64,000 nt of DNA. Source: an uncultured Thermoleophilia bacterium. Lineage in GTDB: Bacteria; Actinomycetota; Thermoleophilia; UBA2241. Both the position numbers and the translations under genes were made by a program. Of the stretch, positions 1 through 64,000 are shown in pieces (position 1 is the first letter of the stretch; every line of letters begins with the position of its first letter). The stretch spans positions 672,001 to 736,000 of the forward strand of contig CAVQSP010000014.1 of NCBI GenBank assembly GCA_963715985.1. The letters run 5' to 3'. The notes beneath the pieces were generated by a model, which searched no databases, had not been told where the DNA came from, and was given only the letters and a program-made list of their open reading frames with translations.

Positions 1-987
1 CTCCTCGCGGCACTGAGGAGATCGGCAGGAGTCGAGATAGAGGGCGGGGGAGAGGCGGCCTTCGTGCCCGTACCGCGGCGACCTCGCCCCGTGAGCAGCT
101 ACGTCAAGATCTCCGACGGCTGCGACCGACGGTGCGCGTTCTGCGCGATCCCGCTGATCAAGGGCGACTACGAGATCGTGCCGTCCACCGAAGTGCTGCG
201 CACGGCCCGTGCGGCGCTGGCGGCGGGGGCGCGGGAGCTCGTGCTCGTTGGACAGGACACGTCGCGCTGGTCGGAGCCCGGGTGGGGCGGACTTCAGCGA
301 CTGCTCGCAGCCCTCGCGGCTCTGGAGCCGCCCCCGGCCTGGCTGCGCCTCCTGTACCTCCAGCCTGAAGGCGTGGACGCCGGGCTTCTGGAGGCGCTGG
401 CGCGGTTCGCCGTGCCCTACGTGGACGTGCCGCTGCAGCACGCGTCGCGGGCCGTGCTTCGGCGCATGGATCGAAGCGGCGACGGGCAGTCGCATCTGGC
501 GTTGCTCGAGCGAGTGCGCGCTGCCCTCCCCGGCGTGGCGGTGCGCAGCACGTTCATCTCGGGCTTTCCCGGTGAGACGGACGCCGATCACGAGGAGCTC
601 CTGGCCTTCGTGCGTGAGGCCGGGCTCGCGGCCGCCGGAGTGTTCGCCTTCGACGCCCAGGAGGGCACGCCGGCGGCCACCCTCCCAGACCAGGTCCCGG
701 CGGCGCTCGCCTTCGAGCGCGCCGCCGAGCTGGGGAGCGCCATCGACGGTGAGGCGGCCCGCTTCTGGGCCGCGCTGGCCGGGCGACCGCTCGACGTGCT
801 GGTGGAGCGCGGCGCCTCGCGCGCCGATGGCGTGAGCGTCGGCAGGTGCGCCCTGCAGGCGCCGGACATCGACGGCCGCACCTTCCTCAGCGGCGTGAAG
901 GCTCGACGCGGGGAGCTGATCCACGCCGTCGCCGTCGAGGGCGTCGGATATGATGTGGAGGCCGTCGTACGGAGCCCTCACGCATGA
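1..987 (+). CDS. rimO: Ribosomal protein S12 methylthiotransferase RimO (5' end outside window)
   Basis: Radical SAM motif YVKISDGCDRRCAFCAIP, RLLYLQP, C-terminal QAPDIDG; directly upstream of pgsA. Confidence 0.85.
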   Translation, partial: LLAALRRSAGVEIEGGGEAAFVPVPRRPRPVSSYVKISDGCDRRCAFCAIPLIKGDYEIVPSTEVLRTARAALAAGARELVLVGQDTSRWSEPGWGGLQRLLAALAALEPPPAWLRLLYLQPEGVDAGLLEALARFAVPYVDVPLQHASRAVLRRMDRSGDGQSHLALLERVRAALPGVAVRSTFISGFPGETDADHEELLAFVREAGLAAAGVFAFDAQEGTPAATLPDQVPAALAFERAAELGSAIDGEAARFWAALAGRPLDVLVERGASRADGVSVGRCALQAPDIDGRTFLSGVKARRGELIHAVAVEGVGYDVEAVVRSPHA

Positions 988-1622
988 CCAGCCAGCTGAA
1001 CCTCGCCAACAGCATCACCATCGCCAGGATGCTCCTCATCCCGGTGTTCCTCGTGCTGCTTCTCGGTGGTCTTCCTGAGCCCTACGGAGACATCGCGGCG
1101 GCGGCCGTCTTCATCCTCGCCGCCGCCACGGACAAGCTCGACGGCTACGTGGCCCGCCGCAGCAAGCAGATCACCACCCTGGGGCAGTTCCTCGACCCGC
1201 TGGCGGACAAGCTGCTCATCGCCGCGGCGCTCATCGCCCTCGTCAGCCAGGACCGCATCTCCGCGTGGGTCGCCATGCTCATCATCGGCCGCGAGGTCGC
1301 CGTGAGCGTGCTGCGCATCGTCGGCGTCTCGCAGGGCGTCTCCATCCCGGCCGACAAGTACGGCAAGCTCAAGACGGTGCTGCAGATCATCTACGTCGTG
1401 TACGTGCTCATCCCCACGGACAGCATCGCCGACTTCATCAACGTCTCCACCGACGTCGCCACCGTCATCCAGTGGGTGCTCGCGGGGGTGGTTGTCATCG
1501 TCACGCTCGCCTCCGGCGTGCGGTACTTCATGAACGCCAGGGGCGTCATTCGCATGCCCGGCAGCTCCCCCAAGGTGGAGTCACCCCCCGAGGAGCCCGA
1601 GCAGCCCGACGATGAGTGGTGA
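984..1622 (+). CDS. pgsA: CDP-diacylglycerol--glycerol-3-phosphate 3-phosphatidyltransferase
   Basis: TDKLDGYVARR...LGQFLDPLADKLL CDP-alcohol phosphotransferase motif; rimO-pgsA-cinA synteny. Confidence 0.9.
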   Translation: MTSQLNLANSITIARMLLIPVFLVLLLGGLPEPYGDIAAAAVFILAAATDKLDGYVARRSKQITTLGQFLDPLADKLLIAAALIALVSQDRISAWVAMLIIGREVAVSVLRIVGVSQGVSIPADKYGKLKTVLQIIYVVYVLIPTDSIADFINVSTDVATVIQWVLAGVVVIVTLASGVRYFMNARGVIRMPGSSPKVESPPEEPEQPDDEW

Positions 1623-2862
1623 CCTGCCCCGCGCGGCCGTCGTCCTCAGCGGCAACGAGCTGCTCGACGGCCGCACGCGCGACACCAACGGAGTCCTCCT
1701 CAGCGCGGACCTGAGCGCGCGCGGCGTCAAGGTCACGAGCGTGCTCACGGTGGCCGACGACGCCGAGCGGCTCACGGCCGCCCTCCGCTACAGCCTGCAG
1801 GCCGCGCCCGATCTGCTTGTCGTCGGCGGCGGCCTCGGCACCACGCACGACGACCTCACGGCCGCGTGCCTCGCCGAGGCTCTGGGCGTGGAGCTTCGCG
1901 AAGACGGGCGGGCGCTCGCCATGCTGGAGGAGCGCGTCCGCCTGGTGGCCAAGCGCCGGCACCAGGACTTCGACGCCGTCTTCCCTCTCGCCCGACGCCA
2001 GGCACGGCTTCCCGTGGGCGCTCGGCCCGTGCCTCCGGCCGGCGTGGCCCCCGGCATCGCCGCCCGCAGCGGCGTCACCCGCATCTTCGCCTTCCCGGGA
2101 GTGCCCTTCGAGTTCGAGCGCATGTGGAGCGAGGTAGCCGCGGACCTCGAGGGCGAGGGGTTCTTTCCGGACGCGGTCGTCCGTGTCGTGCGCGTCTTCG
2201 GGGTCGGGGAGTTGCAGGTCGGTCCCGTGCTCGACGCCTGCGAGCACGGTCTGCTGGAGACCGGCATCAACGTCGGCGGGGGAGAGGTCACCGTGCGGCT
2301 GCGCTACCGTCGGGACCCCGCCGCGGAGGCGCAGGCGGCGGCCGTGTTGACGGCGCTACAGGCCGCGGTCCCGGTGTTCAGCATCGACGGCCGCACCGTG
2401 GACGACCTCGTCGCCGACGGCCTCCGCGCCGGCGGCCGTACCGTGGCCGTGGCCGAGTCCTGCACGGGCGGCCTCCTGGGCGAGCGCCTCACGCGCCGTG
2501 CCGGAGCGTCGGACTACTTCCTCGGCGGCGTCATCAGCTACTCCAACCAGGTGAAGATGGACCTGCTGGACGTGCCGCCGGGCATGCTGGCGCAGTACGG
2601 CGCCGTGTCGGAAGAGGTGGCCGGCGCCATGGCCGAAGGCGCGCGGGCGGCCACTCGCGCCGACTACGCCCTGGCCGTCACGGGCGTCGCCGGCCCCGAC
2701 GGCGGTACAGACGAGAAGCCGGTCGGCCTGGTCTACGTGGGCTGTGCCGGGCCGGAGGGCACGCGCGTGGTCCGCGGGCAGTACCCCGGCGACCGCGCCA
2801 CGGTGCGCGAGTTCAGCTGCGCAGCCGCGCTCCACCTGCTGCGCGACGCGCTCGGGCCGTGA
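1612..2862 (+). CDS. cinA: CinA-family protein (molybdopterin-binding domain plus NMN deamidase)
   Basis: GNELLDG...DTN, GGLGTTHDDLT, AESCTGG, GAVSEE, TGVAGPDGG motifs. Confidence 0.9.
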   Translation: MSGDLPRAAVVLSGNELLDGRTRDTNGVLLSADLSARGVKVTSVLTVADDAERLTAALRYSLQAAPDLLVVGGGLGTTHDDLTAACLAEALGVELREDGRALAMLEERVRLVAKRRHQDFDAVFPLARRQARLPVGARPVPPAGVAPGIAARSGVTRIFAFPGVPFEFERMWSEVAADLEGEGFFPDAVVRVVRVFGVGELQVGPVLDACEHGLLETGINVGGGEVTVRLRYRRDPAAEAQAAAVLTALQAAVPVFSIDGRTVDDLVADGLRAGGRTVAVAESCTGGLLGERLTRRAGASDYFLGGVISYSNQVKMDLLDVPPGMLAQYGAVSEEVAGAMAEGARAATRADYALAVTGVAGPDGGTDEKPVGLVYVGCAGPEGTRVVRGQYPGDRATVREFSCAAALHLLRDALGP

Positions 2863-3413
2863 GCGGCCCCCCCGCTGGACCGTCTCTGCGGCTGTTCGTC
2901 GCCGCCGAGCTCCCTTGGGAGACCCTGCGGCGCGTCGAAGACTGGCAACAGAAGGTCCTCGCGCCTGTCGAGGCCCTCCGCCTCAACCACGCGCTTCATC
3001 TCACGCTGGCGTTTCTCGGCGACGTGCCGCGCAAACGCGTGGACGATCTCGTGGAGGCACTGGCAGGCGTGCCTGTGGAGCCCAGTCCAATAGCGGGTGT
3101 CGACGTCCTCTTCCTGCCCGGGAAGGGTCCCAAGCGGGTCGTGGCCCTCGCGCTCGCCGACCGCGACGGACGGTTGGCGCGGCTCCAGGCGGACGTGAGC
3201 CGCGCCCTGGCGGGCACGGGGGTGTACGAGCCGCCCCGAAGGCCTTGGCTGCCCCACGTCACCGTGGCCAGATTCCGCCGTCCCGGTCACCCGTTTTCCC
3301 TGCAAAATGTGAACATCCCGGAGTTTTGTGTCGTCCGGACCGTCTTGTATAGTAGCCTCCTGGAGAGGGCCGGTGCCGTGCACACTCCCTTGGCAGTCTT
3401 TCCCGCATCCTGA
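2859..3413 (+). CDS. thpR: RNA 2',3'-cyclic phosphodiesterase
   Basis: RLFVA start, two HxT motifs ([16 protein letters not shown]); GTG start overlaps cinA stop. Confidence 0.85.
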
Positions 3414-3432
3414 GCACGAGAGGAGCGCCACC

Positions 3433-4515
3433 TTGGACAAGGACAAAGCCCTCGAGGCGGCCGTCACACAGATCGAACGACAGTTCGGCAAGGGCAGCGT
3501 CATGCGCCTGGGCGACCACCCCGTGAGCGACGACATGCTGTTCGTGCCCACAGGCTCGCTGGCCCTCGACATCGCCCTCGGCGTGGGGGGCATCCCCCGC
3601 GGCCGCATCATCGAGATCTTCGGCCCCGAGTCGTCGGGCAAGACCACCATGGTCTACCACCTCATCGCTCAGGCGCAGCGCCTGGGCGGCACCGCCGCGT
3701 TCATCGATGCCGAGCACGCCATGGATCCCATCTACGCCAAGGCCATCGGCGTCGACGTCGACAACCTGCTGGTCTCGCAGCCCGACTACGGTGAGCAGGC
3801 CCTGGAGATCGCCGAGATGCTGGTGCGCAGCGGCGCCCTCGACATCGTCGCCATCGACTCCGTCGCCGCCCTCACCCCCAAAGCCGAGATCGAGGGGGAG
3901 ATGGGCGACAGCTTCGTCGGCCTGCAGGCCCGTCTCATGAGCCAGGCGCTGCGCAAGCTGGCCGGCACGCTCAACCGCTCCGGCACCATCTGCTGCTTCA
4001 CCAACCAGCTGCGCGAGAAGATCGGCGTCATGTTCGGCAATCCGGAGGTCACCACCGGCGGCAAGGCGCTCAAGTTCTACGCCACCGTCCGCCTCGACAT
4101 CCGCCGCATCGAGACGCTCAAGGACGGCACCGAGGCCGTCGGCAACCGTGTCCGCGTCAAGGTGGTCAAGAACAAGGTCGCTCCGCCCTTCAAGCAAGCC
4201 GAGTTCGACATCATGTACGGGCAGGGCATCTCGCGTGAGGGCACGCTCCTCGACCTCGGCGTGCAGTACGACGTCGTCGCCAAGAGCGGCGCCTTCTTCA
4301 GCTACAACGACGAGCGCCTCGGGCAGGGCCGCGCCAACGCCAAGGTCTTCCTCAAGGAGAACCCGGACATGGCCGACGCCATCGAGGCGCTGATCCGCGA
4401 GAAGGCCGGGCTGCCCGTCGCAGCCGCCGTACCGGGCGCAGCGGCCGTCGCCGCGGCGGCCGCTCCCGCCGCCGAGCCGGCGGCCGTGGACCCGGTGACC
4501 GGCGAGGTCCTCTAG
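3433..4515 (+). CDS. recA: Recombinase RecA
   Basis: [26 protein letters not shown]; TTG start after AGGAG; ends in TAG. Confidence 0.98.
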
Positions 4516-4526
4516 CTTCTCGTCCA

Positions 4527-5168
4527 ATGCCGGTCGTCACGGCGCTGCGCGCCACGCGGCGCGGCCGCGTCGCCGTCCACGTGGACGGCGAGTTCGTCTG
4601 CGCCGTGAGCGACGCGCTCGTCGCCCGCTGGCGCCTCCACACGGGCCGCGAGCTGGACGCCGAGGCCGTCGAGCAGCTGCGCGTGCACGCGTCTTTCGAG
4701 CTCGCGCTGGCCGACGCGTACCGGCTGCTCGGCCACCGCTCCCGCAGCCGCGAGGAGCTTCGCCGGCGGCTGCTGCAGAAGGAGCATGCTGCGGAGGCCG
4801 TGTCGGCCGCGCTCGAAGTCCTCGCCGCCGACGGCTTCGTCGACGACGCGCAGTTCGCGCGCAGCTACGTGGCCGACAAGCGCCGCCTCGCCGGCTGGGG
4901 CGGCGAGCGCATCCGCCTGGGGCTGGTCGCACTCGGCGTGGATCGGGCGACCGTCGACGCCGCGCTGGGCGGCGCCGCCGAAGGAGCCCCGGACGACGAG
5001 CTCGAGCGCGCCGTCGCCGTCCTCAGCCGCAAAGGCGCGCCTCATCCGCCGCTCGACGCGGCCCGGCGGCGCGCCTACCAGGCCCTGCTGCGCCGCGGGT
5101 TCGCCTCCGCCGTGGCCTACGCCGCGGTGCGTCGCTGGAGTGGGGGAGAGGGCGGCGACGCCGACTGA
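4527..5168 (+). CDS. recX: Regulatory protein RecX
   Basis: RSREELRRRL, GFVDDAQFA, LLRRGF motifs; follows recA. Confidence 0.88.
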   Translation: MPVVTALRATRRGRVAVHVDGEFVCAVSDALVARWRLHTGRELDAEAVEQLRVHASFELALADAYRLLGHRSRSREELRRRLLQKEHAAEAVSAALEVLAADGFVDDAQFARSYVADKRRLAGWGGERIRLGLVALGVDRATVDAALGGAAEGAPDDELERAVAVLSRKGAPHPPLDAARRRAYQALLRRGFASAVAYAAVRRWSGGEGGDAD

Positions 5169-5244
5169 CAGGCCCGGAGGCGACGCCGGCTGACCCGGAG
5201 GCGACGGCGCCGGGCGCTCCCAGCGCGGCGCGAGCGGGCCCGGG

Positions 5245-6864
5245 TCAGCTGTCCAGCGGAGACTCCGTGAACCACACTTCGAGCTCCGTGCCCGCACGCG
5301 CCCGCCTGTAGAAGCCGGACACGAGGTAGACCCCGAACGACGCCGCGTAGAGCACCAGCGTCGTGACGATGGGCACGGCGAGCCCGAGTCCAAGGCTCAG
5401 CCCGAAGTCCACCGTGTAGCGCGCCACGATCCACACGGTGAAGACGACGAACGTCACACCCGCGAGCGTGATCACCGGCACACCCAGGAACTCGTAGCGG
5501 GACGCGGCCGACTCGCGGTACAACTCGCGGCGCACGAAGGGGAAGACGGCTCCGGTGGCGCACGTCACGGCGAAGGCGAGAATGTTCACCAATGCGACCG
5601 TGTTGAGCGTCAGTCGCCAGTAGGGGGTGAACGCGTAGACCATGCACGGCGCGACGCACATCACGCTGAACAGGGTGATGGCCTTCACCGGAGCCTTGGT
5701 CGTCGCATGCAGGTGCCCCACCCAGCGGGGCAGGATGCGGTCTGAGGACATCGCCATGAGGACACGTGACGCTGCCAGCGCGGGGTTCGGGGCGTTCATC
5801 CAGAGGAGCGCGTTGAGGAACAGCGCGACGATCACCGCGAGCAGGCGCGCCCACGACGAACCATCGGCCCACCAGAGAAACGGGACGACGGGCACCGGCA
5901 TCTGGTCCGGGTGCTCGAAGAAGAGAAAGGCGCTGGCGCCGAGCGAGGAGGCGCCGAACCTGTACGCCACCAAGGTGCCGAGGAGAGCGGAGAAGATCGC
6001 CGATGTGATCATGGCCCCGAGGATGATGAAGACCTGCGCCCGCAGCTGAGAGGCGTCCCTCGTCTCTCCCGCCTGTTGGGTGCTCCAGCCCGCGTACACG
6101 AGCATGTAGCTCGCGAGCGGGATGATCGCCAGCGTCTGGGCGAGGAACGTGCCGGTGCCGGGCGAGTAGCCGAGGGCCAGTGCCCGGGACATCCCCTCCT
6201 GATACACCGGCAGGCTCCCGAGATCGTCCACCTTGAGGAGGGCGATGAGGATCGGGATCAACAGGACGCCGGCCGCCACCGAGAACCAGCGCTGCCATCT
6301 GGCGTACGTCCTCATCCCGAGGATGACGACGGCCGCCGACCAGACGATGACGACGATCGACAGCACGAGGACGCCCCAGGGGCTCTGTGCCCACCTGGAT
6401 GCCTGGATGAGCGCCCCGGAGTCAAACGCCACACCCAGCGAGAAGAACAACGGACCCACCGCCAGATGAGCGGCGCACCAGCCGGTGACCGCTACCCACA
6501 GCGTCCCGCCGAGGACGATCGCCGAGAAGCAGAAGACAGAACCGGTGGCGGTGGAGAGGATGCGGGCCTGGAAGTAGTACTCTCCGCCGCTGCGCGGCAT
6601 GCACGCCGCGAGATAGGCGTAGACGAGCGCCTCAGCCGCACAGAAGCCTACCGCAATCGCGGTCGCCAGCAGCCAGTTCCCGCCCGGGTAGATCATGAGG
6701 GCGGTCAGGAATGCCAAGGCGAAGCCCATGATCGGGTTCATGACCTGGAAGTTGTAGAGGAAGGCGTCCAGCGGGTACCACACCCGATCCACCCGCCTAC
6801 TTAGGCACAACGTCAGGACGATGCCCTGGTCGTCGGCACTCGCGGGCGCGGGGTCCACGCTCAC
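5245..6864 (-). CDS. APC-family amino acid/amine permease
   Basis: About 12 hydrophobic segments, MPRSGGEY motif, ASRVLMAMSSDRILP motif. Confidence 0.8.
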   Translation of the reverse strand: MSVDPAPASADDQGIVLTLCLSRRVDRVWYPLDAFLYNFQVMNPIMGFALAFLTALMIYPGGNWLLATAIAVGFCAAEALVYAYLAACMPRSGGEYYFQARILSTATGSVFCFSAIVLGGTLWVAVTGWCAAHLAVGPLFFSLGVAFDSGALIQASRWAQSPWGVLVLSIVVIVWSAAVVILGMRTYARWQRWFSVAAGVLLIPILIALLKVDDLGSLPVYQEGMSRALALGYSPGTGTFLAQTLAIIPLASYMLVYAGWSTQQAGETRDASQLRAQVFIILGAMITSAIFSALLGTLVAYRFGASSLGASAFLFFEHPDQMPVPVVPFLWWADGSSWARLLAVIVALFLNALLWMNAPNPALAASRVLMAMSSDRILPRWVGHLHATTKAPVKAITLFSVMCVAPCMVYAFTPYWRLTLNTVALVNILAFAVTCATGAVFPFVRRELYRESAASRYEFLGVPVITLAGVTFVVFTVWIVARYTVDFGLSLGLGLAVPIVTTLVLYAASFGVYLVSGFYRRARAGTELEVWFTESPLDS

Positions 6865-7496
6865 TCCAGCAGGCCCTTCCTCATCGCGACCGCCACAGCA
6901 TGCGCGCGGTCCGAGACCTCGAGCGTGCGGTAGATAGACTCCAGGTGACTCTTGACGGTATCCACGCTGACGAAGAGGTGGAGCGCCACCTCGCGGTTGG
7001 TCGCGCCCGCCGCCACCATGCGGAGGATCTCCAGCTCGTGAGGCGTGAGCAACTCCTTGTCCTTCGCACGTTGTTCATCCCTCAGGAACGCCTTCACGAC
7101 GACCTCGTCGAAGTGGCGCCCTCCAGCGGCGACGTGACGGACGGCGCGGATCAACTCGTCTGCGGAGGCGTTCTTCATGACGTAGCCGCTCGCCCCCGAC
7201 TTGACGGCACGCAGCACGATCTCGTCGTCGTCGTGGACCGTCAGCACGATGATCTTCGGCAGACCCTCCGCGTCCCTGACCAGCTGCGGGATCACTTCGA
7301 GCCCGTGCATGCCGTGCATCTGCAGGTCGAGCAGCACGATGTCGCACTTGACGGTCTTGGCGAGGGTCACAGCCTCCTCGCCGCTGGACGCCTGGCCGAC
7401 GACCTGCAGGTCGTCGCAGGCGCTCAGCATGCCCTCCAGCCCGCGCCTGACGACCTCGTGATCGTCGACGATCAGTATGCGGATAGGTCTCACCAT
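6861..7496 (-). CDS. NarL/LuxR-family response regulator
   Basis: IRILIVDDHEVVRRG receiver, LLDLQM, C-terminal LTPHELEILRMVAAGATNREVA HTH. Confidence 0.92.
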   Translation of the reverse strand: MVRPIRILIVDDHEVVRRGLEGMLSACDDLQVVGQASSGEEAVTLAKTVKCDIVLLDLQMHGMHGLEVIPQLVRDAEGLPKIIVLTVHDDDEIVLRAVKSGASGYVMKNASADELIRAVRHVAAGGRHFDEVVVKAFLRDEQRAKDKELLTPHELEILRMVAAGATNREVALHLFVSVDTVKSHLESIYRTLEVSDRAHAVAVAMRKGLLE

Positions 7497-7522
7497 CACG
7501 CTGGTGCCGAGGAGCGGCCTTT

Positions 7523-9724
7523 CTAGTCGTTCAGAGGGACGTCGAGCCTCACGATGGTGCCGACACCGGGCGTGGACTCGATCGAGAGCCGGGCGCCGAT
7601 GACCGTCGCCTGCTCCTCCATCATCGCGCACCCGAAGTGGGCGGCCTTCTTAAGCGCCGCGACACTGAAGCCCACCCCGTCGTCGCGAACGCTGAGCCGT
7701 GCCGAGCGCTTCTCTCCCGCGTCGGTCTGCTCGAGCCGTATCCAGATGTGTCCCGCCTCAGCGTGGCGGTTGGCGTTGAGCGTGGCCTCCCGGGCCACCT
7801 TGTACACGGCGGTCGCCGTCTCGCGGCTCAGGTCGGGAATGTGCTCGATGTTCGTGTGGACGAGCGTAGACCCGCGCGCACTGTCCAGATGCTGGCCCAG
7901 GGCCGCCAGGGAGGCCTCCAGCCCCAATTCGTCGAGGACTGGCGGGCGCAACTCCCACACGATGCGGCGAGCGTCGTCCACGGTCTGCTGGAGGACGCCG
8001 ACCGCCTCGTCGAGGATCTCGGCGGAGGCGTCCGGGTGGCGGCGCAGGAAGGATTCGAGCAGGTACCGTGCCCCTACCACCGACTGGATGATGTCGTCGT
8101 GGACGACGCTCGCGAACGTCTGGCGCTCGTCCTGACGTATCTCACAGATGCGCTGGGCGAGCGATTGGATGGACTCGCGGCTGTGCATGAGGTCCCGATA
8201 CAGCCGCGCGTTGTGGATGGCGATAGCGGCTTGCTCCGCCACTTCGGCGGCGCGCGCCATGTCCTGCTCGGAGTACCGTGTCCTCCGCCCGACTGAGTAC
8301 AGGACCAGCGAGCCGATGAGCTCGCTGTGCGCGAGGACCGGCACGATGAGGGCCGAGCGCAGGTCGAGAAGGCGCCGGGCCTCGGAGTCGACGCCGGCGC
8401 CTGCGATGAGGTCGTCCACCACGATGCTGCGCCTGCTCTCCAGGAGCGTGGCCAGGCTCTGGCCGCTGCGGATCCGCACGCGAAGCCCGATCAGGCTGGC
8501 GGCATCAGGTTCGGAGGCTGCGACGGTGACGAGGTCACCGGTCTCCGGGCTCAGCTCGAGGAGCAGACAGCTGGACCCGCTCACGGTGCTGACCGCGCTC
8601 ATCGCGATCTCCTGGTAGGTCTCGTGCAGGTCGAGGCTCTGCGAGATCGTGTGGAGGAAGGCCTGAGACGAGTGCAGGATCACGGCGTCGCGCCGGCTCT
8701 TCTCGGAGACGACGTGGCTGTGCACCAGAGGCCCAACGGCCTCGCACGCCGTGGTCAGGGCGCGAGTGCGGTCAAGCGTCAACTCCTGATCGCGCGCGCT
8801 GCTGACCACGATGTAGGCGGTGACCGAGTGGCCGGCAAGGGCCGGCGCGAGCACTCCGCTTCGGAACCCTCGGCTCATGACCGCTTTGAGGCCCCTCTGC
8901 AGGGCGTCGCCGGTACCCAGCTCCCTGAGCCGCGGCTGCTGCGCGAGACGGACCAGTTCCGGGTCGGTCAGATCGAGATCTTCGTATGGGTAGCCGCGCT
9001 GGCGCGTCGAGCCGTGGATCGCCAGGAGCTCGGCAGCTCGCGGGCTCCGGCACACGAACACCGCCCCTGCGTCCATGTCGAGCGCCCGGAGAAGGTGGGG
9101 CAGCATCGAGGACAGCGCCTCGTTCAAGTCGCGGTCCTGGTTGAGCTCCGAGAGTATGGTCTGGCTGACTCCGGCCTGCTGCTGGACTCGCAGAGCCGTC
9201 TCGAACACGCGACTGGTGGCGGCGGACGCCTCCGCGGCGAGCTCCAGCTGAAGGACTCCACGGCCGTTCCGAGCGTTCGGCGTGTAGGCTACCGTCCACA
9301 GGCTCACGCGTGCGCCGAGGCGGGCGAAGAACTCGCCCGCGAGGGGACGACGTTCGGCGCACGCCACCTCCACCGCCGCGGCCGTGCTCGGGTCCCAGTC
9401 GCTCAGGCACGTATTCACGCGCTCGCCCGCCCTCGCCTGCCACAGGCGCCGCAGGTGCCGGTCCGCGCCGTCCACGCGCACGATGACGGCGCGTTCGTCG
9501 AGTTCGAGGAGCAGAGCGTGCGAAGGCAGAGCGAGCGACGCCGGCGTGCCCGTGTCAGCAGACGTCTCAAGGCCATCCGCGGCTCCGACCAGCGGGGCGG
9601 CGTCCGCGTGGCTGCGTCTCAGACTTCGTAGACGTGGCATGTCGAGCATCAGATGCGAGCCTTCCACGCGCGTGCAGAAGAGTCCACGTCGGTGCGTCTT
9701 CCACCGCGGCATGGCCTGGGCCAC
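7523..9724 (-). CDS. GAF-domain sensor histidine kinase (HisKA_3 type); start uncertain
   Basis: GAF-like repeats ending AAIAIHNARLY, H-box VHDDIIQ, ELRPPVLDELGL, DDGVGF, STPGVGT. Confidence 0.88.
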   Translation of the reverse strand: MAQAMPRWKTHRRGLFCTRVEGSHLMLDMPRLRSLRRSHADAAPLVGAADGLETSADTGTPASLALPSHALLLELDERAVIVRVDGADRHLRRLWQARAGERVNTCLSDWDPSTAAAVEVACAERRPLAGEFFARLGARVSLWTVAYTPNARNGRGVLQLELAAEASAATSRVFETALRVQQQAGVSQTILSELNQDRDLNEALSSMLPHLLRALDMDAGAVFVCRSPRAAELLAIHGSTRQRGYPYEDLDLTDPELVRLAQQPRLRELGTGDALQRGLKAVMSRGFRSGVLAPALAGHSVTAYIVVSSARDQELTLDRTRALTTACEAVGPLVHSHVVSEKSRRDAVILHSSQAFLHTISQSLDLHETYQEIAMSAVSTVSGSSCLLLELSPETGDLVTVAASEPDAASLIGLRVRIRSGQSLATLLESRRSIVVDDLIAGAGVDSEARRLLDLRSALIVPVLAHSELIGSLVLYSVGRRTRYSEQDMARAAEVAEQAAIAIHNARLYRDLMHSRESIQSLAQRICEIRQDERQTFASVVHDDIIQSVVGARYLLESFLRRHPDASAEILDEAVGVLQQTVDDARRIVWELRPPVLDELGLEASLAALGQHLDSARGSTLVHTNIEHIPDLSRETATAVYKVAREATLNANRHAEAGHIWIRLEQTDAGEKRSARLSVRDDGVGFSVAALKKAAHFGCAMMEEQATVIGARLSIESTPGVGTIVRLDVPLND

Positions 9725-9802
9725 GGGGCGGTCTCGGGAACGGATGCATATTCTCGGTCAGAGAGGCCACAGATGCAACGCTCCCGGCCTGTCGCCCCCT
9801 CG

Positions 9803-9840
9803 TGACCCCACCGGGTATTCGCCTTCACCCTTCCGGGTAT
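9803..9840. promoter_or_regulatory. Two tandem inverted repeats ACCC-N4-GGGTAT, candidate response-regulator boxes
   Basis: TGACCC-cacc-GGGTAT (9803-9818) and TCACCC-ttcc-GGGTAT (9825-9840), 22 bp apart, between the divergent kinase and mtmB1. Confidence 0.5.
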
Positions 9841-10035
9841 CCGACGCTGCACACACGGGGGGTGCACGTGTTCCGCCGGCTGCAGTACTGTCGTGTCCGC
9901 GGCGGTGGGATTCCGACACTGCCGTCTCCGGCCCCTATGTGCGCATCGTGCCAACGTCCTCGCACCGACGATGCCCTCCTGCACAGGACCCACTCGTCGA
10001 TGCCACGTACCGCGTCACCGGCGTGAGGTGAGGAG

Positions 10036-10149
10036 GTGGTGTCTCACCCGAGGTAGTTCCGCAGAGTCCGATCAGGCTTCCACAACGGTAGACCGGAAGG
10101 AGGAGCCACATGGCTGGACCTGGGACGAAAGCCCAGCGCGAGCGCATGA
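10036..10149 (+). other. Candidate amber-containing leader ORF of mtmB1
   Basis: GAGGTGAGGAG then GTG GTG TCT CAC CCG AGG TAG (10054-56); read-through frame ends at TGA 10147-49. Confidence 0.4.
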
Positions 10150-11516
10150 CGGTCTTCGAGGCGTATGAGAGGGCCCGCAAGGGTCCCAAGGTGGACGAGG
10201 CGGTCTGGAACTTCGAGATCATCCCGCAGACCGCCAAGCGCCTCAAGGAGAAGTACGAGATCGAGATGGACAAGGCCGTCATGGTCCCCACCGATCCCGC
10301 GCTCATCAACAAGCTCTACAAGGCCGGTCTCGAGATGCTCGTCGAGTGCGGCGTCTACGTGATCAACACCGGCCGCGTCATCAAGTACACCGAGGAGGAG
10401 GTCCTCCTCGGCGTCGCCACCGCCCCCAAGGAGTGCATGCTCGGTGAGGGGCTCCACAGCCGGCGCATGTCCTACCGCTCCCACAAGGACACGCGCCCAC
10501 CGCTCGTCCAGGGTGGCCCCACCGGCGCCCCCTGCAGCGAGCAGTACTTCTTCCCGATCCACGAGTCCTACGTCAAGGAGGGCATCGTCGACTGCATCGT
10601 CGACGGCGTGCTCTCCACCGTGAACGGCTACAACCCCGCCCCCGACACCCCCTGGGAGGTCCTCGCCGGCCGCCAGGAGATCATGATGGTGCGCATGGCG
10701 CAGGCCAAGTGCGGCCGCGCGGGCATGGGCTTGTAGGGCCCCGAGACCACGCTGAACGCAGCCGCCACGATCTCGCAGGACTTCCCCGGCGGCATGCGGA
10801 CCACGGACAACCACGAGGTCTCGCAGCTGAATGAGTTGAAGACCGACCTAGGCGCGTTGCTCTTCACCTCTCATTACAATCTCTCTGCAGACACCGTGAT
10901 GGTCGAGCAGATGCCGATCTTCGGCGGCTTCGCCGGTGGTCTCGAGGAGACGACCATCGTCAACGTCGCGACGCATCTCAACTCGTTCGTCACGTTCGGC
11001 GGCACCTGGCATCTCGACGGTCCTGTGCACATGCGGTGGGGCATCACGACGACCAGGGAGGCCCTGGCCATCGCGGGTCACGCCATCATGGCGGTCAACT
11101 CCGTCTGGCCGCTCCTCAGCGGCAACCAGTACTACACGATGGCCGGCCCCTGCACGGTCATGTGCCTCCTGGAGACCGCCGCGCAGGCGATCACCGACAC
11201 CGCCAGCGGCCGCGAGATCATGAGCGGCGTGGCCGCCGCCAAGGGCGTCATCACCGACAAGACCACGGGCATGGAGGCGCGCTTCATGGGCGAGTGCGCG
11301 CACGCCGTCGCCGGCCTGCCCACGGAGCAGACCAACGAGATCCTCGACGCGCTGGTGAAGATGTACGAGGGCGACTACAAGACCGCCGACCAAGGCAAGT
11401 TCTTCCCCGAGTGCTACGACGTCGAGAAGGTCGTCCCGACCGACGAGTACCTCGAGGTCTACGACAAGGCCTGTGCGGCGATGAAGAGCCTGGGCGTCAA
11501 CTACAAGCTCTGGTGA
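10110..11516 (+). CDS. mtmB: Monomethylamine:corrinoid methyltransferase MtmB, copy 1, Pyl at in-frame TAG 10734-10736 (468 aa)
   Basis: ORFs 10110..10736 and 10794..11516 are in one frame; GRAGMGL-O-GPETT...HEVSQLNELK matches MtmB around Pyl; QGGPTG and EQMPIFGG motifs. Confidence 0.95.
10742..10823 (+). promoter_or_regulatory. PYLIS-like stem-loop 5 nt after the mtmB amber codon (same in copy 2, 19042-19123)
   Basis: CGAGACCACG pairs with CGAGGTCTCG; inner CGCA-GCCGCC pairs with GGCGGC-A-TGCG. Confidence 0.6.
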
Positions 11517-11564
11517 GCGGCACCCGGTCAGCGAACACGCCGAGTTTGAGGAGGCTCTAGGCAA

Positions 11565-12212
11565 ATGGGAGAAGCTGAGTTCATCAAAGAAGCGATCGAC
11601 GCGCTGTTGACCAGCGACAAAGAGAAGGCCGTGGACGTCGCCAACCGCGCCATCGCCGCCGGCGTGGCGCCGGACAAGCTGATGGCGGACGGCTTCGTGG
11701 TCGGCATCCGCCAGCTCGGCGACAAGTTCGACGAGGGCGAGGTCTACCTGCCCGAGCTGATGCTCGCGGCGGCGGCCATGGAAGCCGCCATGGCCATCTG
11801 CAACGCGGCCCTGCCGGAGGGCAAGAGCGAGACCCGCGGCGTCGTCGTCATCGGCACCGTCGAGGGCGACGTGCACGACATCGGCAAGGCCATCGTCTGC
11901 GCCTACCTGCGCGCCAACGGCTACGAGGTCCACGACCTCGGCCGCGACGTGCCCGTGGAGGAGTTCGTCGACAAGGCCGAGGCGGTCGACGCCGACGTCA
12001 TCGGCGCCAGCGCCCTGCTCACCGCCACGATGCGCAAGCAGTCGGAGATCGTCGCCGAGCTCAAGGACCGCGGTCTCCGCGACAAGTACAAGTTCGTCGT
12101 CGGCGGCGCCCCCTGCACGCAGGAGTACGCCGACTCCATCGAGGCCGACGCCTACGCGGCCGACGCCAGCGACGGCGTCAAGAAGATCGAGGAGCTGCTG
12201 GGCGCGAAGTAA
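11565..12212 (+). CDS. mtmC: Monomethylamine corrinoid protein, copy 1
   Basis: B12-binding motif GTVEGDVHDIGK, SALLTATM, VGGAP; directly after mtmB. Confidence 0.9.
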   Translation: MGEAEFIKEAIDALLTSDKEKAVDVANRAIAAGVAPDKLMADGFVVGIRQLGDKFDEGEVYLPELMLAAAAMEAAMAICNAALPEGKSETRGVVVIGTVEGDVHDIGKAIVCAYLRANGYEVHDLGRDVPVEEFVDKAEAVDADVIGASALLTATMRKQSEIVAELKDRGLRDKYKFVVGGAPCTQEYADSIEADAYAADASDGVKKIEELLGAK

Positions 12213-12250
12213 GTCGCCGCGCGCCCGGCAGGCCTGCCACACCTGCCGAC

Positions 12251-12287
12251 GGAGGGCGGCGCCCGCGGGAGCGGGCGCCGCCCTTCC
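12251..12287 (+). terminator. GC-rich hairpin after mtmC1 (no U tract)
   Basis: GGAGGGCGGCGCCCGC-ggga-GCGGGCGCCGCCCTTCC. Confidence 0.6.
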
Positions 12288-12415
12288 CGATTCAGGAGAC
12301 ATTGTGCTGAGAGTCACGTTCACAGAGGCACCTGGGGCGGCGAGCCCGTCGCCCAAACTCGGGGAGGTAGCCGAATGACGAGAGTTTCGGTCAAGCGCAA
12401 TGGAAGGAGGTCGTT

Positions 12416-12775
12416 TTGAGCACTCCTGATGTCGACTCGATAGTCGAACAAGCACTCGAGGCTGAAGTACACGGCGGCAAGCACGACCCGCGCATCGACA
12501 GGCTCTACCGGCAGGACGTCATCACCATCTACATCTTCGTCGTGGCGTTGTGGCTCGTGCTGTGGACGGTCTTCTTCTTGGTCGCCAACCCGGTCATCAC
12601 CGACGACAAACTGCGGTGGCTCCTGATCGGCCTCGGCGTCTTCGCCTCGATCTTCAACAGCGTCGGCATGATCTCCAACACGCGGAGGCTCAAGCACGAG
12701 GCTGTGCGCTTCTACTCCCAGGATCTGTTCTGGCAGGACGAGAAGAAGCGTCGTAAGGCGGAGGGGCTCCTGTGA
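12416..12775 (+). CDS. Small two-TM membrane protein
   Basis: AAGGAGG RBS, TTG start, two hydrophobic helices, host-like codon use. Confidence 0.8.
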   Translation: MSTPDVDSIVEQALEAEVHGGKHDPRIDRLYRQDVITIYIFVVALWLVLWTVFFLVANPVITDDKLRWLLIGLGVFASIFNSVGMISNTRRLKHEAVRFYSQDLFWQDEKKRRKAEGLL

Positions 12776-12805
12776 GCGCGTTGCGATCCCGAAAGGAGGC
12801 TCCCG

Positions 12806-13006
12806 TTGGCTGACCAAGAGAACGAGCAGCACATCATCGGCCGGCACGTGGCCGCGAGTGAAGAGGAGTGGGTCGCCTACAAGGACTACAAGGCGCCCAC
12901 GCAGAGCAGGCTCTGGCAGATCATCGACGTGCTCTTCGTGATCATCCTCTGCTACGTCTGCCTGCTGATCCCGATCCTGCTCACCGGCAAGATGATCGTG
13001 GGGTGA
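12806..13006 (+). CDS. Small single-TM membrane protein
   Basis: AAGGAGG RBS, TTG start, hydrophobic C-terminal helix. Confidence 0.75.
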   Translation: MADQENEQHIIGRHVAASEEEWVAYKDYKAPTQSRLWQIIDVLFVIILCYVCLLIPILLTGKMIVG

Positions 13007-13009
13007 CAG

Positions 13010-13351
13010 ATGAGACGACTGACTCTCACCCGGCTCGGTCCGGGACACAAGGCTCGTCGCGCCCTCGCACTCTTCACCCTCGTGGCTCTCTGCGTCACGC
13101 TGGTGCTGACGTGCGCAGGCGCATCTCTTGCCGCCGACGAAGGCCGGACGATCAACACGCCCGGAGGGGCGACGATCACGACGTCCGAGGGCATGGAGGC
13201 GCCGCAGCTCGACTACAAGTTCGTCTGGTGGAGCTTCATCCTCACGTTCGGGCTGCTCATCGTGTACTACGTGTGGATACTCCGCATCTCGGACAAGGAG
13301 TTCAAGAAGATCATCGACGCCCACTTCGGGCCCAAGCAGGACGGGAGGTGA
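13010..13351 (+). CDS. Small membrane protein with signal-like N-terminus
   Basis: Signal peptide-like segment ending ASLA; DYKFVWWSFILTFGLLIVYYVWILRISDKEFKKII helix. Confidence 0.75.
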   Translation: MRRLTLTRLGPGHKARRALALFTLVALCVTLVLTCAGASLAADEGRTINTPGGATITTSEGMEAPQLDYKFVWWSFILTFGLLIVYYVWILRISDKEFKKIIDAHFGPKQDGR

Positions 13352-13356
13352 CGGGC

Positions 13357-13551
13357 ATGGCATGGGTGAACTACGTCACGTGGGCTATCGCCATCCTGCT
13401 GCTAGTGTGGCTCGTCATCGACGCCTTCCGCATCGAGACCACCTACGACGCCGAGCTTCTCGTCAGCTCCGTGGAGGGTGAGATCGAGAAGGAGATCCTC
13501 GACCACGACGAGCTCGCCCACCTCAAGGACCAGTCGAGAGGGGGCATGTGA
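13357..13551 (+). CDS. Small membrane protein (64 aa) coupled to the permease
   Basis: GGAGGTG RBS, MAWVNYVTWAIAILLLVWLVIDAF...; stop overlaps the permease start; not separately listed in the ORF track. Confidence 0.8.
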   Translation: MAWVNYVTWAIAILLLVWLVIDAFRIETTYDAELLVSSVEGEIEKEILDHDELAHLKDQSRGGM

Positions 13552-14972
13552 TGGCGACAGACGCCGCAGCCGTGAGCGCTCAAGCCACGGCGGACGCCCC
13601 CAAACGCCTGAGCCTCCTGCGCGTCCTCGGCCCCATGCACGTGTGGGCTCTGGGCGTGGGGATCGTGCTCGTGGGCGAGTTCATGGGCTGGAACTTCACC
13701 GTGGCCAAGGGAGGCGTGTTCGGTGGCCTCGTGGCATGCTGGTTCTCCGGCATCCTCTACTCGTGCGTCGCCATGATCGACTCCGAAGTGAGCTCCACCG
13801 TGGCGTCGGCAGGCGGGCAGTACGCGCAGGCCAAGCACATCCTCGGCCCCCTTGCGGCCTTCAACATCGCCCTGTTCATCATCTTCGAGTACTGCATGCT
13901 CTCGGCCGGCGACGCGCTTGTCATCGGAGCGCTGGTCAACAGCCTCAACCCGGTGCTCAGTCCGACGCCCTTCGTGGTGCTCACCATCGCCTTCCTGGCG
14001 TGGCTGAACTACCGGGGAGTGCACACCACGCTGACGTTCAACTTCATCATCACGGCCATCGCGTTCATCACGATCCTCGTGCTGATCGTCGGCGCCCGGT
14101 TCTGGGATCCCGGCTACATCACGCAGACCAAGGAGCTGTTCGCGCAGCCTCCGGGGAGCGCTGATCCCAAGATGCCCTACGGCTGGCTCGGCATCCTCGC
14201 CGCGCTCCAGTTCGGCATCTGGTACTACCTCGGCATCGAGGGCACGTGCCAGACGGCGGAAGAATGCCGCTCGGCACCGCGGGCGCTGCCGGTGGGCACG
14301 ATGTCCGGCCTCATCACCCTGCTGATCGCCGCCACGCTCACGTGGTACATCTGCACCGCCCTCGTCAACTGGATCACCCTGGGCTCGTCTGTGTACCCGC
14401 TCTACGACGCGGCGGTCAACACCGGCAAGGACTGGTTGATGGTCACCCTGTGGATCGGCTCGCTGCTGAGCTGTCTGGCGTCGTCCAACGGGTGCATCAA
14501 CGACGCCTCGCGAGCGTGGTTCGCGATGGGGCGCGACCAGTTCATCCCGAGGTGGTTCGGCGGCGTCCACCCCCGCTACAAGACGCCGTACCGCGCCATC
14601 CTGTTCCTCGTGCCGATCATGATCGCCTTCGGCTACACCGGGCTGCTCGACCAGGTCATCACCTTCTCGATCATCTCCGGCTGCCTCATCTACTTCATCA
14701 TGCCGCTCAACATGATCCGCTTCCGTCGGCTCTACCCGATGGACTCGATCAAGCGAGGGTACGTGTCACCGTTCCATCCGCTGCCGTCGTACGTGCTGTT
14801 CCTGTTCGTGCTCCTCACGTTCCTCGCCATGTACTTCGGCTACTGGCGCAACCTCGTGGCGGCGCTGGTCTTCTACGGCATCTGTTCGATCTGGTTCGTG
14901 CTGCACCGGTACAAGTTCGTCGACCGCACCAAGCTGTACACGATGCCGTGGCCACGGCCTAAGGGCTACTGA
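13548..14972 (+). CDS. APC permease, ethanolamine/methylamine (MtbP-like) type
   Basis: LGPMHVWALGVGIVLVGEFMGWNF, YLGIEG..AEE, SRAWFAMGRD; substrate inferred from context. Confidence 0.85.
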   Translation: MMATDAAAVSAQATADAPKRLSLLRVLGPMHVWALGVGIVLVGEFMGWNFTVAKGGVFGGLVACWFSGILYSCVAMIDSEVSSTVASAGGQYAQAKHILGPLAAFNIALFIIFEYCMLSAGDALVIGALVNSLNPVLSPTPFVVLTIAFLAWLNYRGVHTTLTFNFIITAIAFITILVLIVGARFWDPGYITQTKELFAQPPGSADPKMPYGWLGILAALQFGIWYYLGIEGTCQTAEECRSAPRALPVGTMSGLITLLIAATLTWYICTALVNWITLGSSVYPLYDAAVNTGKDWLMVTLWIGSLLSCLASSNGCINDASRAWFAMGRDQFIPRWFGGVHPRYKTPYRAILFLVPIMIAFGYTGLLDQVITFSIISGCLIYFIMPLNMIRFRRLYPMDSIKRGYVSPFHPLPSYVLFLFVLLTFLAMYFGYWRNLVAALVFYGICSIWFVLHRYKFVDRTKLYTMPWPRPKGY

Positions 14973-14989
14973 CAGGAGAGGAGGACGTC

Positions 14990-15433
14990 GTGTTCGAGAC
15001 TCTGCTGGTAGCCACCGACGGCTCCAAGGCGGCTCAGAAGGCCGTCGTCTGGGCGGTCGAGTTCGCCAAGCGACACGACTCCCGGCTCATCATCTGCAAC
15101 GTGACGCCGGAAGCGCGGACGAAGCTCAGGCGCACCGAGCCCAACCCGCCGCCGGAGGGCGATGTCTCGCCCGAGGACGCCGGCGACATCGTCTCCGCCG
15201 AGGCCTTGCATAGGGCGGAGAGGCTGGCGAAGAAGGCAGGGGTGAAGTACGAGCTCGATGAGGTGTACGGCAGGAACATCGCGGCTACCATCGCCAAGGA
15301 GGCGATGGCGGTCGGCGCCGACCACATCATCATCGGGTCGACCGGGATCACCGCGCTCACCACGTGCGTGCTCGGCTCGGTCGCACAGAACGTGGTCCAC
15401 TACGCCCACTGTCCCGTGACGGTGGTCCGGTAG
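14990..15433 (+). CDS. Universal stress protein
   Basis: LLVATDGS, IIIGSTG, LGSVAQNVVHYAHCPVTVV; ends in TAG. Confidence 0.92.
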   Translation: MFETLLVATDGSKAAQKAVVWAVEFAKRHDSRLIICNVTPEARTKLRRTEPNPPPEGDVSPEDAGDIVSAEALHRAERLAKKAGVKYELDEVYGRNIAATIAKEAMAVGADHIIIGSTGITALTTCVLGSVAQNVVHYAHCPVTVVR

Positions 15434-15479
15434 ATGAACATCCGGGGCCGCAGCCGCGGCGGAGGGAGGTGACGGCGTC

Positions 15480-16148
15480 ATGGACACTGGACTCGCCGTC
15501 AGACTGGCCATCGTCGTGGCTGCGGCCCTGCTGCTGACCTACGTCTTCCTCGCCTACGTGCGGCGAGACCGCAAGAAGACCCAGCACATGCTCGACCCGT
15601 TCCTCAACGCTATCGACCACCCGCAGGTCGGACGCAGCCCTTGGGGCTACGAGTTCCTCGAGGGGTCGTTCGGCGGGCGCCCGGTGCGGGTGAGCCTGAT
15701 CCCGGACTCGCTGATCACCCGCACGTTGCCGACGCTCTGGCTGGAGGTGCGCTGGGCGCGGCCCAGCGATGCCTTCCTGTGCGTCATCACGCTGTGCAAC
15801 GGCATGGAGTACTTCGCCGACGAGGTCGACGAGGGCAGCCTGCTCGTCACGCCCAGCACGTGGCCCCAGTCTGTGCGGGTGCGCGGCAAGGGCCCGGCAA
15901 GCTCGGCCCTGGCGCGTCGTCTGAACGGCTTCGATGTCGACGCGTACAAAGACCTCAAGATGGTCTCGCTCAGCGAGACCGAGACCAAGGTGATCATGCG
16001 CTGTGCCCGTGGGGACTTGCAGCTCTACAGGGTGTTGCGCTCCGCGAGTTTCCCTGAGGATTCGGTGAAGCCGGAGCTGGTGGAAGAGACCGTCCGGGTA
16101 CTCCGTGACATCGACCGCATGCTCGAGAGCGAAGAGGAGGTCGCGTGA
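15480..16148 (+). CDS. Membrane-anchored hypothetical protein
   Basis: GGAGGT RBS, N-terminal TM helix, in operon. Confidence 0.75.
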   Translation: MDTGLAVRLAIVVAAALLLTYVFLAYVRRDRKKTQHMLDPFLNAIDHPQVGRSPWGYEFLEGSFGGRPVRVSLIPDSLITRTLPTLWLEVRWARPSDAFLCVITLCNGMEYFADEVDEGSLLVTPSTWPQSVRVRGKGPASSALARRLNGFDVDAYKDLKMVSLSETETKVIMRCARGDLQLYRVLRSASFPEDSVKPELVEETVRVLRDIDRMLESEEEVA

Positions 16149-16693
16149 TGGGCAGGACCCGCAGCGCCAAGCCGCAGAAGGAGGCGCCGAAGGGCGAGCT
16201 CAAGAAGCCGCGCCCGGTATGGTTCGTCACCCTCATGGCGTTCGTGCTGCCCGGCAGCGGGCAGATGTTCAACGGTGCGCCGGCGCGCGGCATCATCATG
16301 CAGTTCGGCATGGTCTTCGGCGGCTACGTCTCCTACCAGCTGACCACGCCCGAGATCTCGCCCATCGGCCGGCTCGCCGGCGGCCTGCTGGTCTGGGTCT
16401 TCTCCATCGTCGACGCCAACGGCATCGCCAACCGGCGCGTCAGGGCGTGGGCCCGCATCGAGGCGGCACAAGCCGGGAAGCCGTCGCAGAACACCGGGAG
16501 TCCGGCTCCGAGCCGGCGTGCCAAGAACGGAACGTCGGGCAAAGCCCCCAAGGGCGCCGCCCGCAAGAGGCGCGTCGACAGCGCCGCTCCACGCGGGGCC
16601 GTGGTCGCCGGCGCGGACATGGGACCCGCCTCGATCACACCCATGCCCGGGGGCGGGACCTCCGCGGCGGTAGCGGCTTCAGAGCCTCACTGA
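16145..16693 (+). CDS. Membrane protein with LPGSGQ motif and low-complexity tail
   Basis: VLPGSGQMFNG..RG motif, three hydrophobic segments; overlaps the previous stop. Confidence 0.75.
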   Translation: MMGRTRSAKPQKEAPKGELKKPRPVWFVTLMAFVLPGSGQMFNGAPARGIIMQFGMVFGGYVSYQLTTPEISPIGRLAGGLLVWVFSIVDANGIANRRVRAWARIEAAQAGKPSQNTGSPAPSRRAKNGTSGKAPKGAARKRRVDSAAPRGAVVAGADMGPASITPMPGGGTSAAVAASEPH

Positions 16694-16762
16694 GGCCGCT
16701 CGCGGCCAACGTGAAGCGCGAGGCGCCCGATCGTCGACCGTGACCGGTAGGGTCCCCGCCGC

Positions 16763-17098
16763 TCACGCGAAGATGCGGCGCCCGAAGATCACCACCACGA
16801 CGCCGACCATGGTGATGGCCGCACCGATGAAGTCGTAGCGGTCGGGGGTGTTTCCGTCGATCGCCCAGCCCCACACCATCGCCCCGACGAGGAAGACACC
16901 TGCGTAGGCCGCGTACACGCGCCCGTACGCCCCCTCCGGCTGATACGTCTGGATGATGGCGTAGAAGAGCAGGGCGGCCAGGCCGACCAGAGCGAGAAAC
17001 GCCGTCCCGCCGCCCTTGAGCCAGCGCCAAAAAGCGTAGGTCCCTCCCAACTCACCGAGGGCGGCAAGGATGTAGATCGCGAAGGTCTTGACGATCAC
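16763..17098 (-). CDS. YnfA-family (SMR-like) small membrane protein
   Basis: AALGELGG.YAFW.W, YGRVYAAYAGVF, DG.TPDRYD motifs. Confidence 0.88.
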   Translation of the reverse strand: MIVKTFAIYILAALGELGGTYAFWRWLKGGGTAFLALVGLAALLFYAIIQTYQPEGAYGRVYAAYAGVFLVGAMVWGWAIDGNTPDRYDFIGAAITMVGVVVVIFGRRIFA

Positions 17099-18336
17099 GG
17101 CGTCACCTCTCAGATGCGTGCGGGGTGGTCACATCCCCGGTGGGACGTGGTGGGACGGCTGCTTCTGGGCCGCGACCGTTCGACTGGTCGCACGATGCGT
17201 GGAGCGCGGCGCCTCTCCGTTGTCGCGGCACTCCTCAGAGACGGTCCTCCTCACGGCACCTGCGTCCCGCCGATGACCCGGCTGGGCCGGCGTCGTCAGC
17301 GTAGTGGCTGGAGAGGCGAACCTCAATCGCCGCCCGGACTGCGCGCCGAGCGGCGCCGGCTGTGCCGCCCTCAGGCGACCGACCCAGGCACTCACCGGTC
17401 CTTCGCCCGAGGTGGAGTTCAGCCCTCAGCCCTCTGCACACCCTCCTGTCTTCTGCCGGGATGGTCCCGGAGGCATCGCCGTGGCCTGGTGCCGAAGGGA
17501 GGATGACTGCTGACGGAGGCGCGATGCACATCCGCGAGAGGCGATCAGGCCAACTGCGGACGAGCGCGTATGCGAGTTGACCGCCCGGAAACCGGTCGAG
17601 ACGGTGCGGGAGCGGCGCGCCTCTCTGCGGGAACGCGACGTCGACGCCATCGTGCGGCCGGCGGGGAGCCGTTGTTGGGGCACACACGTAGCGGGGCGGG
17701 GCTCGATGCACCGAGACGGACTGGGCGCGCCAGGGCGTCCGCGGTGACGAGACCGTGTTGACGATGGAGACCGAAGAAGATGCCACGACGAAGCCGGCTG
17801 AGCTGGAGTCCGCCGGTAAGCATCACGTGCGGATCGGGAGGACCGGTGGAGCCGCGGCGAACTGGCCGATGTGACGCACGGCCACACGATCGCCGCCTGA
17901 CCGGACGGCGCCCCGTGGGGGCGCCATCCGCCTGAGAACCGCGCCATCTCGGCGGGCCGGGGCGTCGTTGGGCATGCGCTCCGGGCCAGGATGTGGCGCC
18001 TTTTCCGAGGGCGGCCGCAGAGAGCATCCGCGCCCCTGTACAAGCGGGAAGCACTTGACCGGCGGCGTGGGACAACGCGTATACTCGTGCTCCACCGGCA
18101 CAGCGTCTTCCCGCCGGCGCGCGATGTCCTCGCCGAGCGGCGCACAAGGAGGCGCGACCCTGGTTCGTAGGCGCAGCACTGGTCCTGGGGCTTCGGACCG
18201 ATCCAGTCGGCCGGGGAGATGTGTCCCGGGCCGCCCGATGCGCGCCCGCACCGGCAGTAGCCCGACGGTGGCCCGCGTCACCGTCGCCGTCCATTCCGCA
18301 CACCATGGTCCCTTCGCGGACCAGGCTGGCCAGGAG

Positions 18337-18390
18337 GTGATGCCTTCCGTCCGATAGTCGGGATGCACGTCGCCAACCTAGACAAGCTAG
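18337..18390 (+). other. Candidate leader ORF of mtmB2 with three in-frame TAGs
   Basis: AGGAG then GTG ATG CCT TCC GTC CGA TAG; further in-frame TAGs at 18379 and 18388. Confidence 0.45.
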
Positions 18391-18409
18391 GCACGAGAGG
18401 AGGAGCCAC

Positions 18410-19816
18410 ATGGCTGGACCTGGGACGAAAGCCCAGCGCGAGCGCATGACGGTCTTCGAGGCGTATGAGAGGGCCCGCAAGGGTCCCAAGGTGGACGAGG
18501 CGGTCTGGAACTTCGAGATCATCCCGCAGACCGCCAAGCGCCTCAAGGAGAAGTACGAGATCGAGATGGACAAGGCCGTCATGGTCCCCACCGATCCCGC
18601 GCTCATGAACAAGCTCTACAAGGCCGGTCTCGAGATGCTCGTCGAGTGCGGCGTCTACGTGATCAACACCGGCCGCGTCATCAAGTACACGGAGGAGGAG
18701 GTCCTCCTCGGCGTCGCCACCGCCCCCAAGGAGTGCATGATCGGTGAGGGGCTGCACGGCCGGCGCATGTCCTACCGCTCCCACAAGGACACGCGTCCAC
18801 CGCTCGTCCAGGGCGGCCCCACCGGGGCTCCCTGCAGCGAGCAGTACTTCTTCCCGATCCACGAGTCCTACGCCAAGGAGGGCATCGTCGACTGCATCGT
18901 CGACGGCGTGCTCTCCACCGTGAACGGCTACAACCCCGCCCCCGACACCCCCTGGGAGGTCCTCGCCGGCCGCCAGGAGATCATGATGGTGCGCATGGCG
19001 CAGGCCAAGTGCGGCCGCGCGGGCATGGGCTTGTAGGGCCCCGAGACCACGCTGAACGCAGCCGCCACGATCTCGCAGGACTTCCCCGGCGGCATGCGGA
19101 CCACGGACAACCACGAGGTCTCGCAGCTGAATGAGTTGAAGACCGACCTAGGCGCGTTGCTCTTCACCTCTCATTACAATCTCTCTGCAGACACCGTGAT
19201 GGTCGAGCAGATGCCGATCTTCGGCGGCTTCGCCGGTGGTCTCGAGGAGACGACCATCGTCAACGTCGCGACGCATCTCAACTCGTTCGTCACGTTCGGC
19301 GGCACCTGGCATCTCGACGGTCCTGTGCACATGCGGTGGGGCATCACGACGACCAGGGAGGCCCTGGCCATCGCGGGTCACGCCATCATGGCGGTCAACT
19401 CCGTCTGGCCGCTCCTCAGCGGCAACCAGTACTACACGATGGCCGGCCCCTGCACGGTCATGTGCCTCCTGGAGACCGCCGCGCAGGCGATCACCGACAC
19501 CGCCAGCGGCCGCGAGATCATGAGCGGCGTGGCCGCCGCCAAGGGCGTCATCACCGACAAGACCACGGGCATGGAGGCGCGCTTCATGGGCGAGTGCGCG
19601 CACGCCGTCGCCGGCATGCCCACGGAGCAGACCAACGAGATCCTCGACGCGCTGGTGAAGATGTACGAGGGCGACTACAAGACCGCCGACCAAGGCAAGT
19701 TCTTCCCCGAGTGCTACGACGTCGAGAAGGTCGTCCCGACCGACGAGTACCTCGAGGTCTACGACAAGGCCTGTGCGGCGATGAAGAGCCTGGGCGTCAA
19801 CTACAAGCTCTGGTGA
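18410..19816 (+). CDS. mtmB: Monomethylamine methyltransferase MtmB, copy 2, Pyl at TAG 19034-19036
   Basis: As copy 1; five amino-acid differences. Confidence 0.95.
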
Positions 19817-19864
19817 GCGGCACCCGGTCAGCGAACACGCCGAGTTTGAGGAGGCTCTAGGCAA

Positions 19865-20512
19865 ATGGGAGAAGCTGAGTTCATCAAAGAAGCGATCGAC
19901 GCGCTGTTGACCAGCGACAAAGAGAAGGCCGTGGACGTCGCCAACCGCGCCATCGCCGCCGGCGTGGCGCCGGACAAGCTGATGGCGGACGGCTTCGTGG
20001 TCGGCATCCGCCAGCTCGGCGACAAGTTCGACGAGGGCGAGGTCTACCTGCCCGAGCTGATGCTCGCGGCGGCGGCCATGGAAGCCGCCATGGCCATCTG
20101 CAACGCGGCCCTGCCGGAGGGCAAGAGCGAGACCCGCGGCGTCGTCGTCATCGGCACCGTCGAGGGCGACGTGCACGACATCGGCAAGGCCATCGTCTGC
20201 GCCTACCTGCGCGCCAACGGCTACGAGGTCCACGACCTCGGCCGCGACGTGCCCGTGGAGGAGTTCGTCGACAAGGCCGAGGCGGTCGACGCCGACATCA
20301 TCGGCGCCAGCGCCCTGCTCACCGCCACGATGCGCAAGCAGTCGGAGATCGTCGCCGAGCTCAAGGACCGCGGTCTCCGCGACAAGTACAAGTTCGTCGT
20401 CGGCGGCGCCCCCTGCACGCAGGAGTACGCCGACTCCATCGAGGCCGACGCCTACGCGGCCGACGCCAGCGACGGCGTCAAGAAGATCGAGGAGCTGCTG
20501 GGCGCGAAGTAA
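19865..20512 (+). CDS. mtmC: Monomethylamine corrinoid protein, copy 2
   Basis: DVHDIGK B12 motif; one amino-acid difference from copy 1. Confidence 0.9.
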   Translation: MGEAEFIKEAIDALLTSDKEKAVDVANRAIAAGVAPDKLMADGFVVGIRQLGDKFDEGEVYLPELMLAAAAMEAAMAICNAALPEGKSETRGVVVIGTVEGDVHDIGKAIVCAYLRANGYEVHDLGRDVPVEEFVDKAEAVDADIIGASALLTATMRKQSEIVAELKDRGLRDKYKFVVGGAPCTQEYADSIEADAYAADASDGVKKIEELLGAK

Positions 20513-20550
20513 GTCGCCGCGCGCCCGGCAGGCCTGCCACACCTGCCGAC

Positions 20551-20593
20551 GGAGGGCGGCGCCCGCGGGAGCGGGCGCCGCCCTCCTCTTTCT
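20551..20593 (+). terminator. Intrinsic terminator after mtmC2
   Basis: 16-bp perfect stem followed by TCTTTCT. Confidence 0.7.
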
Positions 20594-20697
20594 GGACACA
20601 TTCCTGCGGGCCCGAGGTGCGGGACGGTCGTGCGGTGGGTACCGTAACCTGTACGCGGCCTCAGCGAGCCCGATCGACCCCGAGTGGAAGGACACGA

Positions 20698-20907
20698 ATG
20701 GCGGTGATCCTGTATTCGCGGCCCGACTGCCCCTACTGCGATGCCGCGCGTCGCTACCTGGACGACCGTGGTGATCCCTACGAGGAGCGCGACATCACCG
20801 TGGACCCAGAGGCAGAGCAGGCCGTGGCGGCCATCACCGGCGGCCCGCTGACCGTACCGATCACCGTGGAGGACGGCGACGTGAGGGTCGGCTTTCCGTA
20901 CACCTGA
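20698..20907 (+). CDS. Glutaredoxin-like protein (NrdH type)
   Basis: ILYSRPDCPYC, TVP, GF motifs. Confidence 0.85.
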   Translation: MAVILYSRPDCPYCDAARRYLDDRGDPYEERDITVDPEAEQAVAAITGGPLTVPITVEDGDVRVGFPYT

Positions 20908-21398
20908 GGCGGGGCGCGAGGGCGCACGCGCTGGATCTTCCAGCACGACCCCGAGCGCAGGCGCGCGTGACGCGCCACCATCCTCCGGCAATCGGCGCCG
21001 CCCATGTTCCGGAATGGCAAAAGAGATGTCGGTATGTGCGCCAGATTGGCGCATATGGAGCCTGCACCGTGACGATTCGTGAACTTCTGCACGTGCAAAC
21101 CTTGACTGGGCCAGCGTGCATCCATACATTGTGTCGCACACGTGAAGCCCGCAATGCCCGTACGGAGTACTTGCGGGCTTCGTGAGCGAACTAGGCCAAT
21201 GACTCCGAACGCCGGCAGCCGTATCCCGCCGTCGGCAGAGGGAGGCCCGTCCTGTGACGGCGCAGCACGCGATGCGATCCATCGAGCTGGTCTGGTCTGT
21301 GGGGGCGCTCACGCCCCAGCTGAGCCGCGCCGCCGCGCGCCCCCCGCCCGCCACTACCCTGTCTCCGCGCTTTCTCACCACAATGGAGGTGTGACGCA

Positions 21399-22800
21399 GT
21401 GAGCAAGATCTGGACCCGAATGGGTGACGGCAACGCCGTCGAGCTGACCCCAGACGAACTCCGCCAAGACATCATCGCGGCGACTGAAGACGCCGCGGAC
21501 AAGGGACACATCCCGGCCCTTGAAGAGAACGAGATCGACCACCTGTACGACCTGTTCGCGGCACCGTACCGCATCATCGGCGTCGAGCCCGGCCACGAAG
21601 TGCCGCTGACCAAGGACGAAACGGCGTGCACCCTCGTCTCCTCGCAGCTGTCGAGTGGTTCACACCTGGCGATAAGCCGCGAAGACGCGGTCGAAGTCTT
21701 CGAGCGCGTCTTCGCGTTCGACACTATGGAACTGGGCTGGATCGATTACTCGTTCAAGCCGGCGAAGCCCATGGTCTCGTTGGACCAGGTCTCCATCGAA
21801 CGCATCATGGCGACCACCGTGTTCCCGGTGCTCTACGGCGCCATGCCGAATATGGGCCTGTACTACACGCCCGACGGCCCGTACATCAACCCTGCAGACC
21901 TGCTCGGCATGATGAAGGTCGAGGAGGCGCGCGAGGAGGAGATGAAGGCCTCCGAGCTGTGCATGGAGGACATGATCTTCGTCTGCGAGCGCATGAACGA
22001 GATCGGCGCCGACGGCATCGACTTCGACACCACGGCCTCGGCCGGGTGACGCCGACTTCCTCGCGACCCTCAAGACGGTCGAGCACCTGAAGAAGACCAC
22101 CGACCTCGGCATCGAGATGGGCATGTCGGGCGAGTTCATCCTCGGCATGCACGGCGAGGTCGAGTACAACGGCACGCGACTTGCGGGCCTCTTCCCGCAC
22201 CAGCAGCTCAAGTGCGCGGAACAGGCAGGCGTCGACATCTTCGGCCCCGTGGTCAACACGAAGACCAACAAGTCCTGCGCTTGGAACGTGGCCCGCGCTG
22301 TGACCTTCGTCAAGGAGGTCTGCAAGCAGGCCACCATCCCGATCCACGCGAACGTGGGTATGGGTGTGGGCGGCACGCCGATGTTCGAGACGCCGCCGAT
22401 CGACGCTCTCAGTCGCGCGAGCGTGGCCATGGTCGAGATCGCCAAGGTCGACGGCTTGTAGGTCGGCGTGGGCGATCCCTACGGCATGTCCGTAATGCAT
22501 TCGATCGCATCCGGAATGGGTGGCATCCGCACCGCTGGAGACCTGGTGGCAAGGATGGAGCTCAATTACCGGATGAGGCTCCCCGAGGCGAAGAAGTACG
22601 TGGCCGACAAGCTCGGCATCAGCGCGTTCGACCTGTCGGACTCCACGGTCATGCGCAACCTGCGCGAGGAGCTCGACATCGGCGTCATCGAGGCGATCCC
22701 CGGCCTCTCCAAGGGGTACACCGCCAAGGCGCGTATCGCCGACCTTCTCGACATCAAGATCAACGGTGTCGAGCGGCAGAAGGCGAAGATGCCGGCCTGA
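21399..22800 (+). CDS. mtbB: Dimethylamine:corrinoid methyltransferase MtbB, Pyl at TAG 22459-22461; one extra G at 22044-22046
   Basis: [49 protein letters not shown]; removing one G gives a 466-aa frame. Confidence 0.92.
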
Positions 22801-22857
22801 TGACGCGCTCTGTCGTCCAGCAGGTTTGGCCAAATCTGACCCACGGAGGTCACAGGC

Positions 22858-23502
22858 ATGGCAAATGAAGACTTCTATGCGGACGCGGCTGCCGCTATCC
22901 GCGCGTGCGACGCCGACAAGGCGGCTCAGGTAGCGACGGACGCCCTTGCGGCCGGCGTGGCGCCTGACGACATGCTGAAGCTGGGGTTCATCCCGGGCAT
23001 CAGCAAGATGGGCGATCTCTTCGAGCGCGGCGAGGTGTTCCTCCCCGAGCTCGTCCTCGCAGCCAACGCCATGACGGCGGCCGCCGCGGTGTGCAACGCG
23101 GCTCTCCCCGAGGGCGAAGCGGAGGCGAAGGCCACCGTCGTTATCGGCACCGTCCAGGGTGACGTGCACGATATCGGCAAGACCATCGTCGTCGCCTTCC
23201 TGAGGGCGAACGGCTACGACGTGTACGACCTCGGCCGTGACATCTCGAGCGACAAGTTCATCGCTGCCGCCGAGGAGCGCAAGGCCACGGTCATCGGCAT
23301 GAGCGCTCTGCTCACCACCACCATGCGCGAGCAGACGCGCATCATCGAGGCCCTCAAGGCCGCGGGTCTGCGCGACAAGTACAAGGTCATCGTCGGCGGC
23401 GGCGCCTGCACGCAGCAGTGGGCCGACAAGATCGGCGCGGACGCCTACGCCGAAGACGCCAACGACGGCGTGCGCAAGGTCAACGAGCTGACGGGCAACT
23501 GA
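22858..23502 (+). CDS. mtbC: Dimethylamine corrinoid protein
   Basis: GTVQGDVHDIGK, SALLTTTM; follows mtbB. Confidence 0.88.
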   Translation: MANEDFYADAAAAIRACDADKAAQVATDALAAGVAPDDMLKLGFIPGISKMGDLFERGEVFLPELVLAANAMTAAAAVCNAALPEGEAEAKATVVIGTVQGDVHDIGKTIVVAFLRANGYDVYDLGRDISSDKFIAAAEERKATVIGMSALLTTTMREQTRIIEALKAAGLRDKYKVIVGGGACTQQWADKIGADAYAEDANDGVRKVNELTGN

Positions 23503-23644
23503 TCCCGCGCTCGTAGAAGAGCACACCGGCGGCGCGGCCGGGCCTGCGAGAGCAGCCCCGGCCGCGCCGCCTCCCTCGTTCTGGGGCATTCCGTTCTGCG
23601 CGACCACTCCGATCGCCAACAGAGCCGCCAGTCCGCCTCGTCGA

Positions 23645-23871
23645 CCGGCCGAAACGGGGCAGCGGGCTGCCAACCCGGGGAGCGGACGGGGAGGCCGGCT
23701 CACACGGCGTTCACAGCCCTCTGAGGGGCCTGGAGAGGGCCGGAGGTGGGGAGAGGGCCGGCCGAAACGGGGCAGCGGGCTGCCAACCCGGGGAGCGGAC
23801 GGGGAGGCCGGCTCACACGGCGTTCACAGCCCTCTGAGGGGCCTGGAGAGGGCCGGGAGGTGGGGGAGAGG
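23645..23871. repeat. Tandem duplication of a ~113-bp non-coding unit
   Basis: CCGGCCGAAACGGGGCAGCGGGCTGCCAACCC... begins at 23645 and 23758; copies differ only in G-run lengths. Confidence 0.92.
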
Positions 23872-23924
23872 CCCCCTTTGGGCCTCGAGACCCCATAACG
23901 GCTCGGTGACGCTCGCAACCAAGA

Positions 23925-23959
23925 GGGCGCCCCGGCCGCGTGGAGCGGCCGGGGCGCCC
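23925..23959. terminator. Hairpin between convergent mtbC and mttC
   Basis: GGGCGCCCCGGCCGC-gtgga-GCGGCCGGGGCGCCC. Confidence 0.65.
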
Positions 23960-24010
23960 ATCTGCTTCAGGCGCTCATTGCCCGGGCGAGAGTCGCCCGA
24001 TGGAACGGGC

Positions 24011-24637
24011 TCAGCCCATGAGCTCCTTGCACTTCTCGACGCCGAGCGAGGCGTTGGCGCCGTAGGCGTCCGCGCCCACTTCGGCGGCCCACTCGGCCGA
24101 GACCGGGGCGCCGCCGATGATGACCTTGATCTTGTCGCGCAGGCCGGCGTCCTTGAGCGCCTGGATCGTCTCCGGCATCTTGGGGATCGTCGTCGTGAGC
24201 AGGCCGCTCATCCCGAGGATGTCGGCGTCGTGCTCCTTGCAGGCGGCGACGAGGTCGGCAGGGGTGATGCCCTTGCCGAGGTTGATGACCTCGAAGCCGG
24301 CGCCGGACAGCAGCATCGCGACGAGGTTCTTGCCGATGTCGTGCATGTCGCCCTCGACGGTGCCGATGACGACCGTGCCGAGGCTGCCGCCGCCCTCACC
24401 GAGGAGCGGCTTGATGATGTCGAGGCAGGCCTGCATGGTGCGGGCGCTGAGCAGCACCTCGGGGATGAACTTGTCGCCGCTCTTCATCTGCTCGCCGACC
24501 ACGTCCATGCCGGGGAGCAGGGCGTTGTCGAGGATCTCGCGGGCCGCGGCACCGCCGTCGACCAGCGACTGGGTCGCGGCCGTGGCGGCGTCGTTGCCGT
24601 CGATGATCATCTGCTTGAGGGACTCAAAGTCTGCCAT
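24011..24637 (-). CDS. mttC: Corrinoid protein cognate to MttB
   Basis: GTVEGDMHDIGKNLV, SGLLTTT, IIGGAPV. Confidence 0.85.
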   Translation of the reverse strand: MADFESLKQMIIDGNDAATAATQSLVDGGAAAREILDNALLPGMDVVGEQMKSGDKFIPEVLLSARTMQACLDIIKPLLGEGGGSLGTVVIGTVEGDMHDIGKNLVAMLLSGAGFEVINLGKGITPADLVAACKEHDADILGMSGLLTTTIPKMPETIQALKDAGLRDKIKVIIGGAPVSAEWAAEVGADAYGANASLGVEKCKELMG

Positions 24638-24685
24638 AGGATCCTATGTCCTCCATGTCGTGGCTTCGTTCCGGAGCCCTGGGAT

Positions 24686-26161
24686 TCAGGCGACTCCCGC
24701 GTCCTTCTCGGATTTTACGACGATGGCCCTGATTTCGGCCACGACGTCACTCGGCAGCTCGGCCACCTTGTGGCCGGCCACCAGCTCCTTGGCCTTCTCG
24801 TTGCAGCGGGAGTACATGTCGGTGCTGCCGTCCATCTCCCACTCTTCGCGGACGCGACGGTCGATGTTGCCCGCCTTGGACTGGTGCTCACGCATCAGCT
24901 TCAGGGTGCTCATCCTCGAGAGGAAGTCCTCCTCGGACCCCACTTCGATGATCTCATCCACCATCAGCGTCGCGTCGTTCGTGGGGATGCCACGAAGGAT
25001 GAACTTACAGATTCGCGCGATATCGTTGTCCATGACGAGCGTGGCGTAGTCGATGGTGACGCCCGACTCGATCATCCCGGCTCCGTAGATCAGGTTGAGC
25101 CCTCCCAACGCTGGCAGGAGGCCGGTGATGGTCTTCTCGTGGGCGCACTGCGCGTCGCCGCCGAGCTTGGAATCGCTCTACAACCCGGCGCCGTAGGTCG
25201 GCAGGCCGTAGAAGCGGCCCATCTCTGCGACGGCGGCGCTGATCATGCCGAGCTCGGGGGTGCCGACGGTCGCCGCGGCGCGCTGCAGGTCGAAGGCGGT
25301 GGTGGAGGTGCCGTAGACGCACTTGGCGCCCTTCTCGGCGAGCTGCGCGAGGACGATGCCGCCGAGCACCTCGGCGTTGTGCGTGACCATGGTGCCGGCC
25401 AGGGTGACCGGGGCCGAGCCGCCGGACATGGCCATGGAGAGCGGCATGGCGATCTGATGGGCGCGAGCCGCCTCGATGATGCAGCCGCTGAACTCGCCCA
25501 TGAGCTTGAGCGGGCTGACCGGGCAGCTGAGGAAGAGGAGCATCGGGCGGTCGGCCAGCTTGTCGTGACCGCCGGCCACGGCGGCCGTGGCGTCGATGTG
25601 CAGGCGGGCGCCGTGGTGACCGAGCGCGAGGCTGCAGATCGGCTTCGTGGTGTTGAGCAGCGACTGCTCGATGAGGTGCGCCTCGGCGACCTCCGGCGGC
25701 ACGTCGGTGGCCGTCACGGCGATGGTGTAGACCTCGATATCGTCGAGCGCGTCGACGAGGCGGGCGAGGTCGGCGACGTCCTTCTTCGTGGTCGGGCGCA
25801 GCTTGCCGTCCCACGGATCCACGGCCTTGACGCCCTCGGCGAAGTTGGTGAAGGCGACGCGCCGGCCCTCCATGACGAGGTCCTTGTCCGGCGTACGGCC
25901 GCAGAGCGTGACCGTGGAAGGCGCCCAGCTGATGCACTCCTCGAGGACGTGCGACGGGATCCTCACCTTGCGCGTCGAGCGGTCGACCTTGCAGCCGCCG
26001 TCGGCGAACAGGTCGATCGCCTCGTCGTCCTCCACCCAGAGGCCGGCCGTCTCGAGCACCTCGACGGTGCCCCAGTGGATGGCCTGCCTCTCGTCTTCGG
26101 AGAAGACATCGATGCCGATGCCTCCCTGGTGGTTGATGCCTGACCGTTGACTTCGAATCAT
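24686..26161 (-). CDS. mttB: Trimethylamine:corrinoid methyltransferase MttB, Pyl at TAG 25178-25180 (491 aa)
   Basis: ORFs 25178..26161 and 24686..25108 are in one frame; YGAGL-O-SDSK..DAQCAHEKT, CPVSPL, APVTLAGTMVTHNAEVL. Confidence 0.95.
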
Positions 26162-26247
26162 TCCGCCTCCTTCTTACAGCGTTTGCAGATCGCGGTCGTG
26201 GGCGAGCCTGTGCCGCTGTGGCGCTACGCTCGCCCGCCTCTCGTCAT
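26158..26247 (-). other. Amber-containing leader ORF (29 aa with read-through) coupled to mttB
   Basis: GGGAGGAGGCGGC-ATG ACG AGA GGC GGG CGA GCG TAG ... GAA TGA; the TGA overlaps the mttB ATG. Confidence 0.6.
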
Positions 26248-26741
26248 GCCGCCTCCTCCCTGTGCTGCGTCAATCGCTCCACGACCCTGAGGTGAGCGAG
26301 GACGTGGCCGACAAGGCTCATTCCGGGCCCGAGCCCGGGGTGTAACGGTGCGCAACGAGGAGGGTGCGCCCTGCGAACACTACACACACCCTTCTCAGAC
26401 TGCGCTGTTCAGGACGGTCGTGTGCGCGACTATAGGTGACGGTGGCCGCATGCTTCAACGTTGATTCTTGTTCAGATATGGCGTACCAGCATCAACTCGA
26501 CTGGCCATCATGGCCAGTATCTCGGCCCGGCAGCCTCGGTTCTTGCGGCTTGGCGCGCCAGCCAAGGGCGATTTTCCGAGCAAACTATCCACAACGGCAC
26601 AGGTTTCTCGTATCATACATCCAGATTGGCGGGTGGGTGTATGTGGCACGGGCGTCTCCGCAGACGCAGAATGGCTGCGGCCCCTGGGGAGACACCGGCG
26701 CCGCCAGCTCCTCGGAGCGACGACATGCGGAAGGAGAAGCG

Positions 26742-27083
26742 ATGAGCGAGTGGCACGTGCTGAAGGGGAGGGCTGAGACCGACCCGGTGGCGCTGGCGCG
26801 CGAGCGTGAGGTGGTGGAGTGCGAGCTCGACGGGCGCGCGTTCGTCTTCGCCTGCGAGGTCGTCCCGAACCAGTGGTCGGGCAAGGGGGTCGCGGTCATG
26901 ATGAACCTGGCGGAACACGCCGGGAGCGCCGGGGACCCCATCTGCGTCCGCGACCTGGCCGCGGCATTCGAGGACGACGAACTGCCTCAGGAACTGGATC
27001 TCGCCACGATCGTCACATGCAGGACCCGCGCCGAGGGGCTCTTCGCGAGCGCCGCCGACATGGTCCAGCGCTCAGACTCCTGA
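26742..27083 (+). CDS. Hypothetical protein
   Basis: AAGGAG RBS, GC3-rich codon use. Confidence 0.65.
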   Translation: MSEWHVLKGRAETDPVALAREREVVECELDGRAFVFACEVVPNQWSGKGVAVMMNLAEHAGSAGDPICVRDLAAAFEDDELPQELDLATIVTCRTRAEGLFASAADMVQRSDS

Positions 27084-27953
27084 GTCCGCGAGGGCGGTCA
27101 CGTCGCTGACGACATGGATGCCGCCGTTCACACACCCGTCGAGCACGGGGACCGGCTTGTACGAGATGCGGAGCAGGCGAGCGCCCTGCCTGATGTAGCT
27201 GGTCTCCGCCCGGCCGGAGCGGAGGGCGCGCTCGCGCGGGCAGTCCGGGTGCGCCGAACCGAGGCCGTGGAACACCTCGCAGCAGCGCGCCCCGAGGATG
27301 GTCTTCATCGTCCTGCCGGTGAAGGTCGCCGTCGCCGCGTTGGCACGCACGACCATGCCGTCGCCATCCAGCACTACGACCGATTCGTCCATGGCGTCGA
27401 ACACCTGCTGCCACTCGGCGAGGGCCAGCTCCAGGGCCTCTTCAGTCTCCCGCTCCGGAGTCATGTCGACGATCAGACCCTCAAGCGCTCGCACTCGTCC
27501 GTCATCGTCGAGCACCGCGACACCGCGCTCCCAGACCCACTTGCGCTGACCGGAGGCAGTCACGATGGGATACGAAGTGGTCCACGCGTTGTGCTTGTCG
27601 ATCGCGGCCTGGATGTCCCTGCAGACCCCCTCGCAGTGCCAGGGCACGACGAGGTCGGCGTAGGCCAGGCGCGCGTTGCCGACGAGCTCCTCAGGCTTGT
27701 AGCCGGTGAGGGCCTCCGCGCCCGCGCTCACGAACTCCATCGTCCACTGGGAATCGTCGGCGCAGCGATAGATCATCGCGGGAAGGCGTCCCATCAGGGC
27801 ACGGAGGACGCGTTCACGGTCCTCGACCGGGATGTCGTCGTCCAGAGACCTCCCGACGGCACCTCGCGTGAGCAGCAGTGCGAACTCCTCCCGGGTCAAG
27901 CGCACCTCCTCGACAGCAGCTGGACGGGCAGTCCGGGTGGCCCGACAGACCAA
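27072..27953 (-). CDS. Tandem PAS-domain protein with no output domain
   Basis: IYRC..D..WTMEFVS.G..ALTGY, KWVWERG, second PAS with G..C.EVFHG...C P. Confidence 0.8.
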   Translation of the reverse strand: MVCRATRTARPAAVEEVRLTREEFALLLTRGAVGRSLDDDIPVEDRERVLRALMGRLPAMIYRCADDSQWTMEFVSAGAEALTGYKPEELVGNARLAYADLVVPWHCEGVCRDIQAAIDKHNAWTTSYPIVTASGQRKWVWERGVAVLDDDGRVRALEGLIVDMTPERETEEALELALAEWQQVFDAMDESVVVLDGDGMVVRANAATATFTGRTMKTILGARCCEVFHGLGSAHPDCPRERALRSGRAETSYIRQGARLLRISYKPVPVLDGCVNGGIHVVSDVTALADSGV

Positions 27954-28551
27954 AGCGACCGGACTCGCCGCGCCGTGTGGTACTCCATTCGCCCGGTATT
28001 ATTCGCGGCCCGGACGGGGTGCGGTCAATCACCCGACCACTCCTGGGGGCCCGCCGGCGGCGCCGGATCTCGGCTGCAGAGACACCACTGAACGGCGCGA
28101 CTCACTGCCTCGTTCTGTGCCGGACGGCGACCGGGAGTGGGGCCGGACGCATGCGTGGATCGTCCGACCTGAGCACGCCCCGCCGGCAAAGCCGGCGGGG
28201 AGGAGTGGGCGGAGAGGTGGTCGACGAGGGGGCGCCGGGCGCACCAGCGATGTGGGCCAGCAGGCAAGACGGCGGCTTCAGGTTATTGCGCTCCATGCGG
28301 GCCATCCTGTACAGTTCCGGCCAACTTTTCCACCATCAGGGAGAGGGTCATGGTACCCGTGCCGAGTACTTCCCCGCCGTCGCTCCCGGCGGCCGGCCAA
28401 GGAAAGCTGACTCCCGCTGCGGAGAAAGGGGGTCGCTGAGACCGAAGTCCGCCCTTCACTGCCCGTCCAGGCGTGAGGCCGGCTAGTCGCCGCGCACGCC
28501 TGGGCCCGCTTTTCAGCCGCGAAAGCACACGTTCTCCAGAGAGGGGAATTC

Positions 28552-30190
28552 ATGGCAGAGGGACTTTCACCGGTGGGAGGCTCCACCAAGTCATACGCCG
28601 AAGTGCGTATGGAGACGAACATGGTGCGCACCGTCACCTGGTGGCACGTGTTCTTCATCGCCGCGGGCGTGCCGGCTCTGGTCCTGTTCAACCTGGGCTC
28701 GATCTCGGCACTCACCGGCCCCGTCGCGCCGCTCGCCTGGACCATCTCGATGATCATCGGCTTCATCGACTGCTTCATCTACGCCGAGATCGCCGGCCTG
28801 CACCCGAGGAAGTCGGGCGGCACGGCCGTGCATGGCGCCACCGCCTGGATCCGCTACAGCCAGTACACGGCGCCGCTGTCACTGTGGTGCAACTGGGTGG
28901 CGTGGAGCCCGGTGCTGGCCATCGGCTCCGGCCTCGCCGCCGGCTACCTGCTCTCGATCTTCTTCGCGCCCGACGCCAGCATCAACACGTGGCAGATCAC
29001 GCTCGTTCCACTTCGACAACCTCGGCGCCAACGGCCTCGACATCCGCATCAACGCCACCTTCATCATCGGCGCCCTCATCCTGCTGGCGGTTTGGAACAT
29101 CCAGCACTACGGCATTCTGCGCACCGCCCGCATCCAGGTCATTCTCACGCTGGGCTCCCTCATCCCACTGCTCGTCGTGACCATCGTCCCGGTCTTCCAG
29201 GGCAGCGTCGTGATGAGCAACTTCTCGCCGTTCGCGCCGATCGTGAACTACGAGCCCCTGCAGTACGCCTGGAACCACCTCGGCTGGCAGTACTTCTTCG
29301 GCGCGCTGTTCATCGCCGCCTGGTGCACCTACGGGTTCGAGACGGCCGTCTGCTACATGAGCGAGTTCAAGAACCCCGGCAAGGACATGTCCAAGGCCAT
29401 CATCTGGTCGGGCGTGTTCTGCCTGTTCGTGTACATCCTCGTGCCGTTCGTCTTCCAGGGCGTGCTCGGCACCGAGGCCATGCTCGCTCCGGACATCTAC
29501 TCGGGGGCCGGCATCGGCCTTGCACTGGCCAGCATGATGGGCGCCGGCGCGGCGGTCACCAAGATCCTCGTGGTGCTGCTGGTCTTCACCCTGCTGCTCG
29601 CCATCATGACCGCCATGTCCGGCTCCTCGCGGACCATCTTCCAGGGCGGTCAGGACGGCTGGCTGCCCAAGTACCTGGCTCACCTCAACGACCACCACGT
29701 GCCCACGTACGCCATGTGGACCGACCTCACGTTCAACCTCATCCTCCTGCTGATGTCGGACTACATCTTCATCCTCGCCGCCTCCAACGTGAACTACCTG
29801 ATCTTCAACTTCCTCAACCTCAACGCCGGCTGGATCCACCGCATCGACAACGCCAAGGTGCCGCGACCCTACAAGGTGCCAATGCCGCTCTTCATCGCCG
29901 GCGTCGCCATGGCGTACGTCAACGTCTGGCTCATGGGATCCGGCGCCAACGTGTGGGGCAAGAACACCCTGCTCATCGGATGGATCGCGGCGCTCATCGC
30001 CATCCCGGTGTTCCTCTTCCGGCACTACGTCACCGACAAGGGCAAGTTCCCCGACCACATGCTCGGCGACCTGGTCCTCGAGGGACAGACTGAGCTTGGC
30101 CCCAAGAAGGCCGGCGCTTGGCCGTACGTGGCCATCGCCGTAGGTTTCGCGATCATGTTCACCGGCTACTGGTTCTTCGGCCGCTATTGA
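28552..30190 (+). CDS. APC permease (methylamine permease MtmP-like), frameshift near 29005-29009
   Basis: GVPALVLF, YAEIAGL..RKSGG in one frame; YGFETAVCYMSEF, GSSRT..Q...DGWLPKYL in the next; one extra base joins them. Confidence 0.85.
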
Positions 30191-30238
30191 TCTGAGAGGC
30201 GCGTGAGAGCGGTCCAGTCGCTCTCAGCGCACAAGAAG

Positions 30239-30277
30239 ACGGCCGCGGCGGGAGCTTCAAGCTCCCGCCGCGGCCGT
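30239..30277. terminator. Hairpin between convergent permease and USP genes
   Basis: ACGGCCGCGGCGGGAGC-ttcaa-GCTCCCGCCGCGGCCGT. Confidence 0.7.
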
Positions 30278-30313
30278 TGTCGTGCAGAGGTTCGAACGGC
30301 GCTCAGCGCGCGC

Positions 30314-30757
30314 TCACACCACCAGGATCGGTACGGTGCCGCCGGCCTCATTCAGCAACTTGCTGGCGGTGGATCCGAGATGGGTGCGCTGGCCTTCTTT
30401 CGCGCCGACGCCCTTCACGCCGACGACGATCATGCTGGCGCCGGAGTCCTTGGCCACCTTCACCATGGCCTCTTCGGGCGCGTCGGCCGTGCAGACGCTC
30501 GCCGACCTCACGCCGGCCTTCTCACAGACCGCTGAAGCCTCCGCTAGCTCTGCCTCGATACGTTTGACCAGCTTCTCGTACATCTCCTCGACGCCCATGT
30601 CGAGGCCGCGAAAGCCGATGCCCGGAGCGGGCCGGTCCTGCGAGCACGTGATGATGACCTCACCGTCGGGCGATTTCTTCGCCCAGTCGATGGCCGTGGC
30701 AAGAGCCCTCTTGGCGTGCTCTGATCCGTCGTAGCCGACGACGATCTTGTCCGCCAC
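30314..30757 (-). CDS. Universal stress protein
   Basis: IVVGYDGSEHA, IVVGVKG, LGSTASKLL...VPILVV. Confidence 0.9.
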   Translation of the reverse strand: MADKIVVGYDGSEHAKRALATAIDWAKKSPDGEVIITCSQDRPAPGIGFRGLDMGVEEMYEKLVKRIEAELAEASAVCEKAGVRSASVCTADAPEEAMVKVAKDSGASMIVVGVKGVGAKEGQRTHLGSTASKLLNEAGGTVPILVV

Positions 30758-30855
30758 AGCTCCCCCTTCCGTCAGATTGCGATTTGCGCTGCACTTTACC
30801 CGGGCGGGAGGCTGTGCAATCCAGCCAGGGCGGGTCTCACCTGTCCTCCTCCCCC

Positions 30856-31407
30856 TCAGCGTCCTCGTCGTCGTACTTCGTCTTCCTCGTCGTCATCGTC
30901 CCACTCATCCCACTCCTCCTCGTCTTCTTCGTCGTCGGGGAGGTCTTTGAGCGCCTGTCTCGCAAGCTTGCGGACGTCGGGGTCCTTCTCCTTGCTGAGC
31001 GCCTCCAGGTCCTGGCGCGCGATACCTCCCATGCGCGTGAGCGTGTCGAACACCACGCTGAAGTAGAGCAGCTTGGTCTTGATGTCGGGGTCGCCGTACT
31101 CAGGGTAGGCGCGCACCGAGTCTGCGAGGGGCACGAGCATCGGCTCGCCCAGGGTCACCGCCATGCCCGTGATCTGTCTCAGAAGGTTGATGCCGCGACG
31201 GGGGAGACGGCGGCCGCTGTGGCCCGAGTTCTTCCTCGTCCACTGGACCGTCTCGTAGAGGTACTCCGCGAGATCGTACGGATCCTCGGCGATCAACGCC
31301 TTGGCCTGGCGGCTGGTGACCGGGTCCTTTGTGTAGTTGGCCCAGTCGATGAGCCGGGCGTAGTTGCGCTGGTCCTTGAGTTTCCTTAGTTTGTCGAGGT
31401 CGGGCAT
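30856..31407 (-). CDS. Hypothetical helical protein with acidic C-terminus
   Basis: HEAT-like DPDVRKLARQAL, D/E-rich tail, coding-like codon use. Confidence 0.7.
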   Translation of the reverse strand: MPDLDKLRKLKDQRNYARLIDWANYTKDPVTSRQAKALIAEDPYDLAEYLYETVQWTRKNSGHSGRRLPRRGINLLRQITGMAVTLGEPMLVPLADSVRAYPEYGDPDIKTKLLYFSVVFDTLTRMGGIARQDLEALSKEKDPDVRKLARQALKDLPDDEEDEEEWDEWDDDDEEDEVRRRGR

Positions 31408-31464
31408 GCGAAGCCTCGCTTGTATCCATGAGCCGGGCTGGACGAAGAGTGTATCCGGCGACGT

Positions 31465-31493
31465 TTGACTGCATATACCCCTATGGGTATCTT
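31465..31493 (+). promoter_or_regulatory. Sigma70-type promoter with a palindromic operator in the spacer
   Basis: TTGACT-17 nt-TATCTT; ATACCC-ctat-GGGTAT at 31475-31490. Confidence 0.6.
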
Positions 31494-31538
31494 TGGGCGA
31501 GTGTGTCTTCGACAGCAGACCAGGAGAGAGGAGACGGC

Positions 31539-31883
31539 ATGCAACAAGGCCGTGTGGACATCGATGCCGGCATCTGCCTGCACAAGACCTCGGCTGTGGC
31601 CTCCACGGACGACATGCGCATGGTCACCTTCGAGATGGAGACCACGTGCGCGAACGTTGAACGGCTCATGGAGATCGTCGCCAACGGCGAGGCCATCGAC
31701 GCGTACCACGAGATCGACACGCGGGTGGAGAGCGACATCGTGGCGGCGGGCAAGACCGCGCGCGTGTGCACCGACTGCGTAGTCCCGGTGTCGGTGATCA
31801 AGGCGCTGCGCATCGCCGCCGGCCTTGCGATGGTGAGGGACGTGAACATCGCCATCGCGGAGGGCGACGCCCCCAAGGCCTGA
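31539..31883 (+). CDS. Small Cys-containing conserved protein (DUF6951-like)
   Basis: IDAGIC, TTC, CTDCVVPVSVIKAL..AAGLA..RDV.I pattern; family name from recollection. Confidence 0.7.
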   Translation: MQQGRVDIDAGICLHKTSAVASTDDMRMVTFEMETTCANVERLMEIVANGEAIDAYHEIDTRVESDIVAAGKTARVCTDCVVPVSVIKALRIAAGLAMVRDVNIAIAEGDAPKA

Positions 31884-31895
31884 CAGTACGACCTG

Positions 31896-31932
31896 GGCCG
31901 GCCCGCGCGAGCGGGCCGGCCTTTCTTCGTTT
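31896..31932 (+). terminator. Intrinsic terminator
   Basis: GGCCGGCCCGC-gcga-GCGGGCCGGCC followed by TTTCTTCGTTT. Confidence 0.8.
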
Positions 31933-32063
31933 CGACCTTGTCACGAGGCTGCACACACCCCACAATAGCCTGCAGTCGCGGGCTCAACGGGGTTGCCGAC
32001 TGCCGGCATCGCTCCGCTTCGCACCCGCCGCCATGTACACCTACCAAGGAGAGAGGTGCCGGA

Positions 32064-32858
32064 ATGACCGCCGACCCTGCAGTGCTCAAGGAACAGTGGC
32101 GCGCCGCCGCCGCCGAGCACGGATTCGAACTGTTCGGCGTGGTCTCCGCCGAGGTGCTCGCCGAGGTCCCCTTCCCGCCCAACCGCTGTCTCGACGTGCC
32201 CGAGGGCTTCCTGCCGGGCGCGCGCAGCGTCATCGTCGTGGGCATGCACATCTGGGACCCTCTGCAGAACGCCGTGGTGACCACGGTCCTGCCGGACGGG
32301 GCGATCCCGTTCGACGACGTGCCGGGCTCGCAGTACTACAACATGTATTACGAGATCACCGAGGCACGGGCACACCGCTTCACGGAGACGGTGCGCGAGG
32401 CGGGCTACCGCACGGCCGTCACCCACTTCGTGCACGGCAAGGCGGCGGCGACGCTCGCCGGACTCGGCTGGATCGGCAAGCAGACGCTCTGTATCACGCC
32501 GCAGCTCGGCCCGCACGTGCGCTTCTGCTTCGTGGTCACCGATGCGGTGCTTCCCTACGACGAGCCGTTCACCGAGGACCTCTGCGGCGACTGCGACCTC
32601 TGCATCAAGTCGTGCCCGACGCAGGCCATCATCCCCGGCGCCTCCCAAGGGGTCGAGCCGGGCAAGAAGGTCGACTTCTGGAAGTGCATCGTGCCGCAGG
32701 AGATGCTGGCCGAGCCCGCCAAAGCCTGGGAGAAGTGGGCCGGGCACTACTCGCCGCGCGGCAGCCACGAGTGCCTCATCTGCCTCGACGCCTGCCCGGT
32801 GGGCAGGGAAGAGCATGAGCGTCGCGTGGCCGCCTATGCGTCCAAGCCGTCTGGCTGA
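32064..32858 (+). CDS. QueG/epoxyqueuosine reductase-like cobalamin/4Fe-4S protein
   Basis: PGARSVIV, KAAATLAGLGWIGK..L.ITPQLG, CGDCDLCIKSCP, CLICLDACP. Confidence 0.8.
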   Translation: MTADPAVLKEQWRAAAAEHGFELFGVVSAEVLAEVPFPPNRCLDVPEGFLPGARSVIVVGMHIWDPLQNAVVTTVLPDGAIPFDDVPGSQYYNMYYEITEARAHRFTETVREAGYRTAVTHFVHGKAAATLAGLGWIGKQTLCITPQLGPHVRFCFVVTDAVLPYDEPFTEDLCGDCDLCIKSCPTQAIIPGASQGVEPGKKVDFWKCIVPQEMLAEPAKAWEKWAGHYSPRGSHECLICLDACPVGREEHERRVAAYASKPSG

Positions 32859-32976
32859 CCGGGCGCTCTCGGCCTGTGCCGGCGCGGGCGGACTGAGGTC
32901 GCGACCGCTCGCGCCGGCACGCTTTCGCGAGCACGGAATGCCCTGCGCTCCGTCGCTTTCGGGCCTCTGCAGCGAA

Positions 32977-33006
32977 TTGACTTTGTGAGCGCGCATCACC
33001 TACTAT
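32977..33006 (+). promoter_or_regulatory. Sigma70-type promoter of the ncRNA
   Basis: TTGACT-18 nt-TACTAT. Confidence 0.65.
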
Positions 33007-33027
33007 CCTCTTGCGCGACGTGTACGC

Positions 33028-33218
33028 GTGCTTTGTGCAATTCACCCTCGCTCTTGCATGGCGATAGGAACGGCGCTTCGGTGCCGGGTTAGCTGAAACC
33101 GACGACACAGGGGTTGAACTGGGAGGTTTGGAAGTTTCCGCATCCTGACTATCGTTCTGACCCCTGGACGCTGACACAGCTGAGACCACCACATCGCTTG
33201 CACCTGCGAGTGCAGCAC
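33028..33218 (+). ncRNA. ssrS: 6S RNA-like rod-shaped non-coding RNA
   Basis: Nested pairings CTCGC/GCGAG, GCGAT/ATCGC, AGCTG/CAGCT, CAGGGGTTGAAC/GTTCTGACCCCTG; own promoter and terminator; upstream of rny. Confidence 0.7.
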
Positions 33219-33220
33219 TG

Positions 33221-33246
33221 GCCGGGCGCGTTGCCCGGCTTTTTTT
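33221..33246 (+). terminator. Intrinsic terminator
   Basis: GCCGGGC-gcgtt-GCCCGGC followed by T7. Confidence 0.85.
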
Positions 33247-33278
33247 GTGCTGCATGACCTGTGAAGGGATAGGACGGA

Positions 33279-34811
33279 ATGATGACAGCCGTATACATCG
33301 TGGTGGGCCTGGCAGTCGGCGTCGTGGTCGGCTACCTGGTACGCCGCAACCTCGCCTCCAGCAAGCTGGCGGGGGCCGAGCGCGAGGCCGAGCGCACCCT
33401 GCGCGATGCCAAGCGCGAGGCGGAGACGATCGTCAAAGAGGCCCGGCTGGAAGCCAAGGAAGAAGTGCACAAGGTACGCAGTGAGGTCGAGGCCGAGCTC
33501 AGGGACCGGCGCGAAGAAGTCAACAAGTCGGAGCAGCGCATCCTGCAGCGCGAGGAGCAGCTAGACGCGCGCGCCCTCGAGCAGGACCGCCGTGAGCAGT
33601 CCCTGCGCGACCGCGACGCCAACTCCCAGAAGATGTCGGACGAGCTGCAGATCGCCCACGACGAGGCCATGATCCAGCTGGAGCGTATCTCCGGCCTCAG
33701 CGCGGCCCAGGCCAAGGACATGCTGCTCAAGCAGACCGAGGACGAGGCCCGGCACGAGATGGCCAAGCTCGTCCGCCAGCTCGAGGAAGAGGCGCGCCGC
33801 GAATCCGACAGGCGCGCCCGCAACATCCTCTCGCTGAGCATCCAGCGCACGGCGGCCAACCACGTCGCCGAGACCACCGTGTCGGTGGTCAACCTGCCGA
33901 CCGACGACATGAAGGGCCGCATCATCGGCCGCGAGGGCCGCAATATCCGCACCCTCGAGAACATCACCGGCATCGACTTCATCATCGACGACACGCCGGA
34001 GGCCGTGGTGCTGTCCGGCTTCGACGGCGTGCGCCGCGAGATCGCCCGCCTCACGCTCACCAAGCTCATCGCCGACGGGCGCATCCACCCGGCGCGCATC
34101 GAGGAGACGTACACCCAGGCCAAGGCCGAGGTCGAGGCCGCCATGGAAGAGGCCGGCGAGCAGGCCTGCTTCGACACCAACGTGCACGGGGTGGCGCCCG
34201 AGCTCGTCAAGGTCCTCGGGCGCCTCAAGTACCGCACCAGCTACGGTCAGAACGTGCTCAACCATTCCATCGAGGTCGCCCACCTGGCCGGCATCATGGC
34301 CGCCGAGCTGGGCGCCAACGTGAAGATCGCCAAGCGTGCCGGCCTGCTGCACGACATCGGCAAGGCCGTGGACCACGAGGTGGACGGCTCGCACGCGGAC
34401 ATCTCGCAGCAGCTCTGCAAGAAGTACCGCGAGTCGCAGAGCGTGTGCCACGCCATCCAGGCGCATCACCAGGACATCGACCCGCAGACGGTCGAGGCCG
34501 TGCTCGTGCAGGCCGCCGACGCCATCTCGGCCGCGCGTCCGGGCGCCCGCCGCGAGTCGCTGGAGAACTACATCCAGCGCCTGGAGGCCCTGGAGCACAT
34601 CGCCGAGAGCAAGAAGGGCGTGGAGAAGTGCTTCGCCATGCAGGCCGGGCGTGAGGTGCGCGTCATGGTCAAGCCCGCCGAGATCGACGACGACAGCACG
34701 GCGCTGCTGGCCAGGGAGATCGCCCGCGACATCGAGGACCAGCTCGACTACCCGGGCCAGATCCGCGTGACCGTCATCCGCGAGAGCCGCGCCGTCGACA
34801 TCGCCAAGTAA
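33279..34811 (+). CDS. rny: Ribonuclease Y
   Basis: N-terminal TM, coiled coil, KH motif [16 protein letters not shown] motif LLHDIGK. Confidence 0.97.
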
Positions 34812-34844
34812 GCGGCGCGGCCGGCCGGCGGCGCCCCCGCGGAC

Positions 34845-36170
34845 ATGATGGAGAGCGGCACGTACTACCTGCGCTCGTTCGGCTGTCAGATGAACGCGCA
34901 CGACGCCGAACGCATCCGCGCGCTGCTCGAGGCGCGCGGGCTGCGGCGCACGGCGAAGCCGGACGACGCCGACGTGCTGGTGTACAACACGTGCACCGTG
35001 CGCAAGAGCGCCGACGAGCGCCTCGCCGGACACCTGGGCACGGCGGCGCGCCTGAAGCGTGAGGACCCCGGGCGTGTCGTGCTCGTGACCGGCTGCCTGC
35101 CGCAGGCGGAGCAGGCGGACTTCTTCCGTCGCTTCCCGTTCGTGGACGGCGCCCTGGGCCCGCAGAACCTGCACCGCCTGCCCGACCTGCTGGAGGCGGC
35201 CATCGAGTCGGCCGTGCAGCCTGTCGGCTTCTTCGAGGACGGGCCGGCCATGAGCGGCGACCTCGCGGCGCGCCGCGAACGGCCGTTCCAGGCGTGGGTG
35301 CAGATCATGTCCGGCTGCACCAACTTCTGCTCCTACTGCATCGTGCCGCACGTGCGCGGCCCCGAGCGCAGCCGCGAGCTGGAGACGATCGTGGCCGAGG
35401 TGCGTGACCTCGTCGCGGACGGCGTCCGCGAGGTCACTCTGCTCGGCCAGAACGTGAACGCCTACGGCCTGGATCTGCGGCGCGCGGGGCGCGCCGGGGC
35501 ACCCGACTTCCCGGCGCTGCTGCACGCCCTCGACGCACTGCCCGGACTCTCTCGCGTGCGCTTCATGACGTCGCACCCCAAGGACCTCTCCGACGAGCTC
35601 GTACGGGCTGTGGCCGAGCTGCCCAGCGTGTGCGAGCACGTGCACCTGCCCGCCCAGTCGGGTGCGGACCGGGTACTGGGCGCCATGCACCGCGGCTACA
35701 CGGCCGCCCGGTATCTGGAGCGCGTCCGCGCGCTGCGGACCGCGGTCCCGGACGTGGCCGTGACCACGGACCTCATCGCCGGCTTTCCCGGCGAGACCGA
35801 CGAGGAGTTCGCGGAGACGCTGGCGCTGGTCCGCGCCGCGGAGTTCGACGCCGCCTTCACCTTCGTGTTCTCGCCGCGCCGCGGAACCGCCGCCGCCGAC
35901 CTGCCGGAGCAGGTGGCCGAGCCGGTCCGGCGCGAGCGCGTGGAGCAGCTCATCGCCTTGACTCAGGAGTACGCCCTGGCCTCGCGTCAGCGTCGGGTAG
36001 GACGCCGCGTCGAGGTCCTGGTGGAGGGCGTCAGCCGCGACGGGGTGCTGCGGCGCGGTCGTACGCGCCAGAACGTGACGGTCAACGTGGATGGACCTGC
36101 CGAGCCCGGTGCTATAGTTGATGTGGAAGTCACCGCGGCGACCTCGACGACCCTTCGCGGAAGGGTCTGA
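34845..36170 (+). CDS. miaB: tRNA-2-methylthio-N6-dimethylallyladenosine synthase
   Basis: FGCQMN, NTCTVR, GCTNFCSYCIVP, TSHP. Confidence 0.95.
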   Translation: MMESGTYYLRSFGCQMNAHDAERIRALLEARGLRRTAKPDDADVLVYNTCTVRKSADERLAGHLGTAARLKREDPGRVVLVTGCLPQAEQADFFRRFPFVDGALGPQNLHRLPDLLEAAIESAVQPVGFFEDGPAMSGDLAARRERPFQAWVQIMSGCTNFCSYCIVPHVRGPERSRELETIVAEVRDLVADGVREVTLLGQNVNAYGLDLRRAGRAGAPDFPALLHALDALPGLSRVRFMTSHPKDLSDELVRAVAELPSVCEHVHLPAQSGADRVLGAMHRGYTAARYLERVRALRTAVPDVAVTTDLIAGFPGETDEEFAETLALVRAAEFDAAFTFVFSPRRGTAAADLPEQVAEPVRRERVEQLIALTQEYALASRQRRVGRRVEVLVEGVSRDGVLRRGRTRQNVTVNVDGPAEPGAIVDVEVTAATSTTLRGRV

Positions 36171-36187
36171 CGGGGCGGACGCAGGAG

Positions 36188-36994
36188 GTGCCCGCCATGC
36201 AGGGTTGCATCTGTCCTCATCCTCCGCTGCTCATCCCCGAGGTCGGCGGCTCATCCATCCGGCGGGTCGCCGCGACCGTCGACGGCATGCAGCGGCTCGC
36301 CGAACTGGTGGGCGAACCTGAGACGGCGGTCGTCATCTCGCCGCACAGCGAGGGCTACGGTGACGCGCACGTGGTGCGTACGGCGCCTCGTCTGCACGGT
36401 GACTTTGGCCGCTTTCGTTCTCCGGATTCATCGTTCACGTACGACAACGACGTGCCGTTCGCCGAGCTGATGCTGGCGTTCGCCGGCGACTACAAGCACC
36501 TGCGCCTCGTGCCCGACGACAGCGATGTGCTCGACTGGGGCGTGCTCGTGCCGCTCAGCTTCCTTCGGGTGCGCCGTATCGTCTCGCTCTCCATCGTCAG
36601 CGCCTACGGCGCACATCGCAGCCTGGGACAGCTCGTACGACGCTGTGCGGAGGAGCTCGGCCGGGACACCCTGTTCCTGGCCTCCGGCGACCTTTCACAC
36701 GCGCTCACCCACGACGCCCCGGCGCCGTACGACCCGCGTGGCCCCCTGTTCGACGAGGAGGTCGTGCGGCTCATGCGCAACGGCGATTTCAGCGGCCTCT
36801 CGACCATGGACCCCATCCTGCTGGAGGGCGCGGCCGAGTGCGGTCTGCGCAGCTTCATCACGCTCGGCGGCTTTCTCGGCGACGATGCCCTCGTGGATCC
36901 CCAGGTCCTGAGCTACGAGGGTCCGTTCGGCGTGGGCTACCTGGTCGCGCACTTCGGGCGCTCGGCGGTGGCCGCGGCCCGGACGCCGGCGTGA
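36188..36994 (+). CDS. Memo/extradiol dioxygenase-like protein (AmmeMemoRadiSam protein B type)
   Basis: PHPPLLIPEVG, ISPH, ASGDLSH, ECGLRS, SYEGPFGVGY. Confidence 0.85.
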   Translation: MPAMQGCICPHPPLLIPEVGGSSIRRVAATVDGMQRLAELVGEPETAVVISPHSEGYGDAHVVRTAPRLHGDFGRFRSPDSSFTYDNDVPFAELMLAFAGDYKHLRLVPDDSDVLDWGVLVPLSFLRVRRIVSLSIVSAYGAHRSLGQLVRRCAEELGRDTLFLASGDLSHALTHDAPAPYDPRGPLFDEEVVRLMRNGDFSGLSTMDPILLEGAAECGLRSFITLGGFLGDDALVDPQVLSYEGPFGVGYLVAHFGRSAVAAARTPA

Positions 36995-37537
36995 GCGAGG
37001 CGCCGGGGACGTCCTGCCCCGCCGACTACGCGCGCGCTTGCGTCACGGCGTACGTGACGGGTCGTCCTGTCCCGGCGCCGCCCGACGCATGCCCTCTTCG
37101 ACCGCCCGTCCGCCTGCTTCGTCTCGCTCAAGAAGCACGGCGAGCTGCGCGGCTGCATCGGCACGCTCGAGCCCGCCGAGCACAGCCTGGGCCAGGAGAT
37201 CGCCCGCAACGCCCATTCCGCCGCCTTCTGCGATCCCCGCTTTCACCGGGTGCGGCCGGACGAGCTCGAGGCCCTCAGCTGTTCTGTGGACGTCCTCAGC
37301 GAGAGCGAGCCGTGCGGGCTGCGGGACCTGGACCCGCACGTGTACGGCGTGATCGTGAGCTGCGGCCAGCGGCGGGGCGTGTTGCTGCCGGACCTCGAGG
37401 GTGTGAACGAGGTGGCCCAGCAGGTGGACATCGCTCTGCGGAAGGCCGGCATCGGACCCGGCGAGCCGTACGACATCGAGCGCTTCACGGTGGCGCGCTA
37501 CCGCGAGGGAGACCCGCCGCGCGACGACGAGTCGTGA
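36991..37537 (+). CDS. AmmeMemoRadiSam protein A (AMMECR1 domain), frameshift near 37087-37091
   Basis: ACFVSLKKHGELRGCIGT, DPRF, SVDVLS, GVLLPDLEGV after a one-base shift. Confidence 0.85.
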
Positions 37538-38461
37538 CCCCGGCGCGAGAGCTGTCGCAGCCGGTCGTGGCGCTGTTCGGCGCCACCGCCCTGGGCAAGT
37601 CCGACGTCGCCGACGTGCTCGCCGGGCGCCTGGGCGCCGACGTGGTGGTCGCCGATTCCATGCAGGTGTACCGGGGGCTGCCGATCGTCACCAACCAGCC
37701 CGAGTCCGGGCGCAGCGCGCGGCGCCACCTGGTGGGCTTCGTCGCGCCCCAGCACGAGTTCACGGTGGCCGAGTACGCGGCGCGCGCGCACGAGGTCATC
37801 GACCGGCTGCGCGCAGAAGGGCGCGCGGTGATCGTGGAGGGCGGCTCCGGGCTCTACCTGCGGGCCGCCCTCGGCGATCTCGCGTTCGCGGACCCGCCCG
37901 ACCCGGCTGTGCGCGCCGACCTGGAGACGCGGTGGGCACAGGATCCGGCGGGCGTCGTGGACGAGCTCGACCGCCTGGACCCGGGCACACTGGCGCGCCT
38001 GGACGCCACCAACCCGCGGCGTGTGATCCGCGCGCTGGAGGCGGTTCTGGCTCACGGCGGTCCGCTGCCCCAGGAGGAGCGCACTCACCTCTGGCGGGAG
38101 CCCGAGCGCTACCCTCACCGCCTCGTGGCGCTCGTGCCCGACGAGGACCGCGAGGAGCTGCGCCGACGCATCGCGCGACGTGTGGACGAGATGCTGCTGC
38201 GGGGTGCGCTGGACGAGGTGGCGCGCGCACGAGCGGCAGGGCCGCTGTCGCGCACGGTGCAGCAGGCGATCGGCGTGCGCGAGCTGTGCGCAGTGCTGGA
38301 CGACGAGCTGACGATGAAGGAGGCGGCGGCGCGCATGACGGCCCGCACGCGGGCCTTGGCGCGCCGCCAGATGACCTGGATGCGCAAGCTGCCGCGGGCT
38401 GCTCTCGTGCCTGCGGCCGGGCGGCCCGCCGACGCCGTCGCCGCGGAGGTCCTGTCTCTGC

Positions 38462-38481
<20 letters not shown>
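37534..38481 (+). CDS. miaA: tRNA dimethylallyltransferase
   Basis: GATALGKS, DSMQVYRG, GGSGLY, RRVIRALE, ARRQMTW; ends in TAG. Confidence 0.93.
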
Positions 38482-39409
<928 letters not shown>

Positions 39410-39449
39410 CGCGCTCGTGCGCGTCGCCCTCCGCGAGCACGGGAGAGCC

Positions 39450-40613
39450 ATGAGATTCTCACAGCGCGTCGAGGACCTGCCGCCGTACCTGTTCGCCGGC
39501 ATCGAACGGCAGATCGCCGAACGGCGCACTGCCGGCATCGACGTCATCAGCCTCGGGATCGGCGATCCCGACCTGCCCACGCCGCCTCACATCGTCGACG
39601 CGCTGGCCGAGGCGGCCAGGGACCCGGCGGTGCACCAGTACCCGAGCAACCAGGGCGAGCTCGGCTTCCGTGAGGCGGTGGCGGGGTTCTACTCCACGCG
39701 CTTCGGCGTGGAGCTGGACCCCGCCTCCGAGATCGTCCCGCTGCTCGGCGCCAAGGAGGGCATCGCTCACATCGGCCTCGCGCTCCTCGACGTCGGTGAC
39801 GTGGCGCTGGCCGCCGACCCCGGGTATCCCGTGTACGTCACCGGCCCCCTGCTGGCCGACGGCGCCGCCGTGCCGGTGCCGCTCGTCCCCGAGCTGGGCT
39901 TCCAGCCCGACCTCGAGAGCATCCCGGCCGCCGCGCTCGAGAAGGCCCGCCTCATCTTCGTGAGCTACCCCAACAACCCGACCGGCGCGGTCATAGAGGA
40001 CGACTTCTTCGCCCGCCTTGTGGCCTGGGCGGGGGAACACGACGTCGTCGTGGTGCACGACAATGCTTACGCAGACATCACCTACGACGGCTACGTGGCC
40101 CCCAGCTTCCTCGCCACGCCCGGTGCCAAGGACGTGGGCGTGGAGATGTTCAGCCTCTCCAAGAGCTACAACATGACCGGCTGGCGCTCCGGGGCCGTGG
40201 TGGGCGACCGCGAGATCGTCGACGCCTACTGGCGCCTCAAGACCAACATGGACTCCGGCATGTTCGGGGCCGTGCAGCGGGCAAGCGCGGCCGCACTGAA
40301 CGGCTCGCAGGAGTGTGTGCGCGAGATGTGCCGCATCTACAAGCGGCGGCGCGACCTGCTGGTCGAGGCGCTGCGCTCGATCGGGATGCACGTGACACCG
40401 CCCAAGGGCACCATCTACCTGTGGGCGCCTGTGCCGGACGGCTACACGTCGGCCAGCTTCACGGAACAGGTCCTTGACCAGGCGGACGTGGTGGTCACGC
40501 CGGGGGCCGCCTACGGCGCCGCCGGCGAGGGCTACGTCCGCCTCTCGCTCACGATCGCCGACGAGCGCCTGCAGGAAGCCGTGCAACGCATCGAGGAGCG
40601 GGTACGGCTGTAG
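39450..40613 (+). CDS. dapL: LL-diaminopimelate aminotransferase
   Basis: LPPYLFA, LGIGDPD, YPNNPTG, SLSKSYNMTGWR, KTNMDSG; next to dapF; ends in TAG. Confidence 0.85.
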   Translation: MRFSQRVEDLPPYLFAGIERQIAERRTAGIDVISLGIGDPDLPTPPHIVDALAEAARDPAVHQYPSNQGELGFREAVAGFYSTRFGVELDPASEIVPLLGAKEGIAHIGLALLDVGDVALAADPGYPVYVTGPLLADGAAVPVPLVPELGFQPDLESIPAAALEKARLIFVSYPNNPTGAVIEDDFFARLVAWAGEHDVVVVHDNAYADITYDGYVAPSFLATPGAKDVGVEMFSLSKSYNMTGWRSGAVVGDREIVDAYWRLKTNMDSGMFGAVQRASAAALNGSQECVREMCRIYKRRRDLLVEALRSIGMHVTPPKGTIYLWAPVPDGYTSASFTEQVLDQADVVVTPGAAYGAAGEGYVRLSLTIADERLQEAVQRIEERVRL

Positions 40614-40647
40614 GCCGCCCATCCAGCTCCACCCCGCGCCGGTCCGT

Positions 40648-42049
40648 ATGAGCGACGACGCCCACATCCTCGAGACCGGCGCTACGGCGCCGCGGCCGCG
40701 CGCCGTCGTGTTCGCCGTGATGCCCTCCGGCCACGGCGAGCCCGGCGAGGACGAGCCGCTCAACGAGATCAAGGAGCTGCTGAGCTCGGCGGACATGGAC
40801 TGGATGGCCGACGTCATCCAGCACAAGGAGCGTCCCCACCCGCACTCCTACCTCGGCAAGGGCAAGCTGGAGGAGCTCGCCGCCGCCGTCAGGGAGACCG
40901 GCGCCACGGTGGCCGTCTGCGAGGACGACCTCAGCCCTACGCCAGGTAGCGGCCGTGCTGGATGCCGTGGACGTCGACGTGCTGGACCGCACGGAGCTCA
41001 TCCTGACCGTCTTCAGCAGGCACGCGGATTCCATGGAGGGAACCTTGCAGGTGCACCTCGCGCAGCTCGAGTACGAGCTCACGCGGATGCGCGGCAAAGG
41101 CAACATCCTCTCGCGGCTCGGCGCCGGCGTGAACATGCGCGGCCCCGGTGAGACCAAGCTCGAGGTCGATCGCCGCGTCGTGCGCCAGCGCATCCAGACG
41201 CTGCGCCGGCGCATCGACCATATGGCGAAGGCCCGGCGCACCCAGCGCGCGCGACGCGTGCGCGCGGCCGTGCCGCTCATCGCCCTGGCCGGCTACACGA
41301 ACGCGGGCAAGTCCACGTTGCTGAACGCGCTCACGGACGCCACGGTCGCCGTGCGCGACCGGCTCTTCGAGACCCTGGACCCCACGTCGCGGTCCTACCG
41401 CTACCGCGACCGCGATTACGTGCTCACCGACACGGTGGGCTTCATCCGCAAGCTGCCACACCAGCTGGTGGACGCGTTCGCCAGCACGCTGGAGGAGACC
41501 ACGCTCGCCGACGTGATCCTCGTGGTGGCGGACGCGCACCTCGAGGCCTCCGAGGTCGCGGTGCGCGAGCAGACGGTGGCCGAGGTGCTGGACGAGCTCG
41601 GCGCCACGGCGCCGCGCATGCTCGTCTTCAACAAGATCGACCTGGCCGACGAGGGCAAACTGGCGCGGCTGCGGGCGCTCTACCCGGAGGCCGCGTTCGT
41701 CGCGGCCGCGCACGGTGAGGGGCTGCCCGAGCTGCAGGAGCGCATCGCCACGTTCTTCGACCGCGCCTTGCGCCCGGTGCGCCTGCTGTTCCCGTACGCA
41801 GCCGCCGCCGACATGCACCGCCTGCGCGGGCTCGCGAGCGATGTCCACGAGGAGCACACGGCCGAGGGCGTGGTCTTCACGGCCCGGCTGCCCGTAGCCG
41901 AGGCCGGGCGGTACGCGCGGTACAACGTCCAGGTGGAGGTGCCGGCAGACGGCGATGAGGCCGGCCCAGACGACGAAGAGGCCGGCCTTGGGACCGACGT
42001 CGAGACCGACGTCGAAGACTGGGCCGACGAGCCGGAGCCCGAGTCGTGA
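40648..42049 (+). CDS. hflX: GTPase HflX, frameshift near 40939
   Basis: YLGKGKLEE, LDRTELIL, RGPGETKLE, GYTNAGKSTL, DTVGFI, NKID. Confidence 0.93.
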
Positions 42050-42520
42050 CGGCCGGCGCGCGCGGCGCACTCGCCGGCCCGGACGGTCACACCGTGCCGG
42101 TCAAGCTGCTGACACCGGCGGCCACGCTGCCGGCGCGAGCCTACGAACACGACGCCGCGTACGACCTCTACGCAGCCGAGGAGGCGGTGCTGGAACCGCT
42201 CACACGCGCTGTGATCGGCACCGGCGTCGCCCTGGGCCTGCCGCCGGGTCTGGCGGCCCTCACGCTGCCGCGTTCCGGCCTCGCCGCGCGGCACGGCATC
42301 TCGATCGTCAACGCGCCCGGCCTCATCGACCCCGGCTATCGCGGCGAGGTCCGCATCATCCTGCTGAACACCGATCGCGTGGAGCCGTTCGCGGTCCACG
42401 CGGGAGACCGCATCGCCCAGCTCCTCTTCCTGCCGCTCGCCGCTGTGAGTGTCGCTCGGTGTTCCCAGGCTCGACGAGACGGCCCGCGGAGCCCAGGGCT
42501 TCGGCTCGAGCGGTCGTTGA
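42046..42520 (+). CDS. dut: dUTP diphosphatase, frameshift near 42455-42467
   Basis: PRSGLA, NAPGLIDPGYRGE, GDRIAQL; motif V RGAQGFGSSG lies in the shifted frame ending TGA 42518-20. Confidence 0.92.
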
Positions 42521-42587
42521 CGCCGACCGAGAGCCTGAGTATGGTGAGTCGCTACGGAGTCACGCCCAGGGGCCCGGGGGGACTGTG

Positions 42588-43097
42588 ATGGCTGAGCAGC
42601 AGGAAGAGAGCGTTCCCGACGCTACGCGCGATCCGGCGCCGGACGTCTCCGCGTCTCCGGACAAGCCTACTATCCGCGTCGCAGGCCTGCTCGTCGACCA
42701 GGGTCGCATCCTCATGGTGGAGCAAGGCAGGGCGGGGGAGAGGTACTGGCTCCTCCCCGGCGGCGGCGTCCGTTTCGGCGAGACCCTCTCGGACGCGCTC
42801 CGGCGTGAGTTCCTCGAAGAGCTGCGCCTGCGCGTCGGCGTCTCCAAGCTTCTCGCCATCGTCGAGTCGGTCTCTCCGGACCCGGAGTATCGCAAGCACG
42901 TCGTGCACCTGGTGTTCGAGGTCTCGGCGCCGGCCGAGGCGGTACCCGAGCCCGACGACCCCAAGGTCCTGTCCGCAGCGTTCCTTGACGAGCTGCAGCT
43001 GCAGCGCATCGACGTGCGCCCGCCCATCACCGAGTTCCTCAGCAGCTGCGTGCGCGAGCTCCCGTCCTCGCCACAGTACCTCGGACGCCGCTGGTAG
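42588..43097 (+). CDS. NUDIX hydrolase
   Basis: LPGGGVRFGETLSDALRREFLEEL Nudix box; ends in TAG. Confidence 0.9.
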   Translation: MAEQQEESVPDATRDPAPDVSASPDKPTIRVAGLLVDQGRILMVEQGRAGERYWLLPGGGVRFGETLSDALRREFLEELRLRVGVSKLLAIVESVSPDPEYRKHVVHLVFEVSAPAEAVPEPDDPKVLSAAFLDELQLQRIDVRPPITEFLSSCVRELPSSPQYLGRRW

Positions 43098-43673
43098 CTT
43101 CGCGCGAGGCCCCGGCAGGCCTGCGAGACGTCGACGACCCCTCCTGATCACCCCGGCGGGCGCCGCCATGAGCCTGCAGATAACACGCGATAATCTCCGT
43201 TATGTAAAGTAGGGACTCCGGACGGCCGGTGGCGCTTCGCCACGGTCGCCTAGATGGCGGAACATCCTTCCCCAGGACACCTGCCCTTCCCCGGACTCGC
43301 CTGTGGACGAAGATCGCGACTGAGCGGCCGACGTGCTGCTGCACGCGATGCGCTTGTGACGTCGGCTCGTTTCGCGTCGCGCGCGCCGTACTCCAGCGCC
43401 CGTGTGCCGTGGCGGTCGCCGGCGGCTTGCCCGACCGGCTCCCGCTTGTCTGGGCTGAGTCGCATCCTCTCTGCCCCTCGGTGCCCGCTGCCGCCTCCTG
43501 CCAAGCTGACAGGTGCCGCTTGTCCGCCGATGAGGACGTCAGCCGGCGACGGAAACTCGACCGAGAAGCCGGGGCTGCCGCGCAGACTCGGTGACTTCAA
43601 GATCCGCGACTGTGGCGCGGCCGGACGCACCGTGTGAGAGGTTTGAGAGGTTTACGCGAAGGCGCGCGCGACA

Positions 43674-43687
43674 CGAACACGTGTTCG
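43674..43687. promoter_or_regulatory. LexA SOS box (Gram-positive type)
   Basis: CGAAC-ACGT-GTTCG perfect palindrome. Confidence 0.55.
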
Positions 43688-43766
43688 CTCATGGGCACGA
43701 TGAAGGGGCCGTGCGAGCTGCGACGATCGGGCCCGGATCCGGCGACGCCCGGGCCGGGCGTGAGCG

Positions 43767-44294
43767 CTAGTACTTGATCAGGCTGAAGACCTCGTAGCCC
43801 TCGAGCTTGCTGCGCCCGTTGAGGCCGCTGAGCTCGATGATGAAGGCGAGGCCCACGACCGTGCCGCCGAGCTTCTCCACGAGGTCGATCTTGGCGCGTG
43901 CGGTACCGCCGGTGGCGAGGAGGTCATCGTGGATCAGCACGTTCTGCCCGGGCTTGATGGCGTCGGCGTGCACCTCGAGCCGGTCGGTGCCGTACTCGAG
44001 GTCGTACTCAGCCGTCACCGTCTCATAGGGCAGCTTTCCGGGCTTGCGGGCGCACACGAAGCCGGCGCCGAGGCCGTAGGCCACGGCGGCGCCGAGGATG
44101 AAGCCGCGAGCCTCCGCGCCCAGCACGACGTCGATGTGCTTGCCCACGCCGTACTCCACGATGCGGTCGACGGCTTCGTGCAGCGCCACGGGCTCGGCGA
44201 GCAGCGGCATGATGTCGCGGAACAGGATCCCCTCCTTGGGGAAATCCGGGATGTCCCGTACGTGAGCGCTGAGGTCGTAACTGCCGTCGGTCAT
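43767..44294 (-). CDS. apt: Adenine phosphoribosyltransferase
   Basis: PDFPKEGILFRDI, EARGF, RKPGKLP, DDLLATGGT; ends in TAG. Confidence 0.97.
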   Translation of the reverse strand: MTDGSYDLSAHVRDIPDFPKEGILFRDIMPLLAEPVALHEAVDRIVEYGVGKHIDVVLGAEARGFILGAAVAYGLGAGFVCARKPGKLPYETVTAEYDLEYGTDRLEVHADAIKPGQNVLIHDDLLATGGTARAKIDLVEKLGGTVVGLAFIIELSGLNGRSKLEGYEVFSLIKY

Positions 44295-44314
44295 GAGAGG
44301 TTCTCCCGGTGAGG

Positions 44315-45047
44315 TCAGCGGCCGGTGCGGCCGCCGCTGAGACGCCGCACGCCGCGGGCGAGCAGCAGCTGACGAAGCTGGGTGGTGGCCTGGACGATGT
44401 CGTCCAGCTGCGCAAGACCCTCACGGCGGCGGTCCTGGCGGTTGGAGCTGAGGGCCGGCAGGAGGACCTGCTCGATGAGGCCGATCTCGCGGTCCACCGC
44501 GCTCTTGACGACGCGGAGGTTCTTGGGGCGCAGGCCGAGCTGTGCGAGCTGTGCGGCCGCCCCGACGATGCCGGCATCGGTCTCGGTGTAGCGCCGCACG
44601 CCGCTGACCTGGCGGGCGTGGACGAGCTCGAACTCCTCGAGCTCGTCCAGAAGGCGACGAATCGGCCCCCGTCATGGCCTGGATCTCCTCGCCCGTGTAC
44701 TCGCGCTCCTCCCCGGCCACGAGGAGGTCGGTCTTGAGGAGGGCCTGCCGCGCGGACTGGTGCGGGCTCGCGGGGCTGCGCTCGAGCTCGCGGCGGATGA
44801 CCTTGAGCGGCAGGTACTCGTCGCGCTGCATGGCGAGCACGCGCACGAGGCGCTTGAAGTCGTCCTGCGAGTACAGCCGGTAGCCGGATTTCGTGCGACG
44901 CGGCGTGACCAGGCCCTGCTCCTCGAGGTAGCGCAGCTTGCTGACGCTGATGTCCGGGAACTCGCCGCGCAGCCGCTCGACCACGGAGCCGATGGTGAGG
45001 AGCTTCTCCTCCCCCACGTCGAACAGCAGTTCGGCGGTCTCGTTCAC
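44315..45047 (-). CDS. MerR-family regulator (FtsR-like), frameshift near 44655
   Basis: LTIGSV..RL..EFPDISVSKLRYLE..GLV.P.RT.SGYR; C-terminal LGLRPKNLR...DRE part in the next frame. Confidence 0.85.
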
Positions 45048-45502
45048 GACGGCACGATGTAGGTGAGCTTGTACTTGCCGATCTGGATCTCGTCGCCGTC
45101 GGCGAGCACGGTGCGGTCGCCGCGCCGGCGATTGACGTAGGTGCCGTTGAGGCTGCCCTCGTCGACGATGACCCACGAGTCGCCCTCACGCACCAGTACG
45201 GCGTGGTTGCGCGAGACGGTGACGTCGTCAAGGAAGATGGCGGCGTCGGGGTGTCGGCCGATGGCGACCCGCTCCCCGAGGAGCGGATACGTCTCCCCGG
45301 CCCGGCCGCCGCCGCTGCGGATGACCAGGCAGGACTCGTCGCCGGCGACGGCGGCGAGCGCGTTGGGCTCGCCGTCCTCCTCGGCAAGAAGGTAGCTCAG
45401 CGTGGTGGCGGACTCTGGCTGGTCGGCGATGAGGCTGGCGCCGCAGCGCACGCAGAAGCTGGCGCCCTCCGAGTTGCGGATGCCGCACTCAGGGCAGAAC
45501 AC
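45044..45502 (-). CDS. Zinc-ribbon FHA-domain protein (GarA/OdhI-like)
   Basis: CPECG...FCVRCG, IGRHP..IFLDDVTVSRNHA, GSLNGTYVN. Confidence 0.9.
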   Translation of the reverse strand: MFCPECGIRNSEGASFCVRCGASLIADQPESATTLSYLLAEEDGEPNALAAVAGDESCLVIRSGGGRAGETYPLLGERVAIGRHPDAAIFLDDVTVSRNHAVLVREGDSWVIVDEGSLNGTYVNRRRGDRTVLADGDEIQIGKYKLTYIVPS

Positions 45503-45503
45503 G

Positions 45504-45782
45504 TCACTCGTCCCCGGGGTCTCCGGGCGCGTGCGGCGCGGGGCCAGGCCCCTGCCCGGCGAGGATGCGGGACAGGCGCTCGACGTCGTCCGCCGAGATG
45601 ACCGCCTCACCCTCGTTGTGCTTGCGCTGCAGGCGCAGCACGAGCTCGGCGCGCAGGATGTCCAGCTTGCCGTGCAGGAGGCGCCGCTGGCGGGAGATCT
45701 CCCGCTCCTCCGCCTCCAGCTCTGCGACCAGCATGCGGAGCTCGTCGTCCGAACGCGACACGAGGTCGACGATATCGTCCAT
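45504..45782 (-). CDS. Single-motif RsiG-like anti-sigma protein
   Basis: EEREISRQRRLLHGKLDILRAE resembles the RsiG ExxxSxxRxxxQxxxD motif (Q replaced by H). Confidence 0.65.
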   Translation of the reverse strand: MDDIVDLVSRSDDELRMLVAELEAEEREISRQRRLLHGKLDILRAELVLRLQRKHNEGEAVISADDVERLSRILAGQGPGPAPHAPGDPGDE

Positions 45783-45838
45783 GGTCCTTCTCCTGATCGT
45801 GCGTGGAGGGCAGGAAGCCGATGCTACCGGACTCGCCC

Positions 45839-46432
45839 TCAACGTTCAAGCTCAGGTTGAGGTGACCTTGACTCCGGTGGAGGGGCGGACTGGTCGCCGG
45901 CGAGCTCGATGCGCACGACCTCACGCTCGCCGAGGCGGACGAGTGTCTGCAGAGCATCGTACTCGTCCGCGTCTCCCGCCACGAGCAGGCCCTCGACGAC
46001 GTCGCCGAGCTTCCTCGCGCCCGGCCCCACGTACGCCAGCACGCGCGCCTCGAGGGGCGCCTCGGCCTCGCCGCCCACAAGGCGCACGATGGCGGTGGCC
46101 GGCAGGCGCTCGCGCAGCCGGCGCGTCTCGTCGAGGCGGCGCATGCCCTCGATGAGCAGCGCCTCCGTGGAGAGGTCGCAGGTCCCCTGGGGAACGACAT
46201 CGGAGTCGAAGGAGAACGACCCCTCGCTGACGGCGAGCAGCGCATAGAAGGCCAGGTCGGCGCTCAGCTCGCCGCAGCGCGCGCCGACCAGGCGGCCGCC
46301 ACAGAAGTCGAGCTCGCCGCGCGCCTCCCCGTGCGCGTCGAACACGGTGACGCGCCCGGTCTTGCGGCCGATGGTGGTCATTTCCACGAGCTCGGCCAGC
46401 GCCAGCTCGTCGAAGCCGCCGCTCAGGCTCAC
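45839..46432 (-). CDS. DUF4388/PatA-N domain protein
   Basis: LSG.FDELALAELV......KTG, EGSFSF, LLIEGMRRLDE. Confidence 0.8.
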   Translation of the reverse strand: MSLSGGFDELALAELVEMTTIGRKTGRVTVFDAHGEARGELDFCGGRLVGARCGELSADLAFYALLAVSEGSFSFDSDVVPQGTCDLSTEALLIEGMRRLDETRRLRERLPATAIVRLVGGEAEAPLEARVLAYVGPGARKLGDVVEGLLVAGDADEYDALQTLVRLGEREVVRIELAGDQSAPPPESRSPQPELER

Positions 46433-46632
46433 GGTGTCGGCGCTCCCGCGTTCATGCGGTGTGGTGCATCCTCATTGGCGCCTAGCTTCGCACCCGCAGC
46501 CCTCTTCCCTGCCCCGGGCACTCATGCTCGCGGCCCCAGACGACGATACAAAGGGCGCAGGCCGAGCCTGGTATATACTTCGCTGGCCGTGGGCGGCGGC
46601 GTCCCCCCGGCCCCAGACGTGGAGGAACGAGC

Positions 46633-47118
46633 GTGGCGCGACGCAAGGGACTCGTGATAAACGACCGGCAGCTCGACCGCTGCGACGACCTCCTGGCCAA
46701 GCTCAAGGAGGTCTCCGGGTCGAGCTTCCTCGCGCTCATCAGCACCTCCGGCCAGCCCATCACCACCGCCTCCGACGAGTACCACCCCGAGACGCTCTCG
46801 CTGGCCTCTCTGGCGGCGAGCTCGTTCGCGGCCACGCAGCAGCTCGCCAAGATCCTCGACGAGAGCGAGTTCACGCTGCTCTTCCACGAGGGCAAGGCGC
46901 TCAACCTGCACGTCTCGCAAGTCAACGACCAGGTACTGCTCATCGTCACGTTCGGGCGCGAGACGCAGGTCGGCAAGGTGCGTCTGTACACGCAGCGTGC
47001 CATCGAGGCGCTGCGCCAGATCTTCGAGGGACCGGACGACGAGGACCAGCCGGCGATGGACGCCGACTTCGAGAGCGCGGCCGGCGACGCCATGGACGAC
47101 CTCTTCAAGGACCTGTGA
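46633..47118 (+). CDS. mglB: Roadblock/LC7 protein MglB
   Basis: SLASLAASSFAATQQLAKIL.E.EF.LLFHEG, GKVRL. Confidence 0.85.
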   Translation: MARRKGLVINDRQLDRCDDLLAKLKEVSGSSFLALISTSGQPITTASDEYHPETLSLASLAASSFAATQQLAKILDESEFTLLFHEGKALNLHVSQVNDQVLLIVTFGRETQVGKVRLYTQRAIEALRQIFEGPDDEDQPAMDADFESAAGDAMDDLFKDL

Positions 47119-47128
47119 GGGCCACTGC

Positions 47129-47707
47129 ATGCCACTGATCAACTTCGCCGCCCGCGAGATCAACTACAAGATCGTCTACTACGGCTGCGGGCTCTGCGGC
47201 AAGACCACCAACCTCCAGTACATCCATCGCAAGATCAATCCCGATGCCCGCGGCAAGCTCGTGAGCATCGCCACTGAGGAAGAACGCACCCTCTACTTCG
47301 ACTTCATGCCGCTCACGCTCGGCACGGTGAAGGGCATGCAGACGCGCTTCCATCTCTACACGGTGCCGGGCCAGAGCTACTACAACGCCAGCCGCAAGCT
47401 CGTGTTGCAGGGCGTGGACGGGGTCATCTTCGTGGCCGACTCCCAGATCACGCGCCTCGACGAGAACGTGGAGAGCTACCTGAACCTCTGGGACAACCTG
47501 CTCGGCCAGGGCGACGACCTCGCCAAGCTGGGGTTCGTCATCCAGATGAACAAGCGCGACCTCACCGACATCTTCTCAGTGGCCGACCTCAGCGAGCTGC
47601 TCAACCACACGCGCTCTCCGGTCGTCGAGAGCAGCGCGGTGACGGGCACGGGGGTGTTCGAGACGCTCAAGGTGGTCTGCAAGCAGGTCATCGCCAAGAC
47701 GGGCTGA
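47129..47707 (+). CDS. mglA: Small Ras-like GTPase MglA
   Basis: INFAAREINYKIVYYGCGLCGKTTNL, RTLYFDF, YTVPGQ, DSQ, NKRDL. Confidence 0.92.
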   Translation: MPLINFAAREINYKIVYYGCGLCGKTTNLQYIHRKINPDARGKLVSIATEEERTLYFDFMPLTLGTVKGMQTRFHLYTVPGQSYYNASRKLVLQGVDGVIFVADSQITRLDENVESYLNLWDNLLGQGDDLAKLGFVIQMNKRDLTDIFSVADLSELLNHTRSPVVESSAVTGTGVFETLKVVCKQVIAKTG

Positions 47708-47716
47708 CCCTCTCCC

Positions 47717-49624
47717 TCAGGTACCGACCCGCTTCACCCAGTCCAAGGGCTGGTAGTGCGACACGAACGCGTCGCGGAACAGCACGTCGCCCTGCGTGTT
47801 GCGCACGGTGCGCTCCACGCGCACGCTGCGGCCGTCGATGCCCTGCTCCCAGCGGGTCACGCCAGGACCCAGGTCCGAGTCGTAGATCACGCGCGGATCG
47901 CCCTTGCTGTGGGCGGGCTTACGAATATCGTAGAACCCGCTCGTCTTGAACGTGGCCTCACGGCCTGTCTTGCCGACGAGTGCCACGGTGAGGTGATCGC
48001 CCTCCACCCAGCTGCGGATCATCAGCGTCTTGCCGGTGTCGTTGCGGAACTTGAGGTCCGCGCTGCCCCACGACACGGTGGCGTCGCGGCCGATGGGGTA
48101 GTGCGAGATGTACAGGGAATGCGCCTCGCGCTCCACGATGGGCAGGCCGGCGATGAGGGCGGCGTTGAACAGGGTGGTGGCGTACTGGCAGATGCCGCCG
48201 CCCACGCCCTGCCGCAGGACCATGTCCGAGGCGATGACCGGGGCGTAGTCGAAGCCGCGGTTGGCGCTGCGCGGGCCCATGGCGGCGTTGAGCGAGAAGG
48301 TCTCGCCAGGCTTGATGAGCGTGCCGTCCACGAGCTTGGCGGCCAGGGCGATGTTGCCGGCCCTGGCCGTGTTGCGCGGGTCGAAGTAGGTGACGAACTG
48401 AGCGCCGAGCGCGGCCAGGCCCATGCTCTGTACGTCCTCGGCGCTGAGCGCCGGCATGGCCGTGGTGAGCGCCACGAAGACCGTGCGGAGGCCGCCCGCG
48501 TTGGAGGCGGCGGCGTCGAGGTCCTGAAGCAGGACGTCCATGTCAAGGACGTCGCCCTCCTTACTGGGCGTGACGATGATGCCGCCCTGCGGGAAGACCT
48601 TGATCTGCGCGTTGACGGGCGGCGTCTCGGCGAAGGCGAAGAGCTTGTGCAGCTTGGCCTTGGCGCGCGGATTGCGGAAGGTGAGCGGGGAGGCGTCGGC
48701 GCCGGAGCCGGTGTTGACGCTCAACATGCCTGCCATCATCTCGGGGGTGAGGACGACCTCACGGTCGCGGTAGCGCAGGGTGATGGGCCGCGCGAGGTAC
48801 ACGGCCGCGGCCCCTGCCCGGGATTGCGCGTCGGCCGTGCTCACCTGCGGCTGCACGGCTCTCATCGGCACGGCCCCGGAGTACGGCTTGCCTGCGGCGA
48901 CCGAGGCGCTGACGGCACGCGCGAGGGCGACCGCATCCACGGTCGAGCCGGCGCGCGCCGGCACCACCGAGACCGCCGCGTCGCCGCCGATCTTGAGGCG
49001 GGCGTCGCGGGCCGGCACGTCCACCTCGGCGGTGACGGCCTCGAGGCCCTGCCGGAACCCGGCGGCGTCGAGCTTGACGCGTGGCGCCACCTCTCCCCCG
49101 CCACCAGGCAGCCACACGTCGCCGAGCAGGGGGACGTGGTGACGCCCGCGCCGCCAGGCGGCACGGGCGGTGGCCGCCGTGTCCACGCTCACGCCCAGCT
49201 GCGCCAACGTGAGCGTGAGCTCCTCGCCGGCGGCGGTCTTGAGGGTGATGCCGTCCAGGCGCGGCACGAGTCGCTCGTCCAGCCGCGCCTGTGCCTGGTC
49301 GCGCGTGAGTCCCTGCACGGGCACGCCGGCGACGGTGACACCGTCGCCGATGTGCGCTCCAACGACGAGCTGGGTGACGAGGAAGCCGGCGGTGAGCACG
49401 ATGAGAGTCAGCACGGCCGTGGCGGCCCACACGTGGCGCCGGTACCAGCCGCGGAGCGAGCGCAGCGCGCCGTGCCCGGCGGGCGTGACGCCGACCGGAG
49501 TCGCAACGCCGTCAAGCGCCGCCGAGGCCGCGCCCCCGCGCCTCGTCGCCGTGCCGGGCGCGGCCAGTCTCGCCGGCTCGGACGGCGGTGTCATCGGCTC
49601 GTCCATACGACCATTGTACGGCAC
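47717..49624 (-). CDS. VanW-family protein with peptidoglycan-binding and G5-like regions
   Basis: NIALAA, PGETFSLN..GPR, GVGGGICQYATTLFNA, GRDATV, DLKFRN. Confidence 0.88.
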   Translation of the reverse strand: MPYNGRMDEPMTPPSEPARLAAPGTATRRGGAASAALDGVATPVGVTPAGHGALRSLRGWYRRHVWAATAVLTLIVLTAGFLVTQLVVGAHIGDGVTVAGVPVQGLTRDQAQARLDERLVPRLDGITLKTAAGEELTLTLAQLGVSVDTAATARAAWRRGRHHVPLLGDVWLPGGGGEVAPRVKLDAAGFRQGLEAVTAEVDVPARDARLKIGGDAAVSVVPARAGSTVDAVALARAVSASVAAGKPYSGAVPMRAVQPQVSTADAQSRAGAAAVYLARPITLRYRDREVVLTPEMMAGMLSVNTGSGADASPLTFRNPRAKAKLHKLFAFAETPPVNAQIKVFPQGGIIVTPSKEGDVLDMDVLLQDLDAAASNAGGLRTVFVALTTAMPALSAEDVQSMGLAALGAQFVTYFDPRNTARAGNIALAAKLVDGTLIKPGETFSLNAAMGPRSANRGFDYAPVIASDMVLRQGVGGGICQYATTLFNAALIAGLPIVEREAHSLYISHYPIGRDATVSWGSADLKFRNDTGKTLMIRSWVEGDHLTVALVGKTGREATFKTSGFYDIRKPAHSKGDPRVIYDSDLGPGVTRWEQGIDGRSVRVERTVRNTQGDVLFRDAFVSHYQPLDWVKRVGT

Positions 49625-49794
49625 CCGTTCGCGGCAGGCCCCCGGCCTCCTGCGCGTGAAGGCGTGGGTGCGGCCCGCCGCCGCCCGCCGCCCGACGAGG
49701 CGCCGGTTCGAGCACGGCGCGGAAGGCGGCGTAGCCTATCCGACAGTGCAACGAGGAAAGGTGGGACGCCCGTGGGCGTGTTTGCAGCGGCGTT

Positions 49795-49851
49795 TTCAGG
49801 CAAGAGCACCGTTGAACGTACGCTTGCTTGAAGCACGCGATCCGACTGTGC
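49795..49851 (+). repeat. Dispersed intergenic repeat, copy A
   Basis: 43/57 identical by hand alignment to 61905-61961. Confidence 0.75.
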
Positions 49852-49933
49852 TCGAGTCGGGCGCCGGCGGGCCAGAGCGTCGAGACCGACCAAGGCGCGC
49901 CCAAGGCCCGGCCGTGGCCGCGTGCCGTGCCCG

Positions 49934-50017
49934 GTTGTCGCGTGGGCGGCCAGGCGCCGTTGTCGCGCGGGCGGCCAGGCGCCGTTGTCGCGTGGGCGGC
50001 TAGGCGCTGTTGTCGCG
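49934..50017. repeat. 25-bp tandem repeat (about 3.4 copies) over the 3' end of the manC/manB gene
   Basis: GTTGTCGCG(T/C)GGGCGGC(C/T)AGGCGC(C/T) units at 49934, 49959, 49984 and a partial at 50009. Confidence 0.85.
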
Positions 50018-52534
50018 CACGACGCCGCGGACCACGTCCAGGATGCCGTCGGCGAGGGCCTCGGACGCGGCCTGGTCGTCGCCCTCGGCGTACACGTGGA
50101 AGACGGGCTCGTCGGCGTCCGGCAGCAGCTGCACCCAGCCGCCCACTGTATGCACCTGGATGCCGTCGATGAGGCTGATCTCGTCCTCGTCGCCGATCTC
50201 CCGCTGCAGGTGCTCGGTGGCGGTGCGCATCACCGTGCCCTTGAGCGACCAGGGGCAGGCGACCGTCTTGTGCACCAGCGTGCTGGCCGGGATCTCGGCC
50301 AGCTGCTCGCTCAGAGACAAGGCCTGCGGGGCGAGCAGCTCGAGCAGCTTGCCCAGGCTCATGATGGCGTCGAAGGCCGGGACCATCTCCGGGAAGATGT
50401 AGCCGCCGCCCATGGACCCCGCGAACACCACACCCTCCCGCGTGGAGGCCGTTGCGAGCTCGGGCAGGGAGACCTTGGTGCGCTCCACCTCTACGCCGAA
50501 CTCCCCGGCCAGACGCTCGGCGAGGCGCGTGACGGTGAGCGGCAGCACGATCTTCTGGCCCTTGGCCGCGTGCTGCGCAACGAGCTTCACGAACAGCAGC
50601 AGCGCCTGTTCCAGAGGCACCTCTTGGCCGCGGTCGTCCACGAGGAAGATGCGTTCCGCCCCGGGACCGATGACCACGCCCAGATCCGCCTCCATGGTGC
50701 GCACGAGGCGCTGGACCTCCTGGATGTTGGCGCCCAGCTCCTCCGCCCCGAGGCTCGCGTGCCGCTTGTCGCTGAAGGCGCGCAGCGAGAGGACCTCGGC
50801 CTCGAGGTCTCCGAGGATGTTGGGCAGCGCCAGCGAGGCCGGGGAATAGGAGTAGTCGATCACGAGCCGGTAGGCGCGGCTGCGGATGCGCTCCGTGTCC
50901 CAGGCGTTGACGAGGCCACGGACGTAGGTCTCCATGGCCCTGTCCGGGAACTCGAGCTCGCCGAACTCGCTGTAGAAGGCGCGCCGGAAGTCGCGGCGGC
51001 CCAGGTACTTCTCGATGTCCTTCTGGCGCTTCTCACTGAGACTGATGCCGGGGGGCTCGAACACCTGGATCTGCATCATCTCCGGGTCCCAGCTGGAGAT
51101 GCGCACGTGCATCCCGCCTTGGGACGCCCCGCTCTTGACGTCGAAGCGGTTGACGGCGCTGCTCGCTACGCGCAGGTCCCGGACCACGACCCCGGTGGAG
51201 CTCAGGCCGCAGATGAGGGCGCGCTTGATGACCCGCGACGCAGGGTGCGCGTCGCGGCTGGTGGTGACCCGCGCGCCCTTCTTGAGCACGGTGCCGTAGG
51301 CCATGGCCACGTTGAGCGCGAGCTCGGCCGTGATGTCCACGTTGATGAGGCCGGAGATGCCGTCGCGGCCGAAGAGCTGCGCGCTGCCCCGCGACTCCCA
51401 GATGATGCTGGAGTTGATCTGGGCGCCGGCCTCCACCGTCTTGAAGGGGTAGATCTTGACGTCCGGCGCCACGTAGGCCTGCTCGCCGATGACGCACTCG
51501 TCGCCGATGGCCGCGCCCTCGCTGAAGGTGGCTCCTGCCTTGATGTCGCAGTTCCTGCCGACGATGGTGCCCAGCACCTTGGCCGACGACCCGATGTAGG
51601 TGTTGGAGCCGATGACGCTGTGGCGGACCTCGGCGTGGTCCTTGACCACCACGTTGTTGCCCAGCACCGAGTACTTGTCGATGTTGGCCGTGGCCGCGAT
51701 CTTGCCGTAGTTGCCGATGAACGCCGGGCCGCTGATGTTCTCAAGCGAGTCGAGGTTGATGCCCTCGCCCACGAAGATGCGGTTCTGCAGTTCGATGCCG
51801 GGGATCTCCGCGGTGACTTTGCCGTCAAGGAGGTCGCCGTTGGCGGAGAGGTACTGGGGCAGGCTGCCGATGTCCTGCCAGTAGCCGTCGGCGACGAAGC
51901 CGTACAAGGGCGCTCCCATGGCAAAGAGCTTGGGGAACAGGTCCTGGCTGAAGTCATAGGGCTCGTCGGCCGGGATGTGGTCGAAGATCTCGGGCTCGAG
52001 CACGTAGATGCCCGTGTTGACGGTGTCGCTGAAGACCTGGCCCCACGTGGGCTTCTCGAGGAAGCGTTCGATGCGGCCCTCGTCGTCGACCACGACGACC
52101 CCGAACTCCAGCGGGTTCTCCACGCGCTTGAGGGCGATGGTGACCATGGCGCCGCGCTGCTTGTGGAACGCGATGATCTCGCCGAGGTCGAAGTCGGTGA
52201 GCGCGTCGCCGCTGATGACGATGAAGGTGCCGTCGCGCAGGGCATCCTCGGCCAGCTTGACGCTGCCGGCCGTGCCGGCCGGCGCCTGTTCCACCGAGTA
52301 CTGCATGCTCATGCCCAGCGCGGAGCCGTCGCCGAAGTAGTCGCGGATGGCCTTGGGCAGGAACATCAGGGTGACGACCGTCTCCTCGATGCCGTGCCGC
52401 TTGAGGAGCTCGAGGATGTACTCCATGCACGGCTTGCCGCACAGCGAGACCATGGGTTTGGGCTGATTGCTGGTCAGCGGCCGCAAGCGGGTGCCTTCGC
52501 CGCCGGCCATCACGACTGCGCGCACGGGCCTCAC
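50000..52534 (-). CDS. Bifunctional mannose-1-phosphate guanylyltransferase / phosphomannomutase-like protein
   Basis: [19 protein letters not shown], hexapeptide repeats, LFGRDGISG phosphomutase domain; ends in TAG. Confidence 0.9.
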
Positions 52535-52593
52535 CTTCGCTTTCGCCCAAGGGGTGGGTCGGTCGGATGCTGCGGCAATCCTACCAGAGGCGC

Positions 52594-53154
52594 CTACCCT
52601 GCCCGCGCACCGCCGCCCCGGTGCGCGCTCACCCAGGCGATGGCGCGGTACCCGTACAACAGGCCCGCGGCCACGTACAGGGTCGCGCCCACGGCGAAGA
52701 ACACCCAGCCCACCACCCGCACGTCGATGATGAACCACTGTATGGCGCAGATGAGGATGAGATTGCTGGCCTTGCCCCAGCGGCTGATCTGCGGGCCCTG
52801 GTCCGTGTACCTGCGCGTGGGGATGGCGAGGCCGAGGATGATGCCGTCGCGGACGAGCAGCGGCAGCACCGCCCACCAGGGCAGTGTCTGGAAGTACCAG
52901 AGCATCGCGACCAGCGTGAAGAAGAAGAGCCGGTCCACGATGGGGTCCACCCAACGCCCGAACTCGCTCTGGACGTCGTACCGGCGAGCGATGAGACCGT
53001 CGGCGACGTCACTGAGAGCGGCGAAGAGGACGATCCAGGCCGTGGTCCACGCCGCTCCCTCATGGTACAGCGCATAGGTCCACACGACGAACGGCAGCGA
53101 GGCGAGACGGGCGACGGTGAGGATGTTGGGGACGTAGCGGACGAAGCGGGACAT
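52594..53154 (-). CDS. CDP-alcohol phosphatidyltransferase
   Basis: [20 protein letters not shown]...[14 protein letters not shown]. Confidence 0.88.
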
Positions 53155-53265
53155 GAGTCGCAGTGTAGCAGCCCGGCGGCTTGGGCCGTGGGTGCCGCCC
53201 GAACGTCGAGGTCGTTGTCTGCCGGATCCGTTGACCGCGAGAGGCGGCTGCGTCTAGCATCCGGC

Positions 53266-54144
53266 ATGGCTGCGTCGCCCATCACCCACGTGCTCTGCTT
53301 CGGCGACAGCACGTCCGACAACGGCGCCGGGTTCCACCTGACGTCGGCGCTCCTCGGCCGACCGGATGCGCCGGCGGAGGCCTTCGTCCTCGCTGCCCCA
53401 CCGGCCTATCCGGCCGGCCGCTTCACCAATGGCCTGACGGCCGTCGAGGTGCTCGCCGAGGAGCTGGGCGCCGCCCTGAGCGACTACGCCGTGGGCGGCG
53501 CCCTGAGTGCCTACGGCAACTACTACAGCTGGATCGACCGCTTCGCGCGGACCGGCCTCCTGGAGCAGGTCGACGCGTTCGTCGCCGGCCTCGGCCAGAG
53601 CGGCGCCGATCCGCTGGCGCTGTATGTCGTCCAGCTGGCCGGGAACGACTACGCCGTCTGGGCGGACCTCGTCATCAAGGCGCCCGCCGCGGTGGACGAG
53701 GTGGCCCGGCGGGTCGTCGCCGACGAGTGCGAGGCGGTGCGCCGGCTGACCTTCGCGGGAGCCCGGCGGTTCCTGGTGATGGGCAGCAAGAACGTCTCCA
53801 TCTGCCCCTCTGAGGTGACGGCCGGCCGGACCGGACCGGCGGGCGGCTTCACCTACGCCATGAGCACGCTGCTGCCCGCAGCCGTGAGCGAGCTCGCACG
53901 CCGGCTCGGCGTCAAGATCGAGTACTTCGACTTGGTGGCTGCCTGGCGTCGGATACGCGTGACCGCCAGCGCCTACGGGCTCACGGAGATCGACCGCCCC
54001 TTCATCCGGACCGACCCTGAGTTCGTGCCCGGCGCGGGCGACCCGGACCAGTACTTCTTCTGGGACGAGTCGCACGTGACCAGTGCGGTCCACCGCATCC
54101 TCGGAGAGCGGATGGCGGCCGCCCTGCCGAAGAGCTGGACATAG
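53266..54144 (+). CDS. SGNH/GDSL hydrolase
   Basis: FGDSTSDNG, GRFTNG, AGNDY, FWDESH. Confidence 0.9.
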   Translation: MAASPITHVLCFGDSTSDNGAGFHLTSALLGRPDAPAEAFVLAAPPAYPAGRFTNGLTAVEVLAEELGAALSDYAVGGALSAYGNYYSWIDRFARTGLLEQVDAFVAGLGQSGADPLALYVVQLAGNDYAVWADLVIKAPAAVDEVARRVVADECEAVRRLTFAGARRFLVMGSKNVSICPSEVTAGRTGPAGGFTYAMSTLLPAAVSELARRLGVKIEYFDLVAAWRRIRVTASAYGLTEIDRPFIRTDPEFVPGAGDPDQYFFWDESHVTSAVHRILGERMAAALPKSWT

Positions 54145-54224
54145 GCAGCCTCGCGGCCGATCTCCGGCCTTGCCGCAGCCGACGCAGCGTGCCGCCGAGC
54201 CTGTGGTAATATGCCCGATACGGT

Positions 54225-54302
54225 CGGCGTGTGGCGCAGCCTGGTTAGCGCACTAGTCTGGGGGACTAGGGGTCGCCAGTTCAAATCTGGCCACGCCGAC
54301 CA
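54225..54302 (+). tRNA. tRNA-Pro (GGG)
   Basis: CGGCGTG/CACGCCG acceptor stem, anticodon arm CTAGT-ctGGGgg-ACTAG, TTCAAAT loop, encoded CCA. Confidence 0.97.
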
Positions 54303-54452
54303 TCTTCTTTCTCCTGCGAGAGCCGCAGTCCACGAGGCGCGCCGACGGGCCGCCGGTGGCTGCCGGAGACCTCGTCAGTCTCCCACTCGTATTCCACTTC
54401 CTCGGATCTCGCCATCGCGGGCCCGGCGGATCGCGCCGGCGACCTCTCTCGG

Positions 54453-55988
54453 CTACTTCACCGTCAGCTTGGCCTTGGCCACGTTGGCCTGCGGGTTGCC
54501 GGCCAGGTCGGTGGCGTAGACGTTCCAGGTGTAGGTGCCCTTCTTGAGGTTGCAGGTGAAGCGCGCCGTGTGGTCCCCGTTCACCTTGACGTCGTCGAGG
54601 GTCAGCTTCTTGGCCTGTGAGCCGTCGCTCTTCATGACCTTGATGACGACGTCGGCCCTGGGGCTGAGGCCCGAGGGCTCCTCGACGCGGTAGGTGAGCT
54701 TGGCCGTCGCGCCCTTCTTCACGCTCACGCTCCCGAGCGTCTTCGTCTTCGGCTTCGTGGTGTCGATGTTGACCGTGGCGCTGGCCGTGCCGGCCCGGTT
54801 GCACCAGTCCAGCGCCTGGACGCTGACGCTGATCGCGCCCTGCGCGGCGGTCGGCACCGTGTAGGCGCTGCCGGCGGTCCAGGCGCTCACCGCGGGCGGC
54901 GCCATGTACTGCAGCTTCTGCACCCCGGACTGGCTGTCCGCGGCGGTGAAGGTGAGGGCCACGGGGGCGTTGTGCCAGGCGCTGTCGGCGCCGCTGATCG
55001 TCACCGTGGGGTCGCTGGTCTCGGCCGCCACGGTGAGCGGCAGGCCGCCGACGCTGGGCGCCCCGGGCGGGAAGGGCGGGTTCTTGACGCTCACCGTGAG
55101 CGTGCCGGCGCTGGCCATGTCGGCGGCCACGAGCGGCACCGTGAGCTGCGTCGCGCTGACGAACGTGGTGGCGGTCTTCTCGCTGCCGTTCAGCGCTATG
55201 CGGGCGCCGTTTGCGAAGTTGCCGCCCGTGACGGTGAGCACGACGTCGTCCTTGACGTAGCCGGCCCAGACCGAGGTCGGGCTCAGCGCGGTGAGGAGGG
55301 GCAGCGGGCCGCTGATGGTGAAGATGGCAGCGTTGCTCAGCGTGCCGTCGCTCACGTTTCTGACCGTCACTGCCGCGGTCCCCGGCGTGGTCAGCATGGC
55401 GGCGGGAACCACGGCGGTCAGCCACTTCCCCCAGTTGTAGGTGGTGACGAGCGTCGCGCCGTTCCAGCGCACGCTCGAACCCGCGTAGAAGCGGGTGGAG
55501 TTGACGAAGTGGTCGCCGTTCACCTGCAGCGTCAGATCGCCGCTCCCGGCCACCACGCTGGTCGGACTGAGGCTGCTGATGAGCGGGGCTGGGGCCGACA
55601 CCGTGAAGGCGCCCGACAGGGGGGTCGCCAGGTACGACGCCGGCGCCGGAATGCCGACAGACTGCACGGCGCGCAGGTCGTACGCGCCGGGGGCCGCACC
55701 GGTCGGCAGCACGAACGTGGCCCTCGCCCACGTTCCCGCGAGCGTGTCCCAGGCGGTCGTCGAGCCGTTGAGGGTCGTCGCTCCCTTCTGGAACAGGGAG
55801 AACAGCGGCACATCGGCACCTGCCCCCGTGACGAAGCTGCCGAAGATCGTGCACTCCACCGAGGTCCCCGCAGAGCCAGCTCTCGGGGTGATGCTGGTGA
55901 GGCTGATGGTGAGGGCCGTAGCAGTGGGCACAGCAAGCAGCATCACCCCCGCCAGCACCACCAGGAAGAGTGTTATCCGCTTGCCCAT
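54453..55988 (-). CDS. Secreted IPT/TIG and Ig-like domain protein
   Basis: Signal peptide MGKRITLFLVVLAG...ATA, repeated ISSLSPTSV / TTFVSATQLT, ATDLAGN. Confidence 0.8.
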   Translation of the reverse strand: MGKRITLFLVVLAGVMLLAVPTATALTISLTSITPRAGSAGTSVECTIFGSFVTGAGADVPLFSLFQKGATTLNGSTTAWDTLAGTWARATFVLPTGAAPGAYDLRAVQSVGIPAPASYLATPLSGAFTVSAPAPLISSLSPTSVVAGSGDLTLQVNGDHFVNSTRFYAGSSVRWNGATLVTTYNWGKWLTAVVPAAMLTTPGTAAVTVRNVSDGTLSNAAIFTISGPLPLLTALSPTSVWAGYVKDDVVLTVTGGNFANGARIALNGSEKTATTFVSATQLTVPLVAADMASAGTLTVSVKNPPFPPGAPSVGGLPLTVAAETSDPTVTISGADSAWHNAPVALTFTAADSQSGVQKLQYMAPPAVSAWTAGSAYTVPTAAQGAISVSVQALDWCNRAGTASATVNIDTTKPKTKTLGSVSVKKGATAKLTYRVEEPSGLSPRADVVIKVMKSDGSQAKKLTLDDVKVNGDHTARFTCNLKKGTYTWNVYATDLAGNPQANVAKAKLTVK

Positions 55989-56495
55989 GCTCCCACCTCC
56001 GCAGCGAGACTCCGTCGGGCCTGCGCCGGAGCTCGACGTGCACGACGCCCATGCCGGCCCCGGAACGACCCTGCCTGGGTTGTACTCCAAGAGAGGCATC
56101 GGCAAAAGCGTTGACGGTGAGATCGGGGGTCACGAGCGACGCCACAGGCTTCACGTCGGAGCGGTAGACGCCGCCGGCCACACGGAGCAGCCCCGGCGGG
56201 TGCAGTCACCGCCGGGGCCGAAGACAAGGGAGGGGCGAGCCTCCCTATTCGTGCTATCGAATGAACGCAGTCAGAAGATGAGTGGATCATCCGTCTACCC
56301 TCGCCTTTCGTTTCGCGGCACGCACGCCGGGCGCACCCCCAGGAAGCGCCCCTTCGGCCCCGGCGCAGGGCAGCAGTTGGAAGCCGGGCGCCACTGGCCC
56401 TCCACCGGCCCCCGCATCCTCAACGGCGACCGCACGGAACCTCGGCGTGCAGGGGTATGTTCTCGGTGGAGACCATCTACCGGAGGGCTGTGAGG

Positions 56496-56921
56496 ATGAA
56501 AGGGCGTCTCGCAGTGGCTGCGCTTGTTCTCGGTCTTGCGGTCGCCGTGCCCGTGATCGGCGCCTTGTCGGCACCGCAGGCGCGTGCTGCCACATGGCAC
56601 ACCGTGAAGGCTGGCGCAGACCGGCAGAATCGAAAGTACAGCGTCACGCTCAACCCGTCCCGCCCGACGCGACTGAAGTACATGACGGGCCGCGTGTTGG
56701 ACATCGACGACGGGGAGTTCAAGTACGACTGGGTCCGGTTCCGCCTGATCCGCAAGGACACGTCGGAGGTCGTCAAGCAGGTTGGCCCGCTGTACTCGCC
56801 AACCGGGTATCAGGACTGGCACACGGCCGGCATCACGCTGCCGTCGGGAGTCCGCACATACACCCTCAGGGTCACGTGCGACGACGCCCTCTGGGGCTTC
56901 AGGCTCCAGCAGCGGTACTAG
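56496..56921 (+). CDS. Secreted hypothetical protein
   Basis: Signal peptide ending ARA; beta-rich mature part. Confidence 0.7.
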   Translation: MKGRLAVAALVLGLAVAVPVIGALSAPQARAATWHTVKAGADRQNRKYSVTLNPSRPTRLKYMTGRVLDIDDGEFKYDWVRFRLIRKDTSEVVKQVGPLYSPTGYQDWHTAGITLPSGVRTYTLRVTCDDALWGFRLQQRY

Positions 56922-57116
56922 TCTGCGGCGCGTATGGCCTGGGCAGCGAAGGTGGCCGGCCGCACCGTCGCCGTCTGCCCACACGGCGAATGAGGCTTGG
57001 AGCAGCCGTGCGACCGGGTACGAAGAGAGAACGGGCGGACTCCCGAGAAGCAGTGTGGTGCGGGGGCAGCGGGCCGAGCGTCTCCGTGATTCTCTTGTTC
57101 TCCGTGGGGGGCGATC

Positions 57117-57611
57117 GTGAAGGACGTCGGTTCGCCGGTTCAGCAGCACGGCAGCGGGCCTGAGCAGTCCCACCTCGAGGGCGACGCGGCAGTCGTCCGG
57201 CCACGGCCGGAGCTGAGGGACGGGGCTACCGAGCTCCTGGCGATCGTCGCGTACATCAGCGCAGGCGACGGGCCGGTGCGGGCCTCTCGCGGTTCAGCCG
57301 ACCGCCTCTCACCCTGGCACCAGCGCCTGCTTCAGAAAGCGATGGAGAGGCTGGACGTCATCGACGCGGACCTCAGGGGCCGCGTCGCTTTCTTGGTTGC
57401 CGGCAAGGACCACGGCTACTATGCGTCGGAGTCGGAGCTGGAGCTGGCGGGAACAGCGCTCGATGCCTGTCGTGCAACGTCGACGGTCGTCGATGCGTTG
57501 CTGGCGGGACGTTTGCCGACTGTGCGGGAGTTCGAGGCGGTGAGCGACACGGCGCTGAGGATCTACCCGGCGCTTGAGGCGATGGATGCGCGCGCGGCGC
57601 GTCCGTGGTAG
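57117..57611 (+). CDS. Hypothetical protein
   Basis: Helical, plausible composition; no motif recognised. Confidence 0.5.
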   Translation: MKDVGSPVQQHGSGPEQSHLEGDAAVVRPRPELRDGATELLAIVAYISAGDGPVRASRGSADRLSPWHQRLLQKAMERLDVIDADLRGRVAFLVAGKDHGYYASESELELAGTALDACRATSTVVDALLAGRLPTVREFEAVSDTALRIYPALEAMDARAARPW

Positions 57612-58742
57612 ACACGCGACAGCGCGACGGCCCGGTCACCGTCTCTGCACCCAGCTTCATCGGCGCAGTTCGCCGGGAGCACGAAGCCGGCCTGCGGGAG
57701 GTGCCTTCGCGGGGGAGGCAGGGACCACGGCCGTGCCGGCGGATAGCGGGAAGGTTCGCAGAGCCAACCTGCACCGGGCCGCCCGACCACACCTTCTGCG
57801 GTCTCTTGCCGAGGTGCGCGAGAGCGGCCGTCCGGCGTTCTTCTTCGACTACGACGAATCATTGGTCTACTGGGACGACGAGTTGTCCGACATTCGCGAC
57901 TTGGGTGACGCGCTGCAGACCGGGGCCAATCCGACCCCACTTCCCCCTGCCGTCCTTGAGAACGCCGTCGGCATCGAGTACGGCTGGCAGCGCACACGCC
58001 TGCGATTGTCGCCTCTGTCGCCATCTGTTGTGACGCTGCGACGGGAGTATGCCTGTGGCCCATCTGTGGCCGTCTGCGGCCCAGCGTCGCCGACACGCCA
58101 TCCCCGGGCCACAGAGGCGCCGTCACAGGCCGTCACGGAAGGGAGCATTCCTGCACAGGACGGCAGCGCCTCGCTTCGTCCGGTGAACCATAGGCCGACG
58201 GTTCGAGATCGGCCAAACCGGCCTGTCCTTCGCCCGCGCAGGGGCGCTCGGGCGACGCACCGATAGCGGCCGGCCTCACTGTGCCCGCAGCCCCGCGCAG
58301 CGGACGCGCTGCAGCGCTGCTCTGGCCCCCATGCAGCTCATGATGCAGCTGATGCGCAGCAGCACGACGGAGACGCACGAACTGACGCCGGCACGACGCC
58401 GCATCAAGACAGGGCCGGGCGCATTGCCGGGTCCCCCGTCCTGCCTTCAGGTGCTCCAGATGGCGGGCGGCCGCCGCGGTCACCTTGCCGGCGGGAGCGG
58501 CCTGCGACGGCCGCGCCGGCCTTCCCGGCTCCTCAGAGCTTGACCCAGATGGAGCGCCAGCTGGAGGCTTTGCGCGGATGCAACTCGTCGGCGTGGTGCA
58601 CCGCGCGGACCCTCCAGTGCAGCTTGCCTGACCCCCACCCGTAGAAGCTGAAGCCCACACGGAAGGCCGTGGCGCCGCCGCGGTCCCCGTTCTCCACGCG
58701 CGCACTGCTCACGCCGCGCCAGCGTCGGCTACTGTACTTCTG

Positions 58743-59191
58743 TCACTCCACCGTCACCGACTCGTCGCCGGGCAGGTGGCGCTGACTCAGCGTGCCCACG
58801 CCGTGTAGTCCTCGTCCACGCGGCAGGTGGAGGGCACGTTGGGCGGCGTGACGCGCAGGCTGGCGGTCGCAGCCTGGATGTCCACCTTGAGCGTGCATAA
58901 TGGATCGTCCACCACGCGGTCGTTCGACCACACCTTGATGTAGTACGTGCCGCCGGACGACGGCGTCACCTACAGCAGCGCTTGCGAGTCGAAGGGCTCC
59001 AGGGAGGTGGCCACGGCGCGGCCGGGCGCCCTCGACGCCCGTCTGTCGGGCGCGCCCGCGGCTGTGGCGGCGCCCGCCGCCGGGACCGCCGCCAGCACCA
59101 GCACGAGCGCGACGAGAACGACCAGCACCACGATGATCGACCGACACCTGTGCATGTCCCCCACCCCTGCCGCCAGCGCACGCGATCGCAC
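58743..59191 (-). pseudogene. Fragmented remnant of a secreted protein gene
   Basis: Signal-peptide ORF stops at 58970; a beta-domain fragment (GTYYIKVWS) continues in another frame. Confidence 0.4.
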
Positions 59192-59339
59192 GCGTTCGCC
59201 TCCAACATGGACCCGGAGCCGGGTCGTGTTCCCGTTTGAGGACTCTGCCGCCGACCCGCAGCGCTCCGTACGCGCGACGACCGGCCTCAGAGGCCGGTCG
59301 TCGCGCTCCCCACCTACAGGCCGCGGGAGGCTACAGTGA

Positions 59340-59747
59340 TCAGAGGCCGACCAAGCTCGCCGAGCGCTCGGACCCCCCGTTCTGAGGCTGCTTGAGCGTC
59401 TCGCCGATGTCGTCGGGCACAGGCTGGTCGCGGAGCAGGATGCCGTAGAGCTTGTCGGTGAGGGCCGGCGACCCGTCGAGCACGCCGGCCACCTGACGCA
59501 GCCGGTACTCCACGAAGAAGTCGGGCGCCACCCCCAGCGACTGGGCGATGATGCCCATCACCGGGTCCGCCGGCACCGGGCGCGTCCCCTTGGTCAGATG
59601 GTTGAGGTACCCCGCCGACAGCTTGGTCTTGTACGCAAGCTGCCGGTAGCTGAGGTGACGCTCCTCCATGAGCCCTTTGAGAGCCGCCGGGAACCGCTCC
59701 TGCGAGAACCTGTTTCTGGCTATGGGTGTGGTGTACACGGCCGTCAT
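59340..59747 (-). CDS. XRE-family HTH regulator
   Basis: LSYRQLAYKTKLSAGYLNHLTKG.RPVP, FFVEYR. Confidence 0.82.
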   Translation of the reverse strand: MTAVYTTPIARNRFSQERFPAALKGLMEERHLSYRQLAYKTKLSAGYLNHLTKGTRPVPADPVMGIIAQSLGVAPDFFVEYRLRQVAGVLDGSPALTDKLYGILLRDQPVPDDIGETLKQPQNGGSERSASLVGL

Positions 59748-59874
59748 GTCCCTACTGGTATCGCCGATACGGCGCGATACTTGAGGGGCAACCGCACCCG
59801 TGTTGTCCGGGAAGACAACGGGTATGACGCGGGGACGGGAGCCGCGCGCGCTCACACGAGCGCGGACCCGACGC

Positions 59875-61641
59875 TCAGGCGCGCCCGAGCAGCGCGCGCA
59901 GCGCGGGGGCGAGCTCGGCGACGGGTACGTCGCTCCGCTCGCCCGTGGCGCGGTCCTTGAGCTCCACCACGCCGTCCGGGGCCCGCTTGCCCACCACGAC
60001 CTGCGCCGGGCAGCCGAGCAGGTCGGCGTCCTTGAACTTGATGCCCGGGCTCATGTCGCGGTCGTCGAAGAGCACGTCCAGACCGGCCGCGGGCAGCTCC
60101 GCGTACAGACGCTCCGCCAGCGCGGCCTGCACCTCGTCCGAGGCGCGCACCAGCACGAGGTGCACGTCGAACGGGGCGATGGTGGCCGGCCAGATGATGC
60201 CGTTGCCGTCGTGGTGCTGCTCGATGGCGGCGGCGGCGATGCGGGCGAGGCCGATGCCGTAGCTGCCCATGACGATGGGCCGCTCCTTGCCCTCCTCGTC
60301 GAGGAAGCTGGCGCCCATGGTCTCGGAGTACTTGGTGCCGAGCTGGAAGATGTTGCCGACCTCGATGACGCGAGCTCCCTCGAGGTCGCCGGCGCACTGC
60401 GGGCAGGGATCGCCGGCGCGCGCCTTGCGCAGGTCGAAGTACGAGGCCTGCGGGACGAGCTCCATGCTCACGCCGGTGCGGTGATGGTCCTTCTTGTTGG
60501 CGCCGGCGACGTAGTGGCCCCGGCGCAGGACCTCGTCCGCGTACACCGGCAGCGGCGTGGGCTCGGGGCCCACGTAGCCGGCCTCCACGCCCTGCGCCTC
60601 CAGGACCTCTTCCGCCGTGGCGAGGCGGAAGTCGGCGCCCAGGGCCTTGCGCAGCTTGAGGTCGCCGAGCCCGTGGTCGCCGCGCAGCAGCACGAGCGCC
60701 TGCGTGCCGGCCTCGTCGCCGCTCTCGATGGTGACGACGAGCGACTTGAGGAAGGCGCGCGCCGGCAGTCCGAGGAAGGCGCAGACGTCGTCGATGGTCC
60801 TGGCGCCGGGCGTGTACTTGACCTCGTCAACGAGGAGGTTGACGGGGCTTGCGGCGGAACCGGCAGCGGCCGATCCCGCAGCGCCTTCCGGCGCCGTCTC
60901 GCTCAGCGGCGGCTCGCGGTCGGCGCCGGCCACCGCGGTCTCCACGTTGGAGGCGTAGCCGCACTCGCGGCAGAAGACGATCTCGTCCTCGCCGGCGTCG
61001 GCGTAGGCCATGTACTCGTGGCTCACGGAGCCGCCCATCATGCCGGAGTCGCCCTCCACCATCATGGTGTCCAAGCCGCAGCGCTCGTAGATGCGGTCGT
61101 AGGCGGCGATGTGCCTGCGGTAGCTCGCCTGCAGGGCGTCGTAGCTCACGTCGAGGCTGTACGAGTCCTTCATGATGAACTCGCGCGTGCGCAGCACGCC
61201 GCTCTTGGGGCGCGCCTCGTCCCGCTCCTTGGTCTGGATGTGGTACCAGAGCTGGGGCAGCTGCTTGTAGCTGTGCACCTCGCGCGCGGCGAGCCAGGTG
61301 ATGACCTCTTCGTGGGTCATGGCCAGCGCCATGTCCGCGCCCTTGCGGTCCTTGAAGCGGAAGAGCTCGCCGCCGATGGTGTCCCAGCGCCCGGACTCCT
61401 GCCAGATCTCCGCCGGGTTGATGACCGGCATGAGCATCTCCTGGCCACCGATGGCGTCCATCTCCTGGCGGATGATGGCGGCGATCTTCTGCATCACTCG
61501 CCAGCCGGCGGGCAGGTACACGTACACGCCCGCCGCGAGCTGGCGCACGAGGCCGGCGCGGACCATCAGCTTGTGGCTGACGGCCTCCGCGCCCGCCGGG
61601 TCTTCTTTGACGGTGGGCAGCAGCAGCTGACTGGCGCGCAT
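59875..61641 (-). CDS. proS: Proline--tRNA ligase
   Basis: [55 protein letters not shown]. Confidence 0.97.
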
Positions 61642-61904
61642 GGGACCTCGCGATGGTGGCTGGTAGACGAGGTCCTATGCTACCAAGGCAGGCTTCGGCG
61701 CGCAGCGACACGAGCCGGACGGGCGGATCAGGCTCCGGGGCACCTCGGCCTGAGACTGGAGAAGCGTTCGAAGCTCCGGTCTCCGCTCAGCAGCACCGAT
61801 CCCGTCTCGACAGTCATACCCGCAGCAGGAGACCGAGGCATCGCAGCACCACTGCATCACGGGGTGGACGTTCCGCACCGGAGAGACATGGTCCGAATCG
61901 CGCC

Positions 61905-62005
61905 TTCAAGCAAGAGCACCGTTGGTTGTACTTCCACTTGAAACGCGCGAATCGACAGTGCCTGCGGCGCGACGCCAACTCGAGAATCGACAGTGCCTGC
62001 GGCGC
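61905..62005 (+). repeat. Dispersed intergenic repeat, copy B, plus a local 23-bp direct repeat
   Basis: Similar to 49795-49851; GAATCGACAGTGCCTGCGGCGCG occurs twice. Confidence 0.75.
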
Positions 62006-62089
62006 GGCCCTGCCTGAGTGAGGTCGCGGATGGGGCGGTGTCGCGGTGTGAGGGCGCGCGGGCGAAGCCGCTCGCGCCCTCCCGCCTCC

Positions 62090-63307
62090 CTACTCGCGGT
62101 GTTCGTTGACGGTGAAGCCCTCGGCGGCGAGGTAGTCGTCGCGGCGCGCGTGGACGAGGTCCTGGGCCACCATGTCGCGGACCAGGTCCGCGAACGGGAT
62201 GGTGGCCGACCAGCCGAGACGCTCGCGCGCCTTGCTCGGGTCGCCGAGCAGTGTCTGCACTTCTGTGGGACGGTAGTAGCGCGGGTCGACGGCCACGATC
62301 GCCGCGCCCGGCCGCAAGGCATCCTCGCCGGCAGCCGGCCGCAGCCAGCCGGCGCCGGGGGCAGACCGGTCGCCCTGGCGGCGATCGCCGGTCGTTGGGT
62401 CGTAGCCCAGGCGAGCCTCGGACAGACGGGCGTCGTCGACCTCATCCACGACGCCCGTCTCCTCCGCCCCACTCCCCTCCCAGCGCAGGGTCACGCCGAT
62501 CTCGGCGAACGCCAGTTCCACGAACTCGCGCACGCTGTGCTGCTCGCCGGTGGCGATGACGTAGTCGCCGGGCTCGTCCTGCTGGAGCATGAGGTGCATG
62601 GCGCGCACGTAGTCCCTGGCGTGGCCCCAGTCGCGCAAGGAGCTCAAGTTGCCGAGCCAGAGACGCGACTCCAGACCCAGGGCGATGCGTGCCACCGCGC
62701 GCGTGATCTTGCGCGTGACGAAGGTCTCACCGCGGATGGGGCTCTCGTGGTTGAAGAGGATGCCGTTGCTGGCGTGGAGGCCGTAGGCCTCGCGGTAGTT
62801 CACGGTGATCCAGTAGCCGTACAGCTTGGCGGCGCCGTACGGACTGCGCGGGTAGAACGGCGTGGTCTCGCGCTGGGGGACCTCTTGCACGAGGCCGAAC
62901 ATCTCGCTGGTGGAGGCCTGGTAGAAGCGCACGCTGTCGCCGAGCCCGAGGATGCGGATGGCCTCGAGCAGGCGCAGAGTGCCGAGCGCGTCGCTGTTGG
63001 CCGTGTACTCGGGCGTCTCGAAGCTCACCTGCACGTGGCTCTGGGCGGCGAGGTTGTAGAGCTCGTCGGGCTGAGTCTCCTGGACGATGCGGATGAGGTT
63101 GGTGGCGTCCGTGAGGTCGCCGTAGTGCATGAAGAAGCGACCGCCCGGCAGGTGCGGGTCCTTGTAGAGGTGGTCCACCCGCTCGGTGTTGAAGGAGCTG
63201 GCGCGACGCTTGATGCCGTGCACCAGATAGCCCTGCGCCAGCAGGTGCTCGGCGAGGTACGCGCCGTCCTGGCCGGTGACGCCTGTGATCAGCGCGGTCT
63301 TCGTCAT
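62090..63307 (-). CDS. gmd: GDP-mannose 4,6-dehydratase
   Basis: [41 protein letters not shown]; ends in TAG. Confidence 0.97.
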
Positions 63308-64000
63308 CGCCCCTCCCGGTTCTCCAGGAACCACTCGTACGCCAGACGGATGCCCTCCTCAAGCCCGACCTTCGGTGCCCAGCCCAGAGCACGCAGGCGG
63401 CTCACGTCCATGAGCTTGCGCGGCGTGCCGTCCGGCCTGGTGTGGTCCCACTCGACGGGGCCGTCGTAGCCAACCACGCGTTGCACGATGCCGGCCACCT
63501 CGCGGATGGTGAGATCCTCGCCGCAGCCCACGTTGAGCAGCCCGTCGGGCACGTCGGCGGCGCGGACGTTCTGCAGGCAGAACACGATCGCCCGGCCGAC
63601 GTCGTCCACGTACAGGAACTCGCGTTTGGGGCTGCCGGTGCCCCAGAGACGCACCGGCCGGGCCGGCTCGCGCCCGCCGGCCCCCTCTGGTGCGTGACGG
63701 CCGGCCTCTCCCCCGCTCCGCTGCGCCGCGACCTTGCCCTCGTGGAACTTGCGGATGAGGGCCGGAAGCACGTGGCTGGTCTGGAGGTCGTAGTTGTCGC
63801 CCGGCCCGTACAGGTTGGTGGGCATCAGCGAGAGGTAGTCGGTGCCGTACTCGCGGTTGAGGCTGCGGCACAACTCGATGCCGGCGATCTTGGCGATGGC
63901 GTAGGGCCGGTTTGTCTCTTCCAGCGGCCCGGTGAGCAGGTACTCCTCGCGCAGCGGCTGGGGCGCCTCGCGCGGGTAGATGCACGAGCTGCCCAGGAAG
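63304..64000 (-). CDS. fcl: GDP-L-fucose synthase (5' end outside window)
   Basis: [41 protein letters not shown]. Confidence 0.95.

Follow-up and report, generated by a model that had tools for sequence, protein, structure and literature searches.

How a cell that uses UAG both as a stop and as a pyrrolysine (Pyl) codon chooses the correct codons is an open question, and it is raised anew by four methyltransferase genes with an in-frame TAG in the genome of a wetland actinobacterium. According to a 2025 paper, no mechanism for targeted Pyl insertion is known; published work on archaea found no motif essential for Pyl insertion, and bacterial Pyl genes were reported to have no common RNA structure (Zhang and Gladyshev, 2007). 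The DNA analyzed here, the window, is a stretch of 64,000 nt (assembly GCA_963715985.1, contig CAVQSP010000014.1, 672,001-736,000, forward strand) from a Thermoleophilia metagenome-assembled genome (MAG) with 88.8% completeness and 7.29% contamination. The window RecA is 91-96% identical to those of five named Thermoleophilia MAGs, in agreement with the identity first proposed from the sequence, and a chimeric contig, considered at that stage, is not indicated, the order recA-recX...mtmB...mtbB...mttB...rny being shared by three other genomes (G053, G035, G033). The genes of the locus are as follows.

5245..9724, minus strand: APC-family permease, LuxR/NarL response regulator and GAF-HisKA_3 histidine kinase (Pfam)
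10110..11516, plus strand: mtmB1, Pyl monomethylamine methyltransferase, 468 aa, TAG at 10734-10736 (codon 209), preceded by TTG
11565..12212, plus strand: corrinoid protein, MtmC-like (TIGR02370, 229 bits, cut-off 215)
12416..16693, plus strand: small proteins with hydrophobic stretches, APC permease, Usp and two unknown proteins (profile matches)
18410..19816, plus strand: mtmB2, 468 aa, TAG at 19034-19036 (codon 209), preceded by TTG
19865..20512, plus strand: corrinoid protein, copy 2 (profile match)
20617..20907, plus strand: glutaredoxin-like gene, conserved upstream of mtbB
21399..22800, plus strand: mtbB, Pyl dimethylamine methyltransferase, TAG at 22459-22461, preceded by TTG
22858..23502, plus strand: corrinoid protein, MtbC-like (TIGR02370, 220 bits, cut-off 215)
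24011..24637, minus strand: corrinoid protein, MttC-like, downstream of mttB (TIGR02370, 171 bits, below the cut-off of 215)
24686..26161, minus strand: mttB, Pyl trimethylamine-type methyltransferase, 491 aa, TAG at 25180-25178 (codon 328), preceded by TTG

The preliminary description had recognized two mtmB, one mtbB and one mttB genes, each with a single in-frame TAG at the Pyl column and each followed by a corrinoid gene with a D-x-H-D-I-G (DxHxxG) motif, and all of this holds: the family matches (PF05369, TIGR02369, PF09505/TIGR02368) run on past the TAG in every case, and in alignments of the read-through proteins the TAGs fall on the Pyl residue of MtmB (1L2Q/1NTH) and MttB (7XCL) from M. 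barkeri. Both mtmB genes match PF05369 over its full length (~665 bits) with the TAG at the equivalent of Pyl202, and mttB scores 611 bits against TIGR02369 (cut-off 525) with the TAG at the equivalent of Pyl334. As had been foreseen, gene callers split such genes, and databases carry a 353-aa form that ends at the TAG. No significant sequence homology exists among the three families. The mtbB TAG lies at TIGR02368 position 356 and is indeed codon 354 when one extra base is discounted. This surplus base, near 22043-22047, breaks the frame, and the PF09505/TIGR02368 match comes in two halves; since it is missing in 5/5 orthologues and in contigs from three of four public runs (one contig of 1467 bp with only 10 other differences), the frameshift most likely stems from the assembly. 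This is rich in indels, with 6 of 27 tested gene bins split between frames, and such errors were found in mtbB, pylB and acsB. The earlier account did not mention that mtmB and its corrinoid gene are duplicated (18398-20602 versus 10098-12303, 2206 bp, 99.2% identity).

The block of permease, regulator and kinase genes runs divergently from mtmB1 and is a candidate sensor; a similar trio adjoins mtmB in three other genomes (G035, G056 and G041, the last in the order histidine kinase, response regulator, permease). The module at 12416..16693, kept in six other genomes (G053, G035, G033, G066, G018, G048), probably serves amine uptake, and its APC permease (13548-14972) resembles ethanolamine permeases with a score below the cut-off.

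The rest of the genome holds a complete set of pylT, pylSn, pylSc and pylBCD, all on contig C13, as Pyl use would demand. The tRNA-Pyl(CUA) lies at C13:555126, and PylSc (316 bits, cut-off 178), PylSn (124, cut-off 51; encoded as a separate gene), PylC (318, cut-off 248) and PylD (200, cut-off 150) are all clear matches, while PylB reaches 305 bits, below its cut-off of 348, because pylB is frameshifted in the assembly. The trait is widespread in the family: of 89 genomes, 82 have PylSc, 78 PylB (68 above cut-off), 87 the MtbB family and 84 a Pyl-type MttB above cut-off, and a single TAG at the Pyl column occurs in hundreds of relatives, although, here and below, relatives are kin rather than independent and such counts overstate the number of events. 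In the genome itself there are 23 Pyl TAG sites (2 mtmB, 11 mtbB, 10 mttB). At the same time, RF1 is intact, with its PVT and GGQ motifs, and TAG ends 274 of 1440 high-confidence genes (~19%), among them tufA, rpsJ, rplL and secY (named by recognition). UAG is both a stop and a Pyl codon in this cell, and Pyl is almost certainly inserted at the TAGs of the window, judging from the sequences.

The novelty of Pyl use in Thermoleophilia was nevertheless overstated at the outset, as it is already briefly in print: one of two actinobacterial PylSc came from a Thermoleophilia bacterium (Guo, 2022), expressed Pyl-mttB and Pyl-mtbB were reported in Actinobacteriota MAGs, and a supplement lists a split Pyl-type mtmB in a UBA2241 MAG (Ellenbogen, 2023). 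We regard as the stronger result the marks that flank the UAG in the mRNA; the preliminary description, borne out on the Pyl genes, had missed these signals in cis.

The first mark is the codon directly 5' of the Pyl TAG. Wherever this codon encodes Leu in the genome's 23 sites, it is TTG (17/17, the remaining six sites having a non-Leu codon), against 2.4% genome-wide and 1/38 for Leu before other TAG gene ends. The mtbB motif reads TTR-TAG 342 times and CTN-TAG 6 times in 301 class genomes, and 67 metagenomic mtbB loci give 55 TTR and 4 CTN for Leu before the TAG, with no other mtbB Leu column above 5% TTR. One family (f4) uses TTA at 21/21 sites, although TTA makes up 0.3% of its Leu codons, and in low-GC3 loci TTG precedes the TAG in 9/9 versus a background of 38%. 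Codon -2 is free to vary, whereas codon -1 is not. The rule is not absolute, as shown by the non-Leu sites and by GCG before the TAG in 28 of 46 sampled mttB. The word CTAG is avoided in this genome (observed/expected 0.22) and CTGTAG mildly so (0.64); 22 ordinary genes end in CTG-TAG and 15 in CTC-TAG.

The second mark, found in all three enzyme families, is a hairpin whose loop reads A-G-purine-N, located 74-116 nt 3' of the Pyl TAG; it covaries strongly in mtbB, modestly in mttB and not at all in mtmB. Its copies in the window are:

10830..10875, plus strand: mtmB1 hairpin, AGGC loop at 10850, +116 from the TAG
19130-19175, plus strand: mtmB2 hairpin, downstream of the mtmB2 TAG
22525..22556, plus strand: mtbB hairpin, AGAC loop at 22539, +80 from the TAG, equal to the second hairpin of Rfam PYLIS_2
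25094..25111, minus strand: mttB hairpin, AGGG loop from 25103, +77 from the TAG

Among 68 near-full-length mtbB genes, the top three covarying third-position pairs out of 85,905 are pairs of this hairpin, and the Gly codon in its loop (AGAY) is GGA in 99%, a share that does not exceed 25% in any of 24 other Gly columns. Across 120 mtbB sequences, 88.7% of cells are paired (79.5% when shuffled), with 155 double changes versus 61. The mttB hairpin occurs in 46/46 Pyl copies and in 0/65 non-Pyl homologues, most of these controls being <38% identical; it has 6 double-change cells, a value matched by 0/500 shuffles. By energy, a 41-nt test favours another fold, but the pair probability of the mttB hairpin is 0.98-0.99 in 32-nt and ~160-nt contexts. 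Both are very probably real RNA structures maintained by selection. In mtmB the hairpin was found in 15/16 and is 95% paired, compensatory changes being absent among 14 sequences; here support comes from rare synonymous codons where pairing requires them (background AAT 5%, CAT 9%, TTG 2.4%). Close non-Pyl paralogs that encode the same A-L-A-G-A-N peptide without a TAG have lost the loop A. Such a hairpin follows 13/509 other TAG gene ends, by a descriptor built from the same genes whose strict form matches 21/23 sites and misses both mtmB of the window. There are also loci with the hairpin that group with Desulfobacterales proteins. The hairpins have their bases at roughly +64, +64 to +66 and +94 to +96, positions that differ by one ribosome footprint (post hoc, n = 3).

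The best overall explanation, and in our view a fairly probable one, is a native demethylation island whose mRNAs carry marks favouring Pyl read-through. UUR codon and hairpin may together form a signal for bacterial UAG discrimination: under selection, a UUR Leu codon would occupy the P site while UAG is decoded, and the A-G-purine-N stem-loop 74-116 nt downstream would act through a factor or ribosome contact that senses the loop A, the two most likely giving Pyl-tRNA an advantage over its competitor RF1, in favour of read-through. For the hairpin taken singly, we lean towards a role in raising read-through. More tentatively, the two could be a bacterial two-part signal read by a factor in trans, possibly the free-standing PylSn, that emerged in three unrelated enzyme families, each time at another distance, and that Actinomycetota and Desulfobacterota have in common. 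We found no second SelB in the genome (which has a single SelB wing-3 gene) and no new RNA-binding family in 27 pyl neighbourhoods, where PylSn is the sole candidate.

Pyl could also be used with decoding left unchanged if the hairpin shielded the mRNA that a waiting ribosome leaves bare at UAG against Rho loading or nucleases, and so secured expression of the 3' half and of the downstream corrinoid gene. This seems unlikely to us. Ribosomes do dwell at UAG in M. acetivorans in published data, the long and variable spacing and the footprint interval between hairpin bases would suit such a role, Rho motifs are present, and in all three families codons +11 to +50 have a GC of 0.73-0.83 at fourfold sites instead of ~0.94. 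However, shielding requires no fixed loop base, whereas all three families have an invariant A at a synonymous position of the loop, which non-Pyl paralogs have lost, and the UUR codon would go unexplained. PylSn contacts the variable loop of tRNA-Pyl, and we give a small chance to the hairpin being a regulatory operator that adjusts methyltransferase output to the supply of Pyl, for instance as a PylSn-bound mimic of that loop (Y-A-G-G), with UUR as a bldA-like brake. The separate pylSn gene, the resemblance of the family's tRNA-Pyl variable loop (CAGG/UAGG) to the mttB and mtmB loops, and TTA at every sampled f4 site would fit, but the mtbB loop reads AGAY and TTG is enriched even where it is not rare, as in the low-GC3 loci.

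It is more improbable still that both patterns are by-products of ancestry, protein constraint or avoidance of DNA words (CTAG, CTRYAG) with no function in RNA. The paralogs do share an ancestry and the CTAG and CTGTAG values point that way, but against this stand the ordinary genes ending in CTG-TAG and CTC-TAG, the contrast between codons -2 and -1, the recurrence in three non-homologous families and, in mtbB, the compensatory third-position changes ranking 1-3, by which this account is largely refuted for that gene. A reading of the TAGs as true stops, or of the island as a chimera or pseudogene cluster, could appeal to the indels and the contamination; it is refuted by the hundreds of relatives that have one TAG at the Pyl column, the conserved synteny, the complete pyl machinery and the absence of the mtbB indel from independent contigs.

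Under the favoured explanation of a native island, for which we propose anaerobic use, Pyl in the MttB-, MtbB- and MtmB-type enzymes would move a methyl group from tertiary, secondary and primary amines to the adjacent corrinoid protein, ammonium being set free at the last step, and a pterin-binding methyltransferase elsewhere in the genome would hand the methyl group on to tetrahydrofolate, for methylotrophic acetogenesis by the Wood-Ljungdahl pathway. These amine substrates and acetogenesis are probable. Full demethylation of trimethylamine to ammonia, as initially claimed, goes too far for the window: its MttB retains the Tyr364 equivalent and has Ala at the equivalent of Gly110, and the second methyltransferase and corrinoid activator lie outside. 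The same Ala occurs in three orthologues (L062, L066, L068); Gly110, reported as 100% conserved in Pyl MttB, is present in most other copies, including paralogs on contigs C4, C13 and C3. A second pterin-binding protein and a second RACo activator were found in the genome, and contig C11 carries cooS, acsB (frameshifted), acsC, acsD and acsV-like and acsE-like genes, acsB being present in 60/89 family genomes. We did not find dsrA, nor Fhs with two motifs in this 88.8% complete genome.

The marks can be tested by synonymous changes of single nucleotides, and genetic code expansion could gain better amber suppression from them. If true, the two-part signal would give bacterial Pyl decoding the equivalent of SECIS that it has lacked, would be a module that can be transferred to suppress amber codons at chosen sites, and would underlie a Pyl enzyme set that ranks among the largest and belongs to a family widespread in wetlands. 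With its Pyl enzymes and, often, the Wood-Ljungdahl pathway, this Thermoleophilia family is a likely wetland methylamine sink that could compete with methanogens for methylamines.

The closest enzymes are those of Methanosarcina (MtmB/MtmC, MtbB/MtbC, MttB/MttC), which belong to the same families, with a TAG at the Pyl column and adjacent corrinoid genes; MtmB E205, E229 and E259, which we take to be the acidic active-site residues, and MttB Tyr364 align. Here, in contrast, the host is a bacterium, the methyl acceptor is probably tetrahydrofolate and not coenzyme M, Pyl sites number 23 in the genome, the window MttB has Ala/Glu for Gly110/Thr111, and Leu precedes Pyl in all three families of the window instead of the Val (MtmB) or Ser (MttB) of M. 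barkeri. In those archaeal codes in which every TAG means Pyl, TAG is depleted as a stop, unlike in this host with its 274/1440 TAG ends. With the Olavius delta-1 symbiont, marine Deltaproteobacteria and Stordalen Mire Actinobacteriota this genome shares split PylSn and PylSc, multiple Pyl mtbB/mttB, Wood-Ljungdahl genes, tRNA-Sec and TAG still a stop; the delta-1 symbiont has 8 Pyl proteins and no MtmB, whereas the present trait extends over 82/89 genomes of one family and includes MtmB.

Bacterial SECIS elements lie far closer to their codon than 74-116 nt. Like the SECIS-SelB system, ours is a hairpin within coding sequence, with a constrained apical loop, that would flag a stop codon for recoding, and the mttB hairpin presumably resembles the upper stem of E. 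coli fdhF; it differs in the codon (UAG, not UGA), in the long and variable spacing and in the single SelB wing-3 gene. Pyl-tRNA has been reported to use ordinary elongation factors. The PYLIS elements (Rfam RF01982 in mtmB, RF02509 in mtbB, RF02510 in mttB) are likewise structured RNAs 3' of the Pyl UAG. The window matches RF02509 (PYLIS_2) with 79 bits (cut-off 36), the second hairpin being formed, and RF02510 (PYLIS_3) with 50 bits (cut-off 38), although the covarying mttB hairpin differs from the consensus fold of that model; RF01982 (PYLIS_1) gave 53.8 bits, below its cut-off of 70, and the mtmB hairpin lies mostly beyond its 100-nt model. Rfam describes three separate families, none with the 5' codon rule, whereas the AG-loop hairpin is common to all three.

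Each of the four methyltransferase genes of the window carries one in-frame TAG, as the preliminary description had stated:

10110-11516, first mtmB copy, TAG at codon 209
18410-19816, second mtmB copy, TAG at codon 209
21399-22800, mtbB, TAG at 22459-22461
24686-26161, minus strand, mttB, TAG at codon 328

All four genes and TAG positions were recovered from the window sequence, together with a corrinoid gene 3' of each. The claim of family-typical sequence beyond the TAGs also holds, family profiles spanning them, and the TAGs align with the pyrrolysine (Pyl) residues of the M. barkeri MtmB and MttB structures. The PDB contains no MtbB structure; from profile match ranges, the mtbB TAG matches TIGR02368 position 356. 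The mtbB frameshift is due to one extra base relative to five of five orthologues, and this base is absent from the contigs of three of four public runs (the fourth being uninformative); the assembly of the window's genome (G000) is indel-rich, with 6 of 27 tested gene bins affected, including pylB and acsB. The two mtmB-corrinoid units represent a 2206-bp duplication with 99.2% identity. Because the fetched relatives from the same family have one copy at this locus, in either of the window's two contexts, this pair likely arose by recent duplication, the alternative being a merged strain mixture. Two tandem 111-nt GC-rich units, 95% alike, lie between the convergent corrinoid genes (23645-23868), and a further APC permease gene (28552-30190) is split over two frames, aligning as two pieces in relatives too.

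The proposed use of Pyl by a Thermoleophilia-like organism agrees with the rest of the genome, where tRNA-Pyl(CUA), pylB, pylC, pylD, pylSn and pylSc are all present on contig C13. The RecA of the window is 91-96% identical to that of five genomes from the PylSc-relative set, supporting Thermoleophilia, and the island also lies between recA-recX and rny in three relatives (G053, G035, G033) and is therefore no chimera. Between pylSn and pylSc (C13:557245-559041, locus L003) lie genes for a radical SAM protein and a corrinoid protein, and among 27 pyl neighbourhoods these recur in 21 and 25, respectively. In the window organism's family, pylSc is preceded by uppP-like and amidase genes. Directly upstream of pylB (C13:548463-551810) are genes for an aldehyde:ferredoxin oxidoreductase, a ferredoxin, a MoaD-like small protein (recognized by eye) and a nitroreductase-like protein, and this aldehyde oxidoreductase block is kept in many relatives.

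Of 33 GTDB genomes with PylSc relatives, 29 are labelled Thermoleophilia. In the window organism's family, which we infer to be UBA2241 (89 genomes, 11 genera), PylSc is present in 82 genomes, PylB in 78, the MtbB family in 87, Pyl-type MttB above the cut-off in 84 and MtmB-family genes in 70, while mtmB of the TAG type is limited to about 13 (high-scoring TAG matches in 11, frameshifted genes in two). A class-wide sample gave PylSc in 51 of 55 genomes from this family, 9 of 55 from a second one (f4) and none in ten other families, and a phylum-wide sample in 2 of 261, both from the same class as the window organism. In four f4 genomes, Pyl genes of all three types share a single contig. Two members of the genus with small genomes (G023, G024; 98% complete, 1.7-1.8 Mb) lack PylSc, PylB and MtbB, which likely represents loss of the whole Pyl trait. 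Most genomes of the family have an MtmB of a non-Pyl type, frequently encoded a few kb away from a Pyl mtbB. G000 itself, with a contamination of 7.29%, has 23 Pyl TAG sites (2 mtmB, 11 mtbB, 10 mttB); without the TAG, it has five genes of the MtmB family and about 50 loci or fragments of the MttB family. Its MttB superfamily amounts to about 60 loci or fragments overall. Near-identical DNA is present in 14 wetland metagenome runs, and contigs from two wetland RNA libraries extend over parts of mtmB, mtbB and mttB, covering these portions of the island only and indicating presence rather than expression level. Two actinobacterial PylSc are in the list of Guo 2022 (PMC9630628), and Ellenbogen 2023 (PMC10805028) describes expression of Pyl-type mttB and mtbB by Actinobacteriota, naming Bog-752 (UBA2241) and RBG-16-64-13, with at least one split mtmB in its raw BLAST table. 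We found no report of the family-wide spread in the literature searched, mostly without subscription papers.

Contig C11 encodes cooS, acsB, acsC and acsD, with an activator resembling AcsV and a methyltransferase resembling AcsE. Other parts of G000 code for one more pterin-binding protein and one more activator, and acsB is present in 60 of 89 family genomes. Neither dsrA nor an MtrH-family MT2 was found in G000, nor was fhs in a search with two motifs. The likely route is methylotrophic acetogenesis. The window MttB keeps Tyr364 and has Ala in place of Gly110, a residue fully conserved according to Li et al. (PMC9842639), so that its substrate may be other than TMA; canonical Gly copies are present on contigs C3, C4 and C13. 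Many MtbB paralogues belong to a well-supported high-GC clade in a quick tree, and may act on substrates beyond DMA. ESM Atlas matches of a 222-aa ORF are all hypothetical proteins.

UAG carries two meanings in this organism. TAG ends 274 of the 1440 high-confidence genes predicted in G000 by our own gene caller, translation genes included; pylD ends in TAG, as does pylSc or pylSn in many relatives, and RF1 is intact. No enrichment of backup stops was observed after TAG gene ends in G000. In the f4 pyl neighbourhoods (L308-L316) TAG ends 62 of 123 predicted genes, Pyl-split halves included, versus 69 of 327 in the window organism's family. A genome-wide read-through screen of G000 gave no convincing Pyl gene outside the methyltransferases. 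It returned C17:305487, C20:285800, C13:626126 and two further candidates, to which the comparison with relatives was confined: a multiheme cytochrome (C11:79942-81738), with a match in five of five genomes of relatives, and a protein of unknown function (C14:142261-143109), with a match in two of five, none of these matches having the stop. From this lack of conservation we concluded that both in-frame TAGs are errors or tolerated drift. At C3:63079-64503, a Pyl-clade MttB has a leucine codon (CTC) in the Pyl column and its hairpin has partly decayed, a natural loss of Pyl.

The Pyl UAGs are accompanied by two marks, a UUR leucine codon just 5' and a downstream hairpin with an A-G-purine-N loop. 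Leucine precedes 17 of the 23 Pyl TAGs of G000 and is always encoded by TTG (17/17), which makes up 2.4% of its leucine codons; before other TAG gene ends leucine is CTG 22 times, CTC 15 times and TTG once. The +4 base is a purine at 23/23 Pyl TAGs versus 54% of TAG gene ends overall, a position also constrained by amino acids. Across 301 genomes of the class, 342 occurrences of the mtbB motif (59 genomes) have TTR-TAG and six (six genomes) have CTN-TAG, and in f4 the codon is TTA at all 21 sites and in four of four intact mtmB, TTA being 0.3% of leucine codons in f4 loci. A metagenome pattern scan that left the codon before TAG free returned 80 loci, of which 67 are MtbB and the 13 others were dropped. 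Here leucine is TTR in 19/19 cases where GC3 is at least 0.85 (background 19/680), in 27/31 at 0.5-0.85 (background 25%) and in 9/9 below 0.5 (background 38%), and TTR exceeds 5% in no other mtbB leucine column. The rule is soft, with GCG or GGT in other mttB clades.

Concerning the cause of this preference, neither DNA word avoidance nor folding accounts for it. In the 12 genes forming the scored pair (mtmB being outside this set), an in silico change of TTG to CTG did not alter the hairpin and shifted UAG accessibility both ways, and a genome-wide list of GGN-TTG-TAG-R occurrences, inspected by eye, held no obvious non-coding partner that could be an antisense guide. Since the codon before UAG occupies the P site while UAG is read, the peptidyl-tRNA's identity would be the simplest cause; in E. 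coli, the P site is known to influence termination. Just downstream of the island, in the usual recA-rny block, are a MiaB-like gene (34845-36170) and miaA (IPPT, 37534-38481); these enzymes modify tRNAs reading UNN codons, including UUR leucine and possibly tRNA-Pyl.

Fourfold-site GC drops over codons +11 to +50 in mtmB, mtbB and mttB, and individual synonymous sites there are fixed. The mtbB stem spans +66 to +97 (nt from TAG) and encloses an AGAY loop. Of 85,905 third-position pairs scored by corrected mutual information, those of this stem take ranks 1, 2 and 3, and 99% of 68 genes use GGA for the loop glycine, as against at most 25% elsewhere. Among 120 sequences, six CTN loci being included deliberately, 88.7% of cells are paired (79.5 when shuffled, 28-45 when slid), and double changes number 155 versus 61. 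The hairpin is present at 98/98 TTR, 11/11 CTN and 3/8 ATA/GTA-type mtbB loci; two loci bearing it fall into 90% clusters with proteins from Desulfobacterales and Desulfocicer, and one lacking it clusters with a Methanosarcinaceae protein. Far upstream of the TAG, the mtbB codons at -227 and -66 form the fourth-best covarying third-position pair, with 88% pairing.

In mttB, a GUUGGC/GCCAAC-type stem around AGGN at +74 or +77 is found in 46/46 Pyl copies versus 0/65 non-Pyl homologues, with three pairs altered on both sides. The best controls are paralogues that encode the same peptide but lack the TAG: three of them (L277, L280, L278) miss the loop A, and the Leu-for-Pyl paralogue of G000 keeps it with only 4/6 pairs forming. 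In one short folding test, the window mttB hairpin did not come out as the best fold. In mtmB, a long stem around AGGN at +116 occurs in 15/16 genes, two frameshifted Pyl mtmB mis-scored as non-Pyl (L074, L303) having been set aside beforehand; it is 95% paired with zero compensatory changes, hence weaker support there. A strict descriptor, built after seeing the Pyl genes themselves, matched 21/23 Pyl TAGs, missing both window mtmB copies, versus 13/509 other TAG ends and 19/694 TGA ends. The comparative data speak for a two-part signal strongly in mtbB, fairly in mttB and weakly in mtmB.

In the reading given most weight, both marks would raise Pyl insertion against RF1. For the hairpin, this role is slightly favoured over even odds; it might instead shield the mRNA behind a waiting ribosome or serve as a regulatory operator, and we give each of these less weight than read-through. 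As to a partner that would bind the hairpin, none was found: G000, which also has tRNA-Sec, encodes one SelB only, no second SelB being found, and a motif search recovered no Sec sites. The pyl neighbourhoods share only the corrinoid protein, the radical SAM protein and, in some, the aldehyde oxidoreductase module, and offered no new candidate. PylSn is the only dedicated RNA-binding candidate.

In 2007, Zhang and Gladyshev (PMC1976440) reported eight Pyl proteins in delta-1 and found no common RNA structure, and Shalvarjian 2025 (PMC12626013) states that no targeting mechanism is known; related literature includes PMC13663744, PMC3639795, PMC8318568, PMC11764691, PMC7438021 and PMC11264602. 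In the literature searched, mostly without subscription papers, we found no report of the 5' codon rule or of a hairpin common to the three enzyme families. The two-part signal makes the open UAG question testable with synonymous mutations. The mtbB hairpin is already drawn in PYLIS_2, one of the Rfam RNA families 3' of Pyl UAGs, and the putative two-part signal is a variation on the PYLIS/SECIS idea.
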